Shown here: piece by piece, positions 1-64,000 of the stretch | Layout: every line of letters begins with the position of its first letter | Numbering within the stretch: the stretch's first letter is position 1 | Source of the DNA: Paraspadella gotoi | Taxonomy: Eukaryota; Animalia; Chaetognatha | Direction: 5' to 3' | Assembly: GCA_051294375.1 (NCBI GenBank) | Contig: CM119264.1 | Location: 2,497,631 to 2,561,630 of the forward strand | Length of the DNA stretch: 64,000 nt | Program-made: the position numbers and the translations under genes | Notes under the pieces: generated by a model | What the model was told of the DNA's origin: nothing | What the model saw: the letters and a program-made list of their open reading frames with translations, nothing else | The model's database searches: none

Positions 1-2083
1 CTCCGTGATCTCCGACATCTTATCCGCGGTGCAAATGAACTTGTGCAGTAACTGATAACGAGAAACAACACCTTTATTGCGTGCAGCTGCTGCAAACTTT
101 GCAGTCTTTGAAGCCGCCCAAAATGGCATTAGTACTTTATTATTGTAAGCGACGAGTCTGTCGCCGTTGGGCGCGTTGACGAGGATCCTCAAAGTCGTGG
201 AGAGATGATCGAAGGCTTTGGAAATCTTCAGCTCGGATTGAAGCATCCGGTCGCAATCAGAACCCAGTTGCAGAAGACGAGGAAGATACATCGAAAGCCA
301 GTCGCGTTCTTGTTGGAAATAGTTATCGCTGAAGAAGGAGGACGGAAAGAAAATCAATTATCCGTTTTGATGAAAAAATAAATTTCAACGCCCAACCTAT
401 CCGGGTAGTAATCTCTCGATCCGCCGAAAGACGAATCCACCGCGAAGGAAATTTTGAAGAGAAGACCTGAAGAATAAGATCGCAACGCTTTTAAAATGAG
501 TACATAATATAATATATATAATATATATAATAAAGAAAGAAATTAAAGAAAAGCGAGAAAAGGGAAATCCCAAACATTGGATCCGACCTTTCTTGAGTCT
601 GACTCTCGGTACTGAATTGGGTTCAGTGACGAATTTGACGAGGGTCGAGTCGTCGGCGAGGACGGGATGAGAAAGGATAAGATTGAGGTAAGTTTGAAAG
701 ACGCGACAATCGGCGGGAAGACGGCGATCGCTGCTCATCACCAGACTGGGGAGACTAGAGTCGGGGGAAGGCACCTGAGAAGAGGAGAGGACAAAGGATT
801 ACATTTTGGGGACGTTTTTAAGTCCTCACACTTGACTTACTTTATCGATGGAGGAACGCCTACTGTTTCCCTGGGAGTCTTGATTCAACCTTTCCGAATT
901 GGGCTTCCGAGGAAGCGGAGGGAAGATGAGGCCGGGGAAGTCGTTGGTCGTCGTCATGCAGTCGTGGAGCCACTCAAAGTCCTCGAAGGATCGATCCACT
1001 ACGAAGTCTTCGCCTGTAGGCGTGGGGGGGGGAGAGTTAGTTAATTTTAAACATTAAAATTATTTGTATATTCTTTTTTCTTCTCACCAGTGGCCTCGCG
1101 ACGGGAATGAAGCGCGAATCGAATCGAGTGGCCATCGAGAGCGACGTTGGTGCATCGAACCACGAGCGAAGGATAAGTTCTGTAAATTTAATCTTTAAAT
1201 AATAAATATCATTCTAAAAAAAATATTTTTCTAAAATTAACGATTAAACAAATCTTATCACTTTGGAAGACTTTGCGCACGCGCGGAGGCCTTTCGGTCC
1301 ACGTCGGATCCTTGTCGAGAAGGATCGGGGATTATCGCCGTTGACGACGAACGGGAATCTGAAAGACAAAAATAGAAAAATGAAAGAAACGCGAGATTTT
1401 CTACATCAAATAAAATAAGGACTTATTAAGGAGCGTTGACTGGCGGAAGCGTTACCCTCTGATTTCTCTTCATGCGAAGCTCGTTCCTTTTCTTCTTCTT
1501 TTCTTTCTTCCGTCGCTTCCGGTTCTTCGCGTCTCGCCTCCTCCTCATCTTCTCCGGCGGCAGAGTCGATGTTCTCCGCGATGACGACCAACCGCGGCGC
1601 TGGCGTCCCGGCCGAGTCTCCGTCGCCCACTCGATCGTCAAGAGAGTCAACTTCCGAGGACAATTCCGCCAAGGCTTCGTGGGGAGCGTCGTCCTCGACG
1701 GCATCGTCGGCGTCTTTTTCACCGCCAGCGAATCTCGCTCCGTCTTTTCGCCCGGGAGCGCGGGCCAAGACCTCCGTCGGACCGGAAGGTCCCTCTTCGT
1801 CCACCGGTTGCGGAGGATCGGCCTCGGCACCCTCGGCGTCGCCTCGGACGCCGGCGACGACCTCAGCCAAGTCGTCGGGGATTTTGGCGGGAGTCTCTAC
1901 CGAATGGTCGTCCTGGTTCGGGTGAGGAGTCGAGTTAGAGTCCTTGTCGACCGATACTGTATCGGTGGAAGCGGAAGCAGCGGCCGGAGGAAAGTCTTCA
2001 TCGCCCGCAGAGAGCGAGGGAGAATTGTCTACGGTGAGTTTCGCCGGCTGGGGATCCACGATTGAATTCTCAGAGTCATTCAT
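1..2083 (-). CDS. SNX6: Sorting nexin 5/6-like PX-BAR protein, multi-exon; 3' end lies beyond window start
   Basis: Spliced exons (~1455-2083, 1262-1358, 1089-1179, 841-1014, 587-774, ~398-466, ~137-328, 1-51) give PX motifs EDFVVDRSFEDFEWLHDCM..NDFPGLIFPPLPRKP and FQTYLNLILSHPVLADD, then BAR start DNYFQQERDWL, resembling SNX5/6. GT-AG introns. A probable 5' UTR exon lies at ~2388-2718. Confidence 0.75.
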
Positions 2084-2139
2084 CTCTGGAAATAAACATT
2101 AAATAAAAGTCGTTGGATGTCAAAAATATTTCCAAAAAC

Positions 2140-2355
2140 GGGGGTAATTTTACTTTCGCCGACCGGGGTTAGAGGTTAAAGGTTAGGTTAGTTTAGGGGT
2201 GGTTTAGAGTTAAGAGGTGTTGGAGGCGGATTTATGGGGATTTGCAGGTGGGTTTAGAGTGAGGGTAATTAAGTAATTTTTTTAAATAAATATTTTTAAA
2301 TGATTTTTTTCAAAATACGCCAAAACTCCGGTCGGCGAAAGTAAAATTTAGCCCC
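2140..2355. mobile_element. MITE-like element with ~30-bp terminal inverted repeats and telomere-like internal repeats
   Basis: GGGGTAATTTTACTTTCGCCGACCGGGGTT (~2141-2170) pairs with AACTCCGGTCGGCGAAAGTAAAATTTAGCCCC (~2324-2355). AAAAC flanks both sides. Interior has degenerate GGTTAGG/TTAGGG units. Confidence 0.7.
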
Positions 2356-3196
2356 AAAACAAATCGACCGAAATCTTCTAAAACTTACCAATGACAATTT
2401 TAAATTTCCTTTAGAGAGTAAATATTCCAGTCATGCCGACCCAAGTATCACAGATTAAAGGAAAGGAATCGAGGGGGAAAGGGAACATCCACGTCCCACG
2501 CGAATCGGGATGCAACGAAATTGGCTCAAAGCAGAAACTCGGTGGTCGTCAAGGCTTAACCGTTTCTCGTCGTTGGCGCCCGGGATTCCAGGAATGAAAA
2601 GTTTTGGGCTGAACATGAATGAAGGGGGGAGGTTCCGACTTGGGAAGGAGATCTCCTGGCGAGAAGGAGAAGAAGGAGAAGGTCGAGGAGAATTGAGACC
2701 AAAACAAAATGACAAATCCTGTTTGATATTGTTAAAATACTGAACCCGCTACGCTCGCTGAACAAATCTGTTAACAATTAAATATTAAATAAACAGATAA
2801 TTATTATATCGGTTTATTTCATACGTAAATAGTGAAGGCATGAGACCAATGCTGAAATATTATTGTTTAGAATTCTTTTAATTTTTCTTGTTCGCCGTTT
2901 CGTCATTCGAAATGATGAACCAAAATGTCGATGATAAACCAAGTCTTAGCTTTTCCGACCTACGAATATTTTAATTTTGTTGATTTGTTTTTAATATCTA
3001 TGATAATAAAGAAAAATGAATTACAGAAGCACCAACCTCAAGCGGACAAAAACAATTCTGGAAATAAGTATAAGTAAACAAAAAACGAGGGCATTTCAAC
3101 TCCTGGTGTATAACAAAATGGGTCCAAAAAGAAAACATATAAAATGTTTGTAAATGTATTTTCATCCATGATTAAAAAAGAAAAATTGAATCCTGA

Positions 3197-6100
3197 TCAT
3201 TTCCGATTGGATTCTTGCTCCAGCAACTGAGGGCATTCTGATCTTTCGGGAAAAGGGAGGGCGGCTCGAATCATCTCAACGTTGGTCACCTCCGCCTCCA
3301 TCTTGTCCGCTTCCGCCGCCACCAACTCGAGAAACTTCTCCTGCTGTCGCCCGCCGACCTCGAACTGTGCAATCAGTTCGTCCAACATCAAATCTAAGGA
3401 AAAATGCGGAAAATGCGACGAAATGGAAAAAGAGAAATGACTTTAAAGGAAAAGAAACTAGAAAGACGAAACCTTTGACTTTGTTTTCAACGTCCTTTAA
3501 CTGCGATTCGAGACCCTTGTAGTCCAGAGGTTCTGGGTCTCCCAGTCGAGCCAACTCATCCATGATCTTTTGCAATCGGGCCAAAGTGTCGTCGGCTTTA
3601 ATGATGGTCACTCCCGACTTTTGCGTCGTTTTGCGGGCCTCTTGCGTCGACGCCACCGCTCTGCATCCCATAAGAACAATATTACCATATAAACGATCTA
3701 ACGCAATTACATAATACATATGCATAATATTTCTCAAGGAAAAGAAACCTTTCGACATCCATTTTAGTGGTGGTTTCGACGTCGCGCAGTTGGGTCTCGG
3801 CGGATTGAAATTCGAAAGACTGAAGACCCTGAGCGCGACGTCTCACTTCCGACGCGATCTTCGACGTCTCCGCGGTTTCGGTGACGAGCGACGTCGCGTT
3901 AACCTCGATCAACGCGCTCAGACTTGGGAATGCAGACAAGACGATCGATCAATCGAAAGATAAAGAAGAAACCGCGTCAATCTCTTCCTTACTTGTAGGC
4001 CTCTTTGGAATTGTCGAAGGCTCTTTGCGCGGTTTTCTCGCTTCTGTTCCTCGTCCACCGCGCGTCGAGTTGCGCGACCGACTTCTCCACGTGATCCAAG
4101 AGTTTGAGGATGTCGTCGACGCGGCTGAGGGCGTCCTCGGCTTCTTGCTGCGAGGAAGTCACCCTTTTGTCGAAGTTGGAGAGAGTCTCCAACGTTCGTT
4201 GAGCTTCCCCTGGAAAGAAACGAAAAATATTTATTCTGTTCAAATCAATAATCGATTATTTTTTTTTTTACCCAAAATCCCCGAGGGAGGCTCGATGAGC
4301 TTTCGAGCTTCTTCGGCCTTCATCTTCGCCGTCATGGCCTCTTCGAGGAGCGCCTCCAACGTCTGCTGGGCCGCGAGCGCTTCTTCAAATATTCGATTGC
4401 CCTCGGCGATGGCCGTCTCCACCTTGTTGAGGATCTCACGGTGTCGCGACTTGAGGCTGTTGGACGCTAGAAAAAAACAAAACGTAAGCTGCAAAACTGC
4501 AATACATTGGAATTAAAGAAAACTCGAGATGATTACCTCTCTCGATCGTCTTGGCTTGCTTTTTAACTTTGGCCGTGTTCTTCTTGATAATCTCCGACAC
4601 TCCGGGCGGATGTCCTCGAACTTCCTCAAACAGTCGGTGCGACTCTCTCAGGTTCGCCTCCGCCTCATCGTAATTCTCCCGACTTTTTTCTCTCGTTCGT
4701 TGAAAGCGAAAGTCGAGACTCTCCACGTCGGCGCGGAGGCGCTGCAGGGCCACGCTCAGCGCCGTCGCGTTTTCTAATGCGACATTGAGGCGCTCGTTGG
4801 CATCGTTGGAAAAGGAGGCGGCCTTGCTCGCCGTGTCGATGATCGAAGTGGCAGAGTTGCGATGAGCCTCGGCCAAAGACTCGGATTCTTTGAGGGAAAA
4901 TGGAAGAGAAGAATCAAAAGAAACTCATCCGTCTATCCCTCTCAAACCTTTGGCCAGTTTCTCGGTGCCGAGTCCGTCCTTGGTCTCCAACTCTTTGGCC
5001 CGCTTCAACCAATCCTTGAGCTCCTCCAACAGGTCGTCAAAATCGAGGAGTTTTTCCTCGCTCCTTTCCCGCGCGTCCTCGGCGGCGTCGACCTCGAGAC
5101 CGGCCACGTCCGAGGTGCGAATCAGCAGCGTCTTGTTGCGGTCGACGGCGTCGAGGAAATCGAGGAGGCGATCGAAATCATCGCTGAAGGACTGGAATCG
5201 CTGAGGAGCGGGGGCTGAGGGCGGGGAGAGGGGGGGTGGAGGGGGGAGTCCAAGACAGAATCGGGGAAATCAATTTTTAGGTCATAGGAAAGAGGGGTAG
5301 GGAGAGGAGAGACAAGCGCCTTATTTTCAATATTTTAAACAATCTAATGATTCAACGCCAACGTTGATCAAATTCCTACTTTCCAAAATGACCCATTTTC
5401 TGATTAGAATCAGCGTCAAACCTTAGTAATCTTACCTGACCCAATATCCATCTTACAACTTCACCTTTCGTGACTCGTTGATAAAACTCGTCGATCTTTC
5501 CTTCGACATCCTCGATCATCCTCTCCGCCTCTTCGTCCGTCACGTTGTGCTGCTGCACTCCCGCGGCCAGGATGTTCTTAAGACGCTTCACCTCCTTCCG
5601 GTGCTTCTCGACGCCGCGTTGCACGAGCGAATAACATCCGGGACACTCGAAGCAGCGCCGCGTGCTGGCGTCGAGACCGAACATGTTCTCGGCGCAGCGG
5701 TCGCATTTGTCCCCGACGACGTTCTCCACGCAGATGCAGCGGCCGATCGGGTCGCAGACGCGGGACATGCTGCCAACGGGGTCGCAGCCGCAGGGACGGC
5801 AGCCTTGAGACGAGAGGTCGAAGAAGCCTTTGGCGCAGACGTCGCACTTGCGGCCGGCGACTCCGGGTTTGCAGAGGCATTGACCGTCTTCGCTGCAGTC
5901 GGGGCCGACGGCGCCAAGAGAGTCGCAGCCGCAGGCGATGACGACAGCGACGCCGCCGCCCGACGCAGCCTCGGGGTTCCAGCGGAATCCTCGCTCGGGG
6001 CGATCGCACCTGCGGCCGCCAACGCGATCCACGCAGCGGCAGGAGCCGTCGGAGCCGCAGCTGCCGAAACCGCCATCGACGGTGCCGCGCGGATGACACT

Positions 6101-9100
6101 CGCAACGGGTGCAGTTGGCGTGGCGTCCGGGAATTACGGCCACGCCGAAGTGACCAGGGAGGCAACGCTCGCAATGGCGCCCTTCCGTGTTGTGGATGCC
6201 TTGAGGCACCCTGCCGGTTCTGGCGTCGCAGTTGCGATGGCGTTGGCGTCAACGTTGTTGTGGCAGGTGCAGGGCGACAGATGCAACCGCCGTGTCCGAT
6301 TTGGTCAGCGTCGCAAGAGTCGATCGAACCGAAGAATCCTTCCGCGCAAGCCTTGCAGCGCGGCCCCGCATAACTTGTAACAAAAGAGCAACGAGAATAA
6401 TATATTTTTCCTCCTTCTTCTCTCTCTCTCTCTTCTCTCTCTATCTTCTCTTCTCACCCAATTGGGCAACCAACGCAGACGAGCATCCCTTCTCTCTCCA
6501 CGCAAGTCGCCGTCGATGGGCACGGGCATTTCTGGCAATCTTCGAGTCGCCCTCGCGTCGCATCGCCGAAAAACCCGCGACGACATCTTTCGCAGTTTTC
6601 GCCGTCGGTGTTGTGGTCGCAGATGCAGCGTCCCGTCGCGACGTCGCAGCTGGAGGAATGCCCGTTGCAGGTGCAAGGAACGCAGGGAGAGATGTTGTCA
6701 CCGTTTTTCATCTCGCGTCGAAAACCGGGGGCGCAATCCTCGCAAAATTGGCCGACGTAACCCTGAAATAGAAATGGGGGAGAAAAAGAAAATAGTAATT
6801 GAGCTTATTATCCCTTCACTTTTGTCTCTCACCTTCGGACAAGAACACTGCTCGACGAAATCCGCCCCTTCCTCTCTGCTCTTCCCCAAGGCCGCCGACT
6901 CCAGCTGAACGTCGTCCAGCTCTCCAGCGCCTCCGCTGGTGTAGGTGGCACGGATCTTGATGCAGAGGACGTCGGAGAGGAGCTCCTGGAACTGGGCGCT
7001 GGTCAAGCGGGGCGACCAGGAGTAGTTGGGATGTTCGTGAAGGCGGAAGGTGTAGAGACGGGGAGTTTGATCGGGGATCGAGTTTCCTTGTTCGAAGATC
7101 GGGATGGAGACGGTGAATCTGATGGGGGAGTTGAAAAGTTAAGGAAACCCCGAAAGAGAGAGAGAGAGAGAGAAAAAGAAAGAGAGATATCCTTACTTCC
7201 TCCCCTCGATGACGACGTCGGCTCTCGACGCCTGGGCGCGTCCGGACGAAATGGAGAATCGAAAGGAGAGACGCTGATTGTAAGAGAAGCGTTGGTCGCC
7301 GAGAAAGCGATCGGGAGCGTTAAAGTAATGATTGTACACGGGCGATCCACGGTCGTGATTCAGGGACTGAGAAAGTTAAGAAATATTATCGGCGATGCGC
7401 TTTTGTTTTAATTAAAAAAAACAAATTTGAGAGAAAGTTGTAAAAACCTCCTCGTTTCGGTTCCAGGCGACGACGCCGGAGTCGGCGCCCGTGGAATCGA
7501 CTGACGTCCAACCGTCGGCCGAAGATCGAAAGTCGGAGGCGATCGTTCGTCGGCGAAACTGAGACGCGGACCGACAAGCCGACGAATGACCGAAGCAGAA
7601 GCACGAGGTGCAGCCTGTGAATGAAGAGGAGTAAATCTCAATCGAGGATCAACGATCGGTCAAATGTTTTTTTTTTAATATCACCAAAATCGTTTGATTT
7701 GTCCAAATTAAAGAATCCCGGTTTGCATCTGTCGCAATCGTCGCCTTCCACGTTTTCTTTACACCTGCACCTCCCAGTCTCGACGTCGCAGGAAGGGCTG
7801 TTGTTGACCGAGCCGCGATCGCTGCACGTGCAGCTTCGACAACCTCGAGGTAAGTCGCAAAAGAGCGTAAATATTTGAAGGCGATTCATTTATTTAAATA
7901 ATTATTTGAAGGCGATTTATTTATTTAAATCCTAAAATGAAACCTTGATGAGAAAATCCGAAGTGTCCTTGTTCGCATCTGTCGCATTTATCCCCGTCGA
8001 CGCCGGTGTGACAGGTGCATCGCCCAGAGACGTCGCACCTCTCCGTCAAACTGCCGAGTGGATCGCATCCGCAGGGAACGCAGTCCGAAGTTCGAGAATC
8101 GCGGTAGAAGCCGACCTGTTGAGAGAAGAAAGACGGAGGAACGATATTGATGCCTTTTTGTTCAGATCAGTTACCTTGCACTCCTCGCAATGAGGTCCGG
8201 CCGTGTTCTTCCGGCAGTCGAGGCATCTCCCTCCTCGTCCGGTGCGACGGAAGAGATCTTCGTCGAAGCTGCATCTGTGTGAGAGGCCGTTGCACTCGCA
8301 GGCGCGACAGACTCGAGGGTCGGCTTCCGTGGCTTTGCCCCAGGGACGATCTTGATAAAAGGGGAGGCACTCGCCGCAGTCGGGTCCTGATGGAATTTAG
8401 GAGAGGCGATGTCATTTTATTCATTTTTTTGACAACCACAATATTATTGTAGCCTCCAGTAAACTTTTTTTTTATTATTACATTCTTCCCATGATCTTCC
8501 CCCCCTTTTTTTTAACCGGTGGTGTGATGTTCGCACTGACACACGAGTCTCGCCGACAATCCTTCGCCCGTGCTCATGACGCAGTGACTCGCGTGTCCGT
8601 TGCATTTGCATCGACCGCCGACGGAAAGATCGGAGATGGCGTAATAGTATGATCTGATTTTATTTTTTTTTTTTGGGGGGGGGGAGTTTGGTCGGTCAAT
8701 CGCTAAAAAATATTAGGACCGGCAATTCGAAGTATTGGGTCGCGTTATCTTTGTTAACGCGAACGTATTTCGATAGGAAAAGCAAATACACACAGACAGA
8801 CCGATCGCGGAACAACAACTCAATCGGCGACCAACTTGAGAACTTTGGGGTCGTGAAAGACTTCGTCGCCGAAGGTGTTGAGGCGATCGAGGGTGATGCG
8901 GAGGGCTGAGGCGGTGACCCACTCTTGGAGTTCTTCAGACTCGTTGAAGCGGTCGCGGGAGGGTCGACCTGGACGAGCGGTTGGGCGGGGCAAAGACGGG
9001 AGAGACTCGAATACGGAGTATTTTAAAAATGATTTTTTTTAATTACTTTTTATTACTATTAGCTTAATTGAGCCTAATAAAACAGTTGGGGGGGGGGGAG

Positions 9101-10270
9101 AAAAGTTAGAAACTAATTACCGTAGTCATTGAGTTATTAAAAAAATCCGCTATTTTTGTCAGCCGTAACTAAGCCTCGTTAGTAGTTAACCTACTTTCCA
9201 GCGTGGAGAAGGGAACGTTGGCGTTGGTGAGCGGACTGATGTCCGAAAACTCGTCCGTACATAGAGCAACTTTCTCGTTTCCCACTCGGACGTAACCGCG
9301 ACGATCCACGCCGTAGGTAGAACGACAGGAAGCAGAGTAATACTGTAACAGTCAACGAAAAATGAAATAAAATAAAATAAAATAAAATAAAATAAATGCT
9401 CGAATATTAAACTCAAGATCGACGAGACCTGATAAGGTTCCCATGGACGATCGGCCTCGGTCTTCTTGAAGATGGCGAAGGACTCTGGTACGGAGGTGCG
9501 GAACCTCAGCCTGACGTAAGTGATCTCGAAAGTCTTGTGCAAATCGAGGGTGAGGTTGACGGACGAGCGGTGGACGCCCTGCAGCATCGTCTCCGATTGC
9601 CACCAGGTCTGGTTGAGGTTGTCGTTCCAAAAGTCGGTCAAGAATCGAGGAGGGTGAGACTTGGATGGAGAGCGAGCGTCGCAGATGTCGCATTCGCGGG
9701 TGGCGCCGGTAGCGCCTTCGGGAGGGGAAGAGAAAGAGATAGAGAGATAGAGAGAGAAAGAGAGAGAGAAGGGAAGGGAGAGCACTGAGCAGCAACAGAG
9801 TTGGGATTAACTTTTTTTTCGTTAAACTTAGGTCAAAGCTCTAAGCAAAGGGCGAAAGCTTTTTAGCCTTTTATGTAATGAATAAAATTCGGAAAGCTAG
9901 ACAAAAACGTAAAATACAAAAGCGATCCTGCAAATCATCCTCCAGAGACTTCTTCCGCTTTACCCGTCTGACGGCAGAATTGAATGGCTGGCAGCCCGCA
10001 GGTGCTCGTCGCTTCCACCTCCATGTTGTAGGCGGCGTTGACGAATGGAGGAATGCATCGTTTGGGTCGCCCCTAAGAAGGGTCGTCATTTGCTTAATAA
10101 AAAGCTCATCGTGGAAAAACCACTTTCGCTACCTGACTGTCGTAACAACTCATGGGTACGCCGCCAGAGGGCGGAAAGGCCGCCGGTGGCCGACCCCGAT
10201 CCCAGGACGACTGCCCGCCGGCGAGACGCGACGCGTGGAGGAAGAAGAAGCAAAGAAAGAAAGTGAGCAT
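3197..10270 (-). CDS. LAMC1: Laminin subunit gamma (gamma-1/LanB2-like), ~21 exons
   Basis: Signal peptide [21 protein letters not shown] domain ([26 protein letters not shown]; TWWQSETM; [54 protein letters not shown]). LE repeats, L4 domain ([15 protein letters not shown]), gamma-type nidogen-site NNVDANAI, long coiled coil, stop at 3197. Several single-base indels at ~6195-6275. Confidence 0.95.
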
Positions 10271-12280
10271 GTTGGGTCTTTTGTTTTTTTGAAAAGAAGA
10301 GGAAGAGAAAAGACGCGGGTTCCGCGATCTTCGTTTTCGGTCCAAAATCGTGAGTCAAAACGTCATCGCCCTCTCCGAGAAAAATGGAAACGTCGCCTCT
10401 TTAAAGAACGGAGTTCGAATCCTTAACGAAGGACGGAACTCGAGACACGAAAACCGAACGACAAATATTTTTGACAAAGTGAAATTTTTTGTTTTGTTTA
10501 AAGTTACAACCGAAAAGAGAAAATGATTTTTGTTTGAACGGGGTCAACCCGTGGATGGGTTTAACTCTAAGAAAAAAGGCCGCGCTAATGAGAGGGAATG
10601 CCTCCGAGGGGAAAGTCTCCCGTTTGTGGCCCTCCGGCCAAAGGAGACGAGAGAAATCCCTCGCTAATTGTTTCGTGGATTTAGAGAGGGAGGGTAGGGG
10701 GGCGGAGCGAGGGGGCGCTCCTTTTGGAAATGATCTATTTATCGCTACTAAATAGCTAAGTGGCGCCTTTTTTTGGACTGAATCTAAAAAGCTGTGGCCG
10801 GCCGGATGTATTAGCTAATTATAGAGAGACGGACCTACGGACCGTCAAGTCGGACCGGGAAGGAAAAAAACAAACATCGTTGACTCTCGAGACAAGATCC
10901 GGGGAAAAATGAATAATGAGTCGATAAAAAAAAGCTTTATTTTTCAAGACTTGCTATAGTAAAAGCTCATGATTTTTTTTGTCCATTCACCAATTAATAC
11001 ACGCATCTTTGATAGATAGACACGAAATATTGAAACATACATTAACATAACAAAGTAAACTGTATAAAGTTTCATTCATTTTTTTTCGCCAAAAACCAGA
11101 ATTTAGTTTGCACTCAAATCAATTTATATATAGCGGACTACTGATATAGCTGATAGTACCAAAGGCAAAATCAGATAAAAATATTAAGCGTCTGGTATGT
11201 ACATAACGTAAAGAACATGATTGTAAAATGCAAAATTTGAAAAAGAATAGCACATTTTTTTCCAAAAGGTATTGGATAATGGGTAAAAACCAGTTCAGAT
11301 GGGCAAAACCTTTACAATAATTGGGTATTAACAATAAAGTACAAAACGAAAGGAGAGAAACTAGAGAGAGAGAGAGAGAGAGTAAAACTGAAAAAAAGTA
11401 ATCGTAACACCAAGTCTTAAAATAAAGTGGAATGTTGTTGAAATAAAAACAAGGTAAGATGGAATGTATATAAAAAAATATTAAATTTTAAATTCGTAAA
11501 TGTTGAGATCCATTTAAAAGGACGGACCAACTGAGATTACTACTTTTGATGACAATAACGAAAGGATTTTCTTGATAACATAGAGGACGAGATTTGTTTT
11601 CAGTATGCATGTAAATACTAATATTAAAATAATAACTTTATTAACATGCAAGAATCTTTTTAAAAAATCGTTGTTCCTTGATTGATAACTCAATTATACG
11701 AGGATTTAAACTGAAGTAAAAACCGTCAAATAAACAAAACAGAGATTCGAAAAGGGTTATGCCTAAAAGAGAGAATAATTAGATTTGAACATTTTTTTTT
11801 TCGGTATCCCCTTAGCCGTCCAATGAATTCCTCTAGACTCGCATCGAATTATCCCTCATTCCCCCCAAACAACAACCAAAAAAAATCTGAATGAGGTTTG
11901 ACAGATATTTTTTTATATCACGATGAAGGCATGTTACGGATTCCATCAGTTACGGTGCGCCTAATATTAACATGCATCACAAATCACAAACGTGGTAATG
12001 GATTTGATAAAAGCGTCACGAAGACCGAAGCGCGATTTTTCAAAATAGCTGGTCGGTCGGTCTCCAATCCGGGGGATGCACAAGAAAGAGATTGGAGGGA
12101 ACTGGGTTGTCGTTATTTTTTCAATAGATAAAAATTGCAAGAGCGACTCTTTTGTTATCCTCACTTTGTTTTTTTTATCCCATCACTTTTCGTCAAGTGA
12201 AAAAAATGTGATAAAAAATCCGGATCGCGGTACATTTTGCGAAATTTAATGTACGGAGTGCTAGTAATTGACAGTTTCTT

Positions 12281-15200
12281 TCAAATGAAGTATTCGGCCT
12301 TCCGGTCAGTCATGTGCGGGTGGCCGGCGAGGTTATGGGCGAGTGCCTCGTCGGCGGTGGCGGCCTCGTCCGCGCCCTTCGCCTCGTGCGTCTGATAGAC
12401 GCCCTTGTGACGCGCCACGTAGCGTCCGATGATGATGGCGACGATGATGAGCGCGATGAAGACGAGCGCCAGCACTGCGCCGATCACCGCCTAAAATTCC
12501 GAGAAGAAAAGGAGGAATTATTGTTAGTAATTTTAATTATTTAAATATGAAGTTTAAGCCGAAGCACGAAACCTGATCGCTGGAGGAGATGTAGTAAGGA
12601 AGCGGAGTGATGGTGTGGACGTCGGACGGCAGCATATTGTTGGGCCGAGTGGGGGGAATGTCGGGGATGGGGGTCACCGGTTCGATTCCGCACCAGTCCT
12701 CGTGGATGGGTCCGTTCTGTGGAACAGAGAAAAATAAAAAAAGGATCTCAATCTCATGCAGAGGCGTGGCGGAGGGAGGGTAATAATGTTCCTAACTCAC
12801 CTTGACCGTGATGCCCGGGTAAGGGTAATCTTGCTTCATCGCCCACTTGAGGGGAAATATCTCTCCGAACTGAACTCGAGAAATGCATCCGGTGAACCCG
12901 TTGCCGACGCCGAATTTCTCAGAGTCGTTGCGTCCGATGTAGAGGATGCTGGGGGAGTCGAAGACCACGTCGCCAGAGGTCCCCGAGACGATGTCGTAGT
13001 CCCAGTGAAGCGGCTCGTAAAAGTCCACGCGCATGATGACCTTTTTAAAAGACGAAATATGACCGATTAATCGACCAATCAACTAAACAAGAAATTTTTA
13101 ATTCCTTTATGGAATATTAATTCTATATCGGTCCACCTCGCCACGACCGATATGAGAATCAAACCAAAGCGTCGATCAAACTCCCCACACTTACCCGTTT
13201 TCCGTCATTGGCGCGCGTCACCGTGACGTTATGATGCTGACCGTTGGCGTAATTGTGTCGATTATCGTTGATAATTTGGATGCTAAATCCGTAGTCGAAC
13301 TTGAACATGAGACCGCCGTTGTTTTGGACGGTGAGTTGGAAAAATTCGTTGTGACCGAATTTGGTCTTGACGCTCGACTGGACTTCCATCAGCAGCCCTG
13401 AAGATGGGGAAACGGAGTTGGTTTAAAGTATAAGCTTTAGGTAATAAGTAATAAGCAAAAATAATACTGTATTAAATCAAACTTTTTTTTGCCGAATCAA
13501 AATGTGACCTTTTCGTTCCGTGGTGGTGAATGCGCAGCCGATGATCTCCTGCTTCGTCGCCGTCGTCTTCGAGGACATTGGGAGATCCATCTTGACCATC
13601 GTGTTGGATTTGAAGTTGGTTCCGATCTCGTCCGAGCAATAAGGGCCTCTGCCCGGGGGGGGGGGAGAGGAGGCGGTTAGGGGGGGGGGTTTATCGCCCG
13701 ACTCGAAAGAACACACAATAGTATATATATATCTCTCTCTCTCTCACCTGAAAGCGGTGAAGGTGCAGTCGCAGAAGAAGTGATCGAATCGCTCCTCGCA
13801 GGTTCCGCCGTTGAAGCAGGGCGAAGAGTCGCACTTGCCGATGCAGCCTTTTCGAACGCCGAAGACGAATCGCTCCGTCGGCGCGAAGTTGTTGTTGTTG
13901 TTGTTGGCCTGATTTCTGCTGTTGGGATTTGATTTGTCGACGGCGAAGGAGACGAGATCCATGAGAACGCCGTTGACGGTGAAGGCCCGAATGCAGCCCA
14001 CAAAACCGTCCTTTTGTAGATTAGGAATAACGGATTAAATTAGGATTACAATAAAAATAGGAATTGGATTGGATTAAGTTTAGATTAAGATGAGATATTT
14101 AAATCTTATTTGAACCCGTCTAATCTCTAACATTCATTGCTTACATGTAATACACATAATACACGACAAAAGAGAACCAAACGATGAGATACTGACCCTG
14201 TAGTCCTTGTCGGCTCCGACGTAAAGCTTCGAATCGCCGAGCGAGAGGGCCCGGTGACCCTGGCTGCTTTCGGCCCTTGTGATGGGCGTGTTCTGATCCA
14301 CCTTAAGGCGCGCCTGTTTCCGGTTCCGTTCCATCTGCACCGTGTGCCAATCGTTGTCGTTGAGATCCGACGAGGATTCGATCGAGAGCACCTAGAATCA
14401 TTAAACAAAACAATTTAAGCTTTAGGAAAACAACCAAAGCAAAACTGAAAACGGGTCACACAAAACAAATCTTGACCTGAATGCCGTTGCCGACGTCGTA
14501 TCTAAAGTTGACGACCCTGTTGGTGACGAGCCGGACTTCGATAAAGTCTTTTCCGATTCCGTCGTTACGGAGGAAAAGACCGGATGTGGCCGTCGTCCGA
14601 AACTGAAACCGGATGTCGCCGGACTGGCGGCCGTCGAACGTCGGTAACTCTAGACGAGCGCCTTTGACGAAAAAGGTGACGGCGTTGTCGTACATCTTAT
14701 CTCCTTCGCAGGTGAGAGGATTGATGGTGAACTCTGCCTGCTTCTGATCCTTCATCGTCCCTGTGTCCCCGACTCTCATCTCCAGCACCGGAAGATCGTC
14801 TTTGTACTCGAGACGACCTGAAGAAATAGTAACAAATAGGATTTAGTATCGTTGACGTTTAATCCAAATAAAGGGTAAAGTTTTAGGTTGACAATAGTTT
14901 TATTTTAAAGGTGATGACGAAGGCAATGACGACACGATGACAAAGGTTACGAGAAAGGTGATGACAAATATTTATTTATTCAATAATTATTTGAAGGATT
15001 ATTTCTTGAGATTCGAAGTTGAGGAAAGTGCCTCAAGATCCCTCGGCAATCTCGGCCGTCGACCCCTTAGTCTCTCTGTCGGTGATGGTATTTTCAACAA
15101 ACACTTCCATAACCGACATTCAATTCTTAAAAAAAAACAAAAAACAAAAAACAAAAAAAAGAAACACTGTCTCTGGCGACCTCGCCTACCTTCGTCTATT

Positions 15201-15431
15201 AGCCAAGTGTCTTCTCCCGAGTCGCAGTTGCAAAAAGCGCTTCCTCTGCAGCTTTCGTCCTCCTGACTAAATGCGCAAGCGCACTTCTTCGATCCCGGCG
15301 CCGCGTCTCCCCAATAGTACATCTTTTGCGATCCTCGTCCGACCCACCAAGATTTGGCGCCATCCTTTGAATTCCCGTTGAAGAGCTTGGCGTTCCTGAG
15401 AAGCAAGGACAATTAAAAATTAATGAATAAC

Positions 15432-15462
<31 letters not shown>

Positions 15463-18400
15463 ACCTGCAGCGATATCTAACATTTTGGAAGCAACTCTTG
15501 GCTCGATCGATAAGAGTGTACATCTGCTTTTCTCCGTGTTCTTCGTCGACCAAGTACTCGATCCTCTGTCTGAAGGACCCCGGCTCTTGGTGGCCATCGA
15601 CGGGGATGCCCCCGCGATCCTCCAGGCGATGGTGGACGATCGCCTCGGTGACGGGGAGCGAGGTGATGGGGTCGGTGCGGAACCGGCAGTCGACCTCGAA
15701 GGGGCGGAGGGGGCCGCTACCGTCGATGTCGATTTGAATCTTGGCGTCAGCGACGTTGGGTTGAATCTGGCATCAAACAAAAGGCGGGGGAGGTTGAAAC
15801 ATAGGTCTATATCTGCAATGCAAGAAAAAACGTGTGTGTGTGTCATTTCGCATTCTCCACCTGTCGATATTCCTCGCAAGATGGCGGATGGATGGAAGTG
15901 TGGCAGACGGCGCCGCCGTATCCGTCTCTGCATTCGCAGCTAAACTCGTCCCAAGTCTGACGGCAATCCCCTTCGTGTTCGCAAGGGTTGGGACTGCAAC
16001 GGTCCAGAATGTCGCATTGGTTGATGAGCACTCCTGAAAGAAGAAGAAAACAATTTAGTGGGTTGTCGAGAAAGCCTGCAGCAAAAATCGCGAACCAATA
16101 TCTCTCGCTCTCTCTTCCTCTTCTTAGCTTTTCTCTCCGGCACCTTGGAGCTCGATGTTGGCGTTAACGTCCTCGATGATTATCTGCTCCCTGTCGATCT
16201 GGACGTAGCGCATGCAGCCAATGAAACCCCTGTAGAGCTCGTTGAGCGAATCGGGATGTCCGCCGAGATAGAAGGTAGAGCCAGCGCCGAACTCGAGTCG
16301 ACGCTTCGTGATGAACGGCTTCATGTCGACGGTCAGGTTGACGAAATTCTTCTTCAGTTCGATGTTGATCTGATGCCAGAGGCCGTCGTTAACTTTGACG
16401 TCGGTTTCCAAAGGGATTTCGAAGTCTTTCATGCCTGCGGCAGGATGTAAAGTTGGTCAAACATTGAGCCGTTTCTTTAAACTGATTTATCTTATTTTAT
16501 GTTTTTTTTTTCCTTTCAATTTTCTATCTCTATCCTTATTTCTTTCTTAATTTCTATTTGTTTCACTCTTTCCCAGCTTTCTCATATCCCGGTCTTCAAA
16601 TTTCATACCTTCAATGTTGTCCAGGGCCGCGTTGACGATCCCGTCCTCCAGAAAAACCCTGAACGATCCCGCATCGGCAAAGCGATGGAAGAGCAGCAGC
16701 GCTCGTGTGCTGTAAGTGCGGATGTCGAAGCGCGCCTCGGCATCGTTGCGGTCGCCGTTGTTGTCCTTGACGATCATGAGTGACTGGGCAGTGGGGAAAG
16801 TGATGGGAACGATCTTTTCCGTGACGCAGGCGAAGGAGACTCCCTTCTCCGCGTAATAACCTTGAAGACCTCGTTGAGCACCTAGAAGGTGGGGGGAAAT
16901 GTCGAAATGTTTACAAATAATAAAAAAGTATAGTGATCTCGCCAGACATTACTATCAAAGAAAGTTAATGAAAAAATCCTGAAAAAAAAAAATGAATAAT
17001 TGATATGATAACGAATTATTGATGTAATAGTAATTGATTGATGTAATAGTAATTGATTGATGTAATAGTAATTGATTGAATGAATGATGATCTGCAACCC
17101 AGGGTTTGGGTTGAGGCCTGGCTTAAAATATTAAGGTTAGGTTCCAGCTTGGCATGAGATGAGGTTAGGGTTAAGGCTAAAAAAGGGGTTTGCTGGAATT
17201 GACATGAGATTATAAAACAAATTAAGGTTTGGGTTTTTATTGAAGCATAATAATCTTTTTTTATCATTTATTTAAATTAAAATATTGTATTATATACTAA
17301 TTTGCATATTGCAGTAAGTACTATATTCTAATTTGCATATTGCAATAAAGCATAATGAAAAGGAAATTCAAACACAAAATACTTGAATCGATATGAAACG
17401 TGTGATTTTAAAAGATTTTGATGTTGAGAAGCTATATATAAATTTTTAGCTTCTTATGGTTACACATACACACTTTTACAATTTTCAATTGTAAAAAAAG
17501 CGTGACGACGACAACGGCACAAATAAGCAATTCTAAATTATTATAAGGATAAAAACCTAGATGCGATAGTAGCTTTGATTGAAAAACAACTATACAAAGA
17601 AACACTACTCCACCCCCGCTGCTCGAGCTTACCTTCGATGAGGTCGACGTTTTGCAGCACCACATTTTCCATGCAGCCGCGGAAGTTCTCCTGAGTGATG
17701 ATGCCCCTTTGATTGGGATTCTTCACTCCCCCGATGGAGATGTAATCGTCGAGGTCGAGCTTAACGAATTGGCTTTTGGAGACGCCCGTCACGCGGAGTC
17801 GGTCAACCGTCACCGATATGTTTTTGCTCTCGCGTTCGATGACGACGTCGTGCCATTGGTTGTCGTCGAGCAGGGACCCGCATCTCACTGGTGAGGTGAA
17901 GATGGTAAAGCAGGTGAGTAAAGGATTATTAGAAAATCCCGCCGTTTCCCCCAATCACCCGTCGTGGAGCCGTCTTCGTCGCTGGTTGAGCCGAGATCGA
18001 AGGTCACCACCAATCCCCCGTTTTTGAGCTGAACGGCCAAGTAGTCGCCCTGACTGTTCCACTGGTTGGTCGCGTAAAAGAGCAGACCCTGAGAACCGAG
18101 GGTGAGAGAGAGAGAGAGAAGGATAGAGAGAAAGAGAGAAAGAGGGAGGGAGAGAGAGTAAAAGAGTTGCTAGTTTATATCCCTTTCATCGTCGCCATTT
18201 CTTTACTCACGTTTGGCCTATTGGTGCGAAGGCGCATCTTAAGAGAATTCTTTTCGTCCTTGATGGCCAAATTCGATGTGGAAATGTTTCGAGTGATGTA
18301 AGTCACGCCTGATTGGTATTCATACGGGATATTTATGTAATAAAAAATATTTCACTATGGCAACGGAGAGACATGTGTGATGCCTGGGGTGTGAGGCATC

Positions 18401-19416
18401 TCCCGACAGCTGGCGCTCAAGGCTTTGGACCTGCAGTGACCACCCCATGTCACTGGCGTGTTTATGCCGACACCATCACACTTTAACCAGCGTGACCGTG
18501 AGGGGATTGAACCCGGAACTCACGGTTGGTGAATGAGTACTTAGCTGTCCAAGCCAATGGGACGAGGTGAGTTTCACCAAGCTATATGGGAGGCGAATTT
18601 AGGATTCGCCACATCACTTAACTTAATTAGAATTTCAAAAAAGTCGGCACCTGTAAAGTGGGCGGTGTAGGCGTTGAAGATGCAGCCGTAAAGTTCGACC
18701 CTCATGGAAATGTGATAATTCCACCTCAAAGGGTTGATGCGGATGCGAGAGGCGATGATGGGCTCTTCGAAAGTGTTAAACTACGAACGAGAGAAACGGG
18801 GAACATTTAACTTTTCAAGTCAACCCATATCCGGGTTTCATTGACGGTTTACCTTGGGGGAGTTGGAATCGCTGTTGCCCAAAAAACTCATGGGTTCACC
18901 GTCGCTGGATCGAACTGGTTTCCACGAACTCCCGCTGGAATCTGGTTCGTCTGAGAAGGAAATAATGAGACTCAAAATCAAAAAAAAAAAGATCGTGAGG
19001 TCCTTTAAACTTGTTCAAATGCGTTAAACTTTTAGCAAATGCTGCACAACTGTGAGACGCTCACCGGAATAGTCGACGCGGTACTCTTGTACCCATTCCT
19101 CGCTGCCCTCGCGACCCTGGGTGGCGATCTTGGTGATGTAGCGTGGCCCGCCCAAGTTGATGGTCAAATACTGGAAGAAATTGTTGTCGTTGGCCGTCCA
19201 AGCGTTCTTTCCTCCGAGTCTGGCCTTGAAGGAAGCTCGCTGAACGTTGGACTCGGAGGTGGCCGTCATGTGATTGTCGGGGATGCTCCCGTTTTGGACG
19301 CCGAGCGGCTCCTCGGGTCGGCACGTTTGGGTGATGACGGGGGCGGCATAGTCGAAAAGACAAGCAGTTAATAGGGAGGCGAAGATCCAAGCGCGGAGCG
19401 AATCTGGACGATCCAT
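12281..19416 (-). CDS. Nrx-IV: Neurexin IV / contactin-associated protein (Caspr/CNTNAP) family, ~19 coding exons
   Basis: Signal peptide, discoidin F5/8C (GSIPDNHMTATS..KARLGGKNAWTA..ITKIATQGR), LamG-LamG-EGF-fibrinogen-like-LamG-EGF-LamG, TM (IGAVLALVFIALIIVAIII), band-4.1 motif RHKGVYQTHEAKG and PDZ-binding C-terminus EYFI. Confidence 0.93.
17016..17350. repeat. Composite intronic repeat: 19-bp tandem unit, GGTTAGG-like tract and ~31-bp duplication
   Basis: (TAATTGATTGATGTAATAG) x~3 at 17016-17080; degenerate GGTTAGG/GGTTTGG at 17100-17235; duplicated CTAATTTGCATATTGCA at ~17297 and ~17328. Confidence 0.55.
18355..18563 (-). mobile_element. tRNA-derived SINE-like insertion in a Neurexin IV intron
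   Basis: Minus strand begins GTCCCATTGGCTTGGACAGCTAAG (A-box-like) ... GGGTTCAATCCC (B box, 18503-18514), followed by a GC-richer body unlike the AT-rich intron. No complete cloverleaf seen. Confidence 0.55.
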
Positions 19417-20212
19417 TGCTTGTCCTTTGTTTTTATCTACTAAGGATGATGGCACAAGGTTTTTTTTTTGTCTCAGGAAAAAATTGGTTCCTTCATGATC
19501 AGTTTAACGTAATTACTGAGAAAGGAGAGAAAGACGAAAAAACATTGAAATGGCATTTTGTAGTAAGCATTTGATTACCTCAGGACAAAATACCGATATA
19601 TCTAACAATTTGAAAAAAAAATATCAAAGGATTCTCGTTAAAGAAAGCAGAGCATAATAGCATCTTCGAATAAATTTGCTGCAGAGTTTATCGAGTAATC
19701 CTTTGACGGAGAAAATTACATTATAGAAATGATGTAAGCTGGAATCTAACTAACCTATACTTCAAGATTGGATTCGAAATCATCATTTAATTTTTAAAAT
19801 GACATCCAGTTTTAGCCATACTGAAAAAAATTATAACATATTCATTTCATATTTTTAGTTAATTCATATTATGTTTAATTAGTGAACGTCATTTTTCCGT
19901 TAACAAACTAATCAGGTTAATAAGTAAAAGGATGACGACTAATTTTTAATACAATCTAGACTACATAGAATGAATGATGCGAGTGGTAACAAAATTAGTT
20001 TGTTAACCGATACTTTATGAAAGCTTTATTATAAAAATTCTCTCTATTTCGAACCAAACGTCATACCCCTCCAGACTAGCGTCGACTATTGTAATAGCTA
20101 AAAAAAAATAAAACCTTCCACTATTAACTTGAAATACTTCGGGTAATCTTTCTACGGAAAGAATACGGCTCCAAAAGTAGGACCACCATCGAGTCTGGGA
20201 ATGAACATGCCA

Positions 20213-22291
20213 CTACAAGTCTGAGCGCCACTGAGATCTCTCAAGAAATCCTGATGAGCGAAAATGGAAAGGTAAAAAAAAAAAAAAAACTGGTAAAAAG
20301 AGTAGCGAAAGGCACTTGGATGAGTGTCAACCGTTGAGGGCGCTTTTGCCGGCGGAGGCGGACTCGTCGCCTTTATCGGCGTCGGGATCGCCCATGGCGC
20401 CTTTATCCTCTTCTTCTTCCTTCGTCTCTCCCTCCTCTTCGGGATTCTCCACGTTTTGATCGATGTCGGCGTCGTCGTCTTCGTCGTCGACGGGCACGTC
20501 CGGCGTAGGTTCGTCCGTCTTTTTTCTCCGCGCGGCGGCGACGGCAGTGTCGGCGCCGTCTTCGTCTTCGTCTCCGCCGCGGCAGCAGCAGAAGATGATC
20601 AGGATGACGACGGGTAAGGCGACGACGACGACGTAGACGAACCAAAGGATGGGATTCTCGACGGCGATGCGGTAGAGATATCCGAAGATTGATTCTCCTG
20701 CGGCGGCTGACGCGCCCTCCTGTTTCACTTTCAACTTCCACGTCTCGTCCGTCCAACTGTGGAAGAAATGAAGACTCGACGGTGAATACAGCTTATCATC
20801 ATCATCATCACAACTCTCCAGCTACTCTGACTATCACTATCACCATCACCCCTACCTATCAACAACGGCGACGTTGTCGGCCAAGATGAAATTGTCGAAG
20901 GCGATATTCTCGCTCATCGTCCAGAGTTCGAGTCCGATGGCGGCGATGGGTGTGATCCTCGACGCCGGATTCGCTTCCTCGAAGTAGTCGGGATTCTTTA
21001 TCTTTCGCGGCTTCCAGATTCCGCTGTAGGCCGGATTGTTGATGAGGGGCGGGCGCCATTTGCCCTTGAAGGCCGGATTATCGATCATCGGGGCCGACCA
21101 GGGGCCGCATCCGGGCGCGTCTTGACAGGCGGGGTTCTCCACCAGCGGAGCCTCCCAGTCCCCGTCCATTTCGTCGTCCCAATCGGCCGGTCTTTCCGCC
21201 GTGCTGTCGGGAATCATGGCCTCTTCGTCCTCCAGCCAACCTATAAATAATTCGCTATTAATGAAGACAAAAACAAAAAAAAAACTAAACATTCTTAAGT
21301 GACGTCTCACCCTCGGGTTTGACGGCCTCCTCGTCGAGGATCATCTTGGGTGCGTCCTCGTCCCAATCATCCGGCTTGACTGCATCGGGATCATCAATCT
21401 TCTCTCGCTCGTCCCAGTCCGCGGGTTTCTTGTCTTCTGGATCGTCGATCATCTCCTCCGGGACGATGGGCGGCGTCATGTCTTTGAGCAGATGACCCCT
21501 GGACGGAGGGTCAGGTTGTCACTTCATTGACGGTTATAAAATAATTTCAGAGGACAAACTTACTTTGACAAGACGCTCCCGTCCACTGACATCTGGTAGG
21601 ACGAGTCTCCATTGAGCACGAGCCTGAAGACGTGCGTCTTTCCCGTCTCGAAATATTTGGTGTTGAAGGAGTCGACCTTCTTGGCGTGCTTCTCCTCCAC
21701 GGCGCCAGAGACTGGATGGACGTGACGAAGGATGAAGTGGAACTTTTCCTCTGAGCCGCAACGGTCGGGACCGAACATGATAGTGTAGGGGGTTTTGTCG
21801 TGGAACTTGGTGTAGTCAGCGCCCTCCTCCACCGAGAGCAGCTTGACGTAGGCGCCGCCGCAAGTGTGCTCCGTCTGGAACTTGACCTCGTACTGAAAGA
21901 CGAGCGGCTTGCCTTCGGCGGGTCGGAAAGGCGCGTCCAGTTTGGCGGCAATGGCGTGGTGCTTTGCCTTGTCGCGCATGACGAGGGAAAGGTCTCCGTC
22001 GAGCGACCCCACCGACGTCGCCTCCACGCGCCAGCGTCCTTCGTATTTGGCGATGTCGTCGTCCACTCCGTCTTTGGACGCCGTCGAAGGCACGAACCGC
22101 TTGAGGGCGTCTGAAGACGAAAACGGCTCCGCAAAGATAATGCCAGGCCCGTCCATTTTGGGCTCCACGTAGAGAGGGACTTCGAGCGGTGGCGTTTCGT
22201 CACCCGTAGCGGAAGCGAGAGCCACCAACGAGAAAATCATCAATAAGTTTGTGGAAATTATCCTTGAGTAAAATCTTGCCATGGTCGTCAT
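20213..22291 (-). CDS. CANX: Calnexin
   Basis: Signal peptide; [26 protein letters not shown]; P-domain repeats ([14 protein letters not shown]; [15 protein letters not shown]); GLELWTM; [22 protein letters not shown] followed by CCC; acidic tail. Exons ~21564-22291, 21311-21498, 20856-21241, 20331-20756 and a probable last exon 20213-20250 (unspliced stop at 20327). Confidence 0.95.
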
Positions 22292-23691
22292 TTTTTTCTA
22301 TCACAGTTATTACGCTAATTTGATGATGGATAATATAGATGAGAATTGGTTCTATATATACTTTTCTGAAAAAAACTATTTACGGGAGCATAATCATTAA
22401 TAATTAATCTATAAAAACAATTCCCGCTTACAATTTGTTGCGAAAGAGAAAATATGTAATACAACTTTCTTTTTACAAGAGCGAAAAATTATTTTTTCAA
22501 TTACGCGCGACGTCTAAAACCTCCATAATACAACACTCAAATCTTAATTCACGATGGAACGGACTCCACGATGCGAGGACGATGGCGCTTCTACCGCTTT
22601 TCACTGGGAGCCGCCTTCCCGGTTACGGTAATTCCTCCCGAGTCCAGGGACACGTCATTACAAGAAAATCATAATATTAAAAAGAAAAAAATACCGACGA
22701 CCGTCACGCGACGCGAAAACGAGGTCGAAATCCGGAATCCGCGAGGGTCCGTCTTTCCGTTGGGCCGATCGATACTTACCCTCCTCGCCTTTCCTTTTTT
22801 TTTTCTTTTTTTTTTCGTAATTTTCTTATTTTTTTTCTTTGGCTCGAAAAACCTGTTTTTGTGTCTCCATGGCGACAGACTCCGTATCAAGGCGGGAGGC
22901 GGGGAAATGAGGGAAGGGCGAGGGAGGAGGAGGAGGAAGAGGAAGAAGAGAGGAAAAGAAAAGGGGAGGAGGAGGAAGAAGAAAAGAAAGAAGATATTGA
23001 ATAAGAAGGGGAAGAGGAAGAGAAGGAAGATGAGTTAATCTGAAAATAAGACAAGAACTGGAAGGAAAGATAGAAAGAAAAAGGAGGAGGAGGAGGAGGA
23101 AGTGAAAGTAGCAACGGTCACTCTTCTTTTCTCGTCTTCTCTCCTTCTCTCCTTCCCCATCCCTATGAATGAGGTGCTTATTTATTATTAACATATACTT
23201 CTAAAATTTAAGGCTATGAAGGAAAGAAAATAACTATTTAGTAGCTGTTTATCTTTTGTATTATGATTTTTTTAAATTTAGTATATTTTAGGCTCAGCTC
23301 TGCTTCTAATGTTTTTTTCTTTATTTTTTTGATTAAACCACTTATATCATTCGATGACTATAGTATATTGTAAATATATAATAATGAGGTCCAGAAATAA
23401 TTAGATCAGCTTATGATGAAAATGAATACACTAGTTAATTCTGTTATAAACCCAGTATCATTAGATTTCCTGTTTTCTACTTGGCCCACTTTGACTTTCC
23501 TTTCAATTCCTAGTGAGAGCAAGCACATGCACTTAAGTTTGCATGTTAATGAGACTTTACCTTCACCTTTCTCTCCTTTAATTTTCTTTTCTTTTCAAAG
23601 TCTTATCTATCTCTCTCTTTTTCGCTATGATGAAATTGGAAAACCTGGGTTCCTCTGAAAGGTTGAAAACGTCACGACTACGCCAGGCGCA

Positions 23692-23733
<42 letters not shown>

Positions 23734-25655
23734 TGTTCTCTCCCCCCCAAGGCATATTAGAAAAATAGGCTGAAAGACTTCTCGCAATGGCAACGCTTCC
23801 ATTGATTCCAGCGACTGACAGTAACGGTTGACGAATGAGTTTTTGACCTTCCGGTGGTGCGCATCGTTTGTCTCGCCAGATTTCGAATCCCGTTTTTCCA
23901 AATTGAATTGTGGTGTCGCGTATATGGAGAAAAATGAAGGAGGGAAAAGGATTAATTCTTTTGTCCTCTGGGATTTTGGCAATGGCATCACTTACTTAAC
24001 CCTTTGCTGTGCAGTGTGCACTGTGAACTTTGACTGGCGTTTTTAACATGATAAAATTCTGTATACTACAATATTCTATAGTACATAGAGACTACATCAA
24101 CGGCAACGCATCTCTCAATGTTATGATTTCTTTTCAGTCTGTTCTTACTTCTTAGAACCGTACGTTTTTTCGAATCCGTTAAGCGGATGTGGGTCAGACG
24201 ACAAGTCAAGGACGAGAAGTTCGTGTCTTTGGGACAAATATTTAGAATTTTGAAATTCAACGCCTAGAAAGTTAAAACCACCACTGCTGAAACTGTTATA
24301 AATACTGAATATTTATTATTCAAATCAGTAAGAATTATGTTTTACTTGAATATGCAAAGTGATAAAAATTTTCGTAAATAACCAACGACAACTCAAAAAG
24401 AATAAATCAATCACGAAATCAATTTTAGGTTACAAAATATATTGGGAGTTGCAAAACTTATTCATATGTTGACTAATTATTGAAAGAAAAAAAAAAAGAC
24501 ATGAAAACGATTGTTTAAGTCATTAAATTCGCGTATTTCCGACTCCCCGACGACCGAACTGGGTTGAGTGAAAAAAAAATACAAAAACGGCTCACCTAAA
24601 TATTTCAAAAGTTAATTTGTTCGATTGTCGATTGTGAAAACGAGTTATTTGGTTTTCTGATGGCGATAGTAATAAATCACCCCTCGAATATGATACTTAA
24701 TACTATTTATTAAATTATATGATTAATAAGTTCTATCAGACGAAAGAGTTACGAAACTTATACTTTTTCACGCTTATTCGTATAAAAATAATCAAAAATG
24801 ACCGTTAAAAATTGCAATTGAATCTATTAGTATTCCCATGTCGTTAATATAAATTGAGAAAACCTAAAAAAACCCGCAAAACCGTAGTGATCCACTCATG
24901 ACTCAAAAATGTGTCAGCGAGTCATCAATCATCATCCTGATCATCACTTATTCCTTTTTTTCCCCTTTTTACTACATTTAATTTTTCCCCTTTTTTAAAA
25001 TCTTTGTTATCGTTTAATTCTCAAATGCTTGGTCGCCAAGCTTGGTTTTTGAACACATTTGGTTGCCATCAGAGTTTTAAAACAAATTTGAGTTTCAACG
25101 TTATCCGATTCTCGACTTAATTTTTTTGTACCACGGTAAATCCGAATAGAAAAAAAAAAAGGGAAAAAACGACTCCCCCGTAGATCTTCAAGTTTGATAA
25201 ATGATCTGTCGACGAACTGATCAAAATGTTTGCAATTACTTTTCGAATCTTATTATAAAAAAAAGAAAGGATGAAGACTTAAAGGCACACACGCCGTTCT
25301 CATCTTCTTTCATCACAATCTTAGTCCTGAGGGAAAGACTTTTTTTATTTTCTTTATCGCCAACCAAAAGAAATTAAAAAAAAAAAAGGATTCGTAAAGA
25401 ATAAAAAAGGAGAAAAGAAAAGCGAACATTTGAATCGCGATTCGAGTTTTTTTTATTTTCGCCTTTGGTGATTGGTGATTAACACACGAGTGATTAACTT
25501 GGGTGATCGTCGCCGACACTCGGATGGGGAAGGGTTGGAGAGAACTTTACTTCACTTCGATCTCTTTCTTCTCTTAAACTATCAACCGAATTTATTTGTA
25601 ATATAATTATTTTTCGATTAAGGATAATTATTAAAAAAAAAAAAAACCTCTCAAG

Positions 25656-27190
25656 ATGGCGCTCGCGACGTCGATTCGCCTTCGGCACCTGATTTTCTTC
25701 GCCGTCGCTTTTTATTCTTTCGTCGCTTCAACAAAAGGCGAATTCGCTGTCGGAAACGACGACGACGACGACGACGACAACGACGACGTCGACGAACGAG
25801 CGACGACGACGACGACAACGTCGCCCTTAGGGTCACAGACTCGTCTGAAAGACAATTTCCAATTTGGGTAAGAGTTTCTTCCGCTCAGGAAAAGGCGCGC
25901 GGTCTTGAAGACGTGTGGTCTAAAAGGCGAGCAGTCTTAAATGCGTTTGGTCTTAAAGGCGTGTGGTCTTAAAGGCATATAGTCCTCAAGACGTGTCATG
26001 GATCGGTCTTAAAGTAGTCTTAAAAGTAAGAGATCTTAAAGGCGCGTGATCTTAAAGATGTGATGTCGTAAAGATACGTGGTCCTAATGGTGTGTGTGTC
26101 TTAAAGCAGCACAATCCTAATACTTAACGGATGCACCGCGCAGTCCTAAGTCCGTGCTGATGTAAAGGCGCGCAGTCTAAAAGACGCGCGGTCTTAAAGG
26201 GGCTCAAACTCGAGACAAATTGGTCTTTTCTTCTCGCGTTTAGAAATTTGGAAAATGGGGTGACGGAGCCGAAGATTAGTTTCGACTACAACGACATTCG
26301 CTACGACGAGCGATCGTTACGCAGGTCCTTCGCCATCTCCCTTTAAAAATTGTTTAATTCTCTACGATTAAAGTTTTTACAAAATTAAAAACTTGTTTTC
26401 TCGAAAAATCAGTTTTGCGGAAACAACGGATGAAAGACGGGCAAATTATAGATTGACTCCCGGTGATTATCATTTTTTTAAAATATTATCGAAATTTATA
26501 ATACGTTTTGATTGATTATCTTCGCATTTCCTACGACAAGAATTTTTTTTGAAGAATACGATTAAGACTAATCATTTATTCGTTCTTTCCTTCCCTTAAT
26601 TGCGCGAAAAATTCAATTAACAAACCTGGAACAGCGAAAAGACAACGCAGCACTTCCGCTGAAAAATACAAGCGTTCGCGCGGTGACAGCGCCTCGAGCG
26701 GGAAAAAAAGAAAGTTCGTGAAGGAACGACGGAAGAACAAAAGGTGCTTTCGAAAAATCATTAAAAAAAATGGAGGAAAAAAAAACACATTAAGAAAATA
26801 TTGGAAAACGAGATTAAATTATTTCTTGTCGGTGATTGAATATAACCTCTAAAGCAATGGCGATTAATTTTATACACCCTGTATGGGGAAAAGAAGGTCC
26901 CCATTAAGTTTTTGAGTACCGAGACCTAAACTCGGGCCTCGAGTCATTGAGGAAGATTGGTTTTTAGCCGGGCCAGAGTGTGGGGGGGGAGAGGGGGGTT
27001 GGACCGCGTTGTGGGGGTTTGTTAGAGAGTGTGTATGGGTGGAGACTCTGGAGAGAGTAAGGTATCTCTCGAGAAAGAAGGCGAGGTTGGTATCTGGTTG
27101 GAGAGGAGAGAGGGAACTCAAAAAATATGACCTGCCCGCGCTTTTTACCCGTGATGTTATGGATGCCATTAAGGGAACGAGAGGCGAGAA

Positions 27191-27270
<80 letters not shown>

Positions 27271-27996
27271 TGAGAAGAGGAAGATGAGAGATGAGAGAAA
27301 CAAGGGGCCAAAATACCATTTTGGTTTTTTTGTTAGCTTTGGTTTTCAAAAATAGTTTGAACAACGTAATTTTTTTTTACATAAAATCAAAGACGAAAAA
27401 TTTTTTTTTTTAGAAAAAAATATCGGAATTCAGTCAATAACATCATCGACGGAACGACATCTCCCGTCGACGTTGCTGCTGCTGCTACTGCTGCTGCGGC
27501 AACAACTGGGACTACAAATGGTAAACAAAAACAAATTATACGTAATATCGATTTTTCTGAAACATACAGTTAGTTTTTTTTCCATTATTTTTTCTCCTTT
27601 GTTTTTTACTTCTATATTTTTCCTTTCTTTATTCTGCTTTCTATTTTTATTCTGTTTTCCTTCCATTCCATTCCATTTCTGTTTTTTCGGTTTTCAAATA
27701 ACCTTTTTCACGCTCCATTTTTTTTCTGCTCCGGAAATGAGTTTTCAATCATAGCTATTTTTTTCTCCTTACACTCGACGTATTTTGTCTTCCACCCATC
27801 CCCGGTCCATTCCCGGGTCCGATTCTCGGTCCGATCCCCGGTCCGATCTCCTGTCCCATCCCCTATCGGTCCAGTCCCAACTTTGATCTATGTTTCGATT
27901 CTGACTTCGTCTTCAAGCGGGCACTAACGTTTTAGTAGTATATCAATTCTAAATATAATTGCAATAAATTCATTTTCCCCTCTCTCTCTCTCTCTT

Positions 27997-28053
<57 letters not shown>

Positions 28054-28169
28054 TTCCATGCACCACCCTCATCCGCCACGTCCCCTCCTGGGGCGACTTC
28101 TCTCTCGGAGAAGAAAAAAGTTTCCTTCTTTGAGGACAAAACGACGACACCGACGACGACCGACGACAC

Positions 28170-28200
<31 letters not shown>

Positions 28201-29481
28201 TACGACGGCGACGACGACGACGACTTCAACTCCCCCGCCAGGATTGTTTGACTCTTCCACCCGTTTGTCGCCTCGAGCGAGAATGAGATCTGATTCGAAA
28301 AAAGGCGGGAAAATCGATCCGAAGAACAAGAAAATGTAAGAATAGGGAGAAGGATTATAATTTAAAAATTATTATATAATTTGAGTTTATAAAATAATCA
28401 AATTTAATTAAAACCTCTTTTGACAGTTTCATTTTTCATGAGGTTACATTCCAATTTTCGGCTTTTAAATTATTATCTAACGCCTATCTATCACTTGGCT
28501 AACAATTTTGGCCAAAAGTTAACTTATTTTCAATCACGTTCCAATTCTGTAAAATAACTTTCGATTAATTATTAATAATTAATAATAATTGATAATTAAT
28601 AATTAATTATTAATAATTAATAATAATTAATTATTAATAATTATTAATTTATTAATTAATAATTTTTAACCTTTAATTCTCCTGTTAAGGCAGAGTCGAA
28701 AATTCTCCGTCGCTATGCAAGTACACGTTTTTCGTTTGGGACGCAGACGGCGCTGAAGTCGGTTGCGCCGCTAAACAAAAAGACATCGACGATGAAAACG
28801 ACGACGACGACGAATCTCAAGAGGAAATTAGGAGAAAAAAGAGAAAATACAATCGGGATTATGACGCCTCTGACGGTGAGAAAGCTGAGAGTAAAATCAG
28901 GTTTTTATTGTTAAAAGCTCATTTAACATTAAATTAATACAGCTTAGTAAAGCAGCGATGTTCTCATATCTTATCAGTTTATGAAATTGGTAATACCAAT
29001 TATTTGACACTGAAGATCGGGCTGCTTTTCATTTTGTTATTATGTCACACCGGAAACAAAGACTAAATTTTGAATTAAAGTTTTTTATACAATCTTTGCT
29101 TCATTCACATTATTTTAATTTTTCGTTTAAATCAGTTTATTAACTTCATATCCAACATTCAATTTTTGACACCCGACTTTGAAACGAAAGGATTACGATA
29201 TGGCAACGTATTATACAATAGACTTTATTTAATTCTTCAGTTGACTTCACTTGACTCCTCTTCCCTCTTCAATTCCTTCCTCGATCCTTCAGGCTACACC
29301 AAACGAGAGACGGACGAGAAGCTCGAAGATCTCCGCCTTTTCCTTCAAGATCTCCTCGCGCAGAAGTTAGAAAATCAAGAGATTCGATTCCAGCGGAAAA
29401 TGGGAGCGAAGACTAGACCGGCGCGCTGGAGAGAGAGAGAGAGAGAAGAGAGAGAGAGACAGAGAGAGAAGAGAGAGAGAG

Positions 29482-29551
<70 letters not shown>

Positions 29552-31026
29552 GGCATATGAGAGAAGAGAGAGATGAGAGAGAGACTGAAGGAGAGAGAGA
29601 GGAGAGAAAGAGAGAAAGAGAGAAAGAGAGAGAGAGAGGTAAAATTCATTGCGATAAAGGTGAGCTAATAGAAGAAAATTAAACATACATTAAGATTATT
29701 CTCGTTTATCTTCATTTTTTTATTATAGTTAATATCTTTTGTCGTTGTTGTTGTAATTTTTTTCAGTTGAGAATTTCTCAGAAAAGGTTCCATCAATGAG
29801 TCGCGCCGAAGTCTTCAAGATTCTCATGGACGAGGGTCTCTTGCGTGATTCGTCCAACGCGAAAGGTCTTACTCATTTTCTCCGGTTTTATTTGTTAAGA
29901 GAGAAATTGTTAAAATTAAAATTGTATTTTTATCCCAAACGAAGAAAATACTCCAACGATCTCGACCAAACAAGAGAGCATCGCGGTCCCGAAGAAACTA
30001 GCGCCCTCTGCAGGTCGTCAAACTCGTTTTAATTTTTTTAAAACTATTTTTAAATACATTAGATAGTAAAGATTACTAACTTTTGAACTAAAGTTGAAAT
30101 CGTTTGCTCATTTCTCCCATTTTTTTTCTCATCGGTAAGAAAAAAAATTATTTTCACAATATTTTCGCTTTAAAATTTTCCCTGAAATCCTAAAAAGATT
30201 TTTATTTAAATTTAACGTTAAAAAATCCCCAACTTCCAAATGAATCGAGCTTCACTTTTTCGCTTTGATTTTTTTGCACAATAAATCACCGCTTTTTTTT
30301 CACGTGACTCCAAAGTAAATAAACATTAGTTTATTATTATTTGTTTGTAACTTTCAGTTTCGTTGGATATTGACCCCGTGAGAAATCGTGAATTATCAAA
30401 ATTACGAAGAAACAGAGAAAAAGTTGTTTTCAAAGACAAAAAAGGTTTGGAATGAAGTTACGAAGTGAGATTTTTGTTATCGGTTATAATTTGAACACTA
30501 GGAATACAAATAAGGAAGAACTAAAGGCGTTTGATTATTATTTATCAGTAACATAAAATTAAATTAATAATCTTCCCTTGGAGAGAATTGTATTTAAAAT
30601 TTTAAAAAATTTACGCCTCTTGGAGACGAGTAGTTAAAATCACAAATATATATTTTCCTTGTTTTTTTGTTTTTTTTTTTAAATCGATGAAATCTAATCC
30701 CTCCTTCTCAGAGCGCCATCTTCCAGATCCTCCTCCGCCGCCGAGTTCCTCCGACGTGTTGCGTCGCCTCGACGCTGGAGGGACGATCGACTCGAAGACG
30801 ATGAAGGCTGTCGAAGAGAAGTTGGAAGAGCTCGAGGATTACTATTTCTACGCCAAGGAATTGTCGGAGAAGGTATTTATCTATCTATCTGTCTGTCTGT
30901 CTGTCTATATATCTATCTATCTATCTATCTATCTATCTTATCTATCTATCTATCCTATCTACTCTATCTATCTATCTATATATCTTGTCTCTATCTATCT
31001 ATCGTCTATCTTTCTATCTATCTATC

Positions 31027-31096
<70 letters not shown>

Positions 31097-31167
31097 TTAA
31101 TAAGATTTTTGGGCCTTCCTTTCTTTCTTTCTTTCTTTCTTTCTTTTTTCTTTCTTCTATAATGTAT

Positions 31168-31234
<67 letters not shown>

Positions 31235-32595
31235 CTCTCTCTCCATTCCTCTCTTTTTCAGATCGATCAACTGGAGTCTGAGAACGAAGGTTTGCGACAG
31301 ACGACGAAAGAAATTCTCCGCTTTCAAGAAAATCTCGACGGATGTCCGAGCAAAGGTTCGACTCGGTTCTTTGTGTCGGTTTTTATTAAAAATGTAATTA
31401 ATTAAATTAATTTAATTTATTTCTAACATGCCTGTCCAAAGCCTGTCCAAAGTCACGGGCTAGCTTATTTATTAAATGAATAGATAAATTTTATATTGGT
31501 TGTACCAAATTTCATGAGATTACACAATTTAATCATGAGCAACTTATTAAGCGAAGAAAGACAGTATTGTAAAAAAATGATTACAGCTTTTCCTCGTTGC
31601 TATAGAAACAACGGAGCGGATGTTGACCGAAATCGGACGACGGATTTTTGGAGAAAAATTCGAGGAAGAAGGGAAGACGTCGTCGACGACGTCGTCGACG
31701 ACGACGACATCCGAGGAAATGGAGAGTGAGGACTAAGGGTGACATCGACGTAACAAGACATTTATTAGTGTACAGATTTTACTATTCGCACTTTTTTTTT
31801 TCTCGTCAATTTCAGAATTAATGTACATGATGGAGAGCGTAAATAACACGTTGAAAAAGTTGAAGGTTAGAAAGGTTTGACATTTTGCGCAGTGAAGACT
31901 CATGGTATTTTACTATAACGAGCCTTAATAAAATTTCTTTTATTATTTTTTGTTTTGACTTAAAAGGTCGACAACATTTATTTACGTCAACGAGCGGACA
32001 AACTCGAAATTCAGTTGGCGAAAATTAACTCTTTGGAAAATGAAATTGAAGTAAGCTAACGAAATTTCTCATTATAAAGTTATAAATATATTAATATAAG
32101 CATTATATAATATATATAATCTAAAAATTATAGCCTTATTTTTAAGGAGTTCCCCAACGGAGCGAGGGACGCCCAGATTTCTTCTCGCAACGAAGTCAAA
32201 AATGACAATGACAACAAGGTCTACAAAGAGCAAAAGTTGCCAAACGGTGATTAATTTAAATATAACTTGTTTTGGAAACGGCACACGTCTGATAATTCTA
32301 AATAATTCTAAATAATTCTAAATAATTCCTAATAAATTTCGTTTTTTTAATTTATTCCCCATTTTTTCTTCTTTTCTGATAACGCCCCTTGTTCTTTTGT
32401 CAGACTGTTCGGACCTGCCAATTGGGTCACCTACCGGAGTCTACGAAATTCAACCCGACTTCCATGGAACAAAGGAGCATCGCCAAAGCCGTCCCAACTT
32501 GAGTTTTCGGGTCTTTTGCGAAAATTATTTGGGTATTTTTTTTTTTTTTTTACTGTGCTTCTCTTCTTAGATGTCCTCAAGTCTCTCTCCTCTCT

Positions 32596-32664
<69 letters not shown>

Positions 32665-34556
32665 AATCTCTCCAAAGGTCGAATGTGGACTGTGATCCAG
32701 CGACGCGTTGCGCCCAACGACCCGGCCGCCCTCCCGCCGCCGGCCTTCGATCAGACGTGGGACGCTTACAAAAGAGGCTTCGGGAATTTAGAGGGAGTGA
32801 GTGGAACATTGGACTTTGGACATTGGACTTTGACAATGACAATGACGGTGCCAGTGACTATCGAACTTTTCACGACATTTGATGACATATGTAGTTGACG
32901 CAATTTGTATAAACGACAAAGGATAAAACAATAACAAGAAAATTTCAAAAAAAGCCACAAGGGACTAATCCAAAAAATCCATAATCTTAGATTTTTTTCA
33001 GGAATTTTGGATCGGGAACGAGGTTCTTCACGCTTTGACGGACACTCGATCGCGGGCGTCTTCGTCGTCGTCGTCGTCGTCTCTCGTCCTCCATGTGGAC
33101 ATGACGTCTTGGAACGGATCCCGTTTCTTCGCGGAATATGACGATTTTTGGTTGGATGGAGAAGAGAGACTCTATCAGGTCAGGGGATTGGTAGACGTCG
33201 TCGTCATCGTTGTCGTCGTCTGCATCATAATCAACATCTTTGTTGTCATCGTCGTCGTCATCGTCGTCATCTTTATTGTCGTCTTTGTCGTCTTTGTTGT
33301 CATCTTCATCATCACAATTGTCTTCTTCGTCTTTCCCTCGTTTCAGATCCACGCGTCGAATTATCGCGGCAACGCTGGCGATGGCCTCATTTGCGGCGAA
33401 GACCGCGACGACGATCGCCGCTACGGCGAAGACCGCAACGACGATCGCCGCTACGGCGAAGACCGCAACGACGATCGCCGCTACGGCGAAAACCGCGACG
33501 AAGAATTGATCGGCGGCGAATCGAAGGGGAAAGAATTCGTCCCTAATCGTTTCGTCGCCAAAGATTACCCAGTCTTTCCGGGTGGGTCGGAGGCTGTGGT
33601 TGTGGGCAGTGGGCAGTGGGCAGTAGAGGGTGGTAAGCGAGCTGCCGGCTGTGGTCGCTAAGATCTAAGCAGTGAACGGTTGGCAATGGGCAGTGGAGGG
33701 TGGTAAATGGGCTGCTAGTTGTGGTCGGTAATATCTAAGCAGTGGATGGTTTGAAGTGGACAACAGTCCAACGGCACAGGACCGTGGTCCAATTTGGGGT
33801 AAATTGTGTCGAAATTTACTAATTTGAATTGATGTATTAGTTTGAGTTTATGAAATTAAGGAGCGACGGAAGAAGGATCATCGTCGTTCACGAAGTTGAT
33901 GCAAGGCGCCTGGTGGTTTCCCTCTTGTCCTGGTGAATCATTAAGTTTTTATAATTTAATTTAATTTTATAATTTATAAATTGAAGGGAGTCTTGTAAAA
34001 ACAGACGAATAAACTTTTTCAAGTATTATTAGTATATTATTGTTTGTTTTCAGTTTTGAACCAAACCTTTTTGGGGGGAATTTTACAATTTTAATTCAAG
34101 TTAATCTACGATATTTTCTGTCTATGACTAAAAAAAAAAAGGCAAATGGCCTAGTGTAAAGGTTAGGAACCATAATGATAATATTCACTCATGATTTTCA
34201 TTGATATACTTAATACTTTTCCAATTTGCAATGTCTGCAATGATCCTTAATTGTTTGAATTTTATTTTTAGTGCCATTAGTGCAATTAGTCTTGCTCAAT
34301 ACTCATTTATTGTTTAAATGTCATATTGTTTCAAATCGTTTAATCTTCTTATTGTCTTAATTGTCAAATTGTCTCTTTTATTTCAGAAAAAAAATAATTT
34401 TTTTTTGATTTCCCTTTTTTTTTCCTTTCAGGAACTCATCTGAACTCTAACATCATTTGGCTCCGTAATTGGCTCGACTCTGTCCAACACATCAGATCCT
34501 CAACAATGAAGTTTAGTCCCAAAGAATCTCCCAGATGGCGCGAGGGAACGACATGA
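25656..34556 (+). CDS. Secreted angiopoietin-like fibrinogen-related domain (FReD) protein, many small exons
   Basis: Signal peptide MALATSIRLRHLIFFAVAFYSFVAS; Thr/Asp-rich exons; CKYTFFVW..C (angiopoietin-like N-terminal motif, ~28715); coiled-coil-like exons; FReD motifs DCSDL..GVYEIQP, FRVFCE, WTVIQRR, FDQTWDAYKRGFGNL, EFWIGNEVLHALT, FAEYDDF, YRGNAGDGL, GAWWF, IIW..STMKFSP. Stop at 34554-34556. Middle exon boundaries are uncertain. Confidence 0.8.
25895..26200. repeat. Degenerate ~16-bp minisatellite in FReD intron 1
   Basis: Tandem variants of GTGTGGTCTTAAAGGC with no unique spacers. Confidence 0.75.
30878..31096. repeat. (TCTA)n microsatellite
   Basis: Long imperfect TCTA run; other (GA/CT)n tracts at ~27190-27300, 27980-28050, 29430-29640, 31145-31245, 32580-32665. 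Confidence 0.9.
33394..33500 (+). repeat. 27-bp coding tandem repeat (~4 copies) within the FReD
   Basis: CGGCGAAGACCGC(G/A)ACGACGATCGCCGCTA-type unit encoding GEDR(D/N)DDRRY repeats directly after YRGNAGDGLIC. Confidence 0.85.
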
Positions 34557-35075
34557 CGTGACATGACATCACATAACGATACACGATGATATAAATTCAC
34601 AAAATAAGACAATTTTTTTGTCGTTTAATTTAGGAACTGTTTTGTACATGTCGACCGACGAAAAGTAAATCATATTAAAAAAAAATATCTAAATTTATTT
34701 CGTTGACACGGTCCAAATTTGATGTTGACTTTGCGAACGCAAACTTTATCTCTCGTTTTCTAAATTTGTCGTTCTGATCGTTTTAAGTCTTGTTGTGTGT
34801 GAGAAAAACCAACTGTTATTCTGTCCACTTACGTTTTACCCAAAACTTATACGAAATTTTAAAAAAAGTACTTAAAAAATCCAATAAATGTAGCAATCTT
34901 GCCTTACAGATTATGAATTTTTAATGATTATCTCGAAATGTAAAATTGATTTTGATTGATTTGATTGTTTTACAAATCGATTGTTAATTCATTGCAGTGT
35001 TTTTTTTTTTTTTAACATTCCACAAAAACCGAAGTCAAATTAAAAAAAAAAGAAAAAAGTTTTTTCCCTTTTTTC

Positions 35076-35757
35076 TCACAAGTTGCACTTTTGTTTCGGG
35101 ACGAGGGTGAACTTTTCCTCCACGCCAATCTTCGTGGCGCAGAGGGTGGCGCCGGCGCCATGCTTATGCCACGTGTCGACGCCATCGGCTTTGAGACGCA
35201 GATAATAGGTCCGACCGGAAGAAGGATGAAGATGGGCGAAGGAGATGGAACCGTCGGGGTTAGAGATGATTTCGAATTGGGCGTTCGGTCTGGGAAAAAG
35301 TGGAAGGAGATGGGGAAGTAGGAAAGCGGTTGCCGTTGGAGGTATTTAAAACTAAGGATGGGAAATAATAATTAATATCGTGGCGAAAATAATACGTTTC
35401 TCTCTTCTCTCTCTGTCTCGCGCTTTAGTTTCTTATCACGTCAAATTCTTTTTTAACTAAAATAATGAAAATATAGTTAAAGGTTTCCTCAAAATATAAA
35501 TGAAAATGTAGGGAAAATAAAATAAACTTCTGGGATTCAAACACATAGTTAAAATAACAATTTTAATTCGTCGCCCTCTCCCGGTTGCCAGATTAAACAC
35601 GCGAATTTTTTGGCGTCAAATTTAAGTTTTTTTTTCCCCAGAGAATAAGACTTTTTCTTGGTTCCCTTTTTGGGTAGTTTAAAAATACTTAAATATATTC
35701 TTCTGTACAAGAGTTAAAACTATTTTTCTGTATTAGAGTTAGTTGGCAGGAATTAGA

Positions 35758-35790
<33 letters not shown>

Positions 35791-38334
35791 NNNNNNNNNN
35801 AAAAAAAAAAGGTCTTTAAATTACCACGAGTTAACGAGGCTGAAATTAGCGAGATACCCGTTATAACGAGATACCCGTTATAACGAGACTGAGAATCAAC
35901 GAGATTAACGACTTAATGAAGCAAAAGCTTAAACGTCGGATTTCGAGTTGACGATTTCATGATTAGAATATGAGGTCGTTGAACGATTGAACGGTTCGAA
36001 AATAAAAATTAATTTATTAATTTAAAAACTTAAATAATAACAAAAATAATCTAAAAATTAATTTATTAATTTAAAAACTTAAATAATAACAAAAATAATC
36101 TAAAAATTAATTTATTAATTTAAAAACTTAAATAATAACAAAAATAATCTAAAAAATAATTTATTAATTTAAAAAATTAATTAATAACAAAAATAATCTA
36201 AAAATTAATTTATTAATTTTTTTGCCTTTTTATTTCAACCGGATATCGCTTTCCCAGATTTTATTATTTTCTCTTTCCCTTTTGTTTTCTTTTCTTTTCT
36301 TTTCTCACTTCATACCCTCGTCCATCGGTCAACGCGACTTCGCAGCCTTTCTTCGCGACCCGCATGGCCACGGCCTTCTCCGGCCACGCCCTCGGGATCA
36401 GCGAGACCCGCAGCCGGGCACCGCTGACCCAGACGGGCAGGAGGTCGAAGGATTCCGCGCCGCCGCTGTAGCAGCCGAACTGGGCGTTGAGCAGCGAAAG
36501 GCCGGGGTCGGCCCGGAGGAAGGCGTTGGGGACGAAGAAGGAGCNNNNNNNNNNNNNNNNNNNNNNNNNNNNNNNNNNNNNNNNNNNNNNNNNNNNNNNN
36601 NNNNNNNNNNNNNNNNNNNNNNNNNNNNNNNNNNNNNNNNNNNNNNNNNNNNNNNNAAGAAGGAGAAGGTGAAGGCAATTTGTAATGCCTATCAATTATT
36701 ATTGGCATAATTATCAATCGTCTATCGTCTTTATTGTTTATAACAATAATAATTCAAACGTCGTCTTCTTAATCTTCATTGATTTTTAGTTATCATCATC
36801 ATCATCATAATAATAATAATAATAATAATAATTATAATAATAATAATATAATAATAATTAATAATAATAATAATAATAATCATCATCATCATCATCATTT
36901 TCCTTACCTATACCCGACGTGAGCCATATCGGCTTCACGTGATCATCAAGTGAGTCTCACAGCCGAGTTGGGGCATCCCGCCGTAACCGTGGACAGCGAC
37001 GACCGTCTTCTTGCCATCGCCTGGGATGGAGGAGGAGGAGGAGGAGGAGGAGGAGAGGAGGAAGAGAGAGGAGGAGAAAGGAAAAAAGGAGGAGGAGGAG
37101 AAGGAAGAGGAAGGAGAAGGAGAAGAGCAGGAAAGGAGGAGGGGGAGAGAAGAAGAGGAGGAGGAGGAGAAGGAAGAAGAGCAGGAAGAGGAGGAGGTGG
37201 AGAAGAGGAGGAGGAGGAGGAGAAGGATGAGAACTTTTTAAATCAATTTTCTTAATGTACACAACGTTTTATGAATTGACTTTAAAATTCCAAAAACAAG
37301 AATCAGTCCCAGTTTTATCCTTTTGTCTGAAATCCGTCCTACTTGAGTTATGCTATTGACTTCGCTTATTTAAAAATATACATTTAAATATTTTCACTTT
37401 TCTTTTAAAAATTTTTTTTTTCTTAATCATTGCCATTTTTTAAAGATATTATTAGCCACCAATCTAATTAGAATCTTGTTAGAAAGTCATTTATTGAAAA
37501 GTCAAAATATCTAAAAGTCTGAACAGAAAAGGGTGGAGGTGATAATTTCTTATGGGATAAATGTTATCTATGATTCGTTACTGTTGAGGAATAAAAATAT
37601 AGAGTATAATTGTAGGTTGTATGTTGTATAATGTATATATGTTGCAATCATAACATTAATAAACTCCCCCTCCCTCTTTTCGCTCTCACCGATGTCCACA
37701 AAGACTGGACTTCCGCTCTGCCCGCCGTACGTGTCGGCCATGTAGTAGATCCTATAGTCGGACACTGACTGGATCGGTCCGTCTATCTCCCACATGGTGC
37801 CGGGCAGCTTGTCCCCAGGATATCCGCAAGTGGACATCCGTTTGGCGGAGAGGGACGACGCCGACTGGGAGGACGTCCAAGGGAATCCGGTGATGTTGAG
37901 AGTTTTATCTGTTTGGAGGAGGAAAAGGTGAGGGGAGGTCGGTTGTGAGGTGAGAAGGTAAGGAGGTGAGAAAGTGAGTTTGTGAGGAAACGAAACTGTG
38001 ACTGTGAATGGAAGGGATTTTCGTAAATACCTTTTAATTTTTGATAAAGCATTAAGAATACCGTATCAATATTTACGTATTGTGTATCATGTAATACTTA
38101 TTTTATTGCTTCGTCCTCCTTTGGTCGAATCCGTCAGATCTGATTCCATCTCAATTTTTAAATCTAAATCCCGTTTTGTTTTTTTTAAATAAATCCTAAA
38201 CATCGAAAAATCACAATCCCTCTTTCTCCGTCAGTCACGTGACCACTCACCGGCGCCGCGGGCGTCGAACTTCTCCTTGAGGTAGACGGCGCCGATGTCG
38301 TGATTTGCGGCGCCGATCGATTTGTAGCGCGAAT
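35076..38334 (-). CDS. 3' exons of a V8-like glutamyl endopeptidase (S1B) plus C-terminal fascin-like beta-trefoil
   Basis: Exon 38251-38334+ NHDIGAVYL (catalytic Asp). Exon 37690-37908 CGYPGDKLPGTMW..YMADTYGGQSGSPVF (catalytic Ser). Exon ~36908-37020 VVAVHGYGG(CPNSAVRLT) with an apparent indel. Exons 36316-~36560 (partly N gap) and 35076-35289 encode trefoil-like repeats. GT-AG boundaries in frame. Confidence 0.8.
36004..36220. repeat. 49-bp AT-rich tandem repeat (~4.5 copies)
   Basis: AAAAATTAATTTATTAATTTAAAAACTTAAATAATAACAAAAATAATCT repeated in a protease intron. Confidence 0.85.
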
Positions 38335-38359
38335 NNNNNNNNNNNNNNNNNNNNNNNNN
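38335..38359. other. Assembly gap at duplication junction (other gaps 35791-35800, 36545-36656, 60847-60871)
   Basis: Runs of N. Confidence 0.99.
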
Positions 38360-38959
38360 AAAATATCAAAGATTCCGGTTTAAAGAAAAGCAGAGATAAT
38401 GCATCCTCAATAAATTTGCTGGCCAAGATTTATCGGAGTAATCCTTTGACCGGAGAAAATTACATTATAGAAATGATTAAGCTGGAAAATTCTAAACTAA
38501 CCTATACTTCAGATTGGATTCGAATCATCATTAATTTTTTAAAATGACATCCAGTTTTAGCCATACTTGAAAAAAAATTAAACATATTCATTTCATTTTT
38601 TAGTTAATTCATATTATGTTTAATTAGTGAACGTCATTTTCCGGTTAACAAAACTAATCAGGTTAATAAGGTAAAAGGATGACGAAGTATTTTTAATACA
38701 AAATCTAGACTACATAGAATGAATTGATGCGAGTGTAACAAAATTAGTTTGTTAACCGATACTTATGAAAGCTTTATTATTAAAAATTTCTTCTATTTCG
38801 AACCCAAACGTCATACCCCTCCAGACTAGACGTCACTATTGTAATAGCTAAAAAAAAATAAACCTTCCCACTATTAACTTGAAATACTTCGGGTAATCTT
38901 TCTTACGGAAATTACGGCTCCAAAAGTAGGACCACCATCGAGTCTGTGATATGAACATG

Positions 38960-41042
38960 CCACATACAAGTCTGAGCGCCACTGAAGATCTCTCAAGAAA
39001 TCCTGATGGAGCGAAAATGCGAAAGGTAAAAAAAAAAAAAAACGCGTAAAAAGAGTAGCAAAGGCACTTGGCATGAGTGTCAACGTTGAGGGCGCTTTGC
39101 CGGCGGGAAGCGACTCGTCGCCTTTATCTGCGTCGATCGCCCATGGCGGCCTTTATCCTTTCTTCTTCCTTTCGTCTCTCCCTCCTTTCGGGATTCTCCA
39201 CGTTTTGATCGATGTCGCGTCGTCGGTCTTCGTCGTCGACGGCACGTCCGGCGTAGGTTCGTCCGTCTTTTTCTCCGCCTGCGGCGACGGCAGTGTCGGC
39301 GCCGTCTTCGTCTTCGTCTCCGCCGCGCCGCGGCAGCAGCAGAAGATGATCAGGATGACGACCGGGTAAGGCGACGACGACGACGTAGACGAAACCAAAG
39401 ATGGGATTCCGACGGCGATTGCGGGTAGAATATCGAAGATGATTCTCCTGCGGCGGCTGACGCCGCCCCCTCCTGTTTCAGCTTTCAACCTTCCACGTCT
39501 CGTCCGTCCAACTGTGGAAGAACATGAAGACTCGAGGTTGGAATACAGCTTATCACATCATCATCCCACAACTTCCAGTACTCTGGACTATCACTATCAC
39601 CATCACCCCTCCTATCAACAACGGCGACGTTGCTCGGCCAAAGATGAAATGTCGAAGGCGATATTCTCGCTTCATCGTCCAGAGTTCGAGTCCGATGGCG
39701 GCGAGGGTGTGATCCTCGAACGCCGATTCGCTTCTCGAAGTAGTCGCGGAGTTCTTTATCTTCGCGGCTTCCAGATTCCGCTGTAGCCGGATTGTTGATG
39801 AGTGGCGGTCGCCGATTTGCCCTAAGGCCGGATATCGATCATCGGGGCCGACAGGGGCCGCATCTGGCAGCGCTGACAGGCGGGTCCCACAGGGAGGCCT
39901 CCCAGTCCCGTTCCATTCGTCGTCCAATCGGCCGGTCTTTCCGCCGTGCTGCTCGGAATCAATGGGCCTCTTTCGTCCTCCAGCCAACCTTAAATAAATT
40001 CGCTATTAATGAAGACAAAAACAAAAAAAAAAGAACTAAACATTCTTAAGTGACGTCTCACCCTCGGGTTTGACGGCCGTTCCTCGTCGAGGATATCTGG
40101 GTGCGTCCTCGTCCCAATCATCGCTTGACTTGCATCGGGATCATCAATCTTCCTCTCGCTCGTCCCAGTCCGCGGGTTTCTGTTTTGGATCGTGATCAAT
40201 CTCCTCCGGGACGATGGCGGCCTCATGTCTTGAGCAGATGACCCCTGACGGAGGGTCAGCGTTGTCACTTCATTGGACGGTTATAAAATAATTTCAGGAG
40301 GACAAACTTACTTTGACAAGACGCTCCCGTCCACTGACATCTGGTAGGACGAGTCTCCATTGAGCACGAGCCTGGAGGACGTGCGTCTTTCCCACGTCTC
40401 GAAATATTTGGTGTGAAGGCAGTCGACCTTCTTGGCTGCTTCTCTCCACGGCGCCAGAGACTCGGATGGACGTGACGAAGGATGAAGTGGAACTTTTCCT
40501 CTGAAGCCGCAACGGTCGGACCGAACATGCATAGCTGAGGGGTTTTGTCGTGGAACTGTGTAGTCAGCGCCCTCCTCCACCCGAGGAGCAGCTTACGTTA
40601 GGCGCCGCGCAAGGTGTGCTCCCGTACTGGAACTTGACCCTCGTACTAAAGACGACGGCTTGCCTTCGCGGGTCGAAAGGCGCGTCCAGTTTGGCGGCAA
40701 TGTCGTGGTGCTTTGCCTTGTCGCGCATGACGAGGGCAAAGCGTCCGTCGAGGCGACCCCACCGACGTCGCCTCCACGCGCCAGCGTCCTTTCTAATTTG
40801 GCAGATGTCGTCGTCCACTCCGTCTTTGGACGCCGTCGAAGGCACGAACCGCTTGAGGGCTCTGAAGACGAAAACGGCTCCGCAAAGATAATGCCAGGCC
40901 CCGTCCATTTTGGGCTCCACGTAGAGAGGTACTTCCGCACGGTGCGTTTCGTCACCGTAAGCGGAAGCGAGAGCCAGCCAACGAGAAAATCATCAATAAG
41001 TTTGTGGAAATTATCCTTTGAGTAAATCTGCCATGTCGTCAT
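38960..41042 (-). pseudogene. Frameshifted calnexin copy (probably sequencing artefact, not a real pseudogene)
   Basis: Fragments [47 protein letters not shown] scattered over frames; introns retained. Confidence 0.7.
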
Positions 41043-44000
41043 TTTCTATCACAGTTATTACGCTAATTTGAAGATGGCGATAATTATAAATGAGAATGGT
41101 TCTATATATTACTTTTTCTTGAAAAAAACTAATTACGGGAGCATAATCATTAATTAATTAATCTATAAAAAACAATTCCCGTTAAATTTGTTGCGAAAGA
41201 GAAAATATGTAATACAACTTTCTTTTTACAAGCGCGAAAAAATTATTTTTCAATTACGCGCGACGTCTAGAACCTCCATTAATTACAACACTCAAACTTT
41301 AATTCACGATGGAACGGACTCCACGATGCGAGGGACGATGCGCTTCTACCTTTTCACTGGGAGCCGCCTTCCCTCGTGTTCACGGTAATTTCCTCCGATC
41401 CAGGGACACGTTCATTACAAGAAAATTCATAATGATTAAAAGAAAAAAAATACCGACGACCACGGTCACCGCGACGCGAAAAACGAGGTCGAAATCCGGA
41501 ATCCGCTAGGTCCGTCTTTCCGTTGGGCCGATCGATACTTTACCCTCCTCGCCTTTTCCTTTTTTTTTTCTTTTTTTTTCGTAATTTCATATATTTTTTT
41601 CTTTGGCTCGAAAAACTGTTTTTGTGTCTCCACATGGCGACAGACTCCGTATCAAGGCGGAGGCGGGAAATGACGGTAGGGCGAGGAGGAGGAGGAGGAA
41701 GAGGAAGAAGAGAGAAAAGAAAGGCGAAGGAGAGAAGAAAAGAAAGAGATATTTGTAATAAGAAGGGGCAAGAGGAAGAAGAAGGAAGATGAGTTAAGTC
41801 TGAAATAACGACAAGAAAGCTGGAAGGAAAGATAGAAGAAAAAGGAGGAGGAGGAGCAGGGAAGTGAAGTAGCAACGGTCACTCTTCTTTTTCGGTCTTC
41901 TTCTCCTTCTCTCCTTCCCATCCCTATTGAATGAGCGTGCTTATTTATTATTAACATATACTTCTAAAATTTAAGGCTATGAGGAAAGAAAATAACTATT
42001 TAGTAGCTGTTTATCTTGTTATTATGATTTTTTTAAATTTACGTATATTTAGGCCTCACTCTGCTTCTAATGTTTTTTTCTTTATTTTTTGATTTAAACC
42101 CACTTATATCATTCGGATGACTATAGTATATTGTAAATATATAATATGAGGTCCAGAAATAATTAGATCAGCTTATGATGAAAATGGAATACACTAGTTA
42201 AATTCTGTTATAAACCCAGTTCATAGATTCCTGTTTCTACTTGGCCCACTTGACTTTTCCTTTCAATTCCTAGATGAGAGCAAGCACATGCACTATTAAG
42301 TTTGCATGTTAATGAGACTTTACCTTCACCTTTCTCTCTTTAATTTCTTTTCTTTTCAAAGTCTTATCTATCTCTCTCTTTTCGCTATGATGAAAATTGG
42401 AAAAACCTGGGTTCCTCTGAAAGGTTGCAAAACGTCACGACTACGCCAGGCGCACTTTCTCTCTCTCTCTCTCCTTCTCTCTCTCTCTCTCTCTCTGCTG
42501 TTCTTCTCCCCCCAAGGCATATTAGAAAAAAGGCTCTGAAAGGACATTCTCGCAATGGCAACGCTTCCATTTGATTCCAGCACTGGACAGTAACGGTGAC
42601 GAATGAGGTTTTGACCTTCCGTGTGTGCGCCGTTGTCTCGCCAGATTCGAAATTCCGTTTTTCCAAATTGAATGTGGTGGTCGCGTATATGGAGAAAAAT
42701 GAAGGATGGGAAAAGGATTAATTCTTTTGTCCTAATGGGATTTGGCAATGGATCACTTATTTAACCTTGCTGTGCCAGTGTGCACTGTTGAACTTTGTTC
42801 TGGCTGTTTTTAACATGATAAAAATTCTGTATACTACAATATTCTAAGTACATAGAGGACTACATCAACGCCAACGCATCTCTCATGCTTATGATTTCTT
42901 TTCAGTCTGCTTCTTACTTCTTAGAACCTGTACGTTTTTTCGAATTCCGTTAACGGATGTGGGTCAGACGACAAGTCGAAGGACGAGAAGTTCGTGTCTT
43001 GGAAATATTAGAATTTTGGAAATTACGCCAGAAAGTTTAAAACCACCACTGCTGAACTGTTATAAAGTTACTGAATATTAATTATTCAAATCAGTAAGAA
43101 TTATAGTTTTACGTTGAATATGCAAAGTGATAAAATTTTCGTAAATAACCAACGACAACTCAAAAAGAATAAATCAATCACGAAATCAATTTTAGGTTAC
43201 AAAATATATTGGAGTTGGCAAAACTTATTCATTATGTGACTAATTATTGAAAGAAATAAAAAAGACATCGAAAACATTGTAAGAAAATGTACATTTAAAT
43301 TCGCGTATTTCCGACTCCCCGACGAGCCGAACTGGGTTCGACTGTGAAAAAAAAATACAAAAACGGCTCACCTAAAATTTTCAAAAGTTATTTGTTCGAT
43401 TGTCGATTGTTGGAAAACGAGTTATTTGGTTTCTGATGGCGATAGTAATAAATCACCCGCGAATATGATACTTATATATTTATTAAATTATACTGATTAA
43501 TAAGTTCATATCAGATGAAAAGAGTTACGAAACTTATTTACTTTTTCACGCTTATCGTATAAAAATAATCAAAAATGACGTTAAAAATTGCCCAAATTGA
43601 TCTATTAGATTTCATGTCGTAATAAATTGAGGAAAACCTAAAAAAACCCGCAAAACCGTAGGTGATCACTCATGACTCAAAAAATGTGTCAGCGAGTCAT
43701 CAATATCATCTGATCATACTTATTCCTTTTTTTCCCCTTTTTCACTACATTTAATTTTTCCCTTTTTTAAATCTTTGGTTTATCGTTTAATTCTCAATGC
43801 TTGGTCGCCAAGCTTGGTTTTTGAACACATTTGGGTGCCAATCAGAGTTTTAAACAAATTGTAGTTTCAACGTTATCGATTCTCCGACTTAATTTTTTTG
43901 TACCACGGTAAATCCGAATAGAAAAAAAAAAAAGGGAAAAAAACGCTCCCCCGTAGATCTTCAAGTTTGATAAAATGATCTGTCGACGAACTGATCAAAA

Positions 44001-44432
44001 TGTTTGCAATTACTTTTCGAATCTTATTATAAAAAAAGAAAGGATGAAGACTTTAAAGGCACACACGCCGCTCTATCTTCTCTTTCATCACAATCTTAGT
44101 CCTGAGGGAAAGACTTTTTATTTTCTTTTATCGCCAACAAAAGAAATTAAAAAAAAAAAAGGATTTCGTAAAGAATAAAAAAAGGAGAAAAGAAAAGCGA
44201 AATTTGAATCGCGATTCGAATTTTTGATTTTCGCCTTTGGTGATTGGTGATTAACACACGAGTGATTAACTTGGGTGATCGTCGCGACACTCGGAATGGG
44301 GAAGGCGTTGGAGAGAACTTTACTTCACTTGATCTCTTTCTTCTACTTAAAGACTATCAACCGAATTTATTTGTAATAATTATTTTTTCGATTAAGGATA
44401 ATTAATTAAAAAAAAAAATATAACCTCTCAAG

Positions 44433-46954
44433 ATGCCTCGCTGACAGTCGAATTCGCCTTCGGCACCTGATTTTCTTCGCCGTCGCTTTTTATTCTTTCG
44501 TCGCTTCAACAAAAGGCGAATTCGCTGTCAGGAAACGACGGACGACGCGACGACGACAACGACGACGTCGAACGAACGAGCGACGACGACGACGACAACG
44601 TCCGCCCTTAGGGTCACAGACTCGTCTGAAAGACAATTTCCAATTTGGGTAAGAGTTCTTTCCGCTAGGAAAAGAGCGCGCGGTCTTGAAGACGTGTGGT
44701 CTAAAAGGCGAGGGCAGTCTTAAATGCGTTTGGTCTTGAAAGGCCGTGTGGTCTTAAAGGCATATAGTCCTCAAGACGTGTCAATGGATCGGTCTTAAAG
44801 TAGTCTTAAAACTAAGAGATACTTAAAGGCGCCCGTGATCTTAAGATGTGATGTCGTAAAGATACGTGTCCAAATGGTGTGTCGTGTCTTAAAGCAGCAC
44901 AATCCTAATTACTTAACGGATGCAACCGCCCAGTCCTAAGTCCGCTGCTGAATGTAAAGGGCGCGCAGTCTAAAAGACGCGCGGTCTTAAAGGGCTCAAA
45001 CTCGATGACAAATGGTCTTTTTCTTCTCGCGTTTAGAAATTTGAAAATGGGGCTGACGTAGCCGAAGATTAGTTTCGACTACAACGGACATTCGCCTACG
45101 ACGAGCGATCGTCGCAGGCCTTTGCCATTCTCCATTAAAAAATGTTTAATCTCTACGATTAAAGTTTTACAAAATTAAAAACTTGTTTCTCGAAAAAAAT
45201 CAAGTTTTGCGGAAACAACGGATGAAAGACGGGCAAAATTATAGATTGCACTCCGGTGATTATCATTTTTTAAAATATATCGAAATTTATAAATACGTTG
45301 GTGATTGATTATGCTTCGCATTTCCTACGGAACAAAATTTTTTTTGAAGAATACATTAAGATCTAATCATTTATTCCGTTCTTCCTTCCCTTAATTGCGC
45401 GAAAAATTCAATTAACAAACCTGGAACACGAAAAGACAACGCAGCACTTCCGCTGAAAAATACAAGCTTCCGCGGTGACAGCGCTCGAGCGGGAAAAAAG
45501 AAAGTTCGTGACAGGAAACGACGGGAAGAACAAAAGGCTGCTTTCGAAAATCATTAAAAAAAATGGAGTGAAAAAAAAACACATTAAGAAAATAATTGAA
45601 AAACGAGATTAAAATTATTTCTGTCCGGTGCATTGATATAACCTCTAAAGCAAGGCGATTAATTTCAACACCCATGTATGGGGAAAAAGAAGTCCCATTA
45701 AGTTTTTGATACCCGAGACCTAACTCGACTCTCGAGTCATTGAGGAAGATTGGTTTTTAGCCGGGCCAGAGTGTGGGGGGGGGGAGAGAGGGGGGTTACA
45801 GCGGCCAAAATTATTGCTGGTTGGAGAGATTTGTTATAGTGAGAGTTAGATCGGATGTATGTTGGATGTGGGACTTCTAAGAGAAGTAAAGGTTATCCTC
45901 TCTCAGAAGCGAGGTTGGGGTATCTGGTTGGAGAGGAGAGAGAACTCAAAAATATGACCTCGCCCTCTCCCTTTAGAATACCGGCGATTATGTTTATGGA
46001 TGCCATATTAGAGGATTAAACCGAAGATGCGAGGAGAAGGGAGAGAGAGAAAAGAAGAAACCTTGGAGAAGTGATGCGATATAGCAGGAGAGAGACGTCA
46101 CGCGTACACGAAAGAGAGAGAGAGCAGAGAGAGAAAGGAAGAGAGATGAGAGAGCAGAGAATGAGAGATGAGAGTGGGAACAAGGCGGCCAAAATACCCA
46201 TTTGGTTTTAGAGACAGACGGACACCGGCGCGACAGAGAGGAAAGATAAGAAAGACTGCACATAGCGAAGACGTTAGCTTTGGTTTTCAAAAATAGTTTG
46301 AACAACGTAAATTTTTTTTTAACATTAAAATCAAAGACGAAAAATTTTTTTTTTTAGAAAAAAATATCGGAATTCAGTCAATAACATCATCGACGAACGA
46401 CATCTCCCTGTCGACGTTGCTGCTGCTGCTACTGGCTGCTGCGGCAACAACTCGGCGACTACAAATTGGTAAACAAAAACAAATTATAACGTTAATATCG
46501 ATTTTTTCTAAACATACCAGTTAGTTTTTTTTCCATTATTTTTTCTCCTTTGTTTTAACTTCTATATTTTTCCTTTCTTTATCTCTGCTTCTATTTTTAT
46601 TCTGTTTTCCTCCATCCATTCCATTCTGTTTTTCGGTTTTCAAATAGAGCGACTTTTTCACGCTCATTTTTTTTCTGCTCCGGAATGAGTTTTCAATCAT
46701 ATGCTATTTTTTTCTCCTAACACTCGACGTATTTTGTCTTCCACCCCATCCCCGTCCATTCCCGGGTCCATTCTCGGTCCGATCCCGGTTCGATCTTCCT
46801 GTCCCGAATCCGGCGCTATAACGTCCAGTCCCAACTTTGATCTATGTTTTCGATTCTGACTTCCGTCTTCAAGCGGGCACTAACGTTTTAGTAAGGGATA
46901 TGGAATCAATGTGGCTAAATATAATTTGCAATAATTCATTTTCCCCTCTCTCTC

Positions 46955-46990
<36 letters not shown>

Positions 46991-47004
46991 CTCTCTCTCT
47001 TCTC

Positions 47005-47043
<39 letters not shown>

Positions 47044-50000
47044 CCACCCTCATCCGCCACGTCACCCTCCTGGGTGCGACTTCTCTCTGCGGAGACGAAA
47101 AAAGTTTCCTTCTTGAGGGACCAAACGACGACAACGACGACGACGCGACGACGACGACAACCGACGACGACGACGACGACGACACCGGACGACGACGACG
47201 ACGACGACGAGACTACGACGGCGACGGACGGAGGGACGACCGACTTCAACTCCCCCGCCAGGATTGTTTGACTCTTTCCCACCCGTTTGTCGCCTCCGAT
47301 GCCGAGAATGAGATCATTCGAAAAAAAGGCGGGGGAAATCCGATCCCGAAGAAGGACAAGAAAATGTGAAAGAATAGAGAAGGATATATTTAAAAATTAT
47401 GTATATTAATTTGAGTTTATAAAATAATTCAAAATTAATTAAAACCCTCTTTTGACAGTTTCATTTTCATGAGGTCACATATTCCATTTTCGGGCTTTAA
47501 ATATTATCTAACGCCTATCTATCACTTGGCTTAAATTTTGGCCAAAAAGTTTAAACTTATTTTCCAATCACGTTCAATTCTGTAAATATACTTTCGATTA
47601 ATTAAATAATTAATAATTAATTGATAATTAATAATTAATTAATTAATAATTAATAATAATTAATATTAATAATTATTAATTTATTAATTAATAGTTTTTA
47701 CCTTTAATTCCTCCTGTAAGGCAGAATCGAAAAATTCTCCGTCGCTATGCAAGTAACCGTTTTCGTTTGGGAGCAGACGGCGTTTGAAGTCGGTTGCGCC
47801 GCTAACACAAAAAGGACATCGACGATGAAAACGACCGACGACGACCGAATCTCAAGAGGAAATTAGGACAAAAAAGATGAAAATTCAAATCGGGATTATC
47901 TGACGCCTCTGACGGTGAGAAATCTGAGAGTAAAATCAGCTTTTTATTGTTTAAAAGCTACATTTAACATTAAATTATACAGCTTAGCTAACAGCCAGCG
48001 ATGTTCTCATATCTTATCAGTTTGATGAAATTGGTAATACCAAATTATGACACTGAAGATCGCGGCTGCTTCTTCATTTTGTTATTATGTCACACCGGAA
48101 ACAAAGACTAAATTTTTGAATTAAAGCTTTTTTATACAATCTTGCTACATTCACATTATTTTAATTTTCGTTTAAATCATAGTTTATTAACTTCATATCC
48201 AACATTCATTTTTGACACCCGACTTGAAACGAAAGATTACGAGTATGGCAACGTATTATACAATAGACTTTATTTAATTCTTCAGTTGACTTCACTTGAC
48301 TCCTCTTCCCTCTTCAATTCCTTCCTCGATCCTTCAGCTACACCAAACGAGAGACGGACGAGGAAGCTCGAAGAGCTCACGCCTTTTCCTTCAAGATTCT
48401 CTCGCGCAGGAAGTTAGAAAAATCCAAGAGATTCGATTCCAGCGGGAAAATGGCGGAGCGAAGACCTGACGGACGGTGAGAGAGAATGGAGAGAGAGAGG
48501 AGGATGAGAGATGAGACGAGAGAATGAGAGGAGAGAGAGATGGAGAGAGAGAGAGAGAGATGACGAGATGAAAGAGGGAGAAGAGATAGACGAGAGAGAG
48601 AGAACAGAGAGAAAAGAGAGAGAATGAAGAAGATAGATAGAGAGAGAGAAGAGAGACGAAGAGAAGAGAGATGAGAGAGAGAGAGAGAAAGATAAGAGAG
48701 AAAGATGAGCAGTGAGAAAGAGAGGAAAGAGAGAATAGAAGGTAAAATTCATTGACGATAAAGGTGAAGCTATAGAAGAAAATTAAACATACATTTAAGA
48801 TTATTCTGTTTATCTTACTTTTTTTATTATTAGTAATAATCTTTTGTCGTCTGTGTCTGTAATTTTCAGTTGGAGAATTTCTCAGAAAAGTTCCATAATG
48901 AGTCGCGCCGAAGTCTTCCCAAGATTCTCATGGACGAGGGTCTCTTGCGTGATTCGTCCAACGCGAAAGGCTCTTACTTCATTTTCTTCCGGTTCTTTAT
49001 TTGTTAAGATTAGAAATTGTTAAAAATTAAAATTGTTTTATCCCAAACGAAGAAGAATTACCTCAACGATCTTCTCGACCAAACCAAGATCAGCATCGCG
49101 TGGTCCGAAGAAACTAGCGCCCCTCTGCAGTCGTCACTCCGTTTTAATTTTAAAACTATTTTAATACATTAGATAGTTAAAGATTTTACTAAAACTTTTG
49201 AACTAAAGTTGAATCGTTGCTCATTTCTCATTTTTTCTCTCATCGGTCAAGAAAAAAAATTATTTTCACAATATTTTCGCTTTAAAATTTTCCCTGAAAA
49301 TCCTAAAAAGATTTTTATTTAAATTTACGTTAAAAACATCCCCAACTTCAAATGAATCGAGCTTCACTTTTTGCTTTGATTTCTTTGCACAATAAATCAC
49401 CGCTTTTTTTTCACGTGACTCCAAAGTAAATAAACATTAGTTTATATTATTTGTTTGTAAACTTTCAGTTCGTTGGATATGACCCCGTGATAAATCGTTA
49501 ATTATCAAAATTCACCGAAGAAAACAGAGAAAAAGTTTTTTCAAAGACAAAAAAGGTTTGGAATGAATTACGAAGTGAGATTTTTTTATTCGGTATAATT
49601 TGAACACTAGAATACAAATAAGGAAGAACTAAAAGGCGTTTATTATTATTATCAGTTAACATAAATTAAATTTAATAATCTTCCCTTGGAGAGGAATTTA
49701 TTTAAAATTTTAAAAAATTTACGCCCTCTTGCGAGTACGGAGTAGGTTAAAATCACAAACTATACCACTATCTCCTTGTTTTTTTGTTTTTTTTTTTAAA
49801 TTGATGAAATCTAATTCCCTCCTTCTCAGAGGGCGCCATTCCTCCAGATCCTCCTCCGCCGCGAGTTTCCTCCGACGTGTGCGTCGCCTCGACGCTGCGA
49901 GGACGATCGACTCGAAGACGAGAAGGCTGTCGAAGAGAAGTTGAAGACTCGAGGATTACTATTTCTACGCCAAGGAATTGTCGGAGACGGTATTTTATCA

Positions 50001-51840
50001 TCTATCTGTCTGCTCTGTCTGTCCTATATATCTATCTTATCTCTCTATCTATCTATCTATCTATCTATCTATCCTATCTATTTCTATCTAATCTATCTAT
50101 CTATATATCTGTCTATCTATTTCTTATCGGTCTATCTATCTATCTATCTATCTATCATATCTATCTAATCTATCTATCTATCTATCTATCTATCTAGTCT
50201 ATCTATCTATCTATCTATTCTATCTATTTAATAGATTTGGGCCTTCCTTTCTTTCTTTCTTTCTTTCTTTCTTTTTTCTGTTCTTTCTTATATGTATCTC
50301 TCTCTCTCTCTTCCTGCTACGTTCCTACTCTCTCTCTCTCTCTCTTCTGTCTCTCTCTCTCTCTCCTCTCTTCTCTTCTCTCTCTCTCTCCATTCTCTCT
50401 TTTCTTCAGAGATCCGATCAACTGCGAGTCGAGAACGAAGGTTTGCGACAGACGACGAAAAGAAATTCCTCGCTTTCAGAAAATTCTCGTACGGATGTCC
50501 CGAGCAAAGGTTCGACTCGGTTCTTTGTGTCGGTTTTTATTAAAAATTACAATTAATTAAATTAATTAATTTATTTCTAACATGCCTGTCCAAAGCCTGT
50601 CCAAAGTCACGGGCTAGCTTATGATTAAATGAATAGATAAATTTATATTTGGTTGCTACCAAATGTTCATGAGATTACACAATTTAAATCATGAGCAACT
50701 TATTAAGCGAAAGAAAGACAGTATTGTAAAAAAAATGATTACAGCTTTTCCTCGTTGCCTATAGAAAAACGACGCGATGTTGCGACGAAATCGGAACGAC
50801 GGATTTTTGGGATGAGAAAAAATTCGAGGAAGAAGGGAAACGTCGTCGAACGACGTCGTCGACTGACGAGCGAACATCCGAGGGAAAATGGAGAGTTGCA
50901 GGACTAAGGGTGACATTACGAGGAGTAACAAAGACATTTATTCAGTGTACAGATTTTTACATTCGCACTTTTTTTTTCTCTCGAGTCCAATTTCAGAATC
51001 TAATGTACCATGATGGAGAGCGTAAATAACACATGTTGAAAAAGTTGAAGGTTAGAAAGTTGACATTTTTGCGCAGTGAATACTCGATGGTAATTTTACT
51101 CATACGAGCCTTAATAAAATTTCTTTTATTATTTTTTGTTTTGACTTAAAAGGTCGACAAACATTTTTACGTCAACGAGGGACAAACCGAAATTCAGTGT
51201 GCGAAAATTCATAACGTCTGTGGAAAATGAAACTAAGGGCTCACACGAAAATTTCTCCATTATAAGTCTATAACTATATTAACTATAGAGCATTATATAA
51301 ATACTGCTATTCATAATCTAAAAATTATAGTCCTTATTTTAAGGAGTTCCCCCAACGGAGCGAGGGAACGCCCAGATTTCTTCTCGCAACGTAAGTCCAA
51401 AAATGACAATGACAAACAAGCGTCTACAAGAGCAAAAAGTTGCCAAACGTTGATTTAATTTAAATATAACTTGTTTGAACGGCACACGTCTGATAATTCT
51501 AAATAATTTTAAATAATTCTAAATAATTCCTAATAAATTTTCCGTTTTTTTTAATTTCATTCCCCATTTTTCTTCTTTTCTGATAACGCCCCTTGTTCTT
51601 TGTCAGACTGTTCGAACCTGCCATGGGTCCACCTACCGAGTCTACGAAATTCAACCCCGACTTCCATGGAACAACAGTCAGCATCGCCAAAGCCGTCCCA
51701 ACCTTGAGTTTTCGTCTTTTGCCGAAAATTATTGGGTATTTTTTTTTTTTTTTTACTGTGCTTCTCTTCTTGAGATGTCCTCAAGTCTCTCTCCTCTTCT
51801 TTTCTCTTCTCTCTCTTCTCTCTCTCTCTCATCTCTCTTC

Positions 51841-51871
<31 letters not shown>

Positions 51872-53865
51872 CTCCTCTCTCTTGCTCTCTTTCAATCTCT
51901 CCAAAGGTCGAATGTGGACTGTGATCCAGCGACGGTTGCGCCAAACGAACCCGGACCCCTCCCGCCGCGGCCTTCGCATCAGACGTGGGACGCTACCAAA
52001 AGAGGCTTTCGGGAATTTAGAGGGATGTGATGAGTGGAACATGGACTTGGACATTGGACTTTACAATGACAATGACTGGTGGCCAGTGACTATCGAACTT
52101 TTCAGACATTTGATGACATATGTAGTTGACGCAATTTGTAATAAACGACAAAGGATAAAACAAATAACCAAGAAAATTTCCAAATAAAAGCCACAAGCGG
52201 ACTAATCCAAAAAATCCATAATGCTTAGATTTTTTTCAGGAATTTTGGATCGGGAACGAGGTTCTCACGCTGTTGGACGGGACACTCCGATCGCGGGCGT
52301 CTTTCGGTCGTCGTCGTCGCTCGTCCTCTCGTCCTCCATGTGGACATGACGTCTTGGAACGGATCCCGCTTTCTTTCGCGGAATATGACGATTTTTGGTC
52401 GGATGAGAAGAGAGACTTCTATCAAGGTCAGGGGATTGGTAGACGTCGTTCGTCATCTGTTGTCGTCGTCTGCATCCATATCAACATCTTTTGTTGTTCA
52501 TCGTCGTCGTCATCGTCGTCATCTTGTATTGTCGTCTTTGTCGTCTTTGTTGTCATCTTCATCATCACAATTGTCTTCTTCGTACTTTTCCCTCCGTTCA
52601 CTGATCACGCGTCGAATTATCGCGGCAACGCTGGCGATGCCCATTGCGCGATAGACCGCGACGACGGATTCGCCGCTACGCGAAGACCGCAACGACGATC
52701 GCGCTATCGGCGAAGACCGCAACGACGATCGCCGCTACGGCAAAACCGCGACGAAGAATTGATTCGGCCGGCGAATTCGAGGGGAAAGAATTCGTCCCCT
52801 AATTCGTTTTCGTCCGCCAAAGATTACCCAGTCTTTTCCGGGTGGGTCGGAGAGGCTGTGGTTGTGGGCAGTGAGCAAGTGGGCAGTAGAGCTAGGTAGG
52901 AAAGCGACTGCCGGCTTGTGTCGCCACATGATCTAAGCACGTGAGAACGGTTGGCAATGGGCAGTGCGAGGGGGTAAATGGGCTGCTAGTTTGTGGTCGG
53001 TCTAATATCTAAGCATGCGGAGGTGTTGAAGTGCGACAACAGTCCACGGCACAGGACCGTGCGTCCAATTTCGGGTAAATTGTGTTCGAAATTTACTAAT
53101 TTGAATTGATGTATTAGTTTGAGTTTATTGAAATTAGGAGGAGCGACGGAAGAAGGATCATCCGTTCGTTCACTGAAAAAGTTCGCATGCAAGGCGCCTT
53201 TGGGTGGTTCCCTCTTGTCCTGGTGAATCATTAAGTTTTTATAATAATTTAATTTATTAAAATTTATAAATAGTGAAGGAGGTCTTGTAAAAAACCGAAT
53301 AAACTTTTCAATATATTAGTATATTATTGTTTTTTTCAGTTTTGCAACAACCTTTTTGCGACGTGATTTTACAATTTTAATTCAACGTTAATCTACGATA
53401 TTTTGTCTGTCTATGACTAAAAAAAAAAGGCAAATGTGCCTAGTGTAAAGTTGAACCATAATGATAATATTCATCTCATGATTTTCATTGATATACTTAA
53501 TACTTTTCCAATTTGCCAATGTTCTGCAATGATGCTAATTGTTTTATTGAATTTTATTTTAGTGCCATTGTGCAATTATTCTTGCTCAATACTCATTATT
53601 GTTAATGTCCATATTGATTCAAATCGTTTAATCTTCTTATTGTTCTTTAATTGTCAAAATTTTCTTCTTCTATTTCAGAAAAAAAATAATTTTTTTTTGA
53701 TTTCCCTTTTTTTTTCCTTTCAGCGAACTCATCTGACACTCTAACATTCATTTGGCTCCGTAATTGCTCGACTCTGTCAGAGCACATTATCAGTCCTTCA
53801 ACAGATGAAGTTTGAGTCCCATAAGAGAATCTTCCCAGAATGGCGCGAGATGGAACGACATCTGA
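44433..53865 (+). pseudogene. Frameshifted copy of the FReD gene (probably artefact)
   Basis: Colinear with 25656-34556 (WTVIQRR, FAEYDDFW, NYRGNAGD) with dense indels. Confidence 0.7.
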
Positions 53866-54413
53866 CGCTGACATGACATCACATAACGATAGCACGATGA
53901 TATAAGATTCACAAAATAAGACAATTTTTTTGTCGTTTAATTTAGGAAACTGTTGTGTGTACGAATGTCGCACGACGAAAAGTAAATCATATTTAAAAAA
54001 AAATATCTAAATTATTTTCGTTGACACGGTCCCAAATTTGATGTTGACTTTGCGAACGGCAAACTTTATCTCTCGTTTTTCTAAAAATCTTGTCGCTTCT
54101 GATCGTTTTAGTCTGTGTGCTGTGTGAGAAAAACCAAACTGTTATTCTGTCCCTTACGTCTTTACCCAAAACGTTAATACGAAAATTTTAAAAAAAGTAC
54201 TTAAACAGAATCCAATAAATGTAGCAATCTTGGCCTTACAGATTATGAATTTTTAATGTATTATCTCGAAATGTAAAAATTGATTTTATGTGATTTGATT
54301 CGTTTTACAAAATCGATTGTTAATTCATTGCAGTTGTTTTTTTTTTTTTTAACATTCCACAAAACCGAAGTCAAATTAAAAAAGAAAAGGAAAAAAAGTT
54401 TTTTCCCTTTTTC

Positions 54414-57400
54414 TCACAAGTTGCACTTTTTGTTTCGGGACGCGAGGTGTAACTTTCCCTCCACGCCAATCATTCCGTGCAGCGCAAGAGCGGTTGGCGC
54501 CGCCGCCATGCTTATGCACACGTGTCGACGCCCATCGGCTTTGAGACGCAGATAATAGGTCTACGACCGAAGAGGTGAAGATGGGCGAAGGAGATGGAAC
54601 CGTCGGGGGTAGAGATGATTTTCGAATGGGCTGTTCGTCTGGAAAAAAGTAGCGAAGATAGGAATGTTTAGGGAAGTAGGGAAAGCGGTTGCCGTTGGAG
54701 GATTATAAAACTAAGGTATGGGAAATAATAATTAATATTCGTGGCGGAAAAAATACGTTTTCTCTCTTCTCTCTCCTGTCTCCGCCCGCTTAGTTTCTTA
54801 TCACGTCAAATTCTTTTTTAACTAAAATAATAAAAATATAGTTAAAGGTTTCCTCAAATATAAATGAAAAATGTAGGGAAAATAAAATAAACTTTGGGAT
54901 TCAAACACATAGTTTAAAATAACAATTTTAATTCGTCGCCCTCTACCCGTTGCCAGATATAAACTACCTGCGAATTTTTTGGCGTTCAAATTTAAGTTTT
55001 TTTTTCCCAGAGAATAAGAACTTTTTCTTGGGTTCCCTTTTTGGGTAGTTTTAAAAATACTTAAATATATTTTTTGCTACAAGGTTTAAAACTATTTTTC
55101 TGATTATTAGAGTTTAGTTGGCAGGAATTTAGAACGACGGACGACGACGACGACGACGACGATGGTCTCCGAGGCAAGAAAAAAAGGCTCTTTAAAAATA
55201 TCCACGAGTTAACGAGGCTGAAATTAGCGAGAATATCGTATTAATTATACCCGTTCTTTTCAATCCGGATGGAATCAACGAATTAACGACTTAATGAAGC
55301 AAAAGCAAACGTCTGGATTTCGAGGTTGACGATTCATGATTAGAATATGAACGGTCGTGAACGATTGAACGGTTCGAAAATTAAAAATTAATTTATAATT
55401 TAAAAACTTAAATAATAACAAAAAATAATCTATAAAATTAATTGTATTAATTTTAAAAACTTATCAATAATAACAAAAATAATCTAAAATAATTAATTTA
55501 TTAATTTAAAAATTAAAATATAACAAAGAAATTAATCTAAAAATAAATTTAATTTAATTTAAAAAATTACAATTAATAACAAAAATAATCTAAATTAATT
55601 TATTAATTTTTTTGCCTTTTTTCATTTCAAGGTCCGTGATATATCGCTTTCCAGATTTATAATATTTTCTCTTTCCCTCTTTGTTTCTTTTCTTCTTTCT
55701 CACTTCTACCCTCCGTCCATGGCGTCAACGCGAGCCTCGCAGCCTTTCTTCGCGACCCGCATGCCGAGCGGCCTTCTTCACCGGACCACGCCCTCTGGGA
55801 ATCAGCGAGACTCCGCAGCCGCGGCACCGCTTGACCCAGACGGCACGAGGTCGAAGGATTCCGCGCCGCCGCTGTATCGACCAACTGGGCGTTGAATGGC
55901 ATGCGAAAAGGCCGGGTGTCGCGCACGGAAGGAAGCGTCTGGGACAGAAGAAGTGAGCGACGCATCTGTCGAGACCCTGAGGGGGGAGACTAGTTGGGGG
56001 AGTTGGTGGGGGGTAAGAAGGAAGAAGGTGAATGGCAATTTGTAATGCCTTATTCAATTACTATTGGCATTATTATACAATCTGATCTATCGTCTATTTA
56101 ATTGATAATATATAACCAAATTAATAAATTCAAACGTCGTCTTACTTATCTTCATTGATATATATTAGTATCTCATCATCATCATCATATAATAAATAAT
56201 AAATAATAAATAATAATAATAATAATAATAATTAATAATAATAATATAATAATAATTCAATAATAATAAACTAAATAAATATCATCATCATCATCATCAC
56301 TTTTCCATTACCTATACCCGCACGTGAGCCACTATCGGCTATCTACTCGTGATCATCACGATGAGTCTCAACAGCCGAGTTTGGGGCATCCCGACCGTTA
56401 ACCGTGGACAGCGACGACCGTCTTCGTTGCCATCGCCTGGAGGAGGAGGACGTGAGGAGGAGGAGAGGAAAGGTGAAAGAGAAGAAGAGAGAAGAGGAAA
56501 AAAAGGCAGGGAGGGGAGAAGGAAAGAGGAGTGAGAAGAGAAGAAGAGCAGGAAGAGAGGGGGAGAAAGAAAAGAGGAGGAGGAGAGAAGAAGCACAGAG
56601 CAGGCAGAGGAGGAGGTGGAGAAGAGGAGGAGGAGGAGGAGAAGGATGAGAAACCTCTTTTAAATCAATTTTCTTAATGTACACAAACGTTTATGAATTT
56701 GACTTTAAAATATTCCAAAAACAAGAATCGAGTCCCAGTTTTATCCTTTTGTCTGAGAAACCGTCCTATCTTCGAGTTTGCTATTGACTTCGCTTATTAA
56801 AACACTTATCTACATGTCATATATTTTCACTTTTCTTTTTTAAAAATTTTTTTTTCTAATCTATGCCGATTTTTTTAAAGATATTATAGCCACCCAATCT
56901 AATTGAATCTGTTAGAAATTCATTTATTGAAAGTCAAAAATCTCAAAGTACCCTGAACAGAAAAAGGGTGCGGGTGATTAATTTCTTATATGGGCATAAA
57001 TGTATGCGCTTATGATTGCGTTACTGTTGAGGAATTAAAAATATTAGAGTATGAATTGTAGTGTATGTCTGATAAAAAATGATATACTGTTGCCTATATG
57101 CCATAACATAATATAAAGCCTTCCCCCTCATCTTTTCCGCTCTGGCACCGATGTCCACAAAGCACTGGACTTCCGCTCTCCCGCGTACGTGTCGCCAGTG
57201 TATGTAGATCCTATAGTCGACACGTGACTGGTTGCGGTCCGTCTATCTCCCACTGGTGCCCTGGGCAGCTTGTCCCCAGGACTATCGCGCAAGTCTGGAC
57301 ATCGTTTGCGAGAGGGACGACGCGACTGGAGAGGACGGTCCAACGGGATCCGGTGCGATTTGAGATAGTTTTTATCTGTGGCTGGAGCGCAGAAAAGTGA

Positions 57401-57868
57401 GGAGGTCGGTTGTGAGGTGAGAAAGGCTAAAGAGGTGATGGAAAGTGAGTTTGTGAGGAAACGCGAAACTGTGACGGGAAATGAAGGATCGAGAATAGGC
57501 CTGTATTAATCTTGATAACTCAGATAAGATAGCCGTGATGCGTAATATTTCACGTCATTGTGCTCATCTTATGTAATTCACTTATTTATCTGCTTGCGGC
57601 TCCTCCTTGGTCGAATCCGTCAGACTCCTGATCAGTCCAATTTAAGCTAATACCCGGTTTTGTTTTTTAATAAATCAAATCCTTAAACTCGAAAAATCAC
57701 AATCCGCTCTTCACTCCGTCAGTCACGACTCACGTGACCACCTCACCCGCCTGTCGGTCCAACTCCACACGGAGACGTCCTTCGATGTCGTGATTTGCTC
57801 TCCGATCGATTGTAGCGCGAATCCGCGTAAAGGTCGAGGAGCGTCAAGACTATCCACGCCGATCTCCA
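54414..57868 (-). pseudogene. Frameshifted copy of the protease/beta-trefoil 3' exons; physically contiguous with the 5' exons
   Basis: Colinear with 35076-38334. Fills the first copy's N gaps and extends the Asp exon to an acceptor near 57870. Confidence 0.65.
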
Positions 57869-58356
57869 CTATAACAATCCACTAAAACATACAATCAATT
57901 CAATGCATTCAATCAATCAATCAAATCAAATCAATCACATACACAATCAAATCAATCAATCCCAATTCAACACCAATAAGGATATTAATTAAACTTATCA
58001 CCCACATAAAATAATATCAATCCAAATAATCTTCGAAACACGGAAGAAAAAAAATCCGAACGTAAGTAAATCAAAACCCGCCCTCACCAAAAATAAATGA
58101 GTAAACCAATCCTCCCTCCATCTCCTCTTCCCCCCTTCCTTCACCCCTCACCCCCTTCCCGCCCCCTCCCCGCTTTTCCTACCTCGCCCCCCCTAAAAAA
58201 AGACAAGAGTTTGTTGCTTTACTATTTCATTTTAAGTAAAAATCAAAGAAATTACTTTTCTTGAATTAAAATCCCGACGACGACGGAGAAAAAAAAAGAT
58301 GCAATCGCAAATATCAAAACCAGAAATGAGGATTTTTAAAAAATGTGTGAAAGAAG

Positions 58357-58998
58357 AAAAACAAGATCGGTTCATCCAATGTGTTGCGCCGCAGTGACTT
58401 TATTTTCACGTGTATTTTACCTTTGATCACATGATATGACATGACATGGCATGACTAAAAAACTTTCTTAGCCCTTGTATTGCACTGCATTAAAATTCCG
58501 TCTTTTATTCCTTATAGTTTTAGGATTTCCTGAAAGCGGCGCAAGCAGTCCCTTAGATTTGAGGTTTTTTCTGTCTTAAAAAATGAGCAACCAACTATAG
58601 CCTAATTATATGCATTTTTAATCTAAGTGGGACAAACCGATGAACAGACATACCGACTAACAGATCAACCGTGTTGTTGTTGTTAGTTGCGCCTCGAGTA
58701 CTCATGGAGCAACTCTATGTTGGTTGGTTGGTCCATCTGTTGGTCGATCCTTCAGTATGTCTGTCCGTCAGTCTGTCCCACTTACGTTACGCTCATTTGT
58801 TAAGAAAAAAAAAACAACACAAATCTAAGGGACTTCTAGCTCCGACTTCAGGAATTCCTAAAACTATAAAGAATAAAGATGCAAAGCATGTCATAAATTG
58901 ACGGCAAAAAAAGTTTTTTAGTCATGTCATGTCATGTCATACCACGTGAAAATAAAGTCACTGCGGCGCAACACATTGGAATAACCGTTCTTGTTTTT
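58357..58998. mobile_element. Two head-to-head copies of a HINE/DINE-1-like non-autonomous element forming a ~640-bp imperfect palindrome
   Basis: The plus copy 58683-58998 starts TTAGTTGCGCC..AGCAACTCTA, has a GGTT/GTCC-type microsatellite and ends ..GCGGCGCAACACATTGGAATAACCGTTCTTGTTTT. 58357-58670 is a diverged, 5'-truncated reverse-complement copy. Confidence 0.65.
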
Positions 58999-59015
58999 TT
59001 TAAATCTTCGTTTAC

Positions 59016-60016
59016 CCTGGACACTTGACGACGATTTTTCCCGCCAAACCTCCATAGTAACTACCCAGCCATGTACAGTGGGCGCTGGTTAACATGATCG
59101 ACCCCGAAATCCCGGGAACCTTAAGTTGAAGAGGATATCAACTACAGTGGTCGACTTTAATTTTCAACGTCGGAGGCTTAGTGGTTTTTTAGCAAACAGT
59201 TGTTCAGATTTAGGACTGAATATTCTGCTGAATTAGTCAAAGAACCTACACTGTAATTCAGTGTCAACGATCACCCTCTGACAACCAATCTACGGTCAAC
59301 TAAAGAACATATTGTAAATGTAATTGTAGCAATCGTAATTTATTTTCCATCGCACGTTGAGAATGAATCCGGTTCCAGTCCAGTATCCGTTAGAGTTTTT
59401 CTGTGCGTAGATCTTGAGGTAACACGTCCACTGGTAGTGCTCGTGATCCGTCTTCAGAACCTCCAACCGCTCGTCGGTGCTGCCGCAAACTGAGCGGTCG
59501 GCGCCGATAAGCTGGAAGGCGAGGATTCGATGGACTGAGTGATTGATTGATTAATTAATTAATTGATTGATTGATTAATTGATTGATTGAATTGATTTGA
59601 TTTGATTTATTTGATTGATTGATTGATTAATTCACAGATTTATCTTTCCAGTGAATGAGTGACTGAGTTCTCGATTGGCGATTGATTGATAAATTTATTG
59701 ACTGATTGGCGATTGATTGATAGTTTTTTAATTTGATTGATCGTTTGATTAACTATCATATTTAATCAATCAAACCTTCGCTGATTCATTCATTCATTCA
59801 TTCATTCATTCATTCATTCATTCATTTACCTTCGAGATGTCTCCCAACCAATGATCTTTATAAGAGTCCGGATCCTCGTCGTGAATTTTCGGTCCAACCA
59901 TCTCTTTGGAATTGTAAAATCGCATGAAGGATCACAACACTTCTCTCTATCTTTCTCTCTCTCTCCTCTCTCTCCTCCTCTCTTCTCTCTCTCTCTCTCT
60001 ATCATCTATCTAATCT

Positions 60017-60058
<42 letters not shown>

Positions 60059-60085
60059 TACTTCTCTCTCTCTCTTCTCTCTTCT

Positions 60086-60124
<39 letters not shown>

Positions 60125-60130
60125 TCTCTT

Positions 60131-60161
<31 letters not shown>

Positions 60162-60165
60162 CCTA

Positions 60166-60239
<74 letters not shown>

Positions 60240-61673
60240 TATCTTTCTTCTCTCCCTTCTCCCTCTCTCTCTCTCTTTCTCTCCTCTCTCCTCTCTTCTT
60301 CCTCCCTCTATCTCTCTTTCTCTCCTCTCCTCTCCTCTCTCTCTCATCTTCTCTCTCCTCTCTCTCTCTCTCTCTCCTCTCTCTTTCTCTCTCTCTCTAT
60401 CTATCTTTCTCTCTCTCTCTCTTCTATCTATCTTCTTCTCTCTCTCTCTCTCTCTCTCTCCTTCTCTCTCTCTCTCTCTCTCTCCCTAATCGGCGTCCCG
60501 CTAATCCTTCTCCTTCTCCCACTCTCTCTCTGTCTCTCTCTTCTCTCTCTCTCTCTCCTCTTTAGGATGGCCGTCTTCAGCACGTGTGATTTTACAATTC
60601 CAAAAGATGTTGGACCGAAATCACACGAGCGATCGGAACTCTTATAAAGATCACTTGTTGGAACATTCTCGAAGAAAGAATGAATGAGATGAATGAATTA
60701 ATGATGAATCACGAAGGTTTGATTGATTAAATTATTGAAGTTATCAAACCGACAATCAAATTAAAAAACTATCAACAATGCCCGTCATTAAATCATCAAT
60801 AAATTATCAATCAATCGCCAATCGAAACCATCACTCATTCTTCCCGNNNNNNNNNNNNNNNNNNNNNNNNNGAGAGAGAAAAAACCCAATCGTGTGAAAC
60901 AAAAGAAAATCTTCTTTTGAGGTCAAAGTTAAAAGAAACAAAGAAAGAAACAAAGAAAACAAATCAGACGAAACAAGAAAAACAAAGCGGAGAAACGAGG
61001 GCTTCGTAACTCGAGGTCGATTTTCTCGAAGAATCGTTGAGGCGAAAAAAGGGATTTGGAGGAAAGAGAGGAAAAAGAAAACAAAAACAAAAACAAAAAC
61101 AATAATAAAAATAACGACAAAAAATTAAAAAAAAAGAAAAAAATCAAATTAAAAAGAAAATGAAAAAAAACAAACCAACAAAATAGATATCATATCATAT
61201 CATATCATATCATATCATATCACATCCTATTGACTGCCGACTACCGACTCCCTGTTACGTTTACCACAAAGAAAAATTCCAAAAAATTGATTTTAAATTA
61301 TACGTCTAATTTGACTGTTGGAAAAATTTATTTATTTACTGTATTCCTAAACAATCATAAAAGATCGAAAAGAATACCAAAGGTCACTGATAATTTTTAT
61401 GAGTTTTACATCCTTAACTTTCTCTCCTTTTTTTTCTCCAGATGCTTTTCCTTCAGAATTCCGATGAGTTTTCACTCGTCCCTCACCATTCAAACTCACG
61501 AAACTGACTCACCCTCTTCATTTCTCACTTCGGCCCCAAAGTTTAACCTTACCTTCTTTCCAATTCTCACCTAATTCTCCGTGCCCGAGTTTCCCCGCAG
61601 CCGGCGCCGCCACCACAGCGGTGGGCAGCGTCGCCGCCGCCGCCGCCGCCACCAACATCAACGTCCAAAACAT
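59016..61673 (-). CDS. 5' exons of the V8-like glutamyl endopeptidase: signal peptide, propeptide, mature N-terminus, catalytic His
   Basis: Exon 61571-61673 MFWTLMLVAAAAAATLPTAVVA (signal); 59830-59903 propeptide; 59356-59534 RSVCGSTDERLEV..YQWTCYLKI..YWTGTGFILN; 59016-59119 VPGISGSIMLTSAHC..IVVKCPG. The join into the 59356-59534 exon is out of frame as assembled (indel or missed exon). Confidence 0.75.
59941..60560. repeat. Long imperfect (CT)n microsatellite
   Basis: ~600 bp of CT repeats. Confidence 0.9.
60575..60846 (+). repeat. Noisy inverted copy of ~59645-59920 ending at an N gap
   Basis: GATTTTACAATTCCAAAAGATGTTGGACCGAAA..CTCTTATAAAGATCA.. is the reverse complement of the propeptide exon and flanking intron, with many indels. 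Confidence 0.8.
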
Positions 61674-61778
61674 TTTTGGCCTCGAATGACAGAAAAAAGA
61701 CACAAATATTTAGATTTAAAAATCTGAAAAAAAAAGAAGATTTTCTTTTTATCGATCGCCGACGTCGATGACGTGAAA

Positions 61779-61882
61779 CTTTTAGTTGCGCCGCGAGTAA
61801 TAGCGAGTAATAGAGAGCAATAGCGAGAGCAGAGTCATTTTCTAGTCGATCAGTCACTATGTCTGTCGGTCACTTACGTTTT
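61779..61882 (+). mobile_element. 5' fragment of the same HINE-like family
   Basis: TTTTAGTTGCGCCGCGAGTA.. and TATGTCTGTCGGTCACTTACGTT match the 5' part of 58683-58790. Confidence 0.45.
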
Positions 61883-62794
61883 GAATGTTTATAACTTATA
61901 ACGAACGTCATTTTAAAAAATATTCCGTAGATGCTCAATGTGCCTAGATGTACTTGTGCAATCACATGGTCGCCAGAAATTAGAACATTTGAGTATAGGT
62001 TATGAATTAACTTATTATTTTATTTAATATTTAACAATTAATTGATCAACCATAAGATGTTTACTGTTAATTACTCAATACGTGAAAGTAGCAATGTCAA
62101 TGCGGACACAACACATTGAAATGTTGGTTTTTTCTTTTCGCTATCTGTGACGTCCGTTTTCGTGAATTTCACAATTTAGATAACAGAGAATTTTTCGTTG
62201 GTGAATGGATTAATAATTTGTGATTGGCTTGTGAACCGTCGCATCTGTTTTCCTCACTCTTTTGACTCTTGACTTCATCTGACTCGATCCTTCACTTCTC
62301 ATGCCCCCCGCCTCGCCGTCGCTTTGATTCCTTGAGGGTCAAAAACCAAGAATTTTGAAAAAAATTTTACAATAAAAATAATGATAAATACATAACATTC
62401 TCAAATACTTGTCACAAAGCTATTTTATAAATTTTAATTAAAAAATAAATGGAAGTTTTAAATTAATTGATAATTAATCAACATTTCAAATCATTCTAAA
62501 CAGAGATTTTGAACTAATTATTGCTAAGGAAGCCAGAGACAAGAGGAAATGGTAGGGACGCAATGAATTGTGAATAAGACGACGACGATGACGATGACGA
62601 CGACGACCGTGACGACGACCGATGATGACGACGACATACAAAGCGAAAAAGATTCCTTTATAAAAATTCAAAAAAATCAGAGGGCTATGTTAAAAAACAT
62701 CGAAAAAAAGACGTACTGACTCGTAAACATTAGGTTTTTGGTTTGATGGGCTACATTCAGCTCATTCACAGTTTGTTAATATATACTCAACGTT

Positions 62795-63852
62795 TTAAAA
62801 AGGAACGCAAATTAATTCGACAATAAGATCTTGGTCGGTCTGTCATTTCCTCCGCAAGGATTCTCCCGTATTTCATCTCCGGTTCCTCGCAAGGCGATCC
62901 AAGATGCTTTCAATGTGGCTCATGTCAGAGTCGGCGGTCGGACGGCTTGTCCAGAAAAATTGCAACCTGAAACCAATTGGGGGGGGGGGGGTTAGGATTA
63001 AACAGAACTAAATACCGAGAGGTAATTCACCAACTCAGAGAAATTATAACATTAAAATTAATAAATAACTGATAGATTATAAATAAAATGAAATAAATAA
63101 TAAAAAATAAATAATCGAAGTCAATCAATCAAGTCAATCATCAAATCAACTAACTATGAATGAATGAATGAATCAAATCAACATCAATCCATCAAGTCAA
63201 TTAGTCATATAAAAATCCATATCATAATCAGCGATCATAAATCCATCAAATCAATAATTAGTCAATCAATCAATCTCATCATTCAATCAATCACAAATCA
63301 AATTAGTACAGATGTCAATCCCACATCAATTAATTAGTCAATCAAATCAATCATAGTTCAATTCATTAATCAAATCAATCAATCGCAATCAATCAAATCA
63401 ATGAATGCAATCAATCACAAGTCAAGTCAATCAACTCAAACTCAAACATACATCCCTAGGTGGTGGCGTTCTCGCACAAACGACGAAGAGTTGGACGCCT
63501 CGTGTCGACGAGACGCACGTGTCTCGAAAGCGGCGACGACAGGTCGGGACTGCTTGTTGAAGACTTTAGCGGAAGCCAAACTCGAGACGTTTGGTAGCTT
63601 TGAGGTTTTTTTGAGGGTGTTAGCCGCAAGCGATGGGTTACGGGACACTCGTGCCCAGTTGGCAACTCACACGCAGTCCTTTTATACCAGGAAGGCATTA
63701 AGGTTAAATCATAATATGATCGGGAAATTACAATAAGAAAAGGTACATTTTTTCTTCTAGCTTCAAATTTTTTTTTCTCGACATACATTTCGCTATCGAT
63801 TGAATATTTGGGCCGAAACCGTTTTTCGCCGCAGGACATTCAGAAACATTAC
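62795..63852 (-). other. Probable 3' exons of an unidentified upstream gene (noisy sequence)
   Basis: GC-rich islands at ~62795-62966, ~63455-63678 and ~63788-63852 bounded by AG/GT-like sites on the minus strand; no consistent recognisable frame. Confidence 0.3.
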
Positions 63853-64000
63853 CTTAATTTCTTTAAAAAGAAATTGTTTAAAAAGAAAAAAATTATTCTC
63901 TCTCTCTCTCTCCTCTCTTCGTCCACTCCTCCTCGTGCGCATCCTCTCTTTCATCCGTCTCGCTCGTCTCTCTCGTCTCATCTCTCTCCTCGCCCTCATG

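Follow-up and report, generated by a model that had tools for sequence, protein, structure and literature searches.

A spliced gene for a V8-type protease with a predicted beta-trefoil domain in the arrow worm Paraspadella gotoi

Gene layout, splicing and assembly faults

We analysed a window of 64,000 nucleotides (the whole stretch of contig CM119264.1 under study) in which a protease-trefoil gene lies on the minus strand, with laminin, calnexin and fibrinogen-domain genes as neighbours (Table 1). It comprises nine exons and eight introns over ~7,260 bp once a duplicate copy is collapsed. A preliminary description had correctly seen a real intron-containing gene on this strand, and all motifs it quoted are present. 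Its 26-kb span, however, was inflated by the assembly duplicate (the collapsed gene measures ~7.3 kb), and its anatomy lacked the C-terminal domain encoded by exons 8 and 9.

Exons 2 to 9 are matched in order by two independent full-length proteins, P0001 and P0002 (tblastn), which keep all readable exons in one frame, so that the set of exons far exceeds what chance would give. Identity to these proteins is 63-69% for exon 3, 85% for exon 4, 64-69% for exon 6 (the Ser exon), 53-56% for exon 8 and 34-38% for exon 9, where the C-terminus is the same. Exon 2 showed 67% over 21 aa to P0001 and was also matched by P0002. Splice donors are GT in 8/8 cases and acceptors AG in 5/8, in clean sequence, while the remaining three acceptors sit in noisy sequence or behind N-gaps. 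Exon 1 is presumably joined to exon 2, whose 5' part is lost amid noisy, repeat-rich sequence. The 5' part of exon 5 falls in an N-gap and has a noisy duplicate near 57745-57885. In this assembly exon 7 loses its frame near 36975 and contains stop codons; because of this break and the unreadable parts of exons 2, 5 and 8, the window holds no complete clean open reading frame.

Table 1. Features of the protease-trefoil locus (positions in the window)
Feature	Position	Strand	Remarks
Motifs SVCG, GTGF, TSAHC	59493, 59376, 59089	-	located in window
Motifs HDIG, GYPGD, DTYGG, AVHG	38302, 37825, 37735, 36997	-	located in window
Exon 1	61571..61673	-	ATG at 61673, GT donor; predicted signal peptide and propeptide start
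Exon 2, readable 3' part	59830..59931	-	propeptide; GT donor; tblastn to P0001, P0002
Exon 3	59356..59511	-	AG/GT ends; propeptide end (Arg); Ser-Val-Cys-Gly as predicted mature N-terminus; first strands
Exon 4	59016..59119	-	AG/GT ends; catalytic His
Exon 5, 3' part, copy A	38251..38334	-	catalytic Asp; tblastn; covered by X9 contig
Intron 5, 342 nt	37909..38250	-	GT-AG; splicing shown by X9 contig
Exon 6	37690..37908	-	GYPGD motif, Thr190, catalytic Ser
Exon 7	36914..37020	-	His213, Gly216, second conserved Cys; two-frame tblastn match
Exon 8, 5' end in N-gap	36316..36544	-	first part of predicted beta-trefoil domain
Exon 9	35076..35289	-	predicted beta-trefoil end and stop codon
Copy B, likely false tandem duplication of 19618-38334	38360..57822	.	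contains exons 5-9 in noisy form
Inverted noisy copy of exon 2 and flank	60585..60840	+	81% match to 59653-59924; likely fold-back artefact

What looks like a 20-kb intron separating the His exon from the Asp exon is a near-duplicate arranged in tandem; copy A (19618-38334) and copy B are 80-90% alike. Relative to copy A, copy B shows 1140 gap openings, 1195 inserted vs 453 deleted bases and transitions to transversions of 241:454, with differences about as frequent in the calnexin coding sequence as between genes. Such an error pattern is typical of an unpolished long read and, judged by it, copy B is likely an assembly artefact. The insertion excess and the random transition to transversion ratio speak against a genuine decayed tandem duplicate, and the alternative of a true 20-kb intron harbouring nested genes was discarded since the span is an error-laden second copy. 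The inverted copy of exon 2 adjoins an N-gap (60847-60871). As a practical warning, this assembly carries raw-read duplications that swell gene models.

Splicing is visible in run X9, which we guess to be RNA and for which read cover was obtained for 37640-38334. The X9 contig joins 38251 to 37908, leaving out intron 5 exactly, matches exon 6 fully with 0 differences and continues into the next exon, its loose end corresponding to the start of exon 7. DNA runs cover both exons and intron within the same interval, and the splice joint was found in 0/3 of them. Upstream, the contig extends for 468 nt more, compared with 301 nt of exons 3 to 5 still needed, and is thus long enough to hold these exons; we infer that exons 1 to 4 are joined to the 3' exons. 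The gene was found in eight DNA runs with the same organism label, and its GC3 (0.59-0.89) resembles that of neighbouring genes (0.61-0.75). Introns, splicing and host-like GC3 rule out contamination and, together with the eight same-label runs, bear out the earlier view of a host gene.

Exon 7 with its frame break and stop codons, the stretches of exons 2, 5 and 8 that cannot be read, and the N-gaps, false duplication and fold-back within the gene would all suit a pseudogene or chimeric assembly from which no intact protein is made. We regard this as very improbable given the spliced X9 contig, six readable exon pieces free of stops and the proximity of the breaks to gap-filled sequence. Further, intact orthologues exist. 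One-ORF orthologues lie on 1.6-2 kb contigs, and JGI/IMG contains seven near-identical orthologue proteins.

Protease and trefoil domains

Animal trypsin-like S1A proteases have an IVGG-type N-terminus and Asp194 in GDSGGP. In place of these, the window protein has SVCG and GQSGSP; Pfam Trypsin gave no match and Trypsin_2 alone appeared, below cut-off. Exon 6 by itself matched V8 protease (phmmer, E 1.5e-8), and the best profile match in the PDB was the glutamyl endopeptidase of Bacillus intermedius (BIGEP, E 6e-27). A structure model of the orthologue P0002, not of the window protein, reached a pLDDT of 83 and superseded a model from a 9-row alignment (pLDDT 52, C-terminal domain unfolded). 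Its best match was 1p3e (Z 26.8, rmsd 1.8 over 201 residues), compared with Z 23.8 for 1qy6 and 20.6 for the best animal protease. The top Foldseek match was 1p3c; the Foldseek lists were filled by the protease domain. The phmmer, profile and structure matches uphold the original assignment to V8/Bacillus-type S1B proteases rather than trypsins. A PRSS23-type active-site motif occurred in 0/354 fetched proteins, including the best 150 profile hits, and the trees described below were built without a labelled PRSS23/35 sequence.

The His-Asp-Ser triad is distributed over exons 4, 5 and 6 and kept in 74, 76 and 76 of 80 aligned rows. Thr190 in exon 6 and His213 and Gly216 in exon 7 align to V8 and BIGEP, so that the pocket Thr and His named at the outset are indeed present. 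The S1 pocket of glutamyl endopeptidases is defined by Thr/Ser190 and His213, with Gly216 (PMC5508998). Since His213 is common to Gln-specific enzymes too (PMC5508998), a Glu preference is not certain, and we describe the window enzyme as putatively Glu-specific. A pair of cysteines, one at mature position 3 and the other directly following Gly216, was present together in 71 rows, absent in 66 and discordant in 4 (141 scorable of 201 rows, which are related to one another and hence not independent). Glu precedes the mature end in 42/61 pattern-matched rows, some of the non-Glu matches being off-site.

The predicted leader and propeptide agree with the initial proposal of a secreted zymogen: on a crude scale, exon 1 has a hydropathy peak of 2.16, compared with 2.3-2.8 in P0002, P0008 and P0004 and at most 0.93 in six coral-type proteins, and Ser83 of P0002 aligns to BIGEP residue 1. 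On these sequence features the protease is probably secreted.

The C-terminal domain is predicted to be a lectin-like beta-trefoil. The P0002 model has 12 strands in residues 320-465, and residues 315-470 match 3win_A (Z 17.9, rmsd 2.4, 137 residues). In the fused gene of contig L081, which lies in bacterial context, the trefoil domain matched a ricin-B-type cluster with a TM of 0.82, and Atlas neighbours of the trefoil domain included RicinB_lectin_2 and AbfB at 0.95. No Pfam match at cut-off was obtained for this domain in P0001 or P0002; AbfB was below cut-off in fused relatives and above it in some trefoil-only relatives. NCBIfam gave no family for P0002, P0039, P0224, P0046 and P0245. Bacterial proteins combine the same trefoil with several enzyme domains.

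Relatives and ancestry

The window gene falls inside a supported protease+trefoil clade in a 201-row tree (98 SH) and a 50-row tree (96/99). Besides stony-coral genes without introns, this clade holds genes that are likely fungal and a single gene from a bacterial context; most of its members carry no taxon label. All named rows outside it are bacterial. Its composition argues against a lone recent transfer. The nearest named relatives are P0113 and P0208 of the stony coral Oculina patagonica. For the two-domain region, with P0002 as query, a coral-type protein scored 201 bits and the bacterial-context protein 145 bits. The latter is encoded on L081, a gene-dense 4.3-kb contig, beside an ABC-transporter ATPase; as the bacterial context comes from this one contig only, transfer from eukaryote to bacterium is still conceivable. 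Bacterial genomes contain the protease and the trefoil as separate modules. A fusion of the two was seen in 0/1,710 sampled bacterial genomes and 0/80 GTDB loci, in searches (thresholds 1e-8 to 1e-35, four to six candidates scored per genome in phylum draws) that are not proof of absence.

Of two Atlas look-alike clusters, one is 92% eukaryotic, mostly Cnidaria (phylum known for 12/62), and the other 100% Ascomycota (83 members). These clusters and the scarcity of the fused form in sampled bacteria would fit an old eukaryotic gene, of opisthokont or earlier age, inherited vertically and mostly lost, with the bacterial copies derived from eukaryotes. We consider this quite improbable: very many losses would be required, among named rows the two domains and the broader Cys-pair subfamily are bacterial throughout, introns are missing from the coral-type genes, and in the tree with bacterial outgroups the fused rows of bacterial type are the first to split off within the clade, albeit at weak support (81/60). 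Bacterial ancestry of the gene is likely.

The window gene forms a small clade with P0001, P0002 and P0004 on a stem of 1.18 changes per column and with no supported sister. Such a stem might reflect a separate transfer into this small clade, independent of corals and fungi, a scenario differing from our preferred one in transfer number only. In its favour, constraining the clade with five coral rows was rejected for the protease domain (p-AU 0.028) while joining it to four bacterial-type rows was not (p 0.25), and coral-type genes, unlike the window gene, lack introns and a hydrophobic leader. Against it, a join to the 16-row coral-type clade was not rejected either (p 0.10), all 28 putative animal rows fall together on one side in the best tree, though without significant support (61/89), and coral-type proteins outscore L081. 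We hold a separate transfer to be rather unlikely, and tree tests on these sequences do not distinguish one old transfer from several. The suggestion of acquisition from bacteria or fungi stands as to a likely bacterial ancestry. The opposing idea of an inherited invertebrate clade is borne out in part, in that the nearest named relatives are stony-coral genes and a single old acquisition by animals is not rejected.

Proposed working cycle and comparison with known systems

We lean towards reading this as a host gene that is spliced and encodes a probably secreted and probably Glu-preferring V8-type protease with a predicted trefoil, likely of old bacterial descent. A bacterial two-domain gene would have entered animals long ago, the signal peptide and eight introns likely being gained in this lineage after transfer. 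The signal peptide would bring the zymogen into the secretory path, where cleavage after the Arg at the propeptide end may free Ser1, probably through a host trypsin-like enzyme. Self-activation in the ancestor is suggested by the Glu found at the propeptide end of most relatives. The new amino end would then enter the S1 pocket beside Thr190, His213 and Gly216 and favour P1 Glu, as it does in V8, Esp and the B. intermedius enzyme, and the co-varying Cys pair probably ties it there. Finally, the trefoil probably keeps the enzyme on glycosylated surfaces.

The likeliest use would be extracellular digestion of prey proteins, complementing trypsin and chymotrypsin specificities, and we infer a digestive role. 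A venom-like or antimicrobial role, serving to catch prey or in defence, with the trefoil aimed at prey or microbe cells, would also suit a secreted protease with a lectin-fold domain, and the bacterial pairing of this trefoil with several enzyme domains would fit it too. Such a role seems unlikely to us: among the papers listed for chaetognaths, venom and protease, none concerns such an enzyme judging by title or opening lines of the abstract, and the seven JGI/IMG proteins fit an abundant transcript, if weakly. Even more tentatively than the digestive enzyme of bacterial descent, we can imagine an undescribed eukaryotic family of Glu-specific V8-type proteases in which a rare bacterial protease-trefoil fusion entered animals once or several times, and ascomycetes apart. 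Its coral form would have remained intronless and leaderless, and its arrow-worm form would be an eight-intron secreted zymogen that shifted from Glu self-activation to Arg host activation, with a natural disulfide locking the amino end in the specificity pocket, and that serves to digest or subdue prey.

Since invertebrates are well known to receive genes by transfer, the surprise is limited. If true, an animal family would extend glutamyl endopeptidase specificity beyond its known range, and one gene in three forms (bacterial, coral without introns, secreted with many introns) would provide a natural series from which domestication steps (leader, introns, activation site) could be ordered. 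The co-varying Cys pair further offers a natural test of the free amino end setting Glu specificity. Literature listings contained no description of a protease+trefoil family. A review of glutamyl endopeptidases covers bacterial and viral enzymes and has 'eukaryot' 0 times in its main text. For PMC12460157, a main-text count gives 0 for each of 'protease', 'peptidase', 'venom' and 'bacteria'; its supplements could list the gene.

Among known systems, BIGEP (1P3C/1P3E, MEROPS S1B) is the best structural and PDB profile match. It shares with the window family the triad, Thr190, His213, Gly216, the mature N-terminus register and the predicted layout of signal peptide and propeptide. Identity is ~23%, and the family has Cys residues of its own, one at mature position 3 and one following Gly216; unlike BIGEP, the window gene has an added, predicted beta-trefoil, eight introns and an animal host. 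Staphylococcus V8 protease (1QY6, Z 23.8) and S. epidermidis Esp (4JCN) show ~20% identity and have no trefoil. In locked Esp mutants (6TYA, 6U1B), for which our literature search found no paper, the engineered D255C aligns within two residues of the family's second Cys; the N-terminus lock engineered there appears natural in the window family.

The O. patagonica genes ACROYT_G009758 and ACROYT_G023617, annotated as hypothetical proteins only, share both domains, the Cys pair, the S1 residues and the supported clade, but differ in having ~30-35% identity, no introns, no hydrophobic leader and, as coral-type proteins, in most cases a Glu preceding the mature N-terminus. Bacterial SVCG...YGGCPN V8-like proteases (Moorena, Richelia, Rivularia, Anaerolineae, Chryseobacterium) carry the same N- and C-terminal Cys motifs with 33-38% identity in the protease domain. 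In these named bacteria introns and the trefoil are absent (trefoil in 0/80 loci), whereas the L081 gene has both domains, as does the window gene. The Ricin-B/AbfB-type beta-trefoil (3WIN chain A) is a fold match at 10% identity. Invertebrates carry horizontally acquired, intronised digestive enzymes such as nematode and arthropod cellulases, and these resemble the present case as microbial enzymes whose genes, residing in an animal genome, have introns, a signal peptide and codon use like that of the host. The window gene differs from them in encoding a V8-type protease and in having relatives in several distant eukaryote groups.

Gene model and probable local false duplication

Each of the protease motifs quoted in the preliminary description was found on the minus strand at its stated place. 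Mapping of the exon ends yielded nine exons, with GT at 8/8 donors and AG at five of the eight acceptors within clean sequence, the three others being masked by noise or N-gaps. The frame of exon 7 is broken in the assembly, and this exon was translated with an X at the break. Exon 6 by itself matched the Staphylococcus V8 protease (E 1.5e-8) and 13 more bacterial sequences of its family, S1B, with no animal trypsin among the matches of this search, which bears out the bacterial S1B-type assignment made initially. Two independent orthologues, P0001 (425 aa) and P0002 (471 aa, cluster of 7), are each encoded by one ORF on contigs of 1.6-2 kb and line up with window exons 2-9 in order, at 63-85% over the protease exons 3-6 and 34-56% over exons 8-9. 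The window gene is genuine and spliced, and encodes a protease of S1B type that carries a predicted beta-trefoil in addition.

The gene span proposed earlier was too long, inflated by a repeat artefact. Comparison of the window with itself showed that one segment (copy A) recurs at 80-90% identity as copy B, which relative to copy A has 1140 gap openings, 1195 inserted vs 453 deleted bases and a transition to transversion count of 241:454. Its error load is equal in calnexin coding and intergenic sequence. The excess of insertions and the substitution pattern argue against an aged duplicate; such errors are typical of an unpolished long read. DNA contigs from three runs are close to copy A across 37640-38334 (16/18 at at least 95%). 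As a likely raw-read artefact, copy B explains why exons 1-4 run directly into noisy exons 5-9, with the clean ones one repeat beyond. After collapsing the duplication, the gene is ca. 7,260 bp long. An inverted exon 2 copy is probably a fold-back artefact of the same kind. Second copies of calnexin and the fibrinogen-domain gene, both frameshifted, lie within copy B and should not be taken for pseudogenes. Separately, intron 4 holds a MITE-like, self-inverted element with long terminal inverted arms.

Features of the window (positions in nucleotides)
Feature	Position	Orientation	Basis
Four tightly spaced genes: PX (weak match), laminin, F5/8-domain, calnexin	1-22300	minus	
Copy A	19618-38334		window self-comparison
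Fibrinogen C-terminal domain gene with Asp/Arg-rich repeat insert	~30600-33900	plus	
Interval omitted at GT-AG	37909-38250		X9 contig
Copy B	38360-57822		window self-comparison
Self-inverted element in intron 4	58354-59001		
Inverted noisy exon 2 copy	60585-60840	inverted	window self-comparison

Transcription and host context

The protease gene is a transcribed host gene. Neighbouring genes encode laminin, F5/8, calreticulin, fibrinogen and (weak match) PX domains, and the region is present in nine runs carrying one organism label from three studies. One sequencing run, X9, guessed to be RNA, contains 0.25 of the query words, a fraction close to that of exons in the query. The X9 contig, of 2,946 nt, omits one interval precisely at GT-AG (see table), and this splice joint was found in 0/3 DNA runs. 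The loose end of the contig is the start of exon 7. It extends 468 nt further upstream vs 301 nt required for the remaining exon 5 plus exons 4 and 3, a length that fits a join to the 5' exons. GC3 values of the gene exons (0.59-0.89) overlap those of neighbour genes (0.61-0.75).

The four tabulated minus-strand genes are possibly operon-like; we take the laminin gene to be gamma-like and the F5/8-domain gene to be neurexin IV/Caspr-like.

Protease-trefoil relatives and origin

The window gene belongs to a patchy eukaryotic protease-trefoil family, of which no published description was found in the literature searched. A profile search returned 68 proteins at E<=1e-10, headed by ca. 30 clusters of two-domain proteins of roughly 400 aa; the named proteins among the 68 were solely Oculina patagonica hypothetical proteins. 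In a 50%-cluster library, 242 matches were obtained at E<=1e-30, the best 150 of which were examined. Atlas look-alikes comprised one mostly cnidarian and one entirely ascomycete cluster. Coral-type proteins, which have no hydrophobic leader, are each encoded by one ORF of a genomic contig, and their repeated copies (P0043 and P0044, and the P0117 cluster), several on equal-sized contigs (834,935; 703,156), suggest tandem expansion.

A metagenome scan gave 16 loci, eight with a fused protease-trefoil gene. Seven of these eight lie on contigs of 39-46% GC with scant other coding sequence, while the remaining one, L081, adjoins an ABC-transporter ATPase on a gene-dense contig of 58% GC. In GTDB, the V8-like protease stands alone, no trefoil being located within 3 kb of it at 80 loci, and the trefoil is found on other proteins; none of the 1,710 bacterial genomes sampled yielded the fusion.

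The same trefoil module, which no Pfam family models well, also occurs on L100:796-1914, L102, P0264 and P0336, attached to other domains (a Saccharothrix unassigned domain, metallophosphoesterase, subtilase). A further relative, P0003 (60% identity to exon 6), carries the C-terminal protease half followed by EGF-like and Kazal domains and no trefoil, reflecting either domain shuffling or a chimeric transcript.

Using a protease-domain tree of 201 rows (from 271 candidates, thinned at 72% identity), the window and every trefoil-bearing row were recovered as one clade of 55 (SH 98) containing no named bacterial loci. The trefoil clade was also obtained in a 50-row IQ-TREE tree including L081 (96/99), where L081 and like rows branch first with weak support. 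The window gene, P0001, P0002 and a further protein, P0004, grouped at 100/100, with no supported sister. Constraint groups were defined post hoc from the trees, most taxon labels being inferred from sequence style. For the protease domain, joining the window group with five coral rows was rejected (p 0.028). Using both domains (37 rows), neither a grouping with 16 coral-type rows (p 0.10) nor one with four bacterial-type rows (p 0.25) was rejected, and all putative animal rows fell on one side at non-significant support (61/89). The model was LG+G4 without mixture, which may draw long branches together. A bacterial origin of the window gene, through one transfer or several, is likely. The horizontal transfer suggested at the outset is upheld in broad terms, though hardly as an isolated event of one lineage. 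The trefoil clade also holds coral-type rows.

Predicted fold, specificity and activation

An AlphaFold model of P0002 (80-row alignment, pLDDT 83) was compared with 48,161 chains. The top match was Bacillus intermedius glutamyl endopeptidase (BIGEP; Z 26.8, rmsd 1.8), with residues 83-315 superposing on BIGEP 1-215, followed by V8 (Z 23.8). Residues 315-470 resemble a trefoil of ricin type, chain 3win_A (Z 17.9, rmsd 2.4), an assignment in agreement with Atlas neighbours. The preliminary description had missed this C-terminal trefoil domain.

The catalytic triad, Thr190, His213 and Gly216 are all present. According to PMC5508998, residue 1 completes, through its free amino group, the Thr190/His213/Gly216 set in V8, BIGEP and the Staphylococcus enzyme Esp, and His213 is common to Glu- and Gln-specific enzymes. 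The predicted Glu preference of the window protease is therefore only likely. A supported subclade (P0228, P0233, P0234, P0238, P0239) has Met-Gly starts and altered S1 residues, with Gln in place of His213 in 4/5; its members are possibly membrane-anchored with changed specificity.

Among 61 pattern-matched relatives, 42 have Glu immediately before the mature end; at this site P0001 and P0002 carry Asp, and the window protein and P0004 carry Arg. Most relatives would activate themselves at this Glu, and the window enzyme would be activated by a trypsin-like enzyme of the host. Secreted digestion is its most likely job.

Finally, two cysteines, at mature position 3 and just after Gly216, are both present in 71 of 141 scorable rows (60/201 being gapped), both absent in 66 and discordant in 4. 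This co-occurrence suggests a disulfide, which from PDB titles and the alignment would lie close to the site where Esp was artificially locked.
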